Shown here: positions 1 to 64,000 of the stretch, piece after piece
How the letters are laid out: each line of letters begins with the position of its first letter
Position numbering within the stretch: position 1 is the stretch's first letter
Virus record (IMG/VR): IMGVR_UViG_3300035664_000005
Coordinates: 36,946 to 100,945 of that record
Strand: one strand, 5' to 3'
Length of the DNA: 64,000 nucleotides
Source of the DNA: a virus
The notes under the pieces: model-generated
Told to the model about the DNA's origin: nothing
Seen by the model: only the letters and a program-made list of their open reading frames with translations
The model's database searches: none
Position numbers and translations under genes: made by a program

Positions 1-732
1 CCTGATGAATCTTCCCACGAATATATCCGTAAACAAACATATTTTTATGAACGGGTAAAACAAGTAAGAGAAGCAGTTATTGCGGATTATTGCGATAAAT
101 ATAAAGTTTTTGATTTCATTAACACAGAGACATGGATTCAACAGTCTGTGAATTTGGCGGAATATTTTGATGGCGCGTCGGTTCCCGACCCGCAAATAGA
201 CGGCTTAAGTATTTCACTAAAACCAAAAGCAATGAATTACCATACGGATTTTGAAATAAAAAAAATGTGCGAAGATTCAGATAATTTTGTGCTCACCTGT
301 AATGTCTATTGGAATGATGATTACAAAGGCGGAGAGATTGTTTTTTTTGACTCAGATCAATTACTTCCATATAAACCCAAACAAGGAGAAGTGCTGATTT
401 TCCCGTCAGGTTCACCATTCTTCCCCCAAGACGGACAGGCGTTTTACCACTGTGCAAATAGTGTGTTTAAAGGCAAAAAATATTTTTCACGAAATTATTT
501 GCAATACAAGCATGTACCGACTGAGGAAATGCGCGACGCACAGGAAGACTACCCCACTGGTGATCGTGTGAACGGCGACCATCACTACGCTTCTCTTTTC
601 AATCAAATGATGGACGTGAGTACGAGTAATGAAAAGAAATTCCTTGTTCACCCAATTGCGAAAAGATTTTATAAAAAACTTGATGAGTGCATTTTGGTGA
701 ATGACTTTAGCAAAAAAGATTTTTTTCAGTAA
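1..732 (+). CDS. 2OG-Fe(II) oxygenase (prolyl-4-hydroxylase-like), 5'-truncated by the window
   Basis: Frame is open from base 1; HTD...YWNDDYKGGE...HCAN...GKKY gives the HxD...H facial triad and the YxNDDYxGGE signature. Confidence 0.85.
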   Translation, partial: PDESSHEYIRKQTYFYERVKQVREAVIADYCDKYKVFDFINTETWIQQSVNLAEYFDGASVPDPQIDGLSISLKPKAMNYHTDFEIKKMCEDSDNFVLTCNVYWNDDYKGGEIVFFDSDQLLPYKPKQGEVLIFPSGSPFFPQDGQAFYHCANSVFKGKKYFSRNYLQYKHVPTEEMRDAQEDYPTGDRVNGDHHYASLFNQMMDVSTSNEKKFLVHPIAKRFYKKLDECILVNDFSKKDFFQ

Positions 733-1493
733 TTTGCGTGTGCGTCAACAAAATTGAGTACACGCTCTGCTGTTGTTTCGCCGTCTGTGCCCGGGTCGCT
801 CTTTAGCCAACGAATAAAGTCATACCATTTTCTTTGCTGATCAGGGCTGTCAAACACGAGCGTGTATTGAACAATTGTTTTTGAACCGTTAGCAACAACT
901 GAAGGTGCTCCCTGAGTCACTGCTTGCTGTATGTCTGTGCCTTTGGGTGCGGTAAGCATTGTTTCACCGTTTTCCATTTGCGTACTTACAACGGTTGGGT
1001 TGTTTGACGGTTCTATCGTTGCTATTGGTTGGATGACTGGTGCTTCGTAGGGCGCATCGTCTTCTTGATAGTAGTCACCTTCCATGGCGGCTAAATCAAA
1101 TTCGTCCCATCCAAGCGCATCTATTAAATTGTCGTATTGTCCGCCGACTTCTCCAAGAAGTTCAAACAACATATTGCTGTCGGTGGTTCCAAGTTCGTTT
1201 GTTCGGTTGTCGGCTAAAGCGTAGGCAATAGCGCTTTCATTGTCGCCCTCAAATTTGACGCAAGCAATTTTATCCCAACCAAGTTTTTTAGCGGCTTCGT
1301 ATTGGTGGTTTCCTGCAATAATTGTTGAGGTTCCATCCTTGTTGTCTTTGATGACGATTGGTTTTACTTGACCGAATTCTTTGTATGACGCAACAATTGC
1401 GTCTATGTTGCCTTTTCGTGGGTTGTTTTCTAAATGAATAAGTTCTGAGAGCGGAACAGCCAAGTGTTCAATGTTTTTGTGAATGTTAGACAT
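726..1493 (-). CDS. ParB/Srx N-terminal domain protein
   Basis: NNPRK...FGQVKPIVI...IIAGNHQYEAAKKLG...ALADNRT, the typical phage ParB-like signature. Confidence 0.85.
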   Translation of the reverse strand: MSNIHKNIEHLAVPLSELIHLENNPRKGNIDAIVASYKEFGQVKPIVIKDNKDGTSTIIAGNHQYEAAKKLGWDKIACVKFEGDNESAIAYALADNRTNELGTTDSNMLFELLGEVGGQYDNLIDALGWDEFDLAAMEGDYYQEDDAPYEAPVIQPIATIEPSNNPTVVSTQMENGETMLTAPKGTDIQQAVTQGAPSVVANGSKTIVQYTLVFDSPDQQRKWYDFIRWLKSDPGTDGETTAERVLNFVDAHANY

Positions 1494-1838
1494 TTATAAT
1501 CCTGTTTGTACACGGACATTGGCGTTCAATGTCCTTAGTGCGTCCAACGATGTTCGCACGGTTAGCAATTTTTCTCTTTTAGATTTAACTAACGCCTCGC
1601 TAATCTTATACGAATATGACTCGTCGGAAAGTTTGTAGTCAGCCCACGCTTCACGCTCTTTGATGGATCCCTTGGCGGCTAGATATTCTTTAGCCCAATT
1701 ACTTTTCATTAAAGAATCTTTTTTCGCTGCATCAACTGCAAGCACTTCAAATGCTTCGGTTTCCTCTTCAAGAATGCCAAGCAGACGCATAATCTCTGAT
1801 TCAATTTCCACTTGAGATATTGGTTGTGACCTACCCAT
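1494..1838 (-). CDS. Helical hypothetical protein (possibly a UvsY-like recombination mediator)
   Basis: 114 aa coiled-coil ORF coupled to the RuvC-like gene; function is a guess. Confidence 0.5.
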   Translation of the reverse strand: MGRSQPISQVEIESEIMRLLGILEEETEAFEVLAVDAAKKDSLMKSNWAKEYLAAKGSIKEREAWADYKLSDESYSYKISEALVKSKREKLLTVRTSLDALRTLNANVRVQTGL

Positions 1839-2358
1839 TTTGTTCTCCTGTTATTGCCGTGAAATCGCATTTTTTTAGCGCCAAAACTTGATCTGTATTC
1901 CACTCGTATTGAGACAGACCCAAGTATGTGAGCGTCATTTGTTCAAGAATCCAAGCATCACATCTGTCATTGCCGTCTCCACCCGACCAGATTATCCCTG
2001 TTTTTGCTGAGATCGCTGACATTACTTCAGATTTACCTGAGTTTCCTTTTCCCGTAGCAAATTTGGCTCTACAGGTTGGAGGTATAACCACGACTGGCAC
2101 TCCCAGTTCGCGTAACGCGACCCTTACAACTCCTCCAAGTTCTCCTATGGAGTGGGCTTGCGAATGTCGTGAAGCATATGAGTAGCCTTCTACTGCCACT
2201 ATTTGAACACCAGCCTCTTGGGCTAGAGCCAAGATTTCGTTTCTTATTTCTAGGAGTCGTTCGGATCCTTTGTTTTTGGATTTGATGCTCGTTGTTAGAC
2301 CGCCGATACTGACACCCGTGCTGGTCAGGGAGAGGTCTAAACCCATTATTTTTGCCAC
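1831..2358 (-). CDS. ruvC: RuvC-like Holliday junction resolvase
   Basis: IMGLDLSLTSTG, VAVEG, GELGGVVR, KFATGKGN..K, DNRCDA-type catalytic motifs. Confidence 0.85.
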   Translation of the reverse strand: MAKIMGLDLSLTSTGVSIGGLTTSIKSKNKGSERLLEIRNEILALAQEAGVQIVAVEGYSYASRHSQAHSIGELGGVVRVALRELGVPVVVIPPTCRAKFATGKGNSGKSEVMSAISAKTGIIWSGGDGNDRCDAWILEQMTLTYLGLSQYEWNTDQVLALKKCDFTAITGEQNG

Positions 2359-2380
2359 ATTTGTAGATTACTATATTTAT

Positions 2381-3430
2381 GTGGAAAACATAATCTTCAG
2401 TGAAAACAAGGTTGAGGTTTTGAATAAAAAAATTTTTGTTGCCATTCCTTCGTTTCAGGAAGAGGATTTGCTAAATACGGTTGACAGCATTTTTTTGAAT
2501 GCTTCAAACCCGAACCGCGTAATTGTTGGCATTTGTAATCAACGAGTTGTAGACGGCGAATTTGAGTCTTTTGAATGCTACGACGATCATGTCAAAGTTA
2601 TAAATGTGCGATCACCCAAGCCGATGGGATTGGGGTTTGCATATTTTGCTATCTGCCAAATGGTGCAAGACGAAGAGTATTTTATGCGGATTGATGCTGG
2701 TACGAGAATGAAACCCGACTGGGACAAAATTTTGATTGAATCCTATGAATCGGTTTGTCGCCATACGGGTAACAAAACGATTATTAGCGGTCAAATCGGT
2801 GCTTTTTATAAAACAGACGAGGAACTGAGCGCGGGTTACTACACCGATGACCTTTGGACATTTAAAGAAGGTTGCTGGTTTCAGGATTTTGCTCACCCCG
2901 AAAGCGAATATTGGGTAGATGGGCTGATAAAGCAGTTCGTAATGACCGTTTGGGATGTTGATGAAAATAAATATAATTCAAATAAAGACTCAATAAGTAA
3001 GTTTATTTGGAACAATGAAGATAAAAATTTGGGATTTAAACAAATATGTTTTGTAAACGGTGCTTTTCATTTCTCCAAAAGTCAACTCGTAAGAGATTGC
3101 CCGCCTGACCCTAGAATGGTTTTTTGGGGCGAAGAACACCTCTTGGGTCTCAGGGCTATCACCAGAGGTTATGGGATTTACGCATTAAATATTAGCGTGC
3201 TATTTACTCTAAGTAAACCAAAGTCCTATGTTGAAGGTCAAGGCGTTTTAAATTGGAGGAATTTTAGCAACGAGACATTTGTTCAAAGCCAAAATGTTTT
3301 AGCAAAAAAAATTCTTTTAGGTGAAGAATACGGTTTGTTTGGTGCACCAAATGAAGAACTTTACCAACAGTACTTCGGTCAAATAGGACTAAAAAACGAA
3401 GACAAAGAAAAATGGATTAAAAATGATTAA
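2381..3430 (+). CDS. GlcNAc transferase, Gnt1/Skp1-hydroxyproline GlcNAc-T-like (GT-A fold)
   Basis: IFVAIPSFQEEDL..TV...A.NP.RV.VGIC.Q, EEYFMRIDA..R...WD..LI, GAFHF, P.DP...FWGEE..L..RA.T.G; start uncertain (GTG at 2381). Confidence 0.75.
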   Translation: MENIIFSENKVEVLNKKIFVAIPSFQEEDLLNTVDSIFLNASNPNRVIVGICNQRVVDGEFESFECYDDHVKVINVRSPKPMGLGFAYFAICQMVQDEEYFMRIDAGTRMKPDWDKILIESYESVCRHTGNKTIISGQIGAFYKTDEELSAGYYTDDLWTFKEGCWFQDFAHPESEYWVDGLIKQFVMTVWDVDENKYNSNKDSISKFIWNNEDKNLGFKQICFVNGAFHFSKSQLVRDCPPDPRMVFWGEEHLLGLRAITRGYGIYALNISVLFTLSKPKSYVEGQGVLNWRNFSNETFVQSQNVLAKKILLGEEYGLFGAPNEELYQQYFGQIGLKNEDKEKWIKND

Positions 3431-3857
3431 TAAAAAATCTGCTCCACAAAAAAATATTGTTTCCATTGACAAACAAGGGGCTTGGGGTGATGTTTCTTAT
3501 TATCATAAACTTGAATGCGGGCATATAGAGGTTCGCAAACGGGCATCAACAGCCCCAAGAATTGCGTGTACTTGGTGTGTTATCGGTGAAGAAAAAGGCA
3601 GGGAACTTAAAGCATTGACTATTGTTCAGCCACCAACCCTTGAAGAGGTGTGGGATTTTTACGATGATTCAATAAACGAGGAAGTTAATGTTGCCCAACT
3701 ACGGGCTGGTATCGCCAGTGCTGTGGGTTGTCCACAGGACAGCGTTGAAGTGGTATCTGAAGTTGGCGAAGACAATATTCTTCGTGTCAATTATGTAACA
3801 ATTTTTTTGGACATTGAACTTGCAAAGAAAATAGGCAAATATCAAAAAAACATTTGA
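3423..3857 (+). CDS. Hypothetical protein with an LECGH...CxxC zinc-binding motif
   Basis: LECGH...CTWC; overlaps the upstream stop. Confidence 0.6.
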   Translation: MINKKSAPQKNIVSIDKQGAWGDVSYYHKLECGHIEVRKRASTAPRIACTWCVIGEEKGRELKALTIVQPPTLEEVWDFYDDSINEEVNVAQLRAGIASAVGCPQDSVEVVSEVGEDNILRVNYVTIFLDIELAKKIGKYQKNI

Positions 3858-3930
3858 TGTTCCCCGAAGGGGCTAGTAGGGTAAAGCGAAATAACAATTA
3901 CCTAAAAGTTAGATCGGGGGCAACTTAGGC

Positions 3931-4278
3931 ATGAAACTCATTGAAGATTTTTTTGACACGAAAAAAGCCGCGTGCAAAGGCGAAGACATCACTTTGTTTT
4001 ATCCGATTCTCCCCGCTGGTCAGCATCGCAAAGACGTTGAAATTGCAAAACATTTATGCTCGCAGTGTGAAGTGATTGAAGGATGCTTGGAGTATTCGCT
4101 TCACTATGAGCCCCTTGGAATTTGGGGAGGGAAAAGCGAAGTTGAACGAGAAGTTTTGAGACAACAAAAAAATATTTGTTTACCTATTGATCGCAAAGCA
4201 TCACATTCTGTGCGCAGATCAGTTAGAGCGGGTCGGGTTGGCAGAATAGTTCGGCGAATAGACTCGTTGAATGAGTAA
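3931..4278 (+). CDS. whiB: WhiB-family Fe-S transcription factor
   Basis: AAC...AK.LCSQC.V..GCLEY....GIWGG.SE.ER: four Cys plus the GIWGG turn. Confidence 0.92.
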   Translation: MKLIEDFFDTKKAACKGEDITLFYPILPAGQHRKDVEIAKHLCSQCEVIEGCLEYSLHYEPLGIWGGKSEVEREVLRQQKNICLPIDRKASHSVRRSVRAGRVGRIVRRIDSLNE

Positions 4279-6025
4279 TGCTTCCGTACCTATCCATGTA
4301 GATCGGTTCATTGCCAAACTGAATGGTGTCCGACCGACCAGCAACGGTTTTGAGGCTAGATGCCCGTGCCGAAACGACGACAACAACCCTTCGCTTTCAA
4401 TCGGGATAGGTAGTGAAGACAAAATTTTGATTACTTGCCACCGTGGGCAGGGTTGCTCCGTGGAACAAGTTTGTCAGGCAATGGGTGTGACCGTAAAAGA
4501 GTTGTACCCCGAGAAAAAGGAAGAAAGAAAACTATCACTAGTAGCCACATATGACTACCGTGACGAAAATGGAAAACTTCTTTTTCAAAAACAACGATTC
4601 GTAGACCAATGGGGTAAGAAAACTTTCCGGCAACGAAGACCAGATCCTGTCAACAAAGGGAAATACATTTTTTCTTTAGATGACACACCAAAAATTTTGT
4701 ACCGCTTGCCCGATGTGCTTCACGCTAAAAGCAACGGCGATGTGATTTGGCTCGTGGAGGGTGAGAAAGACGCTGACAACTTAGTCAAACTTGGTTTATG
4801 CGCAACCACACCACCAAACGGAGCGGGCAAGTGGCTGGATATTCACACACGCGCGTTAGAGGGTGCACAGGTTTGGATAATTGCCGATAACGATTCGGTC
4901 GGTAGAGACCACGCCAAGATGGTGAGCAACACCCTTCAACAAAATGGTTGCACTGTTATCAATTGGGTTCCTCCAAATAATTACAAAGATGTTTCCGAAC
5001 TTCTTGGTGCAGGGGGAAGTGTTGATGACTTGATTGAAATGGATAATGCTGAACCACTTGATGACATTGTTCAGCATGAAGAAGAAGAGCAACAGACGGA
5101 AGCAATTGTTGAAGCAACAACCCCATTGATTGCTCTTGCTGAACGCATAAATTCTCTGCTGATACGAGAGGACATCTCGGAGACGGTGCGCCTAACCAAA
5201 GCATCAATGATGATCGGGTCTTTTGGGCATGAAGATGAAATTGACAGAGGAAGGCTTGTTAATTGGTCGGATTTTCTATTGGAGACAGAAAATGACGAAT
5301 ACGACTGGATTATTCCGAATGTTCTTGAAAGAGGCGAACGAGTAATCGTTGTCGCTGCGGAAGGCGTCGGCAAAACCATGCTCGCCAGACAGATCGCAAT
5401 ATGCAGTTCTTTTGGAATTAATCCGTTCAATTTTTCAAGAATGAAACCAATCAGAACATTAACAATTGACCTTGAAAACCCCGAAAGAATTATTAGGAGA
5501 ACCTCATCAAATATAATGGGAGCCGCTCGGCGACTTGGATACTTGGAAGGTCAACCTGAATGCCATATTTTGATAAAGCCTTCAGGTGTGGATTTGATGC
5601 GACCAGCAGATCGCCTCATAATTGAAGAAGCGGTAGAAACTATCAAACCTGATCTCATTTTGCTCGGTCCTATTTATAAGTCTTTTGTGGATCCCGGTGG
5701 CAGAACATCTGAATCAATAACTGTTGAAGTGGCAAAGTATTTTGACATGTTGCGCGATTACTACAACTGTTCGTTGTGGCTTGAACACCACGCACCATTG
5801 GGTACATCTTCATCCACGAGAGATCTGCGACCATTCGGTTCGGCTGTTTGGTCACGCTGGCCGGAGTTCGGTCTATCGCTGACTCCCGACCCAACTGCTA
5901 TTGGTGATTATGTCTATGATGTGCGACATTTTCGTGGCGCGCGAGACCTGCGGGCATTTCCGACTAAAATGAGAAGAGGGAAAATCTTCCCGTTTGAAGT
6001 TATTGAATTCATGGACACAATTTAA
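4271..6025 (+). CDS. DNA primase-helicase (Zn-binding + TOPRIM + RecA-type AAA)
   Basis: ARCPC..D.NPSL, VEGEKDAD, IADNDSVG (TOPRIM), AAEGVGKT (Walker A), LEHH, FGSA. Confidence 0.9.
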   Translation: MSNASVPIHVDRFIAKLNGVRPTSNGFEARCPCRNDDNNPSLSIGIGSEDKILITCHRGQGCSVEQVCQAMGVTVKELYPEKKEERKLSLVATYDYRDENGKLLFQKQRFVDQWGKKTFRQRRPDPVNKGKYIFSLDDTPKILYRLPDVLHAKSNGDVIWLVEGEKDADNLVKLGLCATTPPNGAGKWLDIHTRALEGAQVWIIADNDSVGRDHAKMVSNTLQQNGCTVINWVPPNNYKDVSELLGAGGSVDDLIEMDNAEPLDDIVQHEEEEQQTEAIVEATTPLIALAERINSLLIREDISETVRLTKASMMIGSFGHEDEIDRGRLVNWSDFLLETENDEYDWIIPNVLERGERVIVVAAEGVGKTMLARQIAICSSFGINPFNFSRMKPIRTLTIDLENPERIIRRTSSNIMGAARRLGYLEGQPECHILIKPSGVDLMRPADRLIIEEAVETIKPDLILLGPIYKSFVDPGGRTSESITVEVAKYFDMLRDYYNCSLWLEHHAPLGTSSSTRDLRPFGSAVWSRWPEFGLSLTPDPTAIGDYVYDVRHFRGARDLRAFPTKMRRGKIFPFEVIEFMDTI

Positions 6026-6026
6026 A

Positions 6027-6668
6027 ATGGCTGAAAAGGGACTAACAAGAGAATTTCTCGCTGAACGAGACCTGCGCATTTTCAAGATGAGGCAGGCTGG
6101 CGTTCCAATTGCGGAGATTGCACGAAGGTTTGGTATTGGCACATCCAATGTTTCAAACTCCGTGAAAAGACAATTGAATAAACTTAGTCAAGAAGCCTTG
6201 CTTATTTATCCTGAAGTTCTTCAGATGGAACTTGAACGATTAGATGCTCTTCAATCCGCAATCTGGCCGTTAACGCAACACAGGAAACAGAAAATGGATG
6301 ACGGCACAGAGGTCTCTATTGAGCCAGATATCAAGGCGGTGTCAACGGTGCTTTCAATCATTGATCGTCGCGCAAAATTGCTTGGTATGGAACAAACGAA
6401 TGTAAATGTTCAGATGGATGTCCGTGATTCTTCTCCGATACGAGCGGTATTGGCTGGCGCGCCGGGCGTTGTTCAGGCTGAGAAGTTTGATTCCGAGGCT
6501 GAGGCTAAGAAACTTTTGATATTGATGAGCGATGCGGGGATTATGCCGAAAGATACGATCAAACAACTTCTTGGTGATATGCCAGCCTTGAGTGATGGAG
6601 AAGATGAGATTGAAGATGCGGAGGTTGTGGATTCGTTGGAATCACCAACAGAGATAGAGTCTATCTAA
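6027..6668 (+). CDS. HTH protein, probable terminase small subunit
   Basis: MRQAG..IAEIARRFG HTH followed by ELERLDAL...DRRAKLLG, a pattern typical of actinophage TerS-like proteins. Confidence 0.6.
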   Translation: MAEKGLTREFLAERDLRIFKMRQAGVPIAEIARRFGIGTSNVSNSVKRQLNKLSQEALLIYPEVLQMELERLDALQSAIWPLTQHRKQKMDDGTEVSIEPDIKAVSTVLSIIDRRAKLLGMEQTNVNVQMDVRDSSPIRAVLAGAPGVVQAEKFDSEAEAKKLLILMSDAGIMPKDTIKQLLGDMPALSDGEDEIEDAEVVDSLESPTEIESI

Positions 6669-6726
6669 TTTCAAGAAGTGATGATTTCGCGCAGTCCATC
6701 TCAATCAAAGATGGCATTATTGTTAA

Positions 6727-6900
6727 ATGATATTTTCACTTATTTTCATCGCCATCACCGTTTTAGCGCTTCATCTTTTTGTCATGAGATCAATTGATTC
6801 ATACGACGGATATGGGGGCGTTAGCGCATATCGCGAATGGAAACAATTTGAGACAAAGTACAATATGTATTTTGAAAACAACAATTCTTCTTCTTTGTAG
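6727..6900 (+). CDS. Small membrane protein (57 aa, not in the ORF track)
   Basis: MIFSLIFIAITVLALHLFVMRS...; fills the intergenic gap; one N-terminal hydrophobic helix. Confidence 0.55.
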   Translation: MIFSLIFIAITVLALHLFVMRSIDSYDGYGGVSAYREWKQFETKYNMYFENNNSSSL

Positions 6901-6905
6901 AAATT

Positions 6906-7676
6906 CTATCTAAGATCAAAGTAGTAGGAAGTTTCGTTCCACTGTTTTATTTTTGGTTGTTCTAAAAGTGTTTTCATTTCTTCTAAATAACTTTTACTTT
7001 TTGCCCCCTCGGAGTGAAGGGTATTTGTGTAGTGACCAATTACTGCTCTCCTGAGAATTATCCCTTTAGGCTCTAACGCACAGTGAATTAGATTGCCGTG
7101 CCAAATCAAAACATCTCCTTTTTTGGCGAGGAAAGTAAAATGTTCGTGATCGTTGTGCGATTCAATTTCTTTTGTAAGACGTGGGTTTTGCCAACGACCG
7201 TTCACTATTTCTTGGTCTTTACCCATGTAAACCGCTTGTTTGTCAAATTTCCATTTGTGGGATTTAGCAATTAACTGGAATGGTCCTGCTTCCATAGTGA
7301 CATCTTCTGCTGCAACCCACGCACCAATGTAGTTATTGTACGCAATCGGATTAGACAGCATTGAATCTTGATGCCATGGTTTTTGGCTGGTTGTTCCCCA
7401 AGTGTCAACACGATGTAGTGCTACAGGTAATTCTAAATCTATAAAAAATTGATTTATTGAAGAATGACACATTATGTCCATCACTTCAGGGTGGTTCAAG
7501 TATTCGTGAGGATCGTTCCCAGATTCCATTGACCAACCAAAATTGTTTCCATGTTGGTCAAAATTATTTGAGTGTTCCTTGTTCCAACTGTCAATATAGC
7601 GATCTATCAGATCATCGCTTATGGCTTTTTCTAGTACCACATAGCCATTCTCTTTAAAAAATTCAACATTGTTCAT
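6906..7676 (-). CDS. Phytanoyl-CoA dioxygenase (PhyH) family 2OG oxygenase
   Basis: FFKENGYVV, PWHQD, GAWVAAED...GPFQLI..SH, KGDVLIWHG.LIH. Confidence 0.85.
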   Translation of the reverse strand: MNNVEFFKENGYVVLEKAISDDLIDRYIDSWNKEHSNNFDQHGNNFGWSMESGNDPHEYLNHPEVMDIMCHSSINQFFIDLELPVALHRVDTWGTTSQKPWHQDSMLSNPIAYNNYIGAWVAAEDVTMEAGPFQLIAKSHKWKFDKQAVYMGKDQEIVNGRWQNPRLTKEIESHNDHEHFTFLAKKGDVLIWHGNLIHCALEPKGIILRRAVIGHYTNTLHSEGAKSKSYLEEMKTLLEQPKIKQWNETSYYFDLR

Positions 7677-7682
7677 AAGGTT

Positions 7683-8315
7683 TTAAAGATCGTCCCTGTA
7701 AAATATTTCAAAGCCACAGTGCATTACCGCTGAAGCCAGTGTACCAAAGTATGTTTGTCGGTCTATTGATGGATCAACTGGCTCGGTATCTATTCTGAGT
7801 GATGCTTTCAATGCGGCGGGATATTCAATGTCTCTCATGGCTTTCCCACCGTTGAACCAGAGCACATCACCGAAATCAATTTTTCTTCCAAGTTTTACTT
7901 GATATGACATTGCGACGAAGACATGGTCGTCGGATTTTAGATGCGTAAACGAAACACACTCTTTGACTGGAGAATTTTTTATTGCGAACAGGCTTGCTAG
8001 GTTTTCTCCAGTTGTTTCTGCTGGAGACATTGAGCAGTACCCTTCGGCTGCGAGTGTGTATTCGGTGATACCCCACCCTTTTCTCATGATGACAGATGCC
8101 TCTATTACCGACCTAATGCGTTCGTCTTTTGGGGTACCAAAAGTATCCTTAAGTTGAATTATTGTCGCCAACTCATTATTTTTCCAACCAAATATATTAA
8201 TATTTAAATCAGAACCTATTCCGTCTTCGTCAACTAAGGCTATTTTTGCTGTTTTGATAGATTCAACACATAGGGCTATCTTGTCAAAGTCGGTTTCGTA
8301 AAAGCCTGTATACAT
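7683..8315 (-). CDS. Hypothetical protein
   Basis: 210 aa ORF co-oriented with the PhyH gene. Confidence 0.7.
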   Translation of the reverse strand: MYTGFYETDFDKIALCVESIKTAKIALVDEDGIGSDLNINIFGWKNNELATIIQLKDTFGTPKDERIRSVIEASVIMRKGWGITEYTLAAEGYCSMSPAETTGENLASLFAIKNSPVKECVSFTHLKSDDHVFVAMSYQVKLGRKIDFGDVLWFNGGKAMRDIEYPAALKASLRIDTEPVDPSIDRQTYFGTLASAVMHCGFEIFYRDDL

Positions 8316-8398
8316 ATAAGGGAAACCTTACAACATTACGATTTTACAAAAATGATGAGGTTACATTTGAGGCATTAAGTCTGTACTAGTGTTTTTCT

Positions 8399-8689
8399 AT
8401 GACCTCAAAACAAACAAAAAAATCAGTTAAAAAAAGCACTTCAAATAAGAAAGCGCCTGCTAAAAAGGCTCCCGTTAAAAAGGCGTCGGCTCCCAAAAAG
8501 CCTGTCAATGTTCGCCCCGAGGATGCCGATCGTTTGTTGGCAACTGCCAACGAAACAAAACAGCAGTTCGCTAGCGCAGATAAGTTGATGAAAACACTGG
8601 CTCAACAGCCTTCCATCATTCGGGCTAATGATGTAAAATCTTTGCCTCTTCGCAAAAGAATGCTTGCGTGGTTTAAAATTTCAAAGTAG
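8399..8689 (+). CDS. Lys/Ala-rich histone-H1/HupB-tail-like basic protein
   Basis: KKAPAKKAPVKKASAPKK repeats; a TAGTGT -10 element lies 6 nt before the ATG. Confidence 0.65.
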   Translation: MTSKQTKKSVKKSTSNKKAPAKKAPVKKASAPKKPVNVRPEDADRLLATANETKQQFASADKLMKTLAQQPSIIRANDVKSLPLRKRMLAWFKISK

Positions 8690-8725
8690 TCTTATCCCCA
8701 TGAGGGGATTTCGGGGGAAACAACA

Positions 8726-10102
8726 ATGACAACAGATGCTGATGTGCTGCCCCTGAATATAGATGAAAATATTCTTCTTGGCGATGTCCGAGAAACTTTG
8801 GCTTTGTTGCCAGATAAAAGTATTCACTGTGTGGTTACATCCCCTCCATATTGGGGTTTGCGTGATTATGGAACAGCAACTTGGATTGGGGGCGACCCCG
8901 AATGTTCCCATAAGCGTGACAGTAAATTCAGTGAAAGTTGCTCCACAGGACAAAAACTTTTAGAAGGCGCAATCGGTGACGGGATATATAAAGTTCAATG
9001 TCCTCGTTGCGGCGCAATGCGCGAAGACAGTCAACTTGGTTTAGAACCAACAGTAGATGAGTATGTTGAGCATATGGTTCAAGTTTTTCGGGAAGTTCAT
9101 AGAGTTCTGCGAGATGACGGAACTCTTTGGTTGAATCTCGGTGACTCTTATGCGGGGAGTAACGGAAACGGATGGAAACAATCCATTGCGTCAACAAATG
9201 CTTCAAACGCTGGTGGGGAAAACGAGGACTTCAGAGCAAAGATCGGCAGAGACGACGGCGATTTAAAACCGAAAGATTTGGTTGGTGTTCCTTGGCGTGT
9301 GGCTTTTGCGTTACAGGCAGATGGATGGTATTTGCGTCAAGATATTATTTGGGCTAAACCCAACCCGATGCCAGAATCTGTAAGGGATAGATGCACAAAA
9401 GCCCACGAATACATTTTTCTTTTGACAAAAAAATCTCATTATTTCTTTGATAGCGAAGCAATTAAAGAACCAGCCAAATATGCTTATGACGACAGGGGGG
9501 CTCGTGCGGACAGCCGTAAAGACGCAGGGATCTCAAACGCAATGCACGGTTCAACTGGTGCATTTAGAAACAAGAGGTCAGTATGGACAGTGACAACGAA
9601 ACCTTTCAAAGAAGCACATTTTGCGACCTTCCCACAGGATCTAATAGAGCCCTGTATTGCTTCTGGTACGAGCGAGAAGGGATGTTGCGCTCAGTGTGGC
9701 TCCCCGTTGGTTCGTCAAGTTTTACGCAAGCGAATCGCACGCAACGAACTCCCCCAAGAAGATCCCCGTTACCGCCCGAACGACTACAACGGCGCGTATG
9801 GGGAAATCAACGGGAAAGGGGACGCTGGCTATACCCAAACAAGCACAACAGGTTGGGAAAAAGCGTGTAAGTGTTTAACAGAAGATGTCGTCCCCTGCAC
9901 GGTTTTGGACGTGTTTTTTGGTGCTGGCACGACAGGCGTTGTGGCACAGAAATTGGGCAGAAATTATAAGGGTTGCGAGTTAAACCCTGAATATGCCGAG
10001 ATAGCAACAATTCGTCTCATTAACGATAAAGAAAAAAACAGGCTTTTAAAAGAAGCCGAAGATAGCCAACCTTCTTTATTTGAGGTTGCTTCCGACGAGT
10101 AA
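8726..10102 (+). CDS. DNA methyltransferase, N4-C/N6-A, beta class, with Cys-rich insertions
   Basis: VTSPPYWG (motif IV) N-terminal; LDVFFGAGTT (motif I) C-terminal; WAKPNPMPES.DR; HFATFP. Confidence 0.92.
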   Translation: MTTDADVLPLNIDENILLGDVRETLALLPDKSIHCVVTSPPYWGLRDYGTATWIGGDPECSHKRDSKFSESCSTGQKLLEGAIGDGIYKVQCPRCGAMREDSQLGLEPTVDEYVEHMVQVFREVHRVLRDDGTLWLNLGDSYAGSNGNGWKQSIASTNASNAGGENEDFRAKIGRDDGDLKPKDLVGVPWRVAFALQADGWYLRQDIIWAKPNPMPESVRDRCTKAHEYIFLLTKKSHYFFDSEAIKEPAKYAYDDRGARADSRKDAGISNAMHGSTGAFRNKRSVWTVTTKPFKEAHFATFPQDLIEPCIASGTSEKGCCAQCGSPLVRQVLRKRIARNELPQEDPRYRPNDYNGAYGEINGKGDAGYTQTSTTGWEKACKCLTEDVVPCTVLDVFFGAGTTGVVAQKLGRNYKGCELNPEYAEIATIRLINDKEKNRLLKEAEDSQPSLFEVASDE

Positions 10103-10156
10103 TAAATGTTGTATGATTTATCTACATAGAATTCTCTTTGACTTGGAGGTCAAATA

Positions 10157-10588
10157 ATGTCAGCATCAGCACCCCTTCTTCTCCCAATGACAGTCACAGG
10201 CGCATGTGCAACAACTTCAACAGTTGTCGCTCGCACTCCTGTTGCAGGTCGTGTCCGTGGCATCACAGTTGCAGTTGGTACTGCTCCTGCGGGTTCGGTT
10301 TTGAGTGGAACAGTTCGTAAGGCAACTTCCTCTGGAACTGTTATTGGAACTTGGTCAATCGCCGCTGGAGCAACTTCTGCTGTAGCGACAATGTCATCCA
10401 CAGATGGTGCTGACGAACTCGCAGCAGACGATCTCGTTCTTTTGGTTGTTGGTGCAGTTGGTTCGGGTACCGCTGGTTCTAACTTGACCGCTCTTCTTCA
10501 GATTGATCAGTCAGCAGACCAAGACGGTTCAGATGTTGTTGCAGTAGCAACACTTCGTGGCAACCACCCAGGTAGCGTTGTAGCCTGA
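10157..10588 (+). CDS. Small beta-rich protein, possibly structural (head decoration-like)
   Basis: GGAGG RBS; Ala/Thr/Gly/Val-rich; codon usage like the capsid and sheath genes; followed by a hairpin. Confidence 0.55.
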   Translation: MSASAPLLLPMTVTGACATTSTVVARTPVAGRVRGITVAVGTAPAGSVLSGTVRKATSSGTVIGTWSIAAGATSAVATMSSTDGADELAADDLVLLVVGAVGSGTAGSNLTALLQIDQSADQDGSDVVAVATLRGNHPGSVVA

Positions 10589-10627
10589 TAATTAAGTAAG
10601 TAAAAGAGAATTAAACCCGACAAACTT

Positions 10628-10665
10628 TTAGTCCCCCACTTCCGTGCAGGTCGGTGGGGGACTAA
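10628..10665. terminator. Hairpin terminator between convergent genes (probably bidirectional)
   Basis: ttagtcccccac...gtgggggactaa inverted repeat. Confidence 0.7.
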
Positions 10666-10671
10666 TTGTAT

Positions 10672-11037
10672 TTATGGGCGTAAAAATGTTATAGCGACTC
10701 TCTCGCTTGCCCTCACAAGCAAAAACAATGCTTCTGTTTGTGTGTGTGTCAAACACCATTCCGATATCTCTGTATCAGTAACAAGTTCCAAATATTCACA
10801 AAAGAATCTTGCCCTACCACACATAAACGGTGGCACCCCGCATTCTTCTGCTTCCATGAAGCCTTCTGCTAAAAGTTTTTCTTTAGCGCCACACGCTAAA
10901 AGTATTGCGCCCCATATGTCTATTTCTTTTGTGTATGGGTCGTAGGTTGCGTGGTTGGAGAACCCGTGTTCTTTTATGTAGTCAACAGCCTTGTCGTAGA
11001 TGCTGTCAGCGCCAAGTTGTTTTAAGGTTGGGAACAT
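10672..11037 (-). CDS. Hypothetical protein
   Basis: 121 aa ORF in the RNR operon. Confidence 0.65.
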   Translation of the reverse strand: MFPTLKQLGADSIYDKAVDYIKEHGFSNHATYDPYTKEIDIWGAILLACGAKEKLLAEGFMEAEECGVPPFMCGRARFFCEYLELVTDTEISEWCLTHTQTEALFLLVRASERVAITFLRP

Positions 11038-11297
11038 TATTCTTTTGAGATTCCCTTTTTACTACAAAGATCGGCATATGCATGGTTTGGGGTTTCCCCT
11101 ATTCCTACAGTCTGCTTGTATTCGTCGGTGAACAGATCAACGGCTTCGCAGTCATCACCTTCAAAATAGTTGAGCATCGCTTCCGTGAACTCATCGCACT
11201 CTGCGAATGCAAGCCACTTCCCACCCTCATATATCCCCCCATACCTCGCTTCCCTTATGACGACGGGGTAAAGGTTGATCCGTTTGTGAGTCATTTC
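11037..11297 (-). CDS. Hypothetical protein
   Basis: ORF coupled to the RNR stop; YPVVI..ARYGGIYEGG.W.A motif. Confidence 0.65.
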   Translation of the reverse strand, partial: EMTHKRINLYPVVIREARYGGIYEGGKWLAFAECDEFTEAMLNYFEGDDCEAVDLFTDEYKQTVGIGETPNHAYADLCSKKGISKE

Positions 11298-13224
11298 ATT
11301 TGATCGGACATGCACCTGTTGCACAGTCATCAAGCGATAATTCTGAACCTGTTGCCTGACTTAACGGCAAAGATGGATCAATTTTTTTCACAAGTGCATC
11401 ATAATCGGCTTGGCTGATCTGTTCATATGGAGGAAGCGGGAAGTTGTGGTCTGCGTGTAGGAGAAATGATACCGATTTGACACCAGTGTCATAATTTTTT
11501 GACAACCATTCTTTGATTGATTCAAGTTCTTCTTTTCTATAATAAACAGTTACAGACACGGCGTTGTCCGCCCACTCTGTCTGCATTTTTTTGACCCATT
11601 CAAGTTGTTCTACTGCCGTCATGTTCTCGGCGAGAACCGCATTATCTGGTGACTTGCATGGGAACTCAACGACATAGCGTGAGTGGTCTTCTCTGCCGTC
11701 AATACCGATATCCCAAACAACCTTGTGTCCTCTCGCACGCAAGCCTGTCACAAGGGCGTCAGACGCACCAAAACGCACCCTACGGATGTAGAACGGCGCG
11801 AATGCGGGATGAATGCCCGGAGTGATACCGGGGAGTAAGGAGAGCGTCCCTGACGGTTGGACAGTGGTAAGTCTGACGGAACGAGGGAAGCCTTTTTCCT
11901 TTGAGTAATACATGTCAAATTCGTCTAGGTGTCTGTAAGCCTCATCTAGCCAAGAAACTTGCTCTGCTGAAGCCTGTAAAACGCCAGAGATGCTTTGTCC
12001 TAGTCGTGCGTTTTTCGCAACGATTGCGTTTGTTTTTGCATAAGGGTAGGCAAGACGGGTGATCTGTTTTTGAACCATGTAAAGAAGTTCGGATATTTCT
12101 TTTAATTGTTTGATGTCGCAGATATTGGGTAGGAATATGGTTGAAAGATTGCATGACTCTCCATCGCCTAAACCAATTTCGGCACATGGGTTGAAACCTT
12201 CAATGGTTTTATCTGCTCGTTCTTCTTTAAGTCTTCCGAACTTGCGGGCGAGACGGCGATTTACAAGACCGTAAGGTTCGCCACCACCCGTATAGCCCTT
12301 CCATAGTTCGGGCATGATGTGGTCGTAGTAGTCGGCATAGATGCTGTTGTTTGAGTTGGCTCGGTAACCGGGGATGTCTCCCGAAGCCCAATTTTTTGCT
12401 CGCAAAAACAGAACATCGTCGGGGTCGCCGATAGCGATCTGTGCGGAGCGTCGTGATGAGCCTGAGACAACCACACGACCGATTATGTTGCAAATGTCTA
12501 GGACATCAATTGAGCGAAGTTTCTTTCCCTCTCTTGCTTCCATCACTCGGCAGATGTCTGCAATCCCGTCCACCAATGCGCCGGGTCCGCTTGCTGTGCC
12601 TCCAAATGTCTTGAGGGGTGCACCAAATTCTCGGATAAGAATCGTTGAGTATGAGAATGATTTACCTGTATCAAAATATGACTTCAATACGCTGTGTAAT
12701 AGTCTTCGCCAACCTTGACGAGAATCAGGGACAATAATGTCTGCGTCGTTTGAACGCTCGTGAGTGATTTTTACATTAGGGAGAACCTTTGGAAGATCGT
12801 GAATTTTTGCTCGTTCCACCGAGAATCCGACACCACCGCCGAGCATGAGGTGGTCAAAAAGAAATTCAAAATCTTCTACCTTTTCTATGTTTACGAAATA
12901 GCAGTTATTGAGCGAGGCGGCGTTGAATTGTTTGATGAGTGGAGTTCCGAGTTGCCAAAGAGCACGACCCGAGAATGATCCACGCAGGTTGAAGACATGA
13001 TCAAAAAGTTTTTCTGCTTGAGTTTTGGTGAGCGGAGTTCCAATGTCTATGGCTCCGTTAACACAGCGTTGAACGGTTTCTAGCCAAGTTTCGTTGCGAT
13101 TAAGGTCTTCAATGCGTCGCGAATATGTGCGAAGGTATACAACTTCGCCTAGCCCATTAAATCCCCAAGGAGGTGTCTGAGTCTTGTATTGGTCAACAAA
13201 TTCTTGGGATAGGTGAGCGGTCAT
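11296..13224 (-). CDS. nrdJ: Class II (adenosylcobalamin-dependent) ribonucleotide reductase, monomeric RTPR-like
   Basis: YLRTYSR, SGRALW, NNCYF, GGGVGFS, RRSAQI, NPCAEI, TTVQPSGT, C-terminal CATGACPIK; no beta-subunit gene nearby. Confidence 0.92.
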   Translation of the reverse strand: MTAHLSQEFVDQYKTQTPPWGFNGLGEVVYLRTYSRRIEDLNRNETWLETVQRCVNGAIDIGTPLTKTQAEKLFDHVFNLRGSFSGRALWQLGTPLIKQFNAASLNNCYFVNIEKVEDFEFLFDHLMLGGGVGFSVERAKIHDLPKVLPNVKITHERSNDADIIVPDSRQGWRRLLHSVLKSYFDTGKSFSYSTILIREFGAPLKTFGGTASGPGALVDGIADICRVMEAREGKKLRSIDVLDICNIIGRVVVSGSSRRSAQIAIGDPDDVLFLRAKNWASGDIPGYRANSNNSIYADYYDHIMPELWKGYTGGGEPYGLVNRRLARKFGRLKEERADKTIEGFNPCAEIGLGDGESCNLSTIFLPNICDIKQLKEISELLYMVQKQITRLAYPYAKTNAIVAKNARLGQSISGVLQASAEQVSWLDEAYRHLDEFDMYYSKEKGFPRSVRLTTVQPSGTLSLLPGITPGIHPAFAPFYIRRVRFGASDALVTGLRARGHKVVWDIGIDGREDHSRYVVEFPCKSPDNAVLAENMTAVEQLEWVKKMQTEWADNAVSVTVYYRKEELESIKEWLSKNYDTGVKSVSFLLHADHNFPLPPYEQISQADYDALVKKIDPSLPLSQATGSELSLDDCATGACPIK

Positions 13225-13298
13225 TACGTCCTCTTTCGGCGCATAGGGCAATATGGGTAAAGAACCATATTACAGCACCCCGCATTTTCAGTAAAATC

Positions 13299-13592
13299 CT
13301 AATTACGGGTAAGGTTATATTTTCTTGCTTCGGTCAGCGAGATTATTTGACCTTTAGCGAATTTCCGTACTTTTGCGATAACACCAGCAGATACTTCCTC
13401 GGGGACAAAGAAATCTTCTTCTACTCTGAATGTTTGCCTGTCATCTAATGATTGAAAAATACCTAAGCCAAGAAGTTTTTCGGGGGGTTTATGCCCTTTG
13501 GGCACACAATTCCCTGTTGGGTCACCACAGACAATGCACGGCTCTCCTGTGGCACGAAGAATCTCTATATCACCATAGATGTATTCAGGCAT
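13299..13592 (-). CDS. Hypothetical protein (CxxC...C motif)
   Basis: PCIVCGDPTGNC; TATCAT -10 element 5 nt before the ATG. Confidence 0.6.
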   Translation of the reverse strand: MPEYIYGDIEILRATGEPCIVCGDPTGNCVPKGHKPPEKLLGLGIFQSLDDRQTFRVEEDFFVPEEVSAGVIAKVRKFAKGQIISLTEARKYNLTRN

Positions 13593-13619
13593 AAACAATG
13601 ATACATCGTGCCCCCAAAA

Positions 13620-13647
13620 GGAAAAGGAGCACCTTGCGGTGCTCCTT
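13620..13647 (-). terminator. Rho-independent terminator
   Basis: Minus strand: aaggagcacc-GCAA-ggtgctcctt then a T-rich tail, downstream of ORF 13693-13938. Confidence 0.75.
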
Positions 13648-13692
13648 AGTCATTCCTTCTATGCGGGGGGCATAGACTTTTTGCCCCAAGTG

Positions 13693-13938
13693 TTATCCCT
13701 TGGTTGCGAACTTGTTTTCTGCTTTCATTGCCTTCATTTCCTCTGCGAACAGTTCCTCAAATTCGTCGGTGTATCGTGTTTGAAGAACAAACGATGCTCG
13801 TCGTTTTGCCTCGTTGCGACGCTTTGCTTCAATCTTCCGAAGTTCTGCGCGTCGTACACGCTCTTCTGCGGGGAGTGGTTTGCGACCGCGGCTCACGCCG
13901 AGTTTCTTTTTAAGTTGCTGATATGTCGTTGTAGCCAT
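13693..13938 (-). CDS. Small basic DNA-binding-like protein
   Basis: RGRKPLP followed by an Arg/Lys/Glu-rich helix; AAGGAG RBS; own terminator. Confidence 0.65.
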   Translation of the reverse strand: MATTTYQQLKKKLGVSRGRKPLPAEERVRRAELRKIEAKRRNEAKRRASFVLQTRYTDEFEELFAEEMKAMKAENKFATKG

Positions 13939-14080
13939 TATGGGCTCCTTGTCTTTCTATTTAGTTGTTTATGTATTTCTTACAAAAGAGATACTAACTA
14001 ATGGCTTGATGAAAAACAACCCGATATTTAGGAAATATCTAAAAATGTTTTTCCCTTTATCCACAGGGGTTTGAGCGGAG

Positions 14081-14110
14081 TTGCTAAACCCCATCTATGG
14101 GGGCTACACT
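14081..14110 (+). promoter_or_regulatory. Sigma-70/SigA-type promoter with a palindromic spacer
   Basis: TTGCTA-18 nt-TACACT; the spacer contains the inverted repeat CCCCAT-ct-ATGGGG. Confidence 0.5.
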
Positions 14111-14155
14111 TACGGTATAAGTAATATACCTACAAATACTAAAGAAAGAGAAACA

Positions 14156-14644
14156 ATGAAGACATCTTTAATAACCCCGCCAACGGTAAGGAACCTAGAA
14201 GAAGCAAGAGAACAATGTCTTGAATACGACGCGGTTTTGACTGCGGGTCCGTATCGCGATGAGGTTAGAAACTTCAATCACCCTATTCACAAAGTCGTTG
14301 AATTTAGCGACACAATGTTTGAGGAGCACGGCGGACCGACATATGAGGACATCGTTGAACTCGTAGAGTTTGGTGTAGGCGTCCCAAAATTGTTGGTGCA
14401 TTGTCACGCGGGTATTTCCCGTTCAACAGCAACAGCATGGGGAGTGGCGATAGCAAACGGTAACGATCCGTTAGAAGCATTTCTATACCTTCAAGATAAA
14501 CACCCTGAAGAGAAAGGGTTTTTTAATCAAGGAAAACGACCATTCGCACCGAATATCTTGATCGTCAAACATTTGGATAAGTACTTTAATCTTGGTACGA
14601 CACTCTTGGAAATTCGTCATAAGCATTCCGAATCAGGTTGGTAA
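14156..14644 (+). CDS. Cys-based (CX5R) tyrosine/dual-specificity phosphatase
   Basis: LLVHCHAGISRSTA P-loop; FSD acid loop; PN motif. Confidence 0.85.
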   Translation: MKTSLITPPTVRNLEEAREQCLEYDAVLTAGPYRDEVRNFNHPIHKVVEFSDTMFEEHGGPTYEDIVELVEFGVGVPKLLVHCHAGISRSTATAWGVAIANGNDPLEAFLYLQDKHPEEKGFFNQGKRPFAPNILIVKHLDKYFNLGTTLLEIRHKHSESGW

Positions 14645-14648
14645 AGTA

Positions 14649-15620
14649 ATGAAAGTTTTTTGGAACGAAAACTACACATCCATCAAATATGATTTTGATA
14701 CATCAAGAAAATCTGACGATATTGTCAATTTGATTAGCAAAAAAGTTTTGGAAACCCCTGCAAAAGTTCGTGTATTGCAGGATGTCCCAACAATAGAGAT
14801 AGTTGACCCCGAAAAGGCAACCGACATCTCAAAGACTGAACAACTAATTAAAAGATGGTTGAGTCCTCAATATGTTGAGGCATTGAAAACAAACAACGAC
14901 TCACGGCTATCGCAGAGTCAAGGTTTTGAATGGTGTTCAAACACTTACAAGTTTGCGCGAGCACATACACATGGACTGATCGCATCAGTTGATGAAGTCT
15001 TGGCAAACGGGGGGAGAAGCGGAAGCCTTTCTTCAGGTTTGCATCACGCATCAAAAACTGGTGGTGCAGGGTTTTGTACGATCAACGGCATAGCACTGTC
15101 AGCAATTTACGCATATGAACAAGGTCTTGAACCAATAGTTTTAGATTTTGACGCACATTGCGGTGGTGGCACTATGGACTTCTTGAAAACCTTCAACGGG
15201 GTTTTACAAACCCAAAACAAGATTTTTGGAAAATCAACACCTCCGATCCGTCACATTGATTTATCAACTAACTACTTTGACGAATACGACATTGAAGTTG
15301 ATGAAACTTGGGCAAACTTACATGTTCTTGATTGGGAAGAAGATTATTTAGAAGAAATACAAAAATCCCTCTCATTAGCGGAGCCGTTTATGACTGATAA
15401 AACTATATTTATCTACAATGCAGGGATTGACCCGATTGGTTCACATGAGATAGACGAAGAAGTTATAGCGCAACGGGAGAAGATTGTTTCGGAGTTCATC
15501 GGCGGTCACAAGGCTATCTTTGCGTTAGCGGGTGGATATTCGGATATATCAACAACAAGAGAAGATGTAGCAAAAATGCACCTCAAAACGATTTACGGTT
15601 GGTCATGGCAGACGAAATAA
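14649..15620 (+). CDS. Zn-dependent histone-deacetylase-family amidohydrolase
   Basis: SGLHHA, GFC..NGIA, LDFDAHCGGGT, YNAGID, LAGGY: HH dyad, DxH...D zinc ligands and catalytic Tyr are all present. Confidence 0.88.
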   Translation: MKVFWNENYTSIKYDFDTSRKSDDIVNLISKKVLETPAKVRVLQDVPTIEIVDPEKATDISKTEQLIKRWLSPQYVEALKTNNDSRLSQSQGFEWCSNTYKFARAHTHGLIASVDEVLANGGRSGSLSSGLHHASKTGGAGFCTINGIALSAIYAYEQGLEPIVLDFDAHCGGGTMDFLKTFNGVLQTQNKIFGKSTPPIRHIDLSTNYFDEYDIEVDETWANLHVLDWEEDYLEEIQKSLSLAEPFMTDKTIFIYNAGIDPIGSHEIDEEVIAQREKIVSEFIGGHKAIFALAGGYSDISTTREDVAKMHLKTIYGWSWQTK

Positions 15621-15871
15621 TTCACGGGCTATACGCCACATACACAAACACCAAATGCAGGTGCTCGTTGTGCAAAAAAGCCGCGGCGGAATATATGCGT
15701 GGCTACAGGAAAACTTCCACAGGTAAAAATAACGCGAAGTTTCATCAGATCGTTGCCAATAAACGCTCACAAATTGCTATCAAATGGATTAAGGAAAACC
15801 ATCCTCAGCAATGGGATAAGATATGTTCGCGAGCCATAAGAATTGTTGAAAAACAAGAAAGAGGAGAATGA
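15605..15871 (+). CDS. Small zinc-binding protein
   Basis: HG..TY...CRCxxC motif. Confidence 0.6.
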   Translation: MADEIIHGLYATYTNTKCRCSLCKKAAAEYMRGYRKTSTGKNNAKFHQIVANKRSQIAIKWIKENHPQQWDKICSRAIRIVEKQERGE

Positions 15872-15872
15872 A

Positions 15873-16106
15873 ATGCCTTACGGCGCTGACAATATAGAAA
15901 ATCGTTTTGATGACTTTGTGGAAGAAACAAACAAAAAGATAGAAGAACTTGAAGCAAAAGTTCGCTTCCTTGAGAGTGAACTCGGTAAAAACAAAATAGA
16001 CAGTAAATCAATTATCAACATCACTAATCAGGAAATCAAAAGTTCTCTTGGTTCTACGATCAAAACAATTGGCGACATTGTCAAGAAAAATAATTTAAAA
16101 AAATGA
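15873..16106 (+). CDS. Coiled-coil hypothetical protein
   Basis: GAGGAG RBS; heptad pattern. Confidence 0.55.
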   Translation: MPYGADNIENRFDDFVEETNKKIEELEAKVRFLESELGKNKIDSKSIINITNQEIKSSLGSTIKTIGDIVKKNNLKK

Positions 16107-16690
16107 ACAAATATGTGGGTGACAGCAATCAGGAAGCATTCGTACTGGATGTTCTTGACTACAAAAGAGATGGTTTCTATGTTGAACTTGGCGCTTTTCA
16201 TTCCTCTGAAGGAAGCAACACTTACGCTCTAGAAAAGTCGTTCGGTTGGCAGGGTGTTTCTTTTGAACTAGTTGATGAACGCCGTGAAGAGTTCATTCAA
16301 AATAGGTCAAACCCGTGCATGGGTGATGCCCTCAATTTTGATTACATAAGTTATTTTCATAACAATCACTTTCCGAAACAGATTGACTACCTACAAGTTG
16401 ATATTGACTCAGGGTACGACAGGGCTACTAGACCTATCGGGAATCATTACACAACACTTTTGGGTTTAATCACCGTCCCCTTAACGCAGTACAGATTTTC
16501 TGTAATAACTTTTGAGCACGACGCCAATATGTATTTCCGTAACAGCGGGCAGAGGGATGCTCAACGAGAGATACTTGACTGTCTTGGCTACACCTTGGTA
16601 ACTAGAACGATTCATGAAGATTGGTGGGTTGATCCGATAGTCGTAAGCCCTGATATGTATAAGAAACATATGAGGTGGGAGACGCTTTAA
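16103..16690 (+). CDS. FkbM-family SAM-dependent methyltransferase
   Basis: GFYVELGA...SNTY.LE..GW.G, IDYLQVDID, VITFEH, EDWWV. Confidence 0.8.
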   Translation: MNKYVGDSNQEAFVLDVLDYKRDGFYVELGAFHSSEGSNTYALEKSFGWQGVSFELVDERREEFIQNRSNPCMGDALNFDYISYFHNNHFPKQIDYLQVDIDSGYDRATRPIGNHYTTLLGLITVPLTQYRFSVITFEHDANMYFRNSGQRDAQREILDCLGYTLVTRTIHEDWWVDPIVVSPDMYKKHMRWETL

Positions 16691-16691
16691 T

Positions 16692-17249
16692 ATGTCCAAC
16701 CCGTACCTGCCGTTCATTTACTTAACAAATTTTCTTTCCGCAAATACTTTTCAAGAAATTCTTATTCAGGCTAAATCCTCTGAGGGAATGTCATCCGAGC
16801 AAACCCCACATTTAATGAATCTTGCGAATGTCAACACTTTGGATGTTCAATCACAGATCCGCAATATATACCCTCGTTACCATCAAAACGCAGGGCTCAA
16901 AATAAAGGGCGGAAATGTCCTTGTTTTTTCCGACAACCGAGGCATGGATGTCCATCAAGACAATGTGCCCAACAAAGACTATCCCAACGATCCAGATGTT
17001 GGCTTCAAACCTAATGCGTCTGCTATCTACTATCTGAATGATGATTACGAAGGAGGGGAGATCTGTTTCACGACAGAGCGTCCTAGTGAACCGCAATCAT
17101 CAACAGATAATCCAAATCTCAAAAATTTGTTCACTCTGAAACCGCAACCAAATTCGTGCGTGTTTTTTGATGCTTCGCTGTGGCATTGGGTTAGACCTGT
17201 AACCAACGGCAAACGGTTCTCTTCAACATTCTTTTTACTAGTTGAATAA
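16692..17249 (+). CDS. 2OG-Fe(II) oxygenase (prolyl-4-hydroxylase-like)
   Basis: HQD...YLNDDYEGGE...HWV.PV..G.R. Confidence 0.85.
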   Translation: MSNPYLPFIYLTNFLSANTFQEILIQAKSSEGMSSEQTPHLMNLANVNTLDVQSQIRNIYPRYHQNAGLKIKGGNVLVFSDNRGMDVHQDNVPNKDYPNDPDVGFKPNASAIYYLNDDYEGGEICFTTERPSEPQSSTDNPNLKNLFTLKPQPNSCVFFDASLWHWVRPVTNGKRFSSTFFLLVE

Positions 17250-17266
17250 AGCGCTAATGTAGTTAG

Positions 17267-17425
17267 ATGCTTGAAAAAACATCTTTAGCCGAAACCGAAT
17301 TTAACGCTCTTTACAATAACAATACTCGTGCTTTACAAGACGAGATAGCGTTGCTCAAATTGAAAATTAGCGAACTCCGAGGTCAAATAGATTGGCTAGA
17401 ACGAGAAAACGCTAAACATCTATAA
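17267..17425 (+). CDS. Small coiled-coil protein (52 aa, not in the ORF track)
   Basis: MLEKTSLAETEF...LQDEIALLKLKISELRGQIDWLE; TAATGT -10 element 6 nt before the ATG. Confidence 0.55.
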   Translation: MLEKTSLAETEFNALYNNNTRALQDEIALLKLKISELRGQIDWLERENAKHL

Positions 17426-17575
17426 CTATTGTTTTCTGTTCCTAACTTCCTCATTAGGGCTCAAATCTTTTAACATCTCAGCAACACGCTTGTATTGTTC
17501 TTCAGGGCTCAACTTAAAAAATTGTTTGTCAACTTTTTTTGTTCTTTGAATAATCTTATCTGTTGGCTTAGCCAT
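17426..17575 (-). CDS. Small protein (49 aa, not in the ORF track) following the 273-aa gene
   Basis: MAKPTDKIIQRTKKVDKQFFKLSPEEQYKRVAEMLKDL...; AGGA RBS; last gene of the head operon. Confidence 0.5.
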   Translation of the reverse strand: MAKPTDKIIQRTKKVDKQFFKLSPEEQYKRVAEMLKDLSPNEEVRNRKQ

Positions 17576-17578
17576 TGA

Positions 17579-18400
17579 TCATTTCCTTTCCGATTCGTCA
17601 AGTATTACTATACGAAAATTTTCAAGAGATGCCAATTTTTCGCTTATTGTTCGTTTTCTCGGGATTGAAGGGATAAGCAGATCAACAGTCCGTGGGATGG
17701 ATTTATAAATGTCCATGATGTCATCAAAAAGTTCAAGGGGAAGCGTTTCTGAACCATTCCCATCCGCTTTAATCATTGCCTTACTCCAGTCACCTGTTTT
17801 GGCGGCAATCTTTACTTCTTCAAGATGGGCTACATAAAGTTGGTTTTGTAATGTCCCTAGTTTTGACGCTCGTGCAAGGTTTTCTGGTGTGCTGTCGTAA
17901 ATGTCGGAAGCATCCAAATAGAACATTCCTTCGTCTACCCAACCCCCAATTCCAACTTCTCGCGCGCCTTCTAAAGGGTTATCAAAAATTTCTTCACCGT
18001 GATAAGTCAGCCAAGACATCACAAGCCTTATCGCTTCATCGGTTGGTTGACCATCATCGTCGTACATTTCCGAGGCTGGTTTTTTAATTCCATGCTTGTT
18101 TCGTCCGATTGCAATGCCTTTAACGATGTCATCTTTTTGTGTTTTCTCTACAGTAAAGCCGCCCTCGTTCGCCTTGAGCAGCATTTGTTTGATGCGTTCT
18201 TTTCGTTCAGGATTTTCCTTAACAAAGTTTCTAACTTTTTTTCTTGCTAGGTTCCTAGCGATTTCAATAGCCGCGCCAATTGGGACATTGTCTTCGTCGC
18301 CGAGGGTGAACATACCATCGCCATCGCCATCTTTGGGTACTTTGTCTGAGGAGAAACCACCAATTGGTGTACCAAGTATCTTGTATAAAAGTTTGCTCAT
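17579..18400 (-). CDS. Head-region protein with a LGTPIG...DGDGDG leader and a possible SAM-lyase-like domain
   Basis: KILGTPIGG..DGDGDG..EDNVP leader; GGFT...IGGW....YLD.S...A..LG..Q domain. Confidence 0.55.
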   Translation of the reverse strand: MSKLLYKILGTPIGGFSSDKVPKDGDGDGMFTLGDEDNVPIGAAIEIARNLARKKVRNFVKENPERKERIKQMLLKANEGGFTVEKTQKDDIVKGIAIGRNKHGIKKPASEMYDDDGQPTDEAIRLVMSWLTYHGEEIFDNPLEGAREVGIGGWVDEGMFYLDASDIYDSTPENLARASKLGTLQNQLYVAHLEEVKIAAKTGDWSKAMIKADGNGSETLPLELFDDIMDIYKSIPRTVDLLIPSIPRKRTISEKLASLENFRIVILDESERK

Positions 18401-18403
18401 GGG

Positions 18404-18751
18404 TTATTTTGCTTTTACGACTCCGTCAGGGATGACAGCGAACCTACATTTTCCTTCAGGGGCGACAGGGAGCGAGATTATCTTGCACGAAGTACCGCCT
18501 TCGTATAAAACACAATTAGAACACTTGACGCCTATCTGTGCCACTTCATTTTTTGATGGATCATCATAACCAGCCCATACACCTGTGTAATCTTGATTGA
18601 ATTTTCCATATTTTTGAGTGATTTGGATAAGCGAATCAGCAAGTGCTTGTTCTTCGGGGTTAAGAGTTGGTGTTTGTGGTTTAGATATGGCAATCATCCT
18701 CATAGGCATTTGCGACATCAGCATCTCAATGAACGATTTTTCTGTTGTCAT
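18404..18751 (-). CDS. HiPIP-like Cys4 domain protein
   Basis: CSNCVLY....CKII...V.PEGKC. Confidence 0.55.
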   Translation of the reverse strand: MTTEKSFIEMLMSQMPMRMIAISKPQTPTLNPEEQALADSLIQITQKYGKFNQDYTGVWAGYDDPSKNEVAQIGVKCSNCVLYEGGTSCKIISLPVAPEGKCRFAVIPDGVVKAK

Positions 18752-18752
18752 T

Positions 18753-19160
18753 TTATTTTGTTTCCTTTTTGAACTCTGCCCAAGTTTTATCTCCGACGCC
18801 ATAGTATTCTCTAGCGTTCCCTGACTGAATCATGTCAATATTAAGACACGCTGTTTGAGGGTCATCAATTTTGTCTGAAGAATAAATTCTTGCCAAAACA
18901 CGACCATACTTGTCGCTCTTATCAGGAATTGTGTTAACAAAAACCCATTTATGATTCGTGATCCAATCCTCAACAAACTTCTTTGCCTTCAACCCAAGTT
19001 CCTTTTCTTTCAAATCTTTTGTCCGTGATTCAGGGGTGTTGATACCATATAAACGAACACGGATTTTATGATGAACGCTAAAACCAAGATCAACCATTAA
19101 ATCAACGGTGTCGCCGTCAACTACTTTGAGAATTGTTGCTCCGTACCAAAATCTTTCCAT
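18753..19160 (-). CDS. Thermonuclease (SNase-like)
   Basis: KVVDGDTVD, RVRLYGINTPES, DKYGRVLA. Confidence 0.9.
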   Translation of the reverse strand: MERFWYGATILKVVDGDTVDLMVDLGFSVHHKIRVRLYGINTPESRTKDLKEKELGLKAKKFVEDWITNHKWVFVNTIPDKSDKYGRVLARIYSSDKIDDPQTACLNIDMIQSGNAREYYGVGDKTWAEFKKETK

Positions 19161-19162
19161 AA

Positions 19163-19924
19163 TCAATCCTTATCTTTAGAGTTTTTATATCGTTCCAACA
19201 ATCGTCTGCCCTTTTCAGCAAGACGCGCCGCTGCTTCTCTGTCTTGTGGGACTGGTTCACCCCAAGCCGCGGCGGAAAGAGCGAGCCGTGTTGGGCGCCC
19301 TTTTTCGTCTTTCATAGGACCAGAAGGGTTGGTGAAGAACCGTGTAAGAAACGATCCTTTGCGACGCATCTTTTCTGGTGTATCGGCACGACCCTTAACT
19401 CCTGGTTTTAAATTAGATCCTTGAGTTCTGTTGAAGTGCGCCCTGCCAGCGGCGGTCAATCCACCCTTTGGGTCGCGCAATGGTTTAGCGGACTTCTCTT
19501 TGACGATCGGACCACCAGTAACCCATGCACGGCAAGTTCTCTTTGATGCACACTTAAAATCAAACGCTTCGCAATATCCAAGTTCACCAGCACTATCAAT
19601 TGCTTCCCACTCATCCTTACGCTCGCCGTTAGTAACGCCCTTTTCTATGCAATCCTTCATAGACGGAGTCTGTATAAACAAAGCACAGTTTCCGCACAGT
19701 TGTTTTTTTGCCGACGCAGTATCAACATCCCACTCTTTTGCTAACTTTCCCCAATAATCATTATTGGGTTCAGAAGGATTAAGCGGACCGTACATTGCTG
19801 TCTTGATTGCTTTACCACGGTTACTTAGGTTTGTTGCAATGTCCTGTGTCGCTTTAGGGCAAGATTCTTCCGCTTTAACACGAACAGAGATCGGTTGACC
19901 GTTAATCAAATCAGTGAATTTCAT
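19163..19924 (-). CDS. Two-module head-associated protein
   Basis: CPKATQD..N..NR..YGP.NP...CGNC module plus a RDPKGGLTAAGR...RRKGSF module; both resemble modules common in phage head regions. Confidence 0.65.
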   Translation of the reverse strand: MKFTDLINGQPISVRVKAEESCPKATQDIATNLSNRGKAIKTAMYGPLNPSEPNNDYWGKLAKEWDVDTASAKKQLCGNCALFIQTPSMKDCIEKGVTNGERKDEWEAIDSAGELGYCEAFDFKCASKRTCRAWVTGGPIVKEKSAKPLRDPKGGLTAAGRAHFNRTQGSNLKPGVKGRADTPEKMRRKGSFLTRFFTNPSGPMKDEKGRPTRLALSAAAWGEPVPQDREAAARLAEKGRRLLERYKNSKDKD

Positions 19925-19944
19925 AGTTCCTCATTATCCCACAA

Positions 19945-19986
19945 AACACAAAACCCCCACCCCAACCTTGCGGTCAGAGTGGGGGT
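19945..19986 (-). terminator. Rho-independent terminator after the major capsid gene
   Basis: Minus strand: acccccactctgacc-GCAA-ggttggggtgggggt then ttttgtgtttt. Confidence 0.8.
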
Positions 19987-20005
19987 CGTGTGAATTATTT
20001 ATTGA

Positions 20006-21316
20006 TTAGGCTGATGGAGCCGCATCAAAATTTACCTTCACGAACGACTCTGGTCGCTTCACAGCGAGAGCCAATCGTTGCTCGGCAAGGATCACGATTG
20101 CGTTACGCACGAAGAAGTCTGCATGCTGTTCGCTCACTCGGATGCTTGGTGATTCACGGTCGTAGATTTGTGCTCCCGTACCGAATGCACCAATAAGTGC
20201 TGTACCTTCAGCAATTGCTGGAGTGTCCACTACTGGAATTCTCCACAAACGCTGCTCGCCACCCATTGCAACAGAGACTGCTACGACGTAAGCGCCGTTG
20301 CCATCTTTGCTGAGTTCAATGTCTTCCCAATCGTTCGGGTTAAGAACGATACCCGATGGCTCGTAGTAAGCCAAGAAGGAAAGAGTTGCGGCACGACGGA
20401 CTGCGTCAGCCTTGGTGTCGCTCATGCCTGCTGTTGCTGAGTATGTGCCATCCGACCAGTCATAGGTTTGTACGCCCGGTGTATTCAAGATACCTCGGAG
20501 GTTTTCGCCAGTGCCTGAACCGTTCAAGATCTGTGCATCTTCCTGCAAACGGAGACCGTACATCAACTCGTTGTCAATGATTGAGCGTAGTTGTGGCTCA
20601 TCAGCAAGAACGTTGCGGTGTGCGGCTTCCCAGTGTGCCATTGTGCGAACAGGAGCCTGCTCACCAACGAAGGTGAAGGACGACTGTGGCTTCGCACCGA
20701 AAGCATCGCCTGAACGCTCAGCAACTGCTGATGCGTTGTTGACGAAACCTGTCATACGGAAGTATTCAATGATCGCGGCGTTCGTGGTGCGGCTTGGGAA
20801 CAAGTCACGGACACGCTTCGTGCGCATTGGAGGGATAACCATTGCATCGCGTTGGATGGTTCCAAACGAGCCAGGTGTACCTGTTGGAAGTGCCGAGTAC
20901 AGATCTTTTACGCTGTAATCGCTACCCGAACGGTATGGGCTTGGCATGTTTGCTGAACCGCTTGCGAGCAACGACTTGAACTCTGCTGAAGCAAGGAATG
21001 CTTCGCCGATTGTCTTTGCACGCATTGGCTGTACTGCGTTTTGCAATTCGGCAGTTGCATAAGCCGAAGCCTGTGCTACTGAATCTTGTGGTTCTGAAGC
21101 CCATTTGTCAGCATCGCGCATTGACTCAAGGCTCTCAACGAGTGACTTGATTTCGCGGATGTCTGACATGTTCTTGTCAAACGCTGTTTTTTGTTCTGCT
21201 GATACAACTACAGTGCCATCTTCAATTTTGAAGTTGTCTGCGATTGTTTTGTTTTCTGCCATCTTGGCGCGCATTGCACCTTGAAGTTCAGTTAAACGGC
21301 TGTTGTCAAATGACAT
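20006..21316 (-). CDS. HK97-fold major capsid protein with an N-terminal delta (scaffold) domain
   Basis: Coiled-coil N-terminus; VRDLF, KPQS.F.F, LADEPQL.S.I...L.YGL..ED.QILNG.G, F.RNA..ILAE.R.ALAV.RP; AGGAG RBS; terminator. Confidence 0.95.
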   Translation of the reverse strand: MSFDNSRLTELQGAMRAKMAENKTIADNFKIEDGTVVVSAEQKTAFDKNMSDIREIKSLVESLESMRDADKWASEPQDSVAQASAYATAELQNAVQPMRAKTIGEAFLASAEFKSLLASGSANMPSPYRSGSDYSVKDLYSALPTGTPGSFGTIQRDAMVIPPMRTKRVRDLFPSRTTNAAIIEYFRMTGFVNNASAVAERSGDAFGAKPQSSFTFVGEQAPVRTMAHWEAAHRNVLADEPQLRSIIDNELMYGLRLQEDAQILNGSGTGENLRGILNTPGVQTYDWSDGTYSATAGMSDTKADAVRRAATLSFLAYYEPSGIVLNPNDWEDIELSKDGNGAYVVAVSVAMGGEQRLWRIPVVDTPAIAEGTALIGAFGTGAQIYDRESPSIRVSEQHADFFVRNAIVILAEQRLALAVKRPESFVKVNFDAAPSA

Positions 21317-21464
21317 GTTGTTCACTCCTAGTGAATTGGATTTTGTTGGTGGTTACTTATTTTTTTATTATTAAGACTTCGGTAAGCACCTAGTCCAGTT
21401 ACATTTGCTGTATTACGAGAATAACATCAAAGTAACATTAAAAATGCAACCCCTTTTATTGGGT

Positions 21465-23981
21465 TTACTTTGCGTAGTGTCGTTTTACTACTCGTGGGCA
21501 ACATTTTTTGGCGTACTTGACTCCGTATTCGCCGTCGTCAAATCCTGCCCATTTTTTGGTTGTTTTTCGGTTCCGCCAAGGGTGGTCTAGTGGAAGTAGA
21601 TCATTGTCATCAAAATATTTGACATCTTTCGGTTTGTCTGACATCAATAGCGACAAAAACTTGGAAACACGCTTGTTCGCAGAGGTTTTGTCACCATCTT
21701 CAAGACCTCGCATATACACATTTTTGAGGTCTCGCAGGTTAGCCCGTTGTGAGGCTTTGGCTTTTGCGTTGTGCTGACGGACACGGACAGCAAGGTTATT
21801 GATATCGGTACTTGTCACGGTTGGTGGCTTCTTTTTGGGTTTTGGCACACCCTTAAAAGAAATCAGACCAGTCTGAGCAATTGAACTTTGAGCATCCTTT
21901 TTACCGAAACCCTTACGCTCTACAGATTTAAACTCATCCCCAAGATTCACTTCTTCTTTCCAGACAAAAACAGGAACACGGAAATCGGGGTGATTATCAT
22001 ATGCGGCTATAAGACGATGATGTCCATCATAAATGCTTCTCTTTCCGTCAGCCCATTCTCGCAATATTATTGGATAAAATACACCCTCTTGGCGAATACG
22101 CTGATTCATGCCACCAGAATTAATTCGCCGCTGATCCTCCAAATACTCCGCAGACTCACTGTCCAGTAACGAAAGATTATACGCATTCTCCGCAGGAAGT
22201 TTCATTAACTCGGCAGCACTGAATTCCTCGTCACCATGTCTTTCCGAACTTTTTTTAGGATCCAAAAAATCAGGATTCACATCAGAGCGCATCTTCTTCA
22301 GAGCCTCCGTTGTCAAAACATCGGGTAGTTTCACTACAGGGATTTTGTCTTCTCCACCAATAATTCCACCAGTTGTGAACCCGTCACCGTCACCGTCTTC
22401 ATTAGACCTACTACCAATTGGTGTACCCAAAACCTTTTTTCCAAATTTGGAACCCTGACGGCGAGGATTATTCCTAGGGCTGTTATCCCCTCGGATACCT
22501 GTTACACGGTTGTAGTCAGACACATTCGTGCAAGGCAACCAAACAAGTTTCCCGTCAGACGCCGTGTATCTGCGGATACCGATACAGCCCAAGTTTCTTG
22601 CACGGATACGGGCGGACTCTGCGTTGCTAAAAGTATCAGGGTCTGTTGAACGGCTAACAAAGTTAACAAAACCTTTTTGTTTCATTTTATTTTTAGGAAA
22701 ATGTCTCCCACCAGAAACATGGTGAGAACCACTTATTTCAAACAAGTTATCGTCGTCAGAAGTAACTATTTTCTCTTGCTTTGTATACAGAGCATCAAAC
22801 ATCTTCTTGATCATGTCATCTGGAAGCACCCCCGCTTTTTGTGGAGGAAAATCTCCTCGTTCAATCAAGAATGCGTTTTGTCCGCGTGTTTCCATCGCCA
22901 AAGCGCCGTGTACTTCAGCAGGTAAAGTCAATTTGTGTGCTTGGTACGCGGCTTCTTCACCGTGACGATCAAATCCGCGACCAGTCGCCAAATGACCCAA
23001 AACATCGTGCACCGCCCTGAACTTGTCATTGGTCGCGTCACTCCAATAAGGGTGAGATCCAGTCACTGAAGTTTTCATAACTTTCAGTCGTCGGTTCCGT
23101 ATAAAATCCTCGTGCATTTCATAAAATGATTTATACGGATCTTCATCAACGAATTCAAATTTGATACCCTGCTCTTCCAAGAATTTGAACTGACGGTCAA
23201 GTTCTCCCGCAAATTGGTCGTATGCTTTTTTTGCCTTCTCATCTAATACGGGCATACGGTCATATTGAGATACAATTTTTTTTCTTCTATCTGTATCTAT
23301 TCCGACTACTTCTGAGAAGTCTTGATCATCTAAGGTCGCTGAAAGTCCTTTAATTCGTTGCGCTAATTGCATTTCAACGCCTTCAGGACCTATCTTTTTT
23401 ATTTGTTCTAAAACAGTCCTTGCAATTACGGGAATTTTGTCTTCACCACGAGCGTTAGATGTAAAGCCGTCACCGTCGCCATCAATCTCCGATACACCAC
23501 CAATTGGGCGACCAACCGAAGTACCCAAAGCCTTTCCTGAGAAAGAACCAGTTACTAGTCCACCACCCGGCAAGGTGGCGATACCCGTAATGGGTTTTTC
23601 GTCAAGGTTCTCCCAACCCTTCTTCGGTGCCCGATGATTGCAAACAGCATAATACTTTTTCCCATCAAGCATGACGGTTCGTACACCACCACAACCACGA
23701 GCCTTAGAAATAGCAACCGCATCAGCACGATTCTCGTAATAGGCATCAGACTTTGTTTCCAAACGCTTGGTGCGTTGAACCATTTTTGGCAAAGGCTTCT
23801 TCTTCTTTGATGCAAGGACTTTTAGATATTCTTCTTCACCTTTTTTGATTGCTTCATACTCTTCATGCGACCCACAAGGCATCCAACCATTTTCGGTTTC
23901 ATGGGCGCCTTTGCATCCGAGCATACGTGCGACACGAAGAGCCTGTTCTCGTGTGGTCAAATCAGGTTTTTTATCGGTCAT
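21465..23981 (-). CDS. Modular head-region polyprotein (3x GCxG..PC module, 2x DGDGDG leader, HDxxGH domain, ParB-like domain)
   Basis: Repeats AR.LGC.G...MPC; FRAVHDVLGH...GEEAA; YPII....DGHHRLIAA. Confidence 0.75.
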   Translation of the reverse strand: MTDKKPDLTTREQALRVARMLGCKGAHETENGWMPCGSHEEYEAIKKGEEEYLKVLASKKKKPLPKMVQRTKRLETKSDAYYENRADAVAISKARGCGGVRTVMLDGKKYYAVCNHRAPKKGWENLDEKPITGIATLPGGGLVTGSFSGKALGTSVGRPIGGVSEIDGDGDGFTSNARGEDKIPVIARTVLEQIKKIGPEGVEMQLAQRIKGLSATLDDQDFSEVVGIDTDRRKKIVSQYDRMPVLDEKAKKAYDQFAGELDRQFKFLEEQGIKFEFVDEDPYKSFYEMHEDFIRNRRLKVMKTSVTGSHPYWSDATNDKFRAVHDVLGHLATGRGFDRHGEEAAYQAHKLTLPAEVHGALAMETRGQNAFLIERGDFPPQKAGVLPDDMIKKMFDALYTKQEKIVTSDDDNLFEISGSHHVSGGRHFPKNKMKQKGFVNFVSRSTDPDTFSNAESARIRARNLGCIGIRRYTASDGKLVWLPCTNVSDYNRVTGIRGDNSPRNNPRRQGSKFGKKVLGTPIGSRSNEDGDGDGFTTGGIIGGEDKIPVVKLPDVLTTEALKKMRSDVNPDFLDPKKSSERHGDEEFSAAELMKLPAENAYNLSLLDSESAEYLEDQRRINSGGMNQRIRQEGVFYPIILREWADGKRSIYDGHHRLIAAYDNHPDFRVPVFVWKEEVNLGDEFKSVERKGFGKKDAQSSIAQTGLISFKGVPKPKKKPPTVTSTDINNLAVRVRQHNAKAKASQRANLRDLKNVYMRGLEDGDKTSANKRVSKFLSLLMSDKPKDVKYFDDNDLLPLDHPWRNRKTTKKWAGFDDGEYGVKYAKKCCPRVVKRHYAK

Positions 23982-24235
23982 TTCTTCTTCTTCTTTTTCT
24001 TCTTTTCGCTCTCGGAAATGTATGGTGTAATCATCCCATAAGTTTTATGCATTTCATCAATCTTGTCTTGATTTCTCATAAGATAACTGACCATTGACTC
24101 AAGGTCACCGTCTTCACCATTGTCTTCGGCGAAACCGAACGCTGTAGCAATAATTTTTGAACGCGTATTAGCGTTTTTTACTTTTTTGTATAGTTCAACT
24201 TTTATCGCAGTTTTTTGTTTTTCTGTGAGTTTCAT
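23978..24235 (-). CDS. Small protein coupled to the 1443-aa GNAT-domain gene (candidate immunity/partner)
   Basis: 85 aa; ATGA overlap with the upstream stop; poly-Lys C-terminus. Confidence 0.55.
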   Translation of the reverse strand: MKLTEKQKTAIKVELYKKVKNANTRSKIIATAFGFAEDNGEDGDLESMVSYLMRNQDKIDEMHKTYGMITPYISESEKKKKKKKK

Positions 24236-27200
24236 GTCAGCCTCTTGTACCTTATCGCTCTATCTCTAAGCAAATTTTTTCTTCTTATATTTCGGTAAGC
24301 AGATTTCTCCCCAATTTTGTTGTCAGCGAAATTCAGGGCGGCACCCGAATATAGGGGCATGTGTTCTATGAACCAATGTTTTATGTAATCTCTACGGGCT
24401 TGTTCTTGGATACCACCAGAATCCATCATAAAGATTGCATCTTGGAGGGAAAGAGGTACACCAGATTTTTGTAGATCAACGAACGCTTTGACTCGTTGGT
24501 ACTCTTCATCCGTTGTAATTAAACCACTGCCACCCAAAACTTCATAAGTCCGCATTGCTGCTTTGAAGTGGCTCATCCTGTAACTATCTAGAGGTTCCTC
24601 GTTCTTAAACCCGACACGAGCCCAAATGTATTGTCCATCTTCCGCTGGACTTACTTGTGCTTCTTTAACCCCTATTTTTTCTAAATACCTGAAAGCAACA
24701 CCGTTATAAACTGTTGCCAATCCTGCTCCTTTGTCGCTATTTTTTGAAATGAAAAAACTTTGTTGATAGACGCTTGGTGGGTTTCCATTCATTTGTAATC
24801 TGCGTGTAGATGCCGCGATTCGCTCTCTCACTACCCTGCCGTCTTCATCTACTTCGTCAAACTCAACGTCAATAATTGTTTCATCAGGATTGTAGCGAAA
24901 ACGCTGCACTCGTGTCCTATAAAACTTCCCGTTTGCACCTACGATCTGGTCAAAGGTGTAAGCCTCTCGCAAATATCCCTCTTTTTGTTCGTTAGAAAGA
25001 GTCCCCCATTTTTCTGGTGTCATACGAACAAAATCAGGAAGCATATTGTTTGAATCTTCAGGATCGCCACCGTAATCAGGGAACTGAGATTCCAAATAGG
25101 TTTCAACCTCTGATGCACGTTTAGCAACTGCTTTTTCTATACTTGTGTCAATATCTGATTTAAGTTTTTCCGATGTTAGTTCTGGCGCTTCAAGTTCTTT
25201 AGGATCAACAAAGTATCCTTCCTGAAGTCTCAGAAGAGCCTTGTCAAAATCTTCTCTCAGTGAATTTCTTTGACGCATCCCGTGTTGTGCTTCGGCAATG
25301 CTAATTCTCGCCCTACCTATTTCACTGACAGCGCGGTTTATCGCTGAGGGTGACGGATTGTCCTCGTTTGATAATTTTTCAAGTTTTTCAACAGCATCTA
25401 AAATTCTTGCTCGCGCTTCTTCAATTCTAGCCAAATCGTCCGAGTCATTCCCATATCTGTAGTCGGCACGAATTTGTTCAACAGCGGCAGTGACATCTCT
25501 GCCGTCAGCAACTTGGGCTACACGTTGACTCAAATTATCAACATACGCCATTTCAAGTCGTTGTTGGGTTTCAGCAACATCATATTTGTTTTCATCAATT
25601 ACTGCAAGGACACCCGAAAGGTCTTTCACATCACTAATTTTTAGTACTGCTTGTTCCAAAAGTTTTTCTTCAATTGGATCCAACATTTTCTCAACTGGTG
25701 TGGGTCTATAGCGAAGTTGTTCAGGTGTACCTACGATTCCTTTTGGTTCCCCAACTTTGAATGCTTCCAATGGCGCCAATTTTCCTTCTTGGAACTCTTT
25801 TAAAAGTCTTTCTTCTAGTTTTACTCTCACAAGTTTTGCTTTTGCATCAGCAATATTTTCCAACTGTGCGCTTATCGGACTTTGAGTGCCGATATTTTGT
25901 TTCATGATTTCAAGTTGTTCTTTGATGGTGTTTTGATATGTGTCACGAAGAGATTCCGCTTGTTCAATCCTCGTAGCGATTTGGGCAGCGCCACCAAAAT
26001 CCCCATTAAACAGACCTGCGGTATAAGATCTTTCCCAGTTTACGAATTCATCAAGCCGTGTTTGCAGTTTTGTTTTATAAAGTTCTTTCGCTTGCAAATA
26101 CAAAATCCCGTTAGAGGAATCTAAGAGTTCATTAACATCATTATTTAATTCAGGATCATCAATATCGGCAATGGGCTGATCTGCACCAATTACTGCACGC
26201 ACAGGGACATCGGGTCTTGCTCCTTCAATACCGAAAGGGTTTTGTTGTATGACCGCGTTGATGACACGGTTTTCTTCATACATTCTTTCTCTGCCCTGTA
26301 TCGCTAACACCAGTTTTTGAATTGCTCGTTGACGTTCTTCACCTTCTAACGCGTTGAGCAATTCTCGTTTCGCGTCGCGTATTTGATTATTGAAATCGGA
26401 TGCTTTTTCCGAATTAGATGCAATGATTTGATTGAGTGCTTCAATATCCCCGTATATGCCGTCCTGCAATTGGGCTGAATTGTATATTACAGGGTTTTGA
26501 TTTTTTGCAATTTGATATTGCGAATTGATGGTATTAACTTCGGAATAATTTAGATCTTCAATGATTTTAAATTCTTCAGCAAGTTTTGGATCATTAAAAC
26601 GGCGCGGTCCTGCTGGTTGTGGTTGTGGTTGTGGTTGCTTATCTAGGGGATCGTTAACCAAGTTGCGTTGAGGTACGGGTCTGCGGCGCCATTCAATATT
26701 TGCTTCAATTTCTAATTGACGCATTTCCATCTGTTTTATTTTTTCATCAGACCCTTGTTGTGCCGCCCACGCGATCAGATACCTGTCACGCACCATGTCT
26801 CGTGCGCGTCCTCCGTTTTCTGTTCCCAAGTCTCGTTGAAGATTTAACCACGAGTCTCCTGCGTCCCTCAACCTTTTTTCAAGGGTCACCTGTAATCTTT
26901 TTTCTCTTGCCAATAGATCTTTAAGTTCGTCTAAGTTCGCGGAATTAAAATTCTGCATATTGTCGTAATTGTTGATTATGTCAAAATTGACGTTATTGAG
27001 CGCATCATTAATTTTTGCTTGATCTCGGTCTTCTTTGAAAGTTGCCTCAGGAACAAGGTACCCTCTTCTCATTGCGGGTGGTAAAAGGTTCGGTCTTGGC
27101 GGTGGAGGCTGAGGTACATCTCGTCCTTGTTCCACAATGGAAAGCGGTGTCAATTCTTCGGGGTTCGGTTTTCTTCTCTTCGGTTTATTTTCTTCTGCAT

Positions 27201-28563
27201 CAAGTCTGCGAAGTTCCTGAAGATCTGGTTCTAGTAAATCAACTTCTGGTTTTGGGCGGCGAGGTTTTACTATTTTTGGTTTGTCTTTTGCGGGTTTATC
27301 CTTACCTTCTGCCCTCAATTTTCTAGCGGCTTGCTCTCTTAATAGGAATTGGGTTCTTTCCCTGCTGACTCCGCCCTTTTTTCTTAATTCAGTTTCTATT
27401 TCTTGATCAGTCATATTCCGAATTCCCTCAGGGATCGGTTGTAGATCAACTTCATTCATCCCTTCAAAATTCACGGGCGTTATTTCTCGTTGCTCTTCCC
27501 GACGCGTTGGTGCTTTTGGTTTCTGAGTCGCTTCAACGACAGCACGACGACGACGGCGAGCAGGGGCTTCACCAGTTCTTGGCGCGCCGGGTTGAACGAG
27601 TTCTCGTTCCATTCTTCGCGCTTCTGAATCGCGAAGGTTTCCTCGTCGGCGTTGGGGTGGTTTTTTACCCCTACGGTTCAATTCTGCGTTAACTTTATCT
27701 AGCCGTTGCTTTGCGGTTAACCTTTGCGCGCTTACGGGGAGCATGCCAATCATGCCATCATCGCGAGGTTTATCTACTGCGTCTCGCAGTCTTTCAACCG
27801 ATTCCTGTGCATCTTGGTACTGTTTCTCTAAATCCTCGTCACTCATGGTGCGAAGGTTCTCTACATATGGGTCTTTGTCATCTCGTCTTGGAAGTGCAGG
27901 GGTATCACGATTTGGAATCGGACGAGTAGGACGAACAGGTGTTTCGCCAGTACGCGGTGCACCCGGCTGTTCAATTTCGCGATCAATTCTTCGTTGCTCG
28001 GATTCCCGTAGGTTCGGTGCACGCCTTCTGCGTGGAGCACGAGGAGCAGGAGTTAATTCGTTTGGTGCTTCGGGTGTGTCAACCGATGGTGGTCGTGCGA
28101 CAACAGTTCTGCGACGTTGCCCAACGAGACCTCGCGCAACGTTTCGCAGACCCCCTGTTTCTCCTCCTTCTAATCTTTCTGCAATACCTCGCAATCCCTG
28201 TTCAAGACGACCAGAACCTCTGTCTTGTGGGTTTAAGCGATTGAGAATTCTGCGTTCACGACGAGCAATACGCTCTCCTCTACGGACATCATCAACATTT
28301 TCTAACCGCTGACCGATGTCCGAAATTTGGTTGGCAATTCTTCTTGCAACACCCCAACCGCAAGACCTACCGAAACGGTCTGTGATTTGTCCGCCATATC
28401 GTGTCCCAACAGGGCAACGCCATCCGCCCCTTCGGTTAGTTCCGGGGATAGACAAACTCGGATCCCACAAAGCGCGGACTGACTTAACTTCGTAAGCCAT
28501 TGTTGACGTGTTTCTTTCACTAAGAAACGACTTGGCTTTAAAATCAACAATGTTTTGGAGCAT
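24232..28563 (-). CDS. Large paralogue 1: RCP module + Arg/Pro linker + coiled coil + C-terminal GNAT-like domain
   Basis: WDPSLSIPGTNRRGGWRCPVGTRYGGQITDRFGRSCG; C-terminal KGAGLAT...GV..A...A.DGQYIWARVGF resembles GNAT motifs A/B. Confidence 0.7.
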   Translation of the reverse strand: MLQNIVDFKAKSFLSERNTSTMAYEVKSVRALWDPSLSIPGTNRRGGWRCPVGTRYGGQITDRFGRSCGWGVARRIANQISDIGQRLENVDDVRRGERIARRERRILNRLNPQDRGSGRLEQGLRGIAERLEGGETGGLRNVARGLVGQRRRTVVARPPSVDTPEAPNELTPAPRAPRRRRAPNLRESEQRRIDREIEQPGAPRTGETPVRPTRPIPNRDTPALPRRDDKDPYVENLRTMSDEDLEKQYQDAQESVERLRDAVDKPRDDGMIGMLPVSAQRLTAKQRLDKVNAELNRRGKKPPQRRRGNLRDSEARRMERELVQPGAPRTGEAPARRRRRAVVEATQKPKAPTRREEQREITPVNFEGMNEVDLQPIPEGIRNMTDQEIETELRKKGGVSRERTQFLLREQAARKLRAEGKDKPAKDKPKIVKPRRPKPEVDLLEPDLQELRRLDAEENKPKRRKPNPEELTPLSIVEQGRDVPQPPPPRPNLLPPAMRRGYLVPEATFKEDRDQAKINDALNNVNFDIINNYDNMQNFNSANLDELKDLLAREKRLQVTLEKRLRDAGDSWLNLQRDLGTENGGRARDMVRDRYLIAWAAQQGSDEKIKQMEMRQLEIEANIEWRRRPVPQRNLVNDPLDKQPQPQPQPAGPRRFNDPKLAEEFKIIEDLNYSEVNTINSQYQIAKNQNPVIYNSAQLQDGIYGDIEALNQIIASNSEKASDFNNQIRDAKRELLNALEGEERQRAIQKLVLAIQGRERMYEENRVINAVIQQNPFGIEGARPDVPVRAVIGADQPIADIDDPELNNDVNELLDSSNGILYLQAKELYKTKLQTRLDEFVNWERSYTAGLFNGDFGGAAQIATRIEQAESLRDTYQNTIKEQLEIMKQNIGTQSPISAQLENIADAKAKLVRVKLEERLLKEFQEGKLAPLEAFKVGEPKGIVGTPEQLRYRPTPVEKMLDPIEEKLLEQAVLKISDVKDLSGVLAVIDENKYDVAETQQRLEMAYVDNLSQRVAQVADGRDVTAAVEQIRADYRYGNDSDDLARIEEARARILDAVEKLEKLSNEDNPSPSAINRAVSEIGRARISIAEAQHGMRQRNSLREDFDKALLRLQEGYFVDPKELEAPELTSEKLKSDIDTSIEKAVAKRASEVETYLESQFPDYGGDPEDSNNMLPDFVRMTPEKWGTLSNEQKEGYLREAYTFDQIVGANGKFYRTRVQRFRYNPDETIIDVEFDEVDEDGRVVRERIAASTRRLQMNGNPPSVYQQSFFISKNSDKGAGLATVYNGVAFRYLEKIGVKEAQVSPAEDGQYIWARVGFKNEEPLDSYRMSHFKAAMRTYEVLGGSGLITTDEEYQRVKAFVDLQKSGVPLSLQDAIFMMDSGGIQEQARRDYIKHWFIEHMPLYSGAALNFADNKIGEKSAYRNIRRKNLLRDRAIRYKRLT

Positions 28564-28832
28564 TACTCCCCGATTTTTGCTTTGGCGATCGCTAAATTGT
28601 CCTCAGAGTATGACATCACTTGATACTCAAAACGAGAAGCAGACTTAATCCACCAACTAACAGGGTCAGTTATTTTACCTCTTTTTAATGCGTCGCCGTA
28701 ATCGCTTTTAGGGTCATCAATGTATTTTTGGATTTGTTTACCAGTTTCACCAGCACCAAAAATCTCTACATCTTTTCCATCGCACGAAATACCAAAATCG
28801 TGATTTGTTACTATCGCTATTGATGCTTTCAT
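28563..28832 (-). CDS. Small protein after kinase paralogue 2 (candidate immunity/partner)
   Basis: 89 aa; directly downstream of the 1084-aa gene. Confidence 0.55.
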   Translation of the reverse strand: MKASIAIVTNHDFGISCDGKDVEIFGAGETGKQIQKYIDDPKSDYGDALKRGKITDPVSWWIKSASRFEYQVMSYSEDNLAIAKAKIGE

Positions 28833-28850
28833 AAAGTTTTTTCCATTTCT

Positions 28851-31800
28851 TTAACGAAGAATTTCATTCATCAGACCGTCAACGAATCTTGTGTCACCCA
28901 ATTGAGCCAAGTTATACTCTAAATTCTCGCGTCTTTCAGTTTTCATCGTGTCTTCCACCGCATCATAAACAGCGTCAACTTGATCCAATTGATCAAAAGA
29001 ATCTGCTATTGCTTTTCTTGCTGTGGCTATAGTTTCTTGAAGTTCTTTCTTAATCGCTTGCGTTTCTCGTATCTTGTCTTGACCTTGTAAGCCACTCAAA
29101 CGCTTCTTATACCCCTGCCAAGGTCTTGGATCCATACCGTGAACAAATCCAAAATAATTTACCAATTCCGCTGCTGTTTTTCTTTCAAATCTTGCCCGAC
29201 CGAAATCTAAAGGAACCGCACCGTTGCCCGCAAATAAATCTCCATTGCCAGCGTGCCTATCTCTCACATCCATTATCGCATTAAGTATCCCATTGAATAA
29301 TCGCGACTGAGGGTCGGTTATTTTGCTCGGATCATAACCTCCTGCGAGTTTACCGTCGGAGTTATTTAAAAAAATGTCCATCAAAAGGAAAGGACCTGTA
29401 TCATCTCCGCCTGCGATTCTTGGTGATCCGTTTGCAAACCCAAGATTTTTGGCAAGGATGTTCCCAATGACTTCTGCGTGCTGAGATCCAGAATTGCCGT
29501 CGTTGTAGGCGTCGTCATAGTCTTCGTCGCCAAATTTTAGAAAGTATCCTCTGCCCCATTTTTGTGGGTTTTCATCAAGCAACAAAAAGTATTGCGGACT
29601 TGTAATTCCAGAACCAACAGGCATTTTGACAAAGTCAATCCCATTTTCTTTCAGTGCCTTAACTAGGGCAATGTTTTCTTGAATTCGCTGTGGGGGCAGT
29701 GCACCTAAACCTGCTTGAACATCTGTGCCTATTCCTCTTCGGACATCAATGGTTAATTTTTCTAGTTTTGCACCAATTTGAGCGTCGTCAAGATTTGGGA
29801 AAACTTTCAGTACAGCATCTCGTATTTCTGGAGTGAGCCCTCGGCGATCAGCGAAGTTTGCTGTACGGGCTTCCAGTGCATCTAAGATAAAGTCGTCTGG
29901 AATATCTGCCAACGAACCTTTATACGCTTTTGCTTCATCTACAGTGTTGATTCCTTTGTTGCCTACTGGCACTGAAACAAATTTTCCGTCTTTGGGTTGA
30001 AGTTTTGGCATGGCGGTCTCGTGGTTGTCCGCAAGGTTGTTCATTTTTAATGCTGGTGTGTTTCCACTTTTTGGGTTTGACGGTGTTGGCGTCGGCGCTT
30101 TAGATGTGGTTGATTTCGCATTTACCGCTTGTCGGAGTTTTCTGTGTTGTTCGCTAACTTTTCGTAAATCATCCATCACACCGACATCAGGACGCTGCCC
30201 CATTTGTCGTATTAATTTTATCTGTCCTCTTTTGTCATCTTCAATGCCTTCTACAAGACTAATCAGGTCGCTCAATTCGGTTTTTGAAACTGCTTTTGGT
30301 TGAAGCAAAATTGCTTTAACCTGTTTGTCAAATTCTTCACCCCACACATAGTTTGGGTCGCTCTTTATTTGTTTGATTGCTTCAGTGACAGCATCGCGAG
30401 CGGCTTTTTCTTCTGTGACTTTGTTTCGTTTATTCCGTTTAACTGGTTTTGCTGGCGCTGGTTCGGGAACGTCGTCAGGTGTTGGTTTGCGTGTTGCGCT
30501 ACGACCTGCACCTTGTGCCGTTGCTTGTCTGCGACGACCACGATTGTTTCGCGGACGACGAGGTTTTGGTGTTGGTGGTTCAAAATCTTGTGGTGCGTTA
30601 CGTCCGTGAGCATTTTTCCAAGCGTCACGAAGATTAGATTTATTGATTGCGTACCATTCACGGCGTGTCAGCATTCCAGCGTTTCCGCCACCTTCACGAA
30701 TTTCACGAACGCGTTTTGCGTACTCGTCATATTTTCGTAATACGTAAGGTTTGAAGTCTTCTGATGCTAAGGCGTCTGATGCGTCTCGTGCTGTGAGTAC
30801 ATCAACATTTTCTGCTTGTGGTGCAACGCGTGGGCGTGCCTGTGGGCGTTTTCCTGCTGGTGCTGGTCGTTTCGTAGGGCGTGGTTTCGGTGCAGGATTG
30901 TTTCTACCGTTCAAAAATGCTTTACCCGCCGTCGTTACCTCTAGGGTGTATTTTGCTCTGTCGGGATCAAAAACCCCACCTGCTGGAGTGTCGTTCTTTT
31001 TTTTACGAAGGAAACCTTTTTTGACTAATCGTTTAATGATTGGTTCATCTTCCGTAGTGACGCCTACCCAATCGTCCCAAACAGCACCAGTCCCCCCGTC
31101 GGGATGTGCTTCAAGAACGCGTTGTAGAAAATCTCGGTCTTCCTTTTCTTCGCGCAGATTTTTTTTCGGTGCCTTTGGCGTGGGCGCTGTTTCAGGGATT
31201 ACATCACGACGCCTATTACGAGGAACTCGTGCTGGAGATTCTGCTTCAGGCATAGTCTCTGTGACTCGCCTTTTTGGAACCCGTCGTTGCCCAACAAGAC
31301 CGCGTGCGACATTTCGCCAACCGCCGTCAATGTCATTTGCTTCTGCAACTCCGCCACGACCTACTTGTGGTTTTGGTGCATCCCCGCCTTCAAGACGCTC
31401 AGCGATACCGCGTAAGCCTCCTTCAACACGACCAGTCTCAGGAACTCCGCCAAGCCTTCTCATCATTCGTGCATTACGACGATCAAGACGACGCTTCCGT
31501 TTGTCATCATCTCGTTGTTCTAGTCGTTCACCGATATCTGCAATTTGGTTTGCAATACGGCGTGCTATACCCCATCCACATGAGCGTCCGAACCTGTCGG
31601 TGATTTGTCCGCCGTATCTTGTTCCTACAGGGCAACGAAAGCCCCCACGACGATTAGTTCCGGGTATAGAAAGACTTGGATCCCAAATAGCGCGAACACC
31701 TTTGATTTCAAAATGTGCTGATGAACGAGTTTGATCCGATATGAAAGAAGACGCTTTGAAAGTAAGAACATTTTTGAACTCCTCATTAGAAAACTCAGAC

Positions 31801-32105
31801 AGTAAAACTTCAGAGATTGACAGAACAGGGAGTGTTTCTAATTCTTTTTTTACGAGAGAAATATTTGCAACTTTTTTCTGTGATGCCATCCCTGAAGGGC
31901 TTGGTCCTTCAATGATTTTTGATGCGTCCATTGTTTGAACTAGTTCAGGTTTAGTGATTGGTGTTTTGCCATATTCTTCGCGCAACATTTTGGCGAGGTC
32001 TTTTGCAGGCTCAGACATAGGTTCAAAAGTGGAACCCTGAGGTGTTGATGTGACAACCATGAAAGGGGTCTCGTCGCGATTTTTGATAACAAAAACTAAC
32101 TTCAT
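28851..32105 (-). CDS. Large paralogue 2: RCP module + wHTH-like insert + C-terminal HipA/PI3-4-kinase-like domain
   Basis: Shared RCPVGTRYGGQITD module; YFLK, AEVIG...LGF, DVRDRHAGN, PLDFGRA. Confidence 0.75.
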   Translation of the reverse strand: MKLVFVIKNRDETPFMVVTSTPQGSTFEPMSEPAKDLAKMLREEYGKTPITKPELVQTMDASKIIEGPSPSGMASQKKVANISLVKKELETLPVLSISEVLLSEFSNEEFKNVLTFKASSFISDQTRSSAHFEIKGVRAIWDPSLSIPGTNRRGGFRCPVGTRYGGQITDRFGRSCGWGIARRIANQIADIGERLEQRDDDKRKRRLDRRNARMMRRLGGVPETGRVEGGLRGIAERLEGGDAPKPQVGRGGVAEANDIDGGWRNVARGLVGQRRVPKRRVTETMPEAESPARVPRNRRRDVIPETAPTPKAPKKNLREEKEDRDFLQRVLEAHPDGGTGAVWDDWVGVTTEDEPIIKRLVKKGFLRKKKNDTPAGGVFDPDRAKYTLEVTTAGKAFLNGRNNPAPKPRPTKRPAPAGKRPQARPRVAPQAENVDVLTARDASDALASEDFKPYVLRKYDEYAKRVREIREGGGNAGMLTRREWYAINKSNLRDAWKNAHGRNAPQDFEPPTPKPRRPRNNRGRRRQATAQGAGRSATRKPTPDDVPEPAPAKPVKRNKRNKVTEEKAARDAVTEAIKQIKSDPNYVWGEEFDKQVKAILLQPKAVSKTELSDLISLVEGIEDDKRGQIKLIRQMGQRPDVGVMDDLRKVSEQHRKLRQAVNAKSTTSKAPTPTPSNPKSGNTPALKMNNLADNHETAMPKLQPKDGKFVSVPVGNKGINTVDEAKAYKGSLADIPDDFILDALEARTANFADRRGLTPEIRDAVLKVFPNLDDAQIGAKLEKLTIDVRRGIGTDVQAGLGALPPQRIQENIALVKALKENGIDFVKMPVGSGITSPQYFLLLDENPQKWGRGYFLKFGDEDYDDAYNDGNSGSQHAEVIGNILAKNLGFANGSPRIAGGDDTGPFLLMDIFLNNSDGKLAGGYDPSKITDPQSRLFNGILNAIMDVRDRHAGNGDLFAGNGAVPLDFGRARFERKTAAELVNYFGFVHGMDPRPWQGYKKRLSGLQGQDKIRETQAIKKELQETIATARKAIADSFDQLDQVDAVYDAVEDTMKTERRENLEYNLAQLGDTRFVDGLMNEILR

Positions 32106-32183
32106 TGGGTGCTTTCCATGATCGGGAAGGGTTTAACAGACCTTCTATACCGTGTAGTGGTATCGCCTATCAAATATTAGCAC

Positions 32184-32510
32184 TTATTTTGCTGAGTATT
32201 TTTTGCTGTATTCATCTATTTCTGCCACTAATTCGTTGACGCGATTTTTAGGCACATCCTCATTGGTGACAAATTTATAATCCTTTGGATCGCTTTGTGA
32301 ACCTCTATGGTCTAAAAGGCTGACGACCATGCCCTTATCCTCAAACATTCCCGCATTATTAGGGTTGTCTGAGTGTGTTCGGATGCGGAGACCGTTGTGT
32401 TTGGATGCCCTAGAGACTTTGTACCAAATCCATTTATTTTCATCATAATGGACGACAAGTTGGTGCAACTCTGTCTGAATCCGTGACTCGTAAGTTATTG
32501 GAAAACCCAT
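32184..32510 (-). CDS. Small protein after kinase paralogue 3, with its own leaderless promoter
   Basis: 108 aa; TAGAAT (32522-32517) sits 6 nt before the ATG. Confidence 0.6.
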   Translation of the reverse strand: MGFPITYESRIQTELHQLVVHYDENKWIWYKVSRASKHNGLRIRTHSDNPNNAGMFEDKGMVVSLLDHRGSQSDPKDYKFVTNEDVPKNRVNELVAEIDEYSKKYSAK

Positions 32511-32532
32511 AGTTATATTCTACCTTCAGACA

Positions 32533-35046
32533 TTAAAAGTTCCCCGTCATTTGATCTAGATTGGCTAAACCCCAAGCAATTCGTGCTTCAGCCACCCTTC
32601 TAAGTTGAACCAAATGATTTTTTTCCGAATCCGACAACTTAATACCGTTAGCCTCAATTCGTTCAACGCTCAACTGTTCGTCCAATCTTTCTCTAATTCT
32701 CTCAAAAGACCTACGCATTGTCTTTTTATAAATATTCCGATCACGATCATTCTGAAATTCGTAGCCCAAACTTTCTAATTCGTCAAACGGATTATTGGCA
32801 GGCTCGTCCATATAAGCCCTCAAACTTGGATCAGCAACAACGAGGTCTGCGGAGTCTCTCACCCACTCATCAAATTCTTGTTCGTCATAGTTGGGGTTTG
32901 GAACTCTCCCACCGAACAACATGCCATTGTCAATAATTGCCAAACGGACACGTCCGCCTTGTTCTGTCATCAAGAAATTACCACCGTGTCTATCTGTGTT
33001 GCCAAACACAAAGTCCATCGCCAATATTCTTGCCGAGTCGCGCGGGTTGATTTTTTTGGCTTGGGCTTCAGTCATCATGCCTGCATCACGCCATTGACCC
33101 TGAACACCATTTTCCCATTGTGCAACATCCCGCATCATCATCCATCGTTTTGGTGGTTGACCAGAAACAGAACCTACCCTTAAATGGTTTTCATTATTAC
33201 CGAACTCTAAATCTTGAGCGACTCGCATTCCAACGTTTTCTAGTAAAGCGTCGTTCCTTCCGTATGTTGAAGTTTTCAAATACCAAACTTCTCCATTAAT
33301 TTTGTCCGTAACTCTAAACACTTGCCACGGACCTGGAGCAGCCCAATTTTTGTCTGCTATTAGTTTAAATTTGTACCTTCTATTTTCAAACTGAGATCCC
33401 TCACCTTCATCAAAACCTTGATCTAGTTTTTCGGCAATTTTTGCATCGGTGAACAGCAATGGACGACCATTCGCATTTAACTGCTTGAACTGACCATCAA
33501 AAACCGCTTCAATAACTACGCCATCTGGAACATCTGCAAGATTTCCGTTATCTTCGTGAAGAAGTTTTACGGCTCTTTGTAGGTCAGCCTCTTTCCCGTA
33601 TCGGCGAGGTGTTCTGCCACCTTTACCAGCGTCAGCATCAGGGACAACCCTTGAAGCGGGCAAGGAGTCTAAGGGTTCAGGAGTTGGAGGTGTTGGTGGT
33701 GTCTGAGGTGTCGGAGGTGTCGGTGAACTTGTGTTTTCGTTATTTCCGTCGCTTAGATCCAAAAACTGTTGACTAAAATCGCGTAAGTAACGATTCAGTG
33801 ACGCTTGACCCTGTGGACCTCGGTACTCTTGTTCTAGCGCGTCACCATCAACGATATTTCTGGCTAGGAAACCACGAAATTTTCCGCTTTCTTGTGGGAG
33901 TAGTTCAATTTCCCAGTTTCCCTTTTTCCATTTCGTTGAACCATCAGGTTGGTTAATAGCATCCCAACCTTCTCCACCGAAATCTGGCATTTTCATATTT
34001 GCCTGTGCTGTTGGTGCTTTAGGTGGTTGACCGGGTTTGTTGTCTGGGTTTTTTATTTTTCTGTTGACATAATCTCCTCTGTTATTGAGGTATCCGTCAT
34101 TGTCGTAATAGCGTCCAAATCTTCTTTCAAGTTCTGCTTTTTCTTCACCTTCAGGGAAATCTGCTTCTCGCCAATAAGCGTTATCGGGAAGACCTCGTTC
34201 ACGGAAACGATTACGCACATTTCTGATAGAACGCTCATCGGGAAGACTGCTACCGATGTCCACAGCAGATGATGGGTCGGCAACAAAATCTGGGTCTGCT
34301 TCAACAACCGTTGGGCGAGGCGCAGATGGTAATTTTCTTGTTGGCACTTTTGTGGGTTTTGGTTTATCGCCGTCTACAAAATCTGCTTCTGGTTTTCTGC
34401 GTGCAGTTCGTTTTGCCCCTTGTTGGGCAGCCGTTCGCCGACGTCGTCTTTGCTTGTTCGGTTTTGGTGGTTCTCCCGTGCGTGGGGCACCCGGTTCTAC
34501 AAGTTCTCTTTCCATCCTGCGTGCTTCTGAGTCACGAAGGTTTCCTCTCCTACGAGGCGTTTTCTTTCTCTTGGGTGCGTTTGGTTTTGGTGGAATTGTT
34601 GTAGGAGATTTTGGACGAGCCGATGGTTTTATTTGTCGTGGCTTCTGTTCGCCGTCAAGTGCTTCAGCGATGTTTCTCGCTCCACGTTCAAGTAAGCCGG
34701 GTTTTTGTTGTCTTGCCAAGAAGCGTTGCATGCGAGCATTTCGTTTAGCAAGACGATTATTGCGTTTGCGATCGTCAATGTTTTCTAACCGTTCGCCAAT
34801 GTCTGCGATTTCGTTGGCGATTCGTCGCGCTACTCCCCAACCGCAAGAACGACCGAACCTGTCAGTTATCTGACCTCCGTAACGAGTCCCCACAGGACAA
34901 CGCCAACCGCCACGCCGATTAGTTCCCGGTATAGACAAACTTGGATCCCACAAAGCACGAACACCTTTTACTTCGTAATTAAAAGTGCTTGCTGTTTGTT
35001 CTGAGATGAAAGTCAAAGCCTTGAAGTTGACTTCGTTTTTTTGCAT
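32533..35046 (-). CDS. Large paralogue 3: RCP module + C-terminal HipA/PI3-4-kinase-like domain
   Basis: Shared RCP module; WYLK, LLENVG, DFVFGNTDRHGGNFL, AIIDNG. Confidence 0.8.
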   Translation of the reverse strand: MQKNEVNFKALTFISEQTASTFNYEVKGVRALWDPSLSIPGTNRRGGWRCPVGTRYGGQITDRFGRSCGWGVARRIANEIADIGERLENIDDRKRNNRLAKRNARMQRFLARQQKPGLLERGARNIAEALDGEQKPRQIKPSARPKSPTTIPPKPNAPKRKKTPRRRGNLRDSEARRMERELVEPGAPRTGEPPKPNKQRRRRRTAAQQGAKRTARRKPEADFVDGDKPKPTKVPTRKLPSAPRPTVVEADPDFVADPSSAVDIGSSLPDERSIRNVRNRFRERGLPDNAYWREADFPEGEEKAELERRFGRYYDNDGYLNNRGDYVNRKIKNPDNKPGQPPKAPTAQANMKMPDFGGEGWDAINQPDGSTKWKKGNWEIELLPQESGKFRGFLARNIVDGDALEQEYRGPQGQASLNRYLRDFSQQFLDLSDGNNENTSSPTPPTPQTPPTPPTPEPLDSLPASRVVPDADAGKGGRTPRRYGKEADLQRAVKLLHEDNGNLADVPDGVVIEAVFDGQFKQLNANGRPLLFTDAKIAEKLDQGFDEGEGSQFENRRYKFKLIADKNWAAPGPWQVFRVTDKINGEVWYLKTSTYGRNDALLENVGMRVAQDLEFGNNENHLRVGSVSGQPPKRWMMMRDVAQWENGVQGQWRDAGMMTEAQAKKINPRDSARILAMDFVFGNTDRHGGNFLMTEQGGRVRLAIIDNGMLFGGRVPNPNYDEQEFDEWVRDSADLVVADPSLRAYMDEPANNPFDELESLGYEFQNDRDRNIYKKTMRRSFERIRERLDEQLSVERIEANGIKLSDSEKNHLVQLRRVAEARIAWGLANLDQMTGNF

Positions 35047-36765
35047 CTACTTTTTCTTTCGTTGCTTTGCCAGATCGGGCTTGATGAATGTCTCATATAG
35101 CCATCGTGGAGCGGTTCGTTTTACACCGTCGGCGCCTGTGTATTCCACGAGTGCCAATGCATCAGGAATGTTTCCCGTATCAGCAATAAATTTGAATGCA
35201 CCTTCAGAATTTTTTGCGAAGTCTTCAATATTTTTGATGATGTTGTCTTTGGTGCTTGATTCTGCAAGCGAGTTAATCATCCGTGGGAATTTGCGTTTTT
35301 CACCAATTGTGAAGGGTCGCGAGCGTTCAATGCTGACCGTTACACCGTTTGGAGCGACGAAAGCGATCTTGCTCATTGACGGACCACCAAGAAGCGCTAA
35401 ATCGTCTGCGCCTATGTCGGCAGGTAATTGAATGGCGCGAACCATCGCACCGTCAACCATGTCAGGGTTTTCACTGAATGAACGAAGAACAGATGAAGGA
35501 ACAACTGGTCGTAGAATTACGCCGTCTCGTCGGATCATTCGTCCTTCGCCTGCTGGCGCACCTTTAAGCGTTGATATTGACTGCCGAACCGAAGCGTTGA
35601 ACTTATCTTTTTGGAAAGCGCCAGTTCGTGGGATTTGTGCCATGCGACTGATTTGAATTGTTCGCGCATTACTTGGGTTTCCCTCTAATACTTCTGAAAG
35701 ATTTTCGGCTCTTGCTTGCGGAAGTTTCGGTGCCGCTGTCGGGCGCATTGCTCGTCTGATTAGTTCTAACGGACCTGGTATTTCAAATAGTTGTGCACCG
35801 CAAGTAGAGAAACGGTTGTCTGTGAATCGTCCACCAAATTCAAAACCAGCAGGGCATCGTGCTTGACGCTTACGATTTGGCTTCAACCGACTGAGAGCAC
35901 CTTGTCCCCCGCCCGGTATTAGCGCACCGTAAACGCGTGAACGAATCGGAGAAGTCAGAGGGGAGATGTTTCCGGGTGTTAACGCTGAACCAATGCCTTG
36001 CAATGCTCTTCCTGCACCTGAACTAGAACCAACCAATCCTGCTTTTTCTTCTAAACCTTCTGAGTCATCTTTACCTACTCGGTATCCACCGCCACGCTTT
36101 TTGTATTCACGAACAAGCCAAGCATTCGCATATGCAGATGGATAAACATTAAATTTCTTTTTGGCTTCCGCTTTAACTCGTGCATAAAGTTCGGGGTCTG
36201 TAGGGATATTTTCACTTTTTACTGTGAATTCATCAGACTTAATTGTGGACACATTGATTGGTTTCTTGTCTTCACGGGTTTGAGAGTTTTCGGCTCGTCG
36301 TTTCCTGTTTACGGCGGAAGCAATTTGCTCGGGGGTCATACTCATCGCTCTAGACTTTTTCACACATTTTGGATACTTACCTGAATTTGCGTCCTCACGA
36401 CCGCAAGACTCAAAGCCTCCACCCTTTTTAGGGCGAGAGATGTCAACCCATTCTTCTTCAAACCATTTTCCTAAGCCACCGCGTTTTGTTTCATCGCCGA
36501 TAAAAGTCTCCGAACCCAACCGTGATGTCCGTGATTTTACATAAAGAGTTGCTTTAAAGTTGAGCAAAGACCTGTCACCGTTTAACGGTGTTTTTCTAAG
36601 CGCTGAACCTTTGGTGAAAATAGTTTTTCTTTTTGAATTTGATGGGTCAAAATAGGTTTCGTTGCCTAAGACAATGTTGGTTCGTTTTAGTAAGGTTTTT
36701 TCGCGAACAGATATACGAAGTTTCCGAGCAAAGTATTCAAAGTTTTGGTTGAGATAGTTACTCAT
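35047..36765 (-). CDS. Modular head-region protein with a divergent RCP module
   Basis: GGLGKWFEEEWVDI module, PTDPELY...PSAYA..YKKRGG module, RCPAGFEFGGRFTD..CG. Confidence 0.7.
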   Translation of the reverse strand: MSNYLNQNFEYFARKLRISVREKTLLKRTNIVLGNETYFDPSNSKRKTIFTKGSALRKTPLNGDRSLLNFKATLYVKSRTSRLGSETFIGDETKRGGLGKWFEEEWVDISRPKKGGGFESCGREDANSGKYPKCVKKSRAMSMTPEQIASAVNRKRRAENSQTREDKKPINVSTIKSDEFTVKSENIPTDPELYARVKAEAKKKFNVYPSAYANAWLVREYKKRGGGYRVGKDDSEGLEEKAGLVGSSSGAGRALQGIGSALTPGNISPLTSPIRSRVYGALIPGGGQGALSRLKPNRKRQARCPAGFEFGGRFTDNRFSTCGAQLFEIPGPLELIRRAMRPTAAPKLPQARAENLSEVLEGNPSNARTIQISRMAQIPRTGAFQKDKFNASVRQSISTLKGAPAGEGRMIRRDGVILRPVVPSSVLRSFSENPDMVDGAMVRAIQLPADIGADDLALLGGPSMSKIAFVAPNGVTVSIERSRPFTIGEKRKFPRMINSLAESSTKDNIIKNIEDFAKNSEGAFKFIADTGNIPDALALVEYTGADGVKRTAPRWLYETFIKPDLAKQRKKK

Positions 36766-37075
36766 TTTGTGAAGATTCTTTCGGATTTACGATTTCTGCT
36801 ATTTCTGACGGCAGTTGAGTTTTCCATTTTTTAGCCAGCAAATCTAAAAGGTACTTATTTTCATCATTTAAAAGATTCGTGCTTATATCATAATACGACA
36901 TTTTTGAGGTGGCTTTTTCAATAGTCATTTTTCCTGTTGAAACAAGCCCTACATATATGGTTTCGGCAAGTTTCTTGTCAGGGCACATCACCGCAAAGAT
37001 TTTGGAGTCCTTTTCAAAAAGAACATACGGGGAGCCACTAATACCCACGCTTGGGGCGATTACCGCATATCTCAT
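36758..37075 (-). CDS. Small protein after the stand-alone kinase-like ORF (candidate partner)
   Basis: GGAGG RBS before MRYAVI; 105 aa. Confidence 0.55.
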   Translation of the reverse strand: MRYAVIAPSVGISGSPYVLFEKDSKIFAVMCPDKKLAETIYVGLVSTGKMTIEKATSKMSYYDISTNLLNDENKYLLDLLAKKWKTQLPSEIAEIVNPKESSQNE

Positions 37076-37076
37076 A

Positions 37077-37838
37077 CTATTCCCCCTCCAAAAGCCTGTG
37101 GAGAACAGTGTCATTGGGGGGCGCAGACTCAATCATCATGTCAACCAATTTTTTAACTTCAATTCTTTGAATTTCCATCAGCCTTTTGGTGGCGTTGCTT
37201 ACTTCTTTCTTGATTGCATACAGTTCTTTTACTTGTTTATTGGAAATTGATTTCATGTCAAAAAGTTTTGGGTCATCCACAATGCCGTCTAGTTCTTTGA
37301 TTAAGTTGGCTCCCAAAGAACTAGGGTCAATTTTTTTTAACTCTTTAAGGGTTTCTTCCGCGATCTCTATGAGTTTGGTGAAATTACTTTGACTACGACC
37401 ATGTCTTTTTTGTAGTTCCGTGTTGACAAAAGAATTGCGGTACGCCTTGACGACCTGTTCTAACGAAGTGTCTTCCATGTTGAAAGGCTGAAGAATTGAG
37501 TCGTGATCAACAGGGATGACATCAACACCTTCAGCGTTTTCGCTTAACAAAAAATTGCTTACATCCCTTTCCCCGTTCAACATCACCACATCCATTAAAT
37601 GCATGTAAAGCAATTTGTCGCTTTGCACGGCTTCCAAGTTGTCTGGCGTTGTCTGTTTTATTTTGCCATCATAAGAATCAATTGATGAATCAGCCATAAT
37701 TGAGATTAGACCTTTTTGAGGGTCAAGTTTCATAACTCGCAAAGCAGACGACGGGTATCCAAACTCTTCCAAAATTACATGACCTAAAACTTCAGATAAA
37801 GGTTCATACCATTTTGATTTAATTACTTTGTCGTTCAT
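37077..37838 (-). CDS. Stand-alone HipA/PI-kinase-like domain with a degenerate active site
   Basis: SEVLG...FGY, DVVMLNGERDVSNFLL, IPVDHD (compare DRHGGN and IDNG in paralogue 3). Confidence 0.65.
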   Translation of the reverse strand: MNDKVIKSKWYEPLSEVLGHVILEEFGYPSSALRVMKLDPQKGLISIMADSSIDSYDGKIKQTTPDNLEAVQSDKLLYMHLMDVVMLNGERDVSNFLLSENAEGVDVIPVDHDSILQPFNMEDTSLEQVVKAYRNSFVNTELQKRHGRSQSNFTKLIEIAEETLKELKKIDPSSLGANLIKELDGIVDDPKLFDMKSISNKQVKELYAIKKEVSNATKRLMEIQRIEVKKLVDMMIESAPPNDTVLHRLLEGE

Positions 37839-40162
37839 GGCTTCAACTTTACTTCTATTGGATAGATACCTTGCTCTTTGATGTCATCCAACTTGGTTTG
37901 GATGTTTTTGACAAGATCTTTCATATGATCAGAAAACTCTTCGCGCGACATAGGCGATGCATCTCCCGGTTTATATGGGAATGGGTCTACGCCAACTGTT
38001 TTACCTTTAATACCCAAACTTTCTTGAAACACTTTCGCCATAGCGAGAGCCTCGGTGATCGTTCCTTGATACTCCACGACATTTAGCGTTAGTTGCTCGT
38101 CCGCTGGTAAATGGTCATTCGCTAATTGAATAGCAGCCCATCTGTGGTGACCATCAACTACATATCCATCACTTGAAGTCAAAATCGGGCTCTTCCACCA
38201 TGCGGCTTTGGATTCCTTCAACCATTTTTCCCGCGCGGCAGTCCACTCGGGTGTTCCCTTCTCTCCCCACTCTTTTCTGGCAGTCTCGTAAGCCGAAAGT
38301 ATTCCTTCTGACTGCCCATCAATTTGCGCGTTCTTCAATTGATTTTGCGATGCGAACAGAGTTTTTGGATCCTTTGCTTTGGTCTGTAAAGCATTCTCTG
38401 GATCGGGATGTGTATCTTCCAAGAATTGAAATAATTCTGGTTCTGTTTTAACTTCCGTGGAACTCCAATTAGTTCTTTCAAAAACCCATTGTTTATCTTC
38501 TTCGGAGACATCTCCAAATGTTTTAGGTTTGTTCAACTTGTTTGAAAGATCTTTATATTTGTCTATATCTTCTTGACTAGTGAGTTTCTTTGGTTTAAGT
38601 TCCCCTTCAATAAGACCCGACTGAAACGCACGCATAGCGGGAGTGTCCGCCCCTTTTGTCGCCCCACCGCTTTGAGGCATGTTTTGACGCTGAACACCAA
38701 TGTTTTCGTTGCAAAACAAATTCTTTGCAGAGTAAAGACGGCATAGGTCAATATCGTGTGTTTCTTCAAAGTTTTTGAGCCAAGCCGCTTTTTCTTCTGG
38801 TGTGATGCTTCCAAGTTTTTCCAACTCTTCGGCTCGTTGCGCTCCTATATCTTTTATTTCTTTTTCCATTTGCTTGGCACTGTTTTGCACCAATTTTTGT
38901 TGACCGTCATCAGGGATTTCAACTTCGTAACCTAAAGCCAACAAAGCAACAGCCTCTTCAACATCGTCTGTTTGATAGATCGGATTGTCGGAAAGTACAC
39001 TCTTTTTGCCTGACCGCGTAACTCCGTATTTATCCAACAATTCCGCATCGCTCAAATCGTGAAGTTTGCCAGAACCCATCCCGTCATCAAGCAAAGTTCG
39101 CAACTTTGATGCCGCCCCCTGAGCAACTAATTTTTGGGTATCTTCTCTGCCGAAACTTTCATTTGAATATTTAATAGTAAAAAGTTTGCCATTTTCCCTA
39201 TCCCTGAGACGACTTGTTCTTCCCTCATGAACAACTTCAAACCGACCAGTCTCAAGAACATTTCCGTCTTTATCTTTTTTGTCCATGTTGTCAAGAACTG
39301 CGTTCAAAATTAATTCGTCGGATATCTCGTTTAAAGGTTTACCGTTTTTAAGATGATCTGCCGCTTTTTCTGCGGTATCTATATCTTTGTTTACGGTTGG
39401 GAGATCGTGTGAAACATTTTTCCCATTTATATCCGCAGCGCCAACTGAAAATTCGTTGTCTTTTGATTTAGCGACTTTGCTTCTACCAAGATTGAACCCA
39501 CTCCTTGACTTGCGCTTGCCCATATTTTTTTCTTTATTCTTATTCATGGACGCAATAAAGGCTCTAGCGTCAACGGACGAGTTTGATTTAATTCTTTCCG
39601 CTATTGCTTCTAATTGTTCTTTTCTTTTATCCGAAATTTTTCCTCGCTTATGAAGCGAATCAACCGTAAAATCAAGCACATCAGCGCCACCAGAGTTAAA
39701 CAAAGAAACTGCCAACAAAACGCTATCTGTAATAGACCCCTGTCCGTCACCATACGAATAGTCAAACGCCTGCAAAGCAATTAATGATGCTGTTTTTGCG
39801 GATCCTTTAACATTTTTATCCGCCAAAATCCCTCTAGCACCATCCACTAATTTGTCCATCATTTTCGCTGCACCCCTAGCGACCTGAGATGCGTCAGGGA
39901 CAAGACAGTTAGACATTTGCATGTCGGTAAATTGGTTTGCGTTTGGAGTACCGGGTGGACACCTTAATTTTCCTGCTGCGTCAACAATGACACCAGCGGC
40001 ACGAGCGGCACGTGTACCAACAGAATTCAAAGAAGGATTATCTTTTATGGTCGGTCCGAGATAACCCTTAAATAGAAGAAGGTTGTCCTGAACGACGGAA
40101 ACAGATTTTCGGTATTCTGCGACTCTTTCGTTTGCGTCAAAAGCGCGAGACGATTTAATCAT
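37835..40162 (-). CDS. Large paralogue 4: divergent RCP module + shared helical module + C-terminal ParB-like domain
   Basis: KLRCPPGTPNANQFTD..SNC; PILTSSDGYVVDGHHRWAA. Confidence 0.7.
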   Translation of the reverse strand: MIKSSRAFDANERVAEYRKSVSVVQDNLLLFKGYLGPTIKDNPSLNSVGTRAARAAGVIVDAAGKLRCPPGTPNANQFTDMQMSNCLVPDASQVARGAAKMMDKLVDGARGILADKNVKGSAKTASLIALQAFDYSYGDGQGSITDSVLLAVSLFNSGGADVLDFTVDSLHKRGKISDKRKEQLEAIAERIKSNSSVDARAFIASMNKNKEKNMGKRKSRSGFNLGRSKVAKSKDNEFSVGAADINGKNVSHDLPTVNKDIDTAEKAADHLKNGKPLNEISDELILNAVLDNMDKKDKDGNVLETGRFEVVHEGRTSRLRDRENGKLFTIKYSNESFGREDTQKLVAQGAASKLRTLLDDGMGSGKLHDLSDAELLDKYGVTRSGKKSVLSDNPIYQTDDVEEAVALLALGYEVEIPDDGQQKLVQNSAKQMEKEIKDIGAQRAEELEKLGSITPEEKAAWLKNFEETHDIDLCRLYSAKNLFCNENIGVQRQNMPQSGGATKGADTPAMRAFQSGLIEGELKPKKLTSQEDIDKYKDLSNKLNKPKTFGDVSEEDKQWVFERTNWSSTEVKTEPELFQFLEDTHPDPENALQTKAKDPKTLFASQNQLKNAQIDGQSEGILSAYETARKEWGEKGTPEWTAAREKWLKESKAAWWKSPILTSSDGYVVDGHHRWAAIQLANDHLPADEQLTLNVVEYQGTITEALAMAKVFQESLGIKGKTVGVDPFPYKPGDASPMSREEFSDHMKDLVKNIQTKLDDIKEQGIYPIEVKLKP

Positions 40163-40171
40163 CGCCTCCCC

Positions 40172-40594
40172 TTACTCGTCAATATCCCAAAATACGCCAC
40201 ATGCCGAACGATTCCCTGACCGTATTTCTTTGACTTCATGTCTGATGTTGGAATCATAAAACAATAATGCGCCTTTTGATGGTTTAATTGCTAAATCTTG
40301 GTCTGGAAAATATATTTCTCCGCCTTCAAACTCACTACTCAAATATACAACAACCGAAATGTGTGGTGGTGTGGTGTAACTAAAGTCGTAGTGAACACCC
40401 ATGGATTCGGTGGGTTTCATGTCGTAAACAACAAACTCCATTTGAAATGGATATTTTTTTAACTGTTTGTTGACTGTTGAGGAAATTTCGTGGCTTATCT
40501 TCTCCTCTAAATGTTTTGCGTTAGGTAAAACCTGTAGAGCGACTACATCAAAAATTTCTTCTTCGGTGAAAAAGTTTGAATAATATTTAATCAA
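40172..40594 (-). CDS. 2OG-Fe(II) oxygenase (prolyl-4-hydroxylase-like) inside the head operon
   Basis: HYD...YLSSEFEGGE..F...HEV..I.SG.R. Confidence 0.85.
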   Translation of the reverse strand: MIKYYSNFFTEEEIFDVVALQVLPNAKHLEEKISHEISSTVNKQLKKYPFQMEFVVYDMKPTESMGVHYDFSYTTPPHISVVVYLSSEFEGGEIYFPDQDLAIKPSKGALLFYDSNIRHEVKEIRSGNRSACGVFWDIDE

Positions 40595-40617
40595 CTCCTT
40601 CTCCCTTCAGGGGGATT

Positions 40618-40884
40618 TTAACTTTCGCTTGAGTCAGATTCCTTATTGATCGTTGACATTGGAACCACATCATCGTCCTCTACTTCTTTTTTCTTAGAAG
40701 CCTTTTTAGGTTCCACTTTTTCTTCTACTACTTGTTCAACGACTATTGGTTCTTCCTTAACTTCAACCTCAACAACAGCAACCTCTACTTCAGGCGTCAC
40801 TACCGCAGGGACTTGTTCTTGTTTTGTTTCAAAAAGAAGACCTGAAGTGTTGACCGAGTCATTCAGTTGGTTTTTCTTCTTCAC
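40618..40884 (-). CDS. Small acidic Glu/Val-rich protein
   Basis: 88 aa low-complexity ORF coupled to the upstream gene. Confidence 0.55.
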   Translation of the reverse strand: MKKKNQLNDSVNTSGLLFETKQEQVPAVVTPEVEVAVVEVEVKEEPIVVEQVVEEKVEPKKASKKKEVEDDDVVPMSTINKESDSSES

Positions 40885-42359
40885 TTGTCAAAACCTGTCT
40901 CAATTTCAAGCATTTCAAGTTCCATCAAACTGCTCAAGAACTCTTTGGCTTCATCATCAAGAAGTGTCTTCTCTTCTGACCACTCAGCAGGAATCATGTC
41001 CTCTTTGCCAAGTTCCATTGCACGTTTCTTGATATGTGCCATTGCCTTGGTCTTGTCTTTTGCGCGACCATACGCCATGATTGCGTTCTTCAAGTCTTCT
41101 TCGTCCTTGATTGGATAAGAGCCGTCAGCCATAGCCATTCCGCCCTTAGCCATTTCCATGCGCTCATCTTCGTCGTACATTGCTTTCAAAGCAATGTCGG
41201 CTACTTCTTCGTCAATGTCAGCGGCTTCTTCGGGATCGTATTCGTCAAATCCAAGAATTTCACCGTCAACACCAACATAGACATCGTAAGACTTTCCATC
41301 AAGTCCTTCAATCTCTACGGCGTATGCGTCATATCCGTCAAACATATCTGCATCAACAGAAACGACTTCACCATCAATTGACTTTGTCGCAATAGCAGAA
41401 GCCTCACTGAATGAAATAACTTTCTGACCCGGAACTGTTGCTACTTCGCCGATTAAGTCTTCATTGAGGAGATGCCAACCCATGCATTCTCCGCTTGTTC
41501 CGTCAAAGTAAGCCTCAACAGGTTTTCCATCTTTGCGTTGAACATCAACAACAAAAATATCAACTTCATCTGCGTAGCCTGAGTCAAGAACTTTTCCTGC
41601 AAACATGCTCTCAGCCATACCCTCAACTTCTAGAAGACTTGGCATTGTGTCTTGCTGTTCACATCCACCCGGGCATGATGCACAAATTTCTGAACCACCC
41701 GCATAAACCTGACGCTCAATTGCGCAAACAAAAGCAAGATCGTCATAGTCTGCCGACTTGACACCCATTGTTTCCATGCGCTTGGCGCGAGCCTTCTTGC
41801 GTTGCTCCATCATCTTTTCAATTTCGCCGTACATTTTTTCTTCTTCTTCATCAAGATCTTCTGGCATGTCTTCGTCTTCTTCATCTTCTTCTGTGACGAC
41901 AGGCATTACTGGCTTCTTCTTTTTCTTAGGAGCAGGCAGATCCATTTCTTCGTCCAGCATTTCCATTTCCTCGTCAGCCATTTTTGCCACCTTCTCATCC
42001 GATGCGCTAACCCATTCTGATTTTTCTTCTGCTACTTCTGGCGCAGCGTCAGCGGGTACGGCTTCTTCTGTTTGGGTGACAGCCTTTGCTCCGCACTTGC
42101 CGCAAACTTTTGAGCCGGGCTTGTAGCCACATTCTGCTAACTCCAAACCTTTAGCGCATTCAATTCCGCCGTCAGCCAAAAGTTTTACTATGGGTGTTTC
42201 GCTAGCCATGTTCGTGGACTCCTTATAGTGCATTGTTTTAGCAACACACCGTGATGGATTAGAGCAAACAGAGCATGGCGTCAAGCGTTTTTCGCCTGAC
42301 ATCAAACACTGATACTTTGCTGTTTTTTGTGGTAAACCTGTTATTGAAGTATAACTCAT
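40881..42359 (-). CDS. Acidic scaffold-like protein with Cys clusters, PepSY-like domains and a C-terminal DGSYPI module
   Basis: ISFSEASAIA...GEVVSVD....YAVEI...DG....V.V..DGEIL is PepSY-like; second AAGGAG-preceded start at 42209. Confidence 0.65.
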   Translation of the reverse strand: MSYTSITGLPQKTAKYQCLMSGEKRLTPCSVCSNPSRCVAKTMHYKESTNMASETPIVKLLADGGIECAKGLELAECGYKPGSKVCGKCGAKAVTQTEEAVPADAAPEVAEEKSEWVSASDEKVAKMADEEMEMLDEEMDLPAPKKKKKPVMPVVTEEDEEDEDMPEDLDEEEEKMYGEIEKMMEQRKKARAKRMETMGVKSADYDDLAFVCAIERQVYAGGSEICASCPGGCEQQDTMPSLLEVEGMAESMFAGKVLDSGYADEVDIFVVDVQRKDGKPVEAYFDGTSGECMGWHLLNEDLIGEVATVPGQKVISFSEASAIATKSIDGEVVSVDADMFDGYDAYAVEIEGLDGKSYDVYVGVDGEILGFDEYDPEEAADIDEEVADIALKAMYDEDERMEMAKGGMAMADGSYPIKDEEDLKNAIMAYGRAKDKTKAMAHIKKRAMELGKEDMIPAEWSEEKTLLDDEAKEFLSSLMELEMLEIETGFDK

Positions 42360-42413
42360 AATAGTGTTTTGTTTTTGCTACAAATGGAACCAACGTAAAA
42401 AGGTTTTAATTAT

Positions 42414-44552
42414 TTACATTGTGTCCATAATGTTTAGCAACGCTTCAAACGCATCGTCTGTCACGCCACCAATTTCAACCTGTACACCCTCTTCTGTAAC
42501 CTCTGATTTGATTTGGTAATAATCCAAAATTGGATCCAAAAGTTCTTTGACTTCATACAAACTGTGTTCTGTTGAAGAGATAAACAGCATTTCTTTTTCA
42601 TCAACCGACAGGGATTTGGCTTCAATATCAGAAATGGCGCCCCCTGCACTCAATACTTCTTTAAGAAGGTTGAAGGCATTTTGTAGTTTTGTCATGTTGC
42701 GTGAGTTGATCACTCTGCCTGCTTTGACTTCAATGTCTTCCTCGGCGTCCTTGCCCATGAGTTCAGAAATAGCCGCCATCAACATCGGAATCATGCTTTG
42801 AGGAGTCATGCTCTCCCCGCCACCACAACCACAGTCATTTTCTTTTTCTGAGTCGTAGTAAGGCATTTCCATGATGCCACCCTTATCGTCGTCGCCTTCC
42901 ATGATCCAGTTATCTTTGTCTGCCATGTAGTTGATGAAATCAGGTTCTTCATTCATGAATTCCTTGAGAGCCTCGTAAGCCTTTTCGTTGCCCTCGTCTT
43001 CGTTTTCAAACTCAACATCTTCAAGTTGCATTTCTTCTTCGCCCTTTGGCTTATCTTCTTCGGCAAGACGGGTGGCAAGTTGTTCCATCATTTCGTATCC
43101 TTTTTCCTCGCTATCAAGGAAATCAAAGATTGATTTGAGTTCTTGTTCGTTGAGTGAATCCAAAGATTTCCCCGGCTTGAGAATGTCACCCAATCGGTTG
43201 TTGAACTCTGAATCGCTCCAATTGTTCTTCTTCAATTTGCCACGACAGTTCTTCATGCCGGGATGATGGCATCCTTCGTTCGGCCAGAGACCAGTTGTTT
43301 CGTGGTGAAGCCAAGCACAGATGTTGCTCAATGGGTACAACTCGGGGTGGTTCGCGAGAATAACTCTGCATCGTCGGAAACCGCCCGGCTTTTTCATGAT
43401 TGGGCGCCAATAACGGAGCAGTTTCTCAAGGTTCCCACGACGCGGACCGTATCCACGGGTGCGGGCAGTAACGATTTCTTGTGGAATGATGCCACCAAGA
43501 GGGTCAGCCTTTTCAGGGGACTTGGGTTTTACCCCTGCTGGGACTTGTGGGTCTTGTTCCATTCGGTATCGGTCTTCAAAACGACGTTCACCGTCAGAGC
43601 CACTTGGCTTATCGCCATCAATATTCACATATACGGTTTGTGGCTTAACTCTTGTTGGTTCCCCAATCATGAACTGATCGTTTTCGTAATGATAGGAAAC
43701 ACGCATCGTGACTATTTCGCCTGTTTCTCCTCTGTGATCAAAAATGACGCTGTTTGGGTCAGATTCGCGAATTCTTACTGAGCCACCAAACTTTTTTGCT
43801 AAGGCGTATGGAAGGTTTTCTTTTCGTCCTTTTTCGGGCATTTGGGCATTGACAGCGTCATCGTTGCCGTCTTCTTCTGACTCTTTGCGAGGCTTCTCTT
43901 CTTCTTCGGGCTTTTGCCTTGCCATACTCCCCGCCAAAATACGCATCAACAAAGAACGACCCTGTTCTGTGAGTTTGCCATTCTCGTCACGCATCTGTCC
44001 CTTGATGCCCTCGTTTGCGTTTTGTCCCTCAACGGATTTGATTGAGATAGTTCCAGTCAATTGGTTTGCGCCGTGAAGAACAGGGCTTGCCTCGTAGAGT
44101 TCAACTTTTTTAAGGACATTCGCTTGGCGCTTTGGGTCAAAGTCAGCGTCAAGTGTTTTGTAGCCGATAGACCATTCTTGTTCTTCGCCGAAGAAAGCGA
44201 CATCAGCAAAAGCCTGTTTGCCTCGTTCTGACTTTAGGTTGAATTGAACCTTGGCGTAAAGACCGCCGATTCCCGCGGCGCGCATTTTCATTGGAAGACG
44301 GGGATCCGAGGCTGGTACTTCGTACATTTCAAGAACTTTGCCAATGGGTTCATTCCAGTTGTGACCCCATACAACTCGCGGTTTACGCCTCTTCAGGCTT
44401 TCGTTGAATGCGCCCGGCACGATAATGTCGCCAACGGAGTCTTTGTTTCCGATACCAGCAACGAAACATTCAACGACACCAAGTGCTTCGTCAATGTTGA
44501 ATTGACCTTGTAGCGCTTTATATTGCTGTGACTCAGATATTGCTGTTGGCAT
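42414..44552 (-). CDS. HK97-type prohead protease with a long C-terminal extension
   Basis: DSVGDII.PGAF..S, WGHNW..PIG, WSIGY, LYEASPV..GAN; KAGRVIN..N motif. Confidence 0.9.
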   Translation of the reverse strand: MPTAISESQQYKALQGQFNIDEALGVVECFVAGIGNKDSVGDIIVPGAFNESLKRRKPRVVWGHNWNEPIGKVLEMYEVPASDPRLPMKMRAAGIGGLYAKVQFNLKSERGKQAFADVAFFGEEQEWSIGYKTLDADFDPKRQANVLKKVELYEASPVLHGANQLTGTISIKSVEGQNANEGIKGQMRDENGKLTEQGRSLLMRILAGSMARQKPEEEEKPRKESEEDGNDDAVNAQMPEKGRKENLPYALAKKFGGSVRIRESDPNSVIFDHRGETGEIVTMRVSYHYENDQFMIGEPTRVKPQTVYVNIDGDKPSGSDGERRFEDRYRMEQDPQVPAGVKPKSPEKADPLGGIIPQEIVTARTRGYGPRRGNLEKLLRYWRPIMKKPGGFRRCRVILANHPELYPLSNICAWLHHETTGLWPNEGCHHPGMKNCRGKLKKNNWSDSEFNNRLGDILKPGKSLDSLNEQELKSIFDFLDSEEKGYEMMEQLATRLAEEDKPKGEEEMQLEDVEFENEDEGNEKAYEALKEFMNEEPDFINYMADKDNWIMEGDDDKGGIMEMPYYDSEKENDCGCGGGESMTPQSMIPMLMAAISELMGKDAEEDIEVKAGRVINSRNMTKLQNAFNLLKEVLSAGGAISDIEAKSLSVDEKEMLFISSTEHSLYEVKELLDPILDYYQIKSEVTEEGVQVEIGGVTDDAFEALLNIMDTM

Positions 44553-44643
44553 GATGCTCCAAAAATGTTTGTTTATTAACAATAAACTATTTAGGGCACC
44601 AAAAAAGGAACACTTTCAGTATATAGGGGGTATTTTACTGAAA

Positions 44644-46854
44644 CTACTCTCCGTTGAATCCAAAACGAAGACGGCAACGACAGTTAAAAGTTAAAGCAGG
44701 AGGAGCGATTGGGTCGCCGGGGAAACGCAACATCATCCCGTCAACAACAAATCCATCACCAAAATTCACTGTTTTGCCTTCAAGAAACTTATGGGCAGTA
44801 CGAACACGGGAATCTTTTCGGGTTAACCAAGTCTTTGTAAAACCGCCAGTACTGTCTTTGCCTGCCAAGTACACACCTCCGTTGTAGGAAGATTGTGCTT
44901 CATGTTCAGCGATGTCTCGTTTACGCTTGGAAATAAGTTTTAGAAATATTGCGATCAAAGCCAATCTTAAAAGCGTAGATTTATCCTCTTCGTTTTCTTC
45001 CATCAATGCAACAGCAATAGCGGCGGCGATTTCCTCGGCTGTGCTTGTGTTCGCTTGTTGCATTCTTTCTATCTGCTGTTGAGCAAGTTTTTCAACTTCC
45101 TGAGGTTCAAGCGCTACTTCTTCGCTAGTTCGCGAAGCAACATACTCTTTGGCGTCTTGGTAGATGGCGATAATGATTGGTTCCAGATCGTCTGCAAGTT
45201 GCTTGTTCCATACCTCAGGATCAAACACCATGTCCACCGTTAGAGCGCCACTTGCTAATGCTTTTATTCCTCGTTTGCCGAATGCTTTTTCCATAACAAC
45301 TCTTTGTTGTCTTTCAAAAAGCCTTTCCAAGGCACGATCAATAATTTCCGTCCATCTGTCAGTGTCGGTATCTGCCTTTGTTTCAAGTTCGTTGAGAAAC
45401 TTAAGTTGCATCTCTTCTTGAATTTTTTCAAATTCCGAAAGTTGTTGATCAGGGGTTAGAGCCGCTGTTTCCGTAGGTGCTCCTGCTGGTAAGTCTGGCG
45501 CGGGGATGGGCGCTGGTGGTGCAGGCTGAGGCATTTCCATAGCGCCTTCTTGCGGTGGGAGACCACCCGGCACAGCGTTTGGATCAACACCAGCCATATC
45601 AACTGGTTGTTGCTCTTCAGGTTTAAATGGTTTCTCCGTATTGGCAATCGGCGTAAGGTTCGGGTTGGAGAGAAGACTGTCAGCAAGTTCTGACTCAACT
45701 TTCTTACGACCCGTTGCGCTTCGGTATTCATTAAGACTAATTAAGCCTTGCTGAAATTCGTCCATCACATAGCGTTCACGTTCTTGTTTGGCGAGAATAA
45801 GAATTGGAATATCGTCAGTGTCAAAGTCAACATAATATTTATCGTCAAGTTCATCAAGTGCGCGAGCAAGGGTGTGAAGATGGGGCGCCATTGTTTCCAT
45901 CCAAAACACTCTTAGTTCTTCAGAAGCGTTCGCAAAAGTTCTGCCAGCAGCGTTACCTATAACCGATTCTGGAACACCGAACGCGGCAAAGATTTCGTTC
46001 TTTTGTATTTCGCGCATTTGCGTGTAGGCGGCATCTCGTGGTGATGCAGAAGTGTCCACATAGTCCACGCCTGCTTCCGATGCAATAACAGTCGTGGAAC
46101 CTGTCTTTGAAAGGTTGCCTCGGAAACGGTTTTTTAGTTCCTGCTTGTCGTCGTCTTCCATGTCGCCACGAACAACCAACAGTCCGCCGGGTCGCCCATC
46201 GTTAAGAAGATAATTGCGATTATAAAGTTTTGACAAAGTCTCTAATTCAATCGCTATGCCAGCAGATTCCATTGGAGTCATTGAAAGATATGGGTCTAGG
46301 GGATGTGGTCTACGAATCCAACAAACATCTTCTGGTTTTAGTGTGAACTTTGTTCCGTTGCGCATGTCCACTTCAAAACCCGATACAAACTTTTTGGGGT
46401 CAGGGACTGGTGCTGTGTGTTGTGGAGGGAGGAGTTGAAGAGCAATAATTTTCCCGTCACGAGAACGAACTTTCTCAATGAAAACACCTCTTGTGCTCAT
46501 CAAAAGTTGTGCAGAAATTCTGTATCTAAAAGCAAAAGAGTTTTCGCCTTCGTTGGATTTTGAGTTAAAAATCTCCAACAAGGATTCGTTGCCTTTTGTT
46601 TTTTCTCCGCGCTGATCGTTACCTTTTCTCAGGATGACTGGTAGCCGCGCTTGGTTTCCCGCGATTGCATCAATGCATCGGAAAACCCATGTAACTTTTT
46701 GCATACCGTCTCGGTACGCACGCTCAATATCCCAACCGTCTTTATACGGTTTGCCTGCTCGTTGTGTATCAAACGCGATAGGCGCGCCGGGATTGGACAT
46801 CGCTTTTTCACTGACGTTCCTGAGATCTTTATTGTTATTGCTGTTCCAAGCCAT
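44644..46854 (-). CDS. HK97-type portal protein fused to a C-terminal MuF (SPP1 gp7-like) domain
   Basis: VFRCI..IA...A.LP, NDGRPGG, AAFGVP..IG, ISLNEYR; then KTW...D.RVR.AH...FPGDP...NCRC. Confidence 0.9.
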   Translation of the reverse strand: MAWNSNNNKDLRNVSEKAMSNPGAPIAFDTQRAGKPYKDGWDIERAYRDGMQKVTWVFRCIDAIAGNQARLPVILRKGNDQRGEKTKGNESLLEIFNSKSNEGENSFAFRYRISAQLLMSTRGVFIEKVRSRDGKIIALQLLPPQHTAPVPDPKKFVSGFEVDMRNGTKFTLKPEDVCWIRRPHPLDPYLSMTPMESAGIAIELETLSKLYNRNYLLNDGRPGGLLVVRGDMEDDDKQELKNRFRGNLSKTGSTTVIASEAGVDYVDTSASPRDAAYTQMREIQKNEIFAAFGVPESVIGNAAGRTFANASEELRVFWMETMAPHLHTLARALDELDDKYYVDFDTDDIPILILAKQERERYVMDEFQQGLISLNEYRSATGRKKVESELADSLLSNPNLTPIANTEKPFKPEEQQPVDMAGVDPNAVPGGLPPQEGAMEMPQPAPPAPIPAPDLPAGAPTETAALTPDQQLSEFEKIQEEMQLKFLNELETKADTDTDRWTEIIDRALERLFERQQRVVMEKAFGKRGIKALASGALTVDMVFDPEVWNKQLADDLEPIIIAIYQDAKEYVASRTSEEVALEPQEVEKLAQQQIERMQQANTSTAEEIAAAIAVALMEENEEDKSTLLRLALIAIFLKLISKRKRDIAEHEAQSSYNGGVYLAGKDSTGGFTKTWLTRKDSRVRTAHKFLEGKTVNFGDGFVVDGMMLRFPGDPIAPPALTFNCRCRLRFGFNGE

Positions 46855-47042
46855 TATTCAGATCCCAACAGATACCCATAGATTCCGCAAGCAATACCAC
46901 CAGTAATAAATCCCGCAGGCGGAAATATAAGACCAGTACCTAACGCAACGCCTACGACGAATAGAAACATCAAACAGTTTGCAAGGTTGCGGCGTGTGGC
47001 GAATAACTTGAGTTTACGATAAATATCCATTGAGACCGTCAC
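46854..47042 (-). CDS. Small membrane protein upstream of the portal gene
   Basis: Two hydrophobic segments; position typical of the small pre-portal gene. Confidence 0.6.
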   Translation of the reverse strand: MTVSMDIYRKLKLFATRRNLANCLMFLFVVGVALGTGLIFPPAGFITGGIACGIYGYLLGSE

Positions 47043-47104
47043 CTTAGCAAATGAAAGACCTATTTAATACTACATTATGTATCTACCTATTTTTACGAGG
47101 GCTA

Positions 47105-48409
47105 ATGGCTGACTGGGATAAAATTTACGAATACCTGCAACCGAAGGATCCGTTGTTTTGTCCTGAGGAAGCATCGTTAACTCAAAAAGTTTTTTTAAGA
47201 AGTTACTCACTTGAAGGTCTTTTTGGTGGGGCGGCTGGTGGAGGTAAATCTTCTGCGTTGCTGATGTCCGCTTTGCAGTATGTAGATGTCCCTAATTATT
47301 CAGCAATTCTCTTTCGTCGCACATATGCGGACTTGGCTTTGCCGGGTGCGCTAATGGATCGTTTCCGTGGTTGGGTTTCGGCATATGAGGATGTTCATTG
47401 GAACGCCAATAGTTATGTTGCAACATTCCCATCTGGCGCCCGTATTTCGTTCGGATATTTGAACAATACAAACGACTATTTGCGTTATAAAGGTTCAGAA
47501 TTCCAATTTATTGGGATGGACGAAGTGACAGAAATTCGCGAATCTGACTACAGGTATATGTTCTCTCGTTTACGCCGACCTGCTTCAGGTCCACTGTCCA
47601 AGGTTCCCCTACGAATGCGGTCAGCCTCTAACCCTGCCCCGAACTGGGTTCGTCAAAGATTTATTGTGGAGGGTAAAAATGAGCAGAGATTTTTTGTGCC
47701 TTCATTTTTAACTGATAACCCAGGAATTGACGCTGAGTCATATCGTCAAGCATTGTCTGTCCTTGACCCTGTTGAGCGCCGAAGGCTTGAATTCGGTGAC
47801 TGGTGGGCAACCACTCTTGGCACATTGTTTGACAGAACCGACTTTCCGATCATTGATGGATCCGATGTCCCTGTTATCACTAGTGCCGCGCGCGCCGTTC
47901 GGTATTGGGACTTGGCGGCTACCGAACCTCACTCGGGGAATACTGACCCCGACTGGACAGTGGGCACTTTGATGCTATTTGACCAAGGAATCGCCTACAT
48001 CATGGATGTTCGTAAAATTAGGGCAAAATCAGACAAGGTGGAAACCTTCATTTCGCAGACCGCCCAAGAAGACGGCAAAGCGGTGGCTATCAGAATGGAG
48101 CAAGAACCGGGTTCCTCGGGTAAAGCCTTAATTGATCAATATGCAAGATATGTCGTACCGGGTTGGGACTTACAGGGGGTTCGTTCATCTGGGGATAAAG
48201 AAACTAGAGCAAGACCATTCGCAGCGGCTGTTGCTAATGGCAATGTTCGGTTGGTTCGCGGAAAATGGATTACTGATTGGCTTGACGAAATATCTTCTTT
48301 TCCTGAGGCTTGTAATCATGACGACCAAGTGGACTCAGCGGTTGGAGCATTTACATTTTTAACTGGCTTGGGGTTGCCTCAGAGGAAAAGGGCGACTATC
48401 ATCGTGTAG
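47105..48409 (+). CDS. terL: Terminase large subunit
   Basis: GGAAGGGKS (Walker A), FIGMDE (Walker B), ASNP, YWDLAA, HDDQVD nuclease motif. Confidence 0.93.
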   Translation: MADWDKIYEYLQPKDPLFCPEEASLTQKVFLRSYSLEGLFGGAAGGGKSSALLMSALQYVDVPNYSAILFRRTYADLALPGALMDRFRGWVSAYEDVHWNANSYVATFPSGARISFGYLNNTNDYLRYKGSEFQFIGMDEVTEIRESDYRYMFSRLRRPASGPLSKVPLRMRSASNPAPNWVRQRFIVEGKNEQRFFVPSFLTDNPGIDAESYRQALSVLDPVERRRLEFGDWWATTLGTLFDRTDFPIIDGSDVPVITSAARAVRYWDLAATEPHSGNTDPDWTVGTLMLFDQGIAYIMDVRKIRAKSDKVETFISQTAQEDGKAVAIRMEQEPGSSGKALIDQYARYVVPGWDLQGVRSSGDKETRARPFAAAVANGNVRLVRGKWITDWLDEISSFPEACNHDDQVDSAVGAFTFLTGLGLPQRKRATIIV

Positions 48410-48446
48410 GTAAACCTATACCACTATTGCCGAGAGGGTTAAACTA

Positions 48447-48698
48447 ATGAAGAAAGCATATAAATCCCCAACCAAAACGCAGTTACGAACTGCCACTAAT
48501 CAAAGCAAAGATGTAATTGCTGAATGGGTGAAGAAGTCAAGAAAAAATCTTGAACTAAGCCAAGAGGGGTTAGCAGAAATTGCGGGCATTGATCGCAAGA
48601 CTATTAACAGAATTGAGAACGGTCACTTTTCTCCGAGTATTGAAACTTTGGTAAGAATTTCTGTTTCGCTTAACTCAAAAATTCCTTCACTCGTATGA
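48447..48698 (+). CDS. XRE/Cro-type HTH regulator
   Basis: LSQEGLAEIAGIDRKTINRIENG...PS. Confidence 0.9.
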   Translation: MKKAYKSPTKTQLRTATNQSKDVIAEWVKKSRKNLELSQEGLAEIAGIDRKTINRIENGHFSPSIETLVRISVSLNSKIPSLV

Positions 48699-49210
48699 GC
48701 GAATTACCTTTTAGAAACATTGACAGGCTTAAGCCTTTCCTTGAATTTCGTAAAGCATTAATGGCAGTGGAAGAAAGTGCTTTACAAAATTTGGAAACAG
48801 ATGACGAGCAACTATGGTATGACACCCTTGTCTTGCTTCACTCAATCAAAGGTGATGTTGCTTCTATGTTCACACAATATTCAAATCTGTTCGCAAACAA
48901 AATTGAGACTGATGAAGCAACAGCGTCTAATGGTCAAAAAATTGAGAAGAAATCAGCGTTTGATCGCAAAGGTTGGAAGCATGAAGATCTTGCTTCGGAG
49001 GTTTTGCGGAGACTAAATGATTTGTCTGTTGACATGGATACGGGCGAAGTTGTTATGACAGCCAATGAGGTGGCTATGAAACTTCTTGACTATGTACAGC
49101 CCTCTTATTGGCGCATAAAAGAGTTGTCAAAATTGGGTATTAACGCAGATCAATACTGCGAAGTGGGAGAACTTAAAACAAGCATCATCGTAAGAAAGGA
49201 ACAATCATGA
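48695..49210 (+). CDS. Hypothetical protein in the recombination module
   Basis: 171 aa; coupled to its neighbours. Confidence 0.65.
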   Translation: MSELPFRNIDRLKPFLEFRKALMAVEESALQNLETDDEQLWYDTLVLLHSIKGDVASMFTQYSNLFANKIETDEATASNGQKIEKKSAFDRKGWKHEDLASEVLRRLNDLSVDMDTGEVVMTANEVAMKLLDYVQPSYWRIKELSKLGINADQYCEVGELKTSIIVRKEQS

Positions 49211-49902
49211 ACAATATCTATTCACAATTGACAGAATCTTTTCCACCCGAAATGGAAAAGCGCCTCAACAAAGGTGGCGCAAATTTGGTTTATGTACCAA
49301 TTAGCGAAGTTATCAACCGTATGAACAAAGTTCTCGGTGTAGAAAATTGGTCATTCACCGTCAAGAATTGGCAACAACTTGGGACATCAATTGTTGCTCA
49401 AGTTTCTGTGGTCGCAACAATTGAGGGCAATACCGTTACTCGTGATGGAGTTGGTGGACAGAAAATTAAGATGTCCAAAAATGGTGACCCTGTAGACATC
49501 GGAGACGAAGTTAAGGGCGCAGTTTCAGATGCTCTAAAAAAAGCGGTTCAGACTCTTGGTATTGGTTTGTATCTTGCTCGTTCAGAAGAAGCAATTGAAA
49601 TAGAGCAGGCGATGGAAGCCACAACGGTCGTATCTTTGGCTCCTGTTGTCTCTCCCAAATATGCGCAGTTCAAAACATTGCTTGAAGCAAAAGATGAGAA
49701 CAGAGCAAAGATCAAGAGTTTTTGGTCTAACTACGGTGGGGGTCGCCCTGTGCCTAAGCCTTCAGAGTTCACCGAAGAAGAACTTGATGCGCTTATTACA
49801 GAACTCATTTCTTATCAGTTTGAAGGGTCGGTTATTGTAGAAACGCCGACGCCTAAAAAGATCAAATCTCCTGAGATGCCACCTCGCAAAGATATTGACT
49901 GA
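49207..49902 (+). CDS. Rad52/Sak-family single-strand annealing protein
   Basis: L.YV....V..RMN.VLG..NW, KGAVSDALKKA...GIGLYL. Confidence 0.85.
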   Translation: MNNIYSQLTESFPPEMEKRLNKGGANLVYVPISEVINRMNKVLGVENWSFTVKNWQQLGTSIVAQVSVVATIEGNTVTRDGVGGQKIKMSKNGDPVDIGDEVKGAVSDALKKAVQTLGIGLYLARSEEAIEIEQAMEATTVVSLAPVVSPKYAQFKTLLEAKDENRAKIKSFWSNYGGGRPVPKPSEFTEEELDALITELISYQFEGSVIVETPTPKKIKSPEMPPRKDID

Positions 49903-50668
49903 TGTGCTCAACGCTCCAGAATATCTTTCACCAAGTTCAATAAGCACATTTCAACAATGTCCGTATAAGTACAAACTTTCTCGGATAGATGGGCTCAAAG
50001 AACCCGCCACCGAACATACATTGTTGGGCAATTATGTTCATTCTATTTTAGAAGAGTTCTATCGTCTTGAAGCATCAGAGCGAACAGTTTTTAACGCACG
50101 AACTTTATTTCGTGCTGTTTGGGATGATTACTCTGAAGAAGTTACCAAAATTTATCGTGGGAACAAATCTCGTATAGATGAGTTTCGGTTGAGGGCTCGC
50201 TACTGCATAGAGAACCTTATGGCGATGGAGCCGTCTAACGAAATTGAATTTGACGGTATTGAGACAGAACTAAATCACTCTGTGCTTGGCGTCCAAATTA
50301 AAGGCTTTATTGATAGATGGGCTGTCAAAGAGGGCAAAATAGACATTGGAGACTACAAGACAGGGAAAGTCCCTCAATTGCGATTCCGTGATGACAAGTT
50401 TGATCAACTACTAATTTACGCTGTTATTTTGTCCGAGATTGAGGACAAGGAGATTGGCACCCTAGAGTTGTTGTACATCAAAGACGGGGTTAAACTAACC
50501 AAGAATCCAACCCAAGAAGATATAAATAGAATTAAAGAAATGTTAGTAGAAATAAGAAGTGCCATAGACGAACGATGCCAAACAGAGGTTTTTGAAACCA
50601 AGGTTGGTGTATTGTGCGGATGGTGTCACTTTAAACCTATATGTCCTGCATGGAGTAAAAATAAATGA
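49895..50668 (+). CDS. PD-(D/E)XK RecB/Cas4-like exonuclease
   Basis: LSPSSI..F.QCP, G..VH, GFIDR, DYKTG, CGWCHF...CP (Fe-S Cys). Confidence 0.88.
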   Translation: MTDVLNAPEYLSPSSISTFQQCPYKYKLSRIDGLKEPATEHTLLGNYVHSILEEFYRLEASERTVFNARTLFRAVWDDYSEEVTKIYRGNKSRIDEFRLRARYCIENLMAMEPSNEIEFDGIETELNHSVLGVQIKGFIDRWAVKEGKIDIGDYKTGKVPQLRFRDDKFDQLLIYAVILSEIEDKEIGTLELLYIKDGVKLTKNPTQEDINRIKEMLVEIRSAIDERCQTEVFETKVGVLCGWCHFKPICPAWSKNK

Positions 50669-51174
50669 ACGATGAAGCATTCTCGCGACTTGTCGCGGAA
50701 GAAGTAAAAAACAAAGCATCTGAAGCACAGAAAAAATATCTGATGATGCCCGAGAATCTAGATAGATGGAAGCGGGCGTTGCAATATCTTTCCACAAATC
50801 TTGAAGAACAGATCAAAGAGATTGACCAACAAGAAGCAATACGCCTAACCAAGTACAAAAATTTGGGGACAGAAGGCGATCTTTTGCTTGCTGAAGCGTC
50901 GGCGACATCTGGCGTTCGTAGATCAAAAATTGATAGGTTCAGATTTTTTGTGTCAGCCAAACTTGATGAGGTTTCAAGGATGGTTGCATCTGTTTCTGAG
51001 GAAAATCCGTTAGATGATTTTCACCGCAAAGCAATAAAAAAGTGGTGGTCTCTAATGCAAGAATTTGAAATGGAACCAACACGAATTGACTATGCGCTCT
51101 ATGCGTCATTAGACGGCAAATGGGATTTTGAAGATCTCAGCCTAGAAAACAATTTTGACGATCTTGAAGATTAA
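50665..51174 (+). CDS. Hypothetical protein
   Basis: 169 aa helical ORF, coupled. Confidence 0.65.
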   Translation: MNDEAFSRLVAEEVKNKASEAQKKYLMMPENLDRWKRALQYLSTNLEEQIKEIDQQEAIRLTKYKNLGTEGDLLLAEASATSGVRRSKIDRFRFFVSAKLDEVSRMVASVSEENPLDDFHRKAIKKWWSLMQEFEMEPTRIDYALYASLDGKWDFEDLSLENNFDDLED

Positions 51175-51185
51175 GGAATTATTTC

Positions 51186-52319
51186 TTGACTCGTCAGCGA
51201 TTATTTCTTGACACATCATGCGTTGACGCGGCAAGAGAAAGACTCCGCCATGTATACGACACTTTTGACACTGTCTGCTATCAATTTTCTGGAGGCAAAG
51301 ACAGCACAGCCATAATTTATTTGGCTAAAGAAATACACGAAGAAAGAAATCTTGGAAAAGTAAAAGTTATTTTTCGTGATGAAGAGATGGTCAGCCCTGC
51401 CGTAGTCAAGTTCGTTGAGAAAGTGCGTCAATACGATTGGGTTGACATGGAATGGTATTGCCTTCCATCGGGTCAAGAGATTTGGGTTTTAGGTAGACGA
51501 GAGTATGTTTTGTTGTGGTCTCCTCAACGAAAAGCCGAAGGTCGTTTAGTTAGAGAGATGCCTGAGTGGGCTATTAGGGCTGAGCACTTTGGTTTAGATC
51601 CATCAAAGCCTTGCCCCAATCTTGTTGACTATTACACGATGCAAGGCAAAAAAGGTAGAACCGCTTTTGTTATGGGTGTGAGAGCAAACGAGTCAATGGT
51701 CAGGTATCGCTCATGCGTACAAAAATTGCATGAAAACTATATTGTTTCGCCGTTCTTGTTGCAAAAATCAATCCCCTTAAAATTTGCGAAAGTCATTTAC
51801 GATTGGACTACCGAAGATGTCCTCAAGTTTATTATTGATGAACACAAAGCCGAGTACTGCGAATATTATGATTTGGCTGAATTGACTGGTAGCAACAGTC
51901 GTGTAGGTATCCCTTTGCATTCCGTTGCTATTCGTAGAATCGGTGATGTTGTTGCTACTGAACCTGAGTTCTACGATCAACTTGTCCGCTGTTTTCCTCA
52001 AATAGATGCACAACGCAGATATTGGGCTGATTTTGATATTGAATCTTTGATATTGGGTTACGCGTCCAAAGGTTGGGATGGTATTTCTGATTGTATTGAC
52101 GACCACATGTTGACGCCGGGGATGCGTTTAGATGCATTGAAATTTGCATCCGCTTTCCGTAAAAAGCGGGCAGTTGATCCATATGGTTTTCCGCTTGAGT
52201 ATTTAGTGAGGACTTTGCTTCTCAACGAATTTCATCAGTCAACGCCAACTCCTGTCGGTCCTAAAACGAGGGCGCACACTATGAGGTTGAAGGCGATTGA
52301 AGCAGGGGACGATTACTAG
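51186..52319 (+). CDS. PAPS-reductase-like PP-loop protein (IbrA-like)
   Basis: FSGGKDS, F.DEE, MGVRANES..R, IYDW. Confidence 0.8.
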   Translation: MTRQRLFLDTSCVDAARERLRHVYDTFDTVCYQFSGGKDSTAIIYLAKEIHEERNLGKVKVIFRDEEMVSPAVVKFVEKVRQYDWVDMEWYCLPSGQEIWVLGRREYVLLWSPQRKAEGRLVREMPEWAIRAEHFGLDPSKPCPNLVDYYTMQGKKGRTAFVMGVRANESMVRYRSCVQKLHENYIVSPFLLQKSIPLKFAKVIYDWTTEDVLKFIIDEHKAEYCEYYDLAELTGSNSRVGIPLHSVAIRRIGDVVATEPEFYDQLVRCFPQIDAQRRYWADFDIESLILGYASKGWDGISDCIDDHMLTPGMRLDALKFASAFRKKRAVDPYGFPLEYLVRTLLLNEFHQSTPTPVGPKTRAHTMRLKAIEAGDDY

Positions 52320-52823
52320 ATGGCTTTTAATTATGTTGAATCTTTTCATATTGGTGGATTTTGGTCTAAGGAAGTCGCAAAAGTTTTGAATGGTCGCGGA
52401 GTTAGATGTGTTGCGCCTGATGTCAAGATCGCCAAAAACGATCATGAGCGTGATGAAATGACGAAGTTTGAGAAAGACATTATTTTTGATTGGACAGATA
52501 AATGCCTTGAGGTCAAATCTTCAACACGCGAATTTACCGATGATGTTTTTCAATATCCTTTTGATTCTCTATTTGTTGACACTGTTTCGGGATATGACGC
52601 CAAAGTTGACAAACCTCTTGCTTATGTTCTGATTTCGCAGAAAACTCGTGGGATTGTTTGTATTTCACCTAAAACTTATGACGAATGGAGAAAGGTGAAC
52701 ACCTTTGACCGTAAGAGGGAAATTATGGAATGGTTTTATAGTGCCCCTAAAAGTGTTTTACAACCTTTTGATTCTTTGGTTAATCATCTAATTAAAATAC
52801 AGAACGAAAGCGATGGCTGGTGA
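52320..52823 (+). CDS. Putative PD-(D/E)XK nuclease-fold protein
   Basis: EKDI....LEVKSS motif. Confidence 0.5.
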   Translation: MAFNYVESFHIGGFWSKEVAKVLNGRGVRCVAPDVKIAKNDHERDEMTKFEKDIIFDWTDKCLEVKSSTREFTDDVFQYPFDSLFVDTVSGYDAKVDKPLAYVLISQKTRGIVCISPKTYDEWRKVNTFDRKREIMEWFYSAPKSVLQPFDSLVNHLIKIQNESDGW

Positions 52824-53371
52824 TGGAAATATCTTTTGTAGATAACAGACAACTCAAGATCCCTTCATGGGGTGCAACTAGTATTTTGCGACCCGAAAAG
52901 ATGCTCCTCAAGGCTTCAATGATTGATTATGGGTGGATACAGCCAATAGTTGTCAAGTCTTCCGACAACATGATTATTGACGGCTATCAGAGGTACCTAA
53001 TATCTCTTGACGACGAAAAGTTCATCAAAAAGCACGGGAACATGATTCCTGTGATTTACAAAAATGTAGATGAAGTTGAGGCGATAATTATGCATATTCG
53101 CCTGAACCGTGCTCGTGGTGCTGTGAATTCATATGCTCTCAGCCGTGCTGTCAAAAGATTGATTTCGTCGGGCAAATATGAGGAAGATGATTTGTCTAAC
53201 TTGTTTTTGATGCACGACGATGAAATTGATTTGCTTATGTCTGATGGTCTTTTGAAGAAGAAGAACTGGCAGAAATATGAGTATTCTCGTGCGTGGGTAC
53301 CGATTGAGGTTGCAAAACCAGTTGTAGTGGATAATGTGACCATTGAGCGACCACCCAATAAGGATCGCTAA
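52820..53371 (+). CDS. ParB-like protein (IbrB-like)
   Basis: SM.DYGWIQPIVV....IIDGYQR...HIRLNRARG. Confidence 0.8.
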   Translation: MMEISFVDNRQLKIPSWGATSILRPEKMLLKASMIDYGWIQPIVVKSSDNMIIDGYQRYLISLDDEKFIKKHGNMIPVIYKNVDEVEAIIMHIRLNRARGAVNSYALSRAVKRLISSGKYEEDDLSNLFLMHDDEIDLLMSDGLLKKKNWQKYEYSRAWVPIEVAKPVVVDNVTIERPPNKDR

Positions 53372-53428
53372 ATATTGCCGTTAGTTCATATGTGGTAAAA
53401 TTCGGGTGTCCCTTTTAGGAGAGTACTC

Positions 53429-53833
53429 ATGCCACGACCAAGAATGACGGAAGATGTTGAATTCCGCACAGATGTAAACACCGAGGGTGACCTTATTCGT
53501 CGCGCGCGCTTTGTCCAACGTCCTCGTCGTGTAGGAGGTCGGAGTGTTCCGGGTAATGCTCCCTACTACCGTCGTCGTCGGGCTGAACTAAACGCAGCAA
53601 GGCGTCAACAGCGTGGAGCAGTAGCGGGCGCAGGTAATGCCGCGCGCCGTGGTCGTGCCGCTCAGAGAACAGCACGAGGAGCAGGTCGTGCAGGTCGTAA
53701 CGCGGGCAACCCAAGAACAGTGACCCCAAGAAGTGCCCAAGGCGGTCGTCGTGGTGGAGTCAGAGGTGCATTAGCACGGGTAGCAAGAGCAGCCGCTGAC
53801 AGGCTTGAGAGACGCCGTAATCGTCGTCGCTAA
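53429..53833 (+). CDS. Protamine-like Arg/Gly/Ala-rich protein
   Basis: About 38 of 134 residues are Arg and none is Lys; AGGAG RBS; TAAAAT -10 element; first gene of the neck/tail block. Confidence 0.7.
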   Translation: MPRPRMTEDVEFRTDVNTEGDLIRRARFVQRPRRVGGRSVPGNAPYYRRRRAELNAARRQQRGAVAGAGNAARRGRAAQRTARGAGRAGRNAGNPRTVTPRSAQGGRRGGVRGALARVARAAADRLERRRNRRR

Positions 53834-53849
53834 CAATCGGAGGTAACCG

Positions 53850-54725
53850 ATGGCTTTGGTGACGGTTTCTGATCTAAAGACTTACATGGATATTAGTTTT
53901 TCTAATAGACAAGAAGACGCTGCTCAATTTGTCATTGATGGTCTTCAAAGTGAATTGGAAACATATTTGCGCCGACCAATTGAAGTTGCGACATTTGTGG
54001 AAACTTATGTTCTTGATTCTGACCATGTTGGTTTGCCGATGGGTTCAAGTCTGTTCAATGATGTTTATAACTCCACCGATGTTGACCCTGTTGGAATCAT
54101 TACTTACGGTACACCGCCTCCAACAATTTATTTGAAGAACTCTCCTGTGGTTTCTGTTCAAAGTGTAACTGTTAAGAATCTTTCTGAAGTTCAGCAAACT
54201 TTGGGTGAGGCGTTAAAGAGGCAAGCGACAGTTAGTTCGGCAACGGTTTCGGGTTCTAATGTTACTTACACTGCTTCTAATCACGGTATGACTGTTGGTC
54301 AAACTGTGTCTATCACGGGCATGTCTAGTAGCGCGTTAAATTTAACTTCCAAGGTTATTACTTCTGTTGCTACTAATACATTTGTTGTTTCACAAAGTGG
54401 TCTCACGGCAGGTACCTACGCTCAAGCAGGTACCGCAAATGCATACGGCTACGACTACACGGTTCGCACATACGGCATTGACTATTACCGTGGATACGCC
54501 AACGACAATGTGACCGTGACTTACACCGCTGGTTTAGCGGGCGATGGAATAAAAATGTTTAAGTTAATGATTCTTCGCGCCGCGGCTCGCGAAGTACAAA
54601 ACATGCACGACGATGTTGTAGGTATCAAAGATCTTGGTGCCCGTGAAGTTGCTTTACAGGAAACAGGTTTCTTGGAAAAAGAATTAATGTCTGTGAAACG
54701 GTGGCGCAGAAACAGGATTGGTTAG
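53850..54725 (+). CDS. Head-tail adaptor with an inserted beta-rich domain
   Basis: LVTVSDLK.Y, E.YL.R, PVVSV.SV, VTVTYTAG; insert ..NHGMTVGQTV.ITG.. Confidence 0.75.
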   Translation: MALVTVSDLKTYMDISFSNRQEDAAQFVIDGLQSELETYLRRPIEVATFVETYVLDSDHVGLPMGSSLFNDVYNSTDVDPVGIITYGTPPPTIYLKNSPVVSVQSVTVKNLSEVQQTLGEALKRQATVSSATVSGSNVTYTASNHGMTVGQTVSITGMSSSALNLTSKVITSVATNTFVVSQSGLTAGTYAQAGTANAYGYDYTVRTYGIDYYRGYANDNVTVTYTAGLAGDGIKMFKLMILRAAAREVQNMHDDVVGIKDLGAREVALQETGFLEKELMSVKRWRRNRIG

Positions 54726-54728
54726 ATC

Positions 54729-55229
54729 ATGCCGGGTGATCTGAGAATAAAAATAACAGTTGACGCAGAAGCGGCAATCAAAAGAATGAAAGATATGCGA
54801 GATAGGTCTAAAGATTTTAGACCAGTCTTTAGATGGGCTAAACGAGAACTTGGATTGATGAACGGACAAAATTTTGCTCAAGGTGGTTTACCTTCTGGCA
54901 AACCGTGGTCTCCACTTGATCCCGAATATGCTGCTTGGAAAGCCACCGCTTACCCCGGCAGACCCGACATGGTAGTCAGCAAAAAATTGTTTAATTCTTT
55001 GCGCAACCTTAACGGTCCTGCAAATTCTATTCGTTTCATGAAAGCCACATTTGGAACAGATGTTGAGTACGCAAAATTCCATCAATACGGAACATCAAAA
55101 ATGCCGAAGCGTCAACTTGTTTATGAACCGAAAGGCTTTGCTGCGCGAGTTGCTTTGCTTTCGGCGAGACATGTTGTGGATGGTAAGTTGGGTGCAGGCG
55201 CGGGCGACTTAGCATTTGAGGGCAATTGA
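54729..55229 (+). CDS. Virion morphogenesis / neck protein (Mu gpG-like)
   Basis: F..G.P.G.PW.PL...Y, GTDVEYAKFHQYGT.KMP.R. Confidence 0.8.
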   Translation: MPGDLRIKITVDAEAAIKRMKDMRDRSKDFRPVFRWAKRELGLMNGQNFAQGGLPSGKPWSPLDPEYAAWKATAYPGRPDMVVSKKLFNSLRNLNGPANSIRFMKATFGTDVEYAKFHQYGTSKMPKRQLVYEPKGFAARVALLSARHVVDGKLGAGAGDLAFEGN

Positions 55230-55840
55230 TGAGCACACCAGTAACAGATTTGATGCACGGAGCACAGTGGGCTAAATATTATGTCAACACATATTTGAAT
55301 AGTGATTTACCCAACAGGATAAATCGTTATCGTTCAGGTTGGAACTTAGATTCCAGTGAGTTGCCAACACCTGAATTCTTTTTAACCTATGAGCCGATTG
55401 CTCTTGACCACTGGCCGACAATTATCACCGTTTGCTTATCAAGTTCCCCTTTTGAGCGGATGATGCAAGGCGGACAGGGTGACCCCTTATACAGAGTTAC
55501 ATACAGTATGCGCACCTACATTTGGACTAAAACCGAGGGTTCTGAAGCCGTGACCTTAATGCGAGATAGATTGACGACGGTTGTCAGGTCGGCTTTGATG
55601 GATAAACCTTGTCTGACACGGTATGACAGCGATTTTGACGCAGAGGTCATGATTGATGAATCCTCACTTACTGAAGAGTTTTCTGACTTAACCCTCATAA
55701 AAGGTGACCGCGTATTAGCGGGAGCATATTTAGGCTACAATTTAATACTGAACGAAACAATTTACCGTGATCAGATTGCGGCGATAACTGGCTATCAAAT
55801 TGAGAACTACAACTTGCGCAATACAGGGGCTACCTACTGA
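55226..55840 (+). CDS. Tail terminator-like protein
   Basis: Size and position between neck and sheath genes. Confidence 0.5.
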   Translation: MMSTPVTDLMHGAQWAKYYVNTYLNSDLPNRINRYRSGWNLDSSELPTPEFFLTYEPIALDHWPTIITVCLSSSPFERMMQGGQGDPLYRVTYSMRTYIWTKTEGSEAVTLMRDRLTTVVRSALMDKPCLTRYDSDFDAEVMIDESSLTEEFSDLTLIKGDRVLAGAYLGYNLILNETIYRDQIAAITGYQIENYNLRNTGATY

Positions 55841-56223
55841 TGAAACCATCATTTGAAACTGAGAACCACACCATCCCTTCAGGTATACGGGTATGGAATA
55901 AGACAAACGGCTATCTAGAAGTATCCTCGGAGGGTCATCTGCTTGAAGGTCAAACCGCCGCTTGGGTTGAAAAAAGCCCTGAAAATCTTTCCCTTGTAGA
56001 ACAAGGGTTTTTGGAAATTATTGGAATGAGCGTGGACGACGCCCCTGTCGTAGAAACAGAGCGTGCCGAAACCCCAAAAAAAAAGAAACCTTCATCCTCA
56101 GCACCAACGGTAGAAGCATCTCTCAGTTCGGACACAGAAGATCAAGTTGTTGCGGATGATAATAAAAATGATGTAAAAGAATCAACCCAATCAAATAACG
56201 ATGTTTCTGTTGAGACAGTTTAA
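55840..56223 (+). CDS. Hypothetical protein upstream of the sheath gene
   Basis: 127 aa; small folded N-terminus with an acidic disordered tail. Confidence 0.55.
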   Translation: MKPSFETENHTIPSGIRVWNKTNGYLEVSSEGHLLEGQTAAWVEKSPENLSLVEQGFLEIIGMSVDDAPVVETERAETPKKKKPSSSAPTVEASLSSDTEDQVVADDNKNDVKESTQSNNDVSVETV

Positions 56224-56276
56224 GTAATGTATACTCGTTTTACAGAAATTTCTTCAACTCAAATGGATGGTGCTAG

Positions 56277-57743
56277 ATGGCCGGAGTAACAATTACAACA
56301 GCAGTTCGTACAGGCGCTATCAATACTGGTACCGCAGATGCTGCGAAATTCTTCCTATTAGGAACAGCAGAGCGTGGGAAAAGTGATTTAGCCTATTCGG
56401 TAACTTCGCTTGAGGATTTTGAAACCAAGTTTGGTTCGCATGTAAGCGGCTCCTACTCGTGGTATTCCATGAAAACCTTCTTTGAAGAAGGCGGCGTTGA
56501 GGCTTATTTCAAAAAAGTTGATGCTTCTGACGGCGTAGTCGCAACGAAAGCGTTTACGACTGCAACTTCTGCTGGTGCGGGTGTTACTTTCACAGCGGTA
56601 AGCAAAGGTACTTGGGGTAATACAGCAACATTCGTTGTCGCCAACAATACAACTACTTTTGATGTAACGATCACCTACAGCGGTACAGTAATTTATTCCG
56701 GCACAGGCTTAGCATCGTTGACCGAATTGGTTGCATCGGCGAACGCAGACACCACACTGGCAGACTATTACACCTGTGCTCTCTCATCGGGTGCAACTGC
56801 GTCACAGTTGTTGGCGACAGCCTCTTCAACTTCTGCATCCAACGGATCAAACGGAACGATTGCAAAATCGGATTTCATTAGCGCAATTAGCGCGTTCACG
56901 GAGGATCTTGGTTCAGGTGCTGTAGCGGCACCGGGTGTTGCTACGGGTAGTTCGGACAGCGCATTGTATGATGCTCTTCGCACACACGCCGCATCATATA
57001 ACCGTATTGCTCTTTGTGGTTTCGTTTCTACAGCAAGTCTTGCGAATGCACGCTCAGCATCAACTGGCTACACAGGAACCGAATACCACGAATACATGGC
57101 GTTCTACCATCCTTGGGTGCAAATTCCAAACGGTTCGGTAACTGTTGATGTACCACCAGAAGCGTATGTAGCCGCTGTTCGCGCACGCACACACAATGCT
57201 GTTGGTGCTTGGAAGGCTTATGCAGGTGTTGCATCTGAAGCAAAGTTTGTTACAGGAACCACTTTGGCTGTAAGCAGGGCTGACGGCGATCTCATGGATG
57301 CCGCATATGTCAATCCAATTCGTGTCATCAATGGTCGTGTTCGCATCTATGGTGCTCGTTCACACTCTTCAGTTGTTGCTCAGTGGCGTTTCATTACTGC
57401 TCGCGACACAATCAACTACATCAATGTTGAAGCAAATGCTCGTTTAGAGGATTTGGTGTTCTCAACGATTGATGGTCGTCAAACATTGTTTGCAAATATC
57501 ATCAACGCAATTCAATCTGTTGTTGAACCAATCCGTATCAACGGTGGCTTCTATGAGGGTTTTGCTACCGATGGTCGCCGTGTTGATTACGGCTACACAA
57601 TCAAGTGTGATGCTTCATTGAACCCAGTTTCCCAACTTGAAGAGGGAACAATCAAGGCAAGACTTGGTGTTCGTGTTTCAAGTATTGGTGACAAAATTGA
57701 AGTTGATCTCATCAAGTCAAATCTAACAACTGCTTTGGCATAA
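56277..57743 (+). CDS. Contractile tail sheath protein
   Basis: FFEEGG, GTWGN, AFYHPWV, VPP, VNPIR....IYGARS, W..I..R. Confidence 0.9.
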   Translation: MAGVTITTAVRTGAINTGTADAAKFFLLGTAERGKSDLAYSVTSLEDFETKFGSHVSGSYSWYSMKTFFEEGGVEAYFKKVDASDGVVATKAFTTATSAGAGVTFTAVSKGTWGNTATFVVANNTTTFDVTITYSGTVIYSGTGLASLTELVASANADTTLADYYTCALSSGATASQLLATASSTSASNGSNGTIAKSDFISAISAFTEDLGSGAVAAPGVATGSSDSALYDALRTHAASYNRIALCGFVSTASLANARSASTGYTGTEYHEYMAFYHPWVQIPNGSVTVDVPPEAYVAAVRARTHNAVGAWKAYAGVASEAKFVTGTTLAVSRADGDLMDAAYVNPIRVINGRVRIYGARSHSSVVAQWRFITARDTINYINVEANARLEDLVFSTIDGRQTLFANIINAIQSVVEPIRINGGFYEGFATDGRRVDYGYTIKCDASLNPVSQLEEGTIKARLGVRVSSIGDKIEVDLIKSNLTTALA

Positions 57744-57754
57744 CGGAGGAATAA

Positions 57755-58234
57755 ATGGCTCGTCCAACATTGTTTAAGAATCTCGCTACACAGCGCCAAA
57801 TCGTTGGCAAGATCACGCCATCGCAAGGTACTGTTGGTTTGCCGACTTTCCCTGACTACTTCACGCAGATTGCTGGCGGAGAAATCACCGCATCTGTTGA
57901 GAAGGTTTACCACGGTGGAGACTTGTTCTCCGAGACCCTTTGTGCACCAATGGAAATTGGCGACATCACCCTCACTGGCTATGTGTCAACTGATGCGGCG
58001 TTTATGCAGAAGATTCAGGCTTTGCGTCCACTTGTTGGTCGTATCCGCTACGACATTGATGTCCATGTTTTTGACTGCGATATCGCTGTGCCGGGTGCCG
58101 ACCGACAGTACACAAGCGCTTTGCTTGTAGGTTTGACTGAGCCAGATGGTGATGCAACCTCGGGTACACCAGCAACATTCACACTGACATTCAGTGTTGC
58201 TACTGTTTCTGTAGGTAACGCCCCTCAAGTTTAA
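57755..58234 (+). CDS. Tail tube protein
   Basis: 159 aa directly after the sheath gene; GGAGG RBS; GDITL, PDGDA motifs. Confidence 0.8.
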   Translation: MARPTLFKNLATQRQIVGKITPSQGTVGLPTFPDYFTQIAGGEITASVEKVYHGGDLFSETLCAPMEIGDITLTGYVSTDAAFMQKIQALRPLVGRIRYDIDVHVFDCDIAVPGADRQYTSALLVGLTEPDGDATSGTPATFTLTFSVATVSVGNAPQV

Positions 58235-58287
58235 TTCCCTTTTTGGGGTTGCATTTTGATCGTTGAAGCCATGTTAGTGTTGCGCGT

Positions 58288-58836
58288 ATGACCAACATTC
58301 AATTCAATTCAGAAGATAGTGCAGACAGTCAATCAACGATGGGTTCGTTTCCTCGGCGAGTGGATCAAATGACAGTAGAGCCAGACAATGTTTTGGATAG
58401 CCTCAAAAAGGTTATTCAGGATAAGGTTCGTCGTGGAGATGTTTATATTCCGATCCCTGAGCGACCGGGTGTGATGATTCGTGTTTCTCCTAACATTACG
58501 CAACAGCAATTGAAAGTGTGGCGTAGGAACGCTGGCGATGAACGCAAGGGCGGTATGGACACTTTGAAGTTTTCAACCAATTTGATTGCCGCTACCACTA
58601 CAGGCATTTTGCTTAATGATGTTGTCGCAACTGATGACAATGGTGTTGAAGTTACTTTTGCTTCACCAGAAATTATGCAAATGACAGGAACAACAAGACC
58701 ACACCCTGATTGTGTTTTGGCTTTCTTTGGTCTTGAACCTCATGTTGAAGCCGCGGCTGTAGCAATTATTGAAGCCGCAGGCTACGGAGATGCAGTTGAT
58801 GCATTGGACCCTACGAAGAGGTCTTCCGGGAATTAA
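58288..58836 (+). CDS. Tail assembly chaperone
   Basis: Lies between tube and tape measure; extended -10 TGtTAGTGT 7 nt before the ATG. Confidence 0.7.
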   Translation: MTNIQFNSEDSADSQSTMGSFPRRVDQMTVEPDNVLDSLKKVIQDKVRRGDVYIPIPERPGVMIRVSPNITQQQLKVWRRNAGDERKGGMDTLKFSTNLIAATTTGILLNDVVATDDNGVEVTFASPEIMQMTGTTRPHPDCVLAFFGLEPHVEAAAVAIIEAAGYGDAVDALDPTKRSSGN

Positions 58837-59012
58837 CGGACGATTTCCGCATAGTTTTAGCGGCAAGGCTTGGCGACCTCTTCAAAACAGATCCAATTAA
58901 ACTTCTTGACAGCGACACCGATGAATGGATCATCCGTCTTGCTTGTGCTAAAGTTATACAGACGGATAGAGAAAAACAGGAAGCGGAAGACCGACGACGA
59001 TCTCGTCAGTAA
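58800..59012 (+). CDS. Start-less -1-frame ORF, probable frameshift extension of the tail chaperone
   Basis: GPYEEVFRELTDDFRIVLAARLGDLFKTDPIKLLDSDTDEWIIRLACAKV...; no ATG; overlaps the chaperone 3' end; ends before the TMP gene. Confidence 0.6.
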   Translation, partial: CIGPYEEVFRELTDDFRIVLAARLGDLFKTDPIKLLDSDTDEWIIRLACAKVIQTDREKQEAEDRRRSRQ

Positions 59013-59059
59013 TCTGCTGGAGCGCTCATATTCATAACCTTTAAAACGGAGATGGATGT

Positions 59060-62000
59060 ATGCCAGCAGCCGAGCGCGTAGTAATTGATATTGAAGTTAA
59101 TTCTGATATTGCCACAATTGAGGCTACTCGTCGCGCGCTTGAAGATTTAACTGACGCTCAGAGGAAATATAACCGTGAGCGAGACCGCGAACCCAGTGGC
59201 GGTGGTGGCGGCGGTGGCGGCGGTGGCGGCGGTGGTGGAGACGACGATGGCGGACGCGGGCGTCGCGGTGGGCGAGGCGGGCGAGGTGGACGAGGTGGAC
59301 GCTATCAAGGTTTTGCTGGACAAGTTTTTGACTTCCGTGGTGACATAGGAAAAGCCATCGCGAGTTACGGAAAACTTCTTGGATTAGTTAACAAACTTGC
59401 AATGATTTCTTTTCCACTGATGTTAGGTGCTTTAAGTGCAATAAGTCTTGCTTTTAAAGCAGGAACTTATTTTCAGAAAATGTACGCATCAGCAATGTCT
59501 ACTTTGGCTACTGCTGTTGGTGTTGCGTTCGTTGCTATAACAACTCTGTTGGCTGCTCAAAGGGAGTTTGCTGCTGTACAAAGTTCTCCTGCCTACTTTG
59601 AAGGAACAGTAAATACCACCGATAGATTCGTTGCCGCTAGTCAAGCGATGTCAATGTTTACTGATAACTCACAACTTGCTGTTGTTGGTGCCAAGGGTTT
59701 ACAGTCTGCCTTTACCACCTTGAGCAAAGTTAAGCCGATCACTGGTCAAACAACTGCGGCTTTCACTAGTTTGATGGATGTTGTTGCTGGTAGTGGTGGA
59801 GATCTAGAAGGTGGTTCCAAAAAACTTGCCGAGTTTTTAGCGGCTGTACAGAAAAAGGGAAGCCTTGCTGGTGGCGCTGAAGCCGCTAAAGATTTAGGTC
59901 CTGATTTTGAAAAGATAGTTAAAGAAGCGGGCGCTCTCGGTATTAAGACCAGCGACGAGTTTTTGAAAGCCGCCGCTGAAGGAAAACTTGGTGAAACTTT
60001 TGCAACAAAATATGCTGGAACTTTAGACGCGTTAAATAATACGGTTATGGGTCGTTTTAAATCGGCTATTTCAAATATTAAAAGTCAATTGACCGAAATC
60101 GGTGGTCAATACCTTGGAGATGCTGGAAACGCAATTGGGCGTCTTGAGGGAATAGTTAGCAAAGTCATCACACGTTTGTCTTATGTATTACAAAGTTTTG
60201 ATGTCAGCGGAAAAATGGGCGGTTTTCTTGATGCCGTAGATAAGGGTGCAGACAAATTCATTGTTTTGATGACTAAATATCTCAATACGACACCAACCCT
60301 TTTTCAGTTTTTGGGAGATAGTTTCAACACAATTGGTAATGCGTTTGACGCTATGCAGGATTGGATGCGACAGTTCCAAGCCGCTGGCGAACTGATCAAC
60401 GAATATTTCTTTAAACCTCTTTTCTCTGCTATTGGTTCAAGTTTTACGCTGAGTATGACAAGTCTTGCGCAGACTCTTGAGAGTAACAAAGGAGCCATTC
60501 AATCCTTTGCCATGCAGATTGCTAGCACGCTTTCTGCTATTGGCAAATATGGTGATGTGGTTCGTCAACTATTTATCGGTGCGATGCCTGCTCTTCAACT
60601 TTTGTTGAAAGTTGTTGAATTGTTTTTCAAAGGTTTGGCGGCTTTTGGTAAAACCGCAATGGCTATAGCGAATGCATTTGAAAGTGTTTTTGGAAAACAA
60701 GTTGGCGGAGTTATCAAACTTGCCGCCCTGTATTCATTGTTCACTATTGCTAAAAGATTTTTTACTGTTCTTGGAACTATGTTCGGAAAAAAGATGACAG
60801 GCGCAATGAATGTTCAGGCTGGTGTCGTGAATGTTAACGGTTCTCCAGTTAGTAGCGCCGGGGATCTGGTAGACGGTAAAAGTGGAAGAATTGCAAAACA
60901 TTTTAAAGAGGGAGGAAAATTTGCAAAAATCGGCGGAAAACTAAAGAACGCCAAGACATTTTTAAAGACGGGAGCGAAGCAGGCAGCAACAAAATTGGCT
61001 ATACCGCTCGCAATCGCGACGGGTGCTTATATGGCGGGAAGTAAAATCGCCAGCAAGTTTAATGATGACTCTGTTAAATCTAGAGGGACATCCGCTGCTG
61101 CGAGTGCGACTGCTGGTGCGGCACTTGGTGCGACCATCGGCTCTGTGTTCCCGGGTGTCGGAACGGCGGCAGGGGCAATTATTGGTGGCATTGTTGGAGG
61201 TATTACTGGTTATGTGAAAGCAGGTAAACAGCGAAAAGAAACTCGCAAAGCCGCAAAAACAATGGTGGAAGACTACGGCAAAAGCATTGATGAGGCTGTC
61301 GCTGGCGGAAACGTTGAAGACCTTATAGCGATGAAAGAGCAGTTAAAGTCTGATCGCGCAAAATTTGTTAACACAAACGCTGACCCTGCGTATGCTGCTC
61401 AGGCTTTAAAAAAATATAATGAGGAATTTGACAAACTTAATACCAAAATATTGAATTACACAACTGCTGTTGGTATTTCTGATAAATATTTTGGTGTTGG
61501 TGCGGAGTCTTTGAATAAAATGGCTGAGGCTGCTGGAATAGATCTCACAGCACAAATGTTGACTTTCCGTGATGTTCTTGATCTTGTCGGTAAAACTGCT
61601 GAGGAAAAAGCAAGACTTATCAAGGTTGCTTGGGCGAATATTGGTGCTTTTGCGGTATCTGAATCAATGAGTTATTTTGACAAAAAAAAGCAAGCAGCAG
61701 AAGCCGGGAAAGCGGTTGATGCTACTCAGCAATCAATTTTAACAGGTGGCTATACCGAGGCAACAGCAGATAAATTTCTTGAACAATTGTTGCAATTCAA
61801 TGTTGCTACTTTTGGTGATGTTGGTGGTATAAGTACTACCTTCGCCACTTTGGAGAAAGAGTTGACAACTGGATCTTTTAAAGATTTAACTGATGTCCAA
61901 AAAGAATATTTGCGCTCTGAGGCTGCTAAAGCCGGAGTTAGTGCTGAAGGTTTGCTAAAAAATATTGATAGTACAGAATTGGCGACACTTCTTGGAGGCA

Positions 62001-62461
62001 ATCAAGCGTTAGATGGTTACAAAAACGCGGACGGCACTTTAAATGGGGAAAGAATCATGTCGTTTATTACATCAAAGATGACTGGTCCTAATGCTGACGC
62101 AGGATTTTTGCAAAACCTTATTGACGCGCAACAGTCGGCAGACGGAAGCGTAAACGCACTTCAAACAAACGCCCTGCTGACAACGGGGACTATTGCACCA
62201 AACCTCTTAGGGGCAACTGGCACCATGTCTCCCGCAGAAAGGAACGCAAGAGGAATAACTGGAACACCAAATGCTTACACCGTTCCTGCGAATCCAGCAT
62301 CAAATCAGCAATTCTTGACAACATTGAACATCACTGCGTCAATGTTGGATGGTAAAACCATTGATCAAATTGAGAGGGTTATCACTAAGGCTATTCGTGA
62401 ACAAAAAGAACGCGGTAGCAGTACGGGCACTCTCACTGGCTCAACGTCCAAAAACTCGTGA
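59060..62461 (+). CDS. Tape measure protein
   Basis: 1133 aa Ala/Gly-rich helical protein with GAxIG glycine-zipper segments; canonical position. Confidence 0.88.
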   Translation: MPAAERVVIDIEVNSDIATIEATRRALEDLTDAQRKYNRERDREPSGGGGGGGGGGGGGGDDDGGRGRRGGRGGRGGRGGRYQGFAGQVFDFRGDIGKAIASYGKLLGLVNKLAMISFPLMLGALSAISLAFKAGTYFQKMYASAMSTLATAVGVAFVAITTLLAAQREFAAVQSSPAYFEGTVNTTDRFVAASQAMSMFTDNSQLAVVGAKGLQSAFTTLSKVKPITGQTTAAFTSLMDVVAGSGGDLEGGSKKLAEFLAAVQKKGSLAGGAEAAKDLGPDFEKIVKEAGALGIKTSDEFLKAAAEGKLGETFATKYAGTLDALNNTVMGRFKSAISNIKSQLTEIGGQYLGDAGNAIGRLEGIVSKVITRLSYVLQSFDVSGKMGGFLDAVDKGADKFIVLMTKYLNTTPTLFQFLGDSFNTIGNAFDAMQDWMRQFQAAGELINEYFFKPLFSAIGSSFTLSMTSLAQTLESNKGAIQSFAMQIASTLSAIGKYGDVVRQLFIGAMPALQLLLKVVELFFKGLAAFGKTAMAIANAFESVFGKQVGGVIKLAALYSLFTIAKRFFTVLGTMFGKKMTGAMNVQAGVVNVNGSPVSSAGDLVDGKSGRIAKHFKEGGKFAKIGGKLKNAKTFLKTGAKQAATKLAIPLAIATGAYMAGSKIASKFNDDSVKSRGTSAAASATAGAALGATIGSVFPGVGTAAGAIIGGIVGGITGYVKAGKQRKETRKAAKTMVEDYGKSIDEAVAGGNVEDLIAMKEQLKSDRAKFVNTNADPAYAAQALKKYNEEFDKLNTKILNYTTAVGISDKYFGVGAESLNKMAEAAGIDLTAQMLTFRDVLDLVGKTAEEKARLIKVAWANIGAFAVSESMSYFDKKKQAAEAGKAVDATQQSILTGGYTEATADKFLEQLLQFNVATFGDVGGISTTFATLEKELTTGSFKDLTDVQKEYLRSEAAKAGVSAEGLLKNIDSTELATLLGGNQALDGYKNADGTLNGERIMSFITSKMTGPNADAGFLQNLIDAQQSADGSVNALQTNALLTTGTIAPNLLGATGTMSPAERNARGITGTPNAYTVPANPASNQQFLTTLNITASMLDGKTIDQIERVITKAIREQKERGSSTGTLTGSTSKNS
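59198..59302 (+). repeat. Poly-Gly (14) tract and RGG repeats in the TMP N-terminus
   Basis: Run of mixed ggc/ggt codons, then GRGGRGGRGGR. Confidence 0.8.
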
Positions 62462-62480
62462 GAAACCTAGGTAAAGAACT

Positions 62481-63281
62481 ATGGCTAAAACTTTAACTGT
62501 TTGGGTGAGATTAAAAGATCCGACGCCAGAGGCTGATCGTCTCTCTTCTTCAACACCGGGCGCGTTGCCTCTTATTTTGCGTATGAGGTCATCAAACGCG
62601 AACATAGAGGAAGATTTTGTTTTTCCGTATAGTCCTAGGGAAATAAATATCGGAAGTTTGTCGGATGAAATGGTTCAAATAGATCGTCCGGGCACCACAC
62701 CGATTGTTGCTTTCAAATCTCACAAACTTATGACTATTGATTTCACGGCACTTATCGCACATCCCGGTGACGGTCTTATACAGAGTGTTGATTCACAAAT
62801 TTTTGCTTTACGAAGATTTGCTTCAAGTAGTGACAAAGTTTTTGAGTTGGTTAATTATGATATTTTTACTCGTACCCCTTTTGTTTATAGAAATATGAGT
62901 AAAGAAAGGTTGAGTGGTTTGTTTTTCTCTATAACTGAGATGAGCGTTGATGTGACTAGAAGAAATAAAGAGAATTCAATTACTAGCGCGAATGTGAAAC
63001 TTAGTTTGGTTGAAAACCGAAATCCGAATATCAATATTGCGTTAATTCCACCTTTGTTTTACAAAAAAGAGACAGGGAAGAATACGAGCACTACCAAAAA
63101 AGTGGTTGGTGATACGGTCAACAAAGTTTCAGATGTATCACTGACTGTAGGTGGAACAATTATTCTTACTCAAAAAGGGAAAAAGCCGATGTTATGCCCT
63201 GACCCTTCAGGGGCAAAGAAAGCAAATGGGGAACCAAAACTTATTTCTATTAAACCGAATCAACCCAATTATTGTGGCTAA
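62481..63281 (+). CDS. Tail tube initiator / baseplate-proximal protein
   Basis: Follows TMP; F.FPYSP.EI, I.RPG..P, ITEMSV....R...A.V.LSL.E. Confidence 0.6.
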   Translation: MAKTLTVWVRLKDPTPEADRLSSSTPGALPLILRMRSSNANIEEDFVFPYSPREINIGSLSDEMVQIDRPGTTPIVAFKSHKLMTIDFTALIAHPGDGLIQSVDSQIFALRRFASSSDKVFELVNYDIFTRTPFVYRNMSKERLSGLFFSITEMSVDVTRRNKENSITSANVKLSLVENRNPNINIALIPPLFYKKETGKNTSTTKKVVGDTVNKVSDVSLTVGGTIILTQKGKKPMLCPDPSGAKKANGEPKLISIKPNQPNYCG

Positions 63282-63284
63282 CCA

Positions 63285-64000
63285 ATGATTTCTGACAAAA
63301 CATTAATTATCGTCGGGCATGATCAAGTTCAAGCGGTTCGCCAAATAGCCCAACATGTTACAAGTATCACTGTGAGTTACACAATTGATGGTGCTTCACA
63401 GGTGACAGTTGAATTAGTGGACGAAAAACTTGCCATGTGGAACGCTAATTATTTTGCTATTAGCAACATCTGTTTATTTAATGATGGAACAATGACAGAA
63501 CGGTACATGATTGCTAGCCATGAAATTTCCAAGGGCGAAGGTGAGTATTTCAAAATTACTTTGGAGTTACGCACTGAAGCAATTCAACGAATGAAACTTA
63601 ACAAAAAACCTCAAGCGTTTAGATCTACCACAGGCTACGAATTTGCGCAGAAGGTTGCAAAAGAGTTTGGTTTAGGTTTCATAGGGCAACCTCCCAAAGG
63701 TATCAAAACCACCACCATTAAGGTGAAAACAGATAAAAATCAGGAATCCGTGTTTGACGTTCTTGTTCGTTCAGCAAAAGACCTTCAATACCTTTGTTTC
63801 GTAATGTATGCGGTGGAAGGACTGGATGTTTCAAAACCTCCGATACCTACATTATTTTATGGTTCCCCTAACTGGCTTCTTGGTCGTTGGGGTATAGAAA
63901 AAACACCTGCTTACACATTCACTACGGCTGATGGGAAAAAAGAAACTCGTTCTTTGTTTTTTATTCCCCTCAAATACCCAAATGACGACAAAATGAATTT
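63285..64000 (+). CDS. Baseplate hub-like protein, 3'-truncated by the window
   Basis: ATG at 63285; open to the window end; SITV..TIDGASQVTV.LVD, ESVFDVL.R.A. Confidence 0.6.
   Translation, partial: MISDKTLIIVGHDQVQAVRQIAQHVTSITVSYTIDGASQVTVELVDEKLAMWNANYFAISNICLFNDGTMTERYMIASHEISKGEGEYFKITLELRTEAIQRMKLNKKPQAFRSTTGYEFAQKVAKEFGLGFIGQPPKGIKTTTIKVKTDKNQESVFDVLVRSAKDLQYLCFVMYAVEGLDVSKPPIPTLFYGSPNWLLGRWGIEKTPAYTFTTADGKKETRSLFFIPLKYPNDDKMN

Follow-up and report, generated by a model that had tools for sequence, protein, structure and literature searches.

The window, a 64,000-nucleotide stretch of a viral contig, holds five large open reading frames (ORFs) between a head-protease gene and a capsid gene, denoted here slots A to E; all features described below lie on the minus strand. 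The upstream border is a 722-aa prohead protease with a long C-terminal extension [42414–44582; Pfam Peptidase_S78, 7e-11; PHROG head maturation protease, 1e-29] and the downstream border is an HK97-type major capsid protein [20006–21325; Pfam Phage_capsid, 2e-44] that is 47–49% identical to those of Brevibacterium and Gordonia phages. The five ORFs and the copies of their common sequence module are found where a preliminary description of this DNA had placed them. The gene order is conserved in related loci: protease, a protein of ~490 aa, one of ~85 aa, A, small gene, B, C, small gene, D, small gene, E, small gene, protein F, capsid protein. The same order is kept in loci whose capsid protein identity is down to 60–74%. 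Protein F (838 aa, 21465–23981) contains DUF3721, a phrog_3170 domain and a weak ParB-like region, is without the module, and occupies a position whose content varies across related loci. No tyrosine integrase is encoded on the contig, which is ~71% complete. An HDAC-family deacetylase is encoded in the same genome.

Three of the proteins (1443, 1084 and 837 aa) have in common an 81-aa Cys-pair module, located at 28300–28542 (slot E), 31518–31760 (slot D) and 34783–35025 (slot C). Searching the contig with one module recovers the other two strong copies with E-values of 3e-50 and 4e-49, and the copy in the 572-aa slot B protein with 5e-4. The strong copies, originally called near-identical, are 79–85% identical in protein over the 81 aa, 69–73% in DNA and 42–46% at third codon positions; the gap between protein and third-codon identity indicates purifying selection and not recent duplication. 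That recent duplication or gene conversion produced the module identity is ruled out by the third codon positions and by the clustering of copies, among close relatives, by slot rather than by genome. The copies in slot B (35797–35859) and slot A (39905–39964) are divergent. Against a profile built exclusively from strong modules they score E = 0.018 and 0.29, values that are weak alone; their orthologue sets compared with the strong module by profile–profile alignment (hhalign) reach probabilities of 97% and 85% (the slot B core, 85%) over 47 and 28 columns. From these scores it follows that the two divergent proteins share just a short core, RCPxG...(I/F)TD...C, so that what survives of the two divergent module versions first proposed is a core motif of ~28–47 aa and not the whole module.

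A hidden Markov model of the module, proposed in the preliminary description together with a tabulation of C-termini and downstream ORFs, gives E-values of ~1e-47 and detects 328 protein clusters with the module, which in all of them sits close to the N-terminus of a protein of ~800–4500 aa; 63 related viral contigs carry it with the same gene order. Twenty-three columns are invariant in an alignment of 70 sequences. The module is not in Pfam, PHROGs, NCBIfam or PADLOC, nor in 185,579 prokaryote genomes (two scans), and the module, the kinases and the GNAT domain described below have no match among deposited or cultured phages. Searches of the ESM Atlas and of PDB sequence profiles yielded nothing usable for the module, and an AlphaFold2 model based on the 70 sequences has low confidence (pLDDT 60, pTM 0.27; helix, hairpin, long helix). 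The carrier is distinct from MuF, as had been supposed: the five proteins have no Pfam or PHROG head-morphogenesis match, and the MuF-like region of this phage is part of the portal protein (PHROG head-morphogenesis matches at residues 474–734). The linkers that follow the module are basic (pI ~10, 9–12% proline); they are long, proline-rich and probably disordered.

The slot C protein (837 aa, 32533–35046) consists of the module, a basic Pro-rich linker (pI 10.1) and a PI3/PI4-kinase-like C-terminus of subtype CT5 (~32536–33555) that matches Pfam PI3_PI4_kinase [PF00454, 2.9e-8, 34.4 bits against a cut-off of 27.1] and has the catalytic loop DRHGGN. In the slot D protein (1084 aa, 28851–32105) a 115-aa N-terminal extension precedes the module, which is followed by a basic linker and a kinase-like C-terminus of subtype CT6 (28854–29873). 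Pfam gives no match of its own for the slot D kinase; BLAST linkage connects it with the slot C kinase, and K113, DRHxxN and DFGR are invariant in eight orthologues. The DRHxxN and DxG motifs are kept in all eight kinase subtypes. Judged from their intact catalytic motifs, the two PI3/PI4-kinase-like C-termini look active. They had been described as HipA/PI-kinase-like; the second half of that assignment agrees with the Pfam match, whereas the Pfam scans, which covered matches with E up to 0.01, contain no HipA family; a remote relation within the same fold is conceivable. When the kinase and GNAT alignments were used to search PDB profiles, all matches were at chance level.

The slot E protein (1443 aa, 24232–28563) carries the module, a linker of ~1000 aa and a C-terminus (24235–25224) that Pfam does not match. 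Its alignment has a conserved GA(D/G) loop, and the AF2 model (pLDDT 89) has a GNAT fold: GNAT enzymes make up most of the top Foldseek hits (best E = 3e-4), and all 50 matches listed by VIA-align look like GNAT-type acyltransferases, with Z-scores of 6.6–7.6 over 100–145 residues, which is a middling range. Fold prediction on this C-terminus, a check envisaged at the outset, is compatible with the GNAT-like assignment made from the letters.

The slot A protein (p775; 775 aa, 37835–40162) has the core motif and an inserted C-terminal segment of ~440 aa. Residues 1–334 are common to the slot A kinases of relatives, and the inserted segment ends in a weak ParB/Srx-like domain with a DGHHR motif (PHROG ParB-like, 7.6e-5; no Pfam match). 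This segment has weak PDB matches (E = 0.2–0.3); the chains matched bear the name 'free serine kinase', and we take them to have the ParB/Srx fold. Downstream lies a 253-aa ORF (37077–37838) that lacks the module, matches Pfam PI3_PI4_kinase weakly (1.3e-3) and has ERDVSN in place of DRHxxN as its catalytic loop. It aligns with residues 371–613 of the 617-aa slot A kinase of a related locus, L032 (38% identity, E = 4e-56); that protein corresponds to p775 residues 1–334 joined to the 253-aa ORF. The small gene after this orphan kinase (36758–37075, family s0) is homologous to the 105-aa ORF that follows the slot A kinases of L007 and L032. It had been listed as 124 aa from a TTG; the start is probably the ATG at 37075, giving ~105 aa as in the orthologues. 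Read against these relatives, the orphan kinase and its partner (36758–37838) are a displaced older cassette downstream of the inserted ParB-like segment.

The slot B protein (572 aa, 35047–36765) contains DUF5872 twice (Pfam, 3.7e-15), the core motif and a strongly conserved C-terminus of 243 aa that is 79–98% identical in the nearest relatives; no domain assignment was found for these 243 residues, and no small partner gene follows the protein. Of the earlier labels ParB-like and unassigned, the second is kept for slot B and the first has weak matches in slot A. Among deposited phages only the DUF5872 part of the slot B protein has matches, to small hypothetical proteins of Pelagibacter and Synechococcus phages.

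Comparison with related loci separates what is conserved from what is exchanged. In loci L005–L023 the module is 91–98% identical and the capsid protein 87–97%, while the C-termini either belong to a different subtype or have identities of 25–52%. The kinase subtype is CT2 or CT5 in slot C and CT4, CT6 or CT8 in slot D, and four combinations of these occur among phages with capsid proteins 87–97% identical. When the window is aligned with locus L013, blocks of 83–89% identity alternate with unalignable blocks that coincide exactly with a C-terminal domain and its small ORF. On these alignments, the C-terminal domain and the downstream small gene are one unit, swapped by recombination between close relatives independently of the N-terminal context. 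The variety is narrower than first thought. The idea of one module with swappable C-termini holds in that the front is conserved and the C-termini vary; against it, strong-module proteins have almost only two enzyme classes, and the C-terminal type of slot B, like that of slot E, is the same in all loci. Only slot A is truly diverse in its domains, slots C and D varying in kinase subtype. The best 150 strong-module representatives comprise 73 with kinase subtypes, 52 GNAT-like, 10 of the B type, one giant form and 14 fragments without a typed C-terminus. The array has three marks of a polymorphic toxin system: variable C-termini on a conserved N-terminal region, a co-varying downstream gene and a displaced cassette. 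We regard exchangeable cassettes with cognate partners as probably the correct reading.

The swapping of whole domains between near-identical phages would be unexpected for structural parts. It weighs against the view that the proteins are head components (internal core, scaffold or DNA-condensing) with inert enzyme-like domains and small ORFs serving as assembly factors, a view that takes its appeal from the position of the genes within the head operon, from the size of the proteins and their basic linkers, and from the highly conserved slot B protein without an enzyme assignment. The catalytic motifs are also intact in 8/8 kinase subtypes and lost in one displaced copy, and we consider this explanation highly improbable.

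The small genes follow the C-termini closely. As first described, one follows the GNAT gene and one each of the three kinase-domain genes: 85 aa after slot E (family s1, 23978–24235, its start overlapping the stop of the upstream gene), 89 aa after slot D (family s3, 28563–28832), 108 aa after slot C (family s7, 32184–32510, found among the loci compared only after CT5-type kinases) and ~105 aa after the orphan. The adjusted mutual information (AMI) between C-terminal subtype and small-ORF family is 0.84, against 0.28 between N-terminal type and small-ORF family; these covariation counts are drawn from related genomes and are therefore non-independent events. Family s1 follows an E-type C-terminus in 25 of 25 cases, four of which have that C-terminus on a D-type N-terminus. 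No common origin of the small-gene families was detected, the best pair (s0 and s2) reaching 44% probability.

For the slot D pair, a complex prediction of C-terminus and small ORF, as suggested in the preliminary description, gives an ipSAE of 0.77 in three runs, and the best of three controls gives 0.00; 58 of 80 solved complexes and 2 of 110 mismatched pairs reach the 0.77 mark. The runs agree on at least 95% of contacts, with a partner pLDDT of 90, in a model built on eight-row alignments. The 89-aa protein is predicted to sit across the catalytic cleft of its kinase, contacting K113, D205, H207, N210, D223 and R226 (catalytic loop, DFG motif and ATP-binding lysine), and its invariant Ser64 and other hydroxyl residues are placed beside the catalytic loop. 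A small protein modelled in an active site could be a substrate instead of an inhibitor, and the small proteins might more generally be dedicated substrates, activators or folding/loading chaperones of the C-terminal enzymes. The modelled position of Ser64 fits this, as does the GNAT partner, which is conserved at 55–66% where the GNAT domain is at 35–45%; a partner better conserved than its enzyme is not usual for an immunity protein. In type III secretion, small effector-specific chaperones are encoded beside their effector. Mutually unrelated, strictly subtype-specific small families are, however, typical of immunity proteins, and the modelled interface, broad and covering the Lys, DRHxxN and DFG residues, has the look of an occluded site; we judge a non-inhibitory role of the small proteins unlikely.

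Taken together, the stretch is best read as an array of cargo-like proteins within the head-assembly operon of an uncultured, lytic-looking Actinobacteria phage, a reading to which we assign a probability of about 0.55. Each protein combines an N-terminal Cys-pair module, a long basic linker and a C-terminal enzyme domain; the C-terminal domains are read as PI3/PI4-kinase-like and intact in slots C and D, GNAT-fold in E, weakly ParB/Srx-like in A and conserved but unassigned in B. The small proteins would prevent the enzymes from acting in the cell that makes them, while module and linker bring them into the procapsid; at the next infection the enzymes would exit with the DNA and modify host proteins in take-over, counter-defence or rivalry with related phages. 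Whether the enzymes are packaged and injected is, in our estimate, evenly balanced. Inspection of the protease, capsid and cargo sequences provided no basis to call any prohead-protease cleavage site.

The alternative is that the proteins stay unpackaged, as late-expressed kinases or acetyltransferases paired with inhibitors. They could work within the producing cell on phage or host proteins late in infection, or as toxin–antitoxin-like modules in competition between co-infecting phages, the module serving in oligomerisation or in DNA or membrane binding. Cognate pairing and predicted active-site binding fit toxin–antitoxin logic equally well, no cultured phage carries the module, kinases or GNAT domain, and the deacetylase gene hints at regulated modification cycles in the infected cell. 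Against this, all relatives, even deeply diverged ones, have the array between the protease and capsid genes, and long basic disordered linkers with an N-terminal tag on unrelated cargo are what would be expected of loaded proteins. The module, being found in none of the prokaryote genomes scanned, is moreover not a general cellular toxin–antitoxin part. We hold action confined to the producing cell to be rather unlikely.

Returning to packaged cargo, we tentatively extend it, at slightly less than even odds, to a general scheme. Module and basic linker would be the loading and ejection tag of an HK97-type phage group, delivering any enzyme fused to them to the next host; the cognate small proteins would be active-site plugs that stay behind, and the fast exchange of kinases and plugs would reflect an arms race with host defences or related phages. 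Lytic phages of abundant lake Actinobacteria would then possess their own equivalent of polymorphic toxin delivery in bacteria. A point against the main reading of the array is that the need for immunity is less obvious for a lytic than for a temperate phage.

Phage T4 loads its internal proteins and Alt into the prohead by an N-terminal capsid-targeting sequence and injects them with the DNA. The T4 tag is a short peptide cut off by the prohead protease and the T4 cargo has no partner genes, whereas the conserved N-terminal part here spans ~80–150 aa and partner genes are present. Bacterial polymorphic toxins (CDI, Rhs) have immunity genes and orphan cassettes. As in those systems, the C-terminal domain and downstream gene are swapped together, an older C-terminus that was displaced persists alongside its partner, and the partner families are unrelated; in contrast, the present array is phage-encoded in a head operon, is without a secretion-system domain and offers mostly subtypes of one kinase fold instead of many toxin folds.

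Also comparable are the MuF polymorphic toxins (Jamet et al., 2017; PMC5576092), which also belong to the head/packaging module of tailed phages, join a conserved N-terminal part to a variable toxin-like C-terminus with a small gene directly downstream, and are proposed to be delivered with phage DNA. They differ in the carrier, here a Cys-pair module of no known family, in number (one, against four or five paralogues in a row) and in payload, here mainly PI3/PI4-kinase-like. [quoted passage not shown] Polyvalent proteins are large phage proteins whose domains include kinase, GNAT or ParB types; they are interpreted as early-acting effectors delivered along with the DNA, and cassette-like small ORFs occur near those bearing kinases (Iyer, Burroughs, Anand, de Souza and Aravind, 2017; PMC5512222). 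They have 2–15 effector domains per chain and truncated Ser/Thr/Tyr-type kinases (PMC5512222), against one recognisable enzyme domain per chain and PI3/PI4-kinase-like domains here, and they lack the shared N-terminal tag and cognate downstream partner of the present array.

The carrier domain is described in no database searched, and the exchange of enzyme domains with their partner genes looks like a new toxin/antidote-style way to equip a phage with enzymes. If packaged, the proteins would form a modular system carrying a changeable set of protein-modifying enzymes into hosts. Atypical kinases with dedicated active-site partners would then join the known phage tools of take-over and counter-defence, the module would be a candidate for tagging foreign proteins for uptake into capsids, and polymorphic-toxin-style cassette exchange would be at work in lytic phages of uncultured freshwater Actinobacteria. 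In Pfam scans of the alternative C-termini of relatives, the only matches are a weak one to a kinase and, in locus L026, one to DUF3626, to which the Salmonella effector SopF belongs (PMC6682159).

Three strong copies of the Cys-pair (RCP) module (81 aa) lie where the preliminary description placed them, in the 837-, 1084- and 1443-aa proteins of slots C, D and E of the array. The copies are 79–85% identical as protein and only 42–46% identical at third codon positions, and in a tree that includes related viruses they cluster by array position, not by genome. Both results argue that the likeness is maintained by selection and rule out recent copying as its source. An alignment of 70 non-identical copies has 23 invariant columns, both cysteines among them, and conservation extends ~60 residues beyond the 81-aa core; the fold is predicted with low confidence. 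The 572-aa (slot B) and 775-aa (slot A) proteins have only a short core motif in common with the strong module; a profile built independently of them detects it weakly (E = 0.018 and 0.29 respectively). The orthologue sets of these two proteins match the strong module with 97% and 85% probability, values somewhat favoured by the sets having been picked for the presence of RCP.

A search of 1.84 billion representative proteins with the module profile yields 328 clusters at E ≤ 1e-3; nearly all of the best 150 listed are large proteins with the module close to the N-terminus. The C-termini of the best 150 module proteins are of a kinase subtype (73), the GNAT type (52) or the B type (10), the rest being one giant form and 14 fragments that lack a typed C-terminus; the strong module thus carries a narrow range of payloads. 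The profile identifies 63 distinct loci in IMG/VR. The module has no family in Pfam, PHROG, NCBIfam or PADLOC and no match in 50,697 deposited phage records or in 185,579 prokaryote species genomes; on the evidence of these collections it is restricted to uncultured phages.

In relatives the array runs A, small ORF, B, C, small ORF, D, small ORF, E, small ORF, F, capsid protein, an order kept down to capsid identity of 60–74%. In close relatives (capsid protein 87–97% and slot B protein 81–98% identical to those of the window), slot C carries kinase subtype CT2 or CT5 and slot D carries CT4, CT6 or CT8, in four C-by-D combinations, and slot A has at least eight different C-terminal ends. Module trees conflict with C-terminal types; the nearest relative of the window's slot D module is that of the related locus L013, although the L013 kinase subtype differs. 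When the window and L013 are compared in translation, blocks of 83–89% identity are interspersed with unalignable blocks, each of which spans a single C-terminal domain and the small ORF after it, and nothing else. The C-termini have thus been exchanged among relatives in part, but clearly. The ‘swappable enzymatic C-termini’ of the preliminary description hold for slots A, C and D; as a general statement the phrase is too strong, since slots B and E keep one C-terminal type across loci and the payload set is narrow. The GNAT domain diverges fast (35–45% identity versus 93–98% for the module).

The small genes downstream fall into ~20 families with no detectable mutual relatedness. In counts drawn from related genomes, whose events are not independent, the small-gene family follows the C-terminal subtype (AMI 0.84), not slot or N-terminal architecture (AMI 0.28). 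The informative cases are those where the same pair of C-terminus and small gene recurs in different N-terminal contexts. All 25 GNAT ends, four of them on a D-type N-terminus, have a small gene of family s1 behind them, and members of family s0 lie after related kinases in both slot A and slot C. The AMI of 0.84 and the block replacement relative to L013 indicate that the C-terminal domain and the adjacent small gene behave as a unit, in line with the cassette of the preliminary description.

The slot A kinase of locus L032 (617 aa) aligns to residues 1–334 of the window's 775-aa protein (59%), and its residues 371–613 align to a separate 253-aa ORF of the window (38%). These alignments show that a ~440-aa segment with a ParB-like end has been inserted in slot A of the window and of locus L025, and that the kinase domain with its s0-type partner has been displaced downstream of the insertion as an orphan cassette. 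The catalytic loop of the displaced 253-aa kinase is ERDVSN.

The slot C protein scores above the Pfam PI3_PI4_kinase cut-off. All eight kinase subtypes of the loci retain the DRHxxN and DxG motifs, and the slot D family also has the invariant lysine and DFGR. For the slot E C-terminus (pLDDT 89), most top Foldseek matches are GNAT enzymes (E from 3e-4), and all 50 VIA-align rows shown resemble GNAT-type acyltransferase domains with middling scores (Z up to 7.6); protein lysine acetyltransferases are among the structural matches, as are the toxins TacT, AtaT and KacT, which acetylate tRNA. Weak but concordant hints suggest a ParB/Srx type for the slot A C-terminus, and no family assignment was obtained for that of slot B. 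The slot A protein of loci L026 and L027 matches DUF3626 (1.9e-10), a family containing the Salmonella type III effector SopF (PMC6682159).

The slot D kinase domain was co-folded with the 89-aa protein, using an eight-row alignment for each. The ipSAE is 0.77, 0.76 and 0.77 in three runs [best of three controls: 0.00; in calibration, 58 of the 80 solved complexes reach the mark, as do 2 of the 110 mismatched pairs], contacts agree to at least 95% and the partner has a pLDDT of 90. Confident kinase-side contacts include K113, D205, H207, N210, D223 and R226, that is, the ATP-binding lysine, catalytic loop and DFG motif. The model supports, and does not prove, binding of the 89-aa protein at the kinase active site. 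Since an invariant serine of the partner adjoins the catalytic loop, the model fits an inhibitor or a substrate alike.

The window is the final 64 kb of a 100,945-base IMG/VR contig (estimated completeness 71%), on which no tyrosine integrase was found. The contig carries two genes for WhiB, an actinophage marker (PMC10202952). The head operon, on the minus strand, encodes the portal protein (736 aa, 44644–46854), the prohead protease (Peptidase_S78, 42414–44582), a 492-aa PepSY protein and an 88-aa ORF between protease and array, a 2OG-Fe(II) oxygenase directly before the array (140 aa, 40172–40594, Pfam 1e-9) and an HK97-type capsid protein (20006–21325) 47–49% identical to Brevibacterium and Gordonia phage counterparts. 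The C-terminal extension of the protease contains a Cys/His-rich stretch (GGFRRC...ICAWLHHE...GCHH, residues ~380–445) without a Pfam match. An HDAC-family deacetylase (14592–15620, plus strand, Pfam Hist_deacetyl 7e-19), preceded by a 187-aa ORF without a Pfam match, is encoded alongside the GNAT-fold array protein in the same genome.

A constant position within the head operon, the tag common to otherwise unrelated payloads and the basic disordered linkers (pI ~10 and proline-rich in slots C and D, the C-terminal domains being acidic) suggest that the array proteins may be loaded into the capsid and then ejected. The array follows polymorphic-toxin logic, and the closest phage systems are MuF toxins (PMC5576092) and polyvalent proteins (PMC5512222). 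It differs from the former in its carrier, which is not the MuF domain, and from the latter in having one enzyme per chain rather than several effector domains. The carrier is non-MuF as had been claimed; residues 474–734 of the portal protein match PHROG ‘head morphogenesis’ (MuF/SPP1 gp7-like) families instead, and this protein is a portal–MuF fusion.

The 1443-aa protein has two copies, and the 837-aa protein one copy, of a linear motif, NLR(D/E)SE..RR..RE...PG.PR(T/S)G, with Arg runs on either side (27550–28015 and 34470–34545, minus strand). Among the ORFs of the loci this motif is confined to module proteins (26 of 157 distinct ones), and it may serve as a site of binding or processing within the linkers.

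Protein F (838 aa, 21465–23981, minus strand), encoded directly before the capsid protein, combines two Cys motifs resembling DUF3721 and two DGDGDGF peptides with a PHROG 3170 domain (2e-41) and a weak ParB-like region; unrelated proteins of 275–877 aa occupy this position in relatives. A more distant phage group (L061–L067, capsid protein 60–62% identical) has a single giant protein (2400–2540 aa) at a place where the ORFs downstream are likewise ~500 and 433 aa long, the second of them the size of the capsid protein. The giant protein contains two module-like motifs (residues ~240–270 and ~600–650) and sometimes a kinase-like end.
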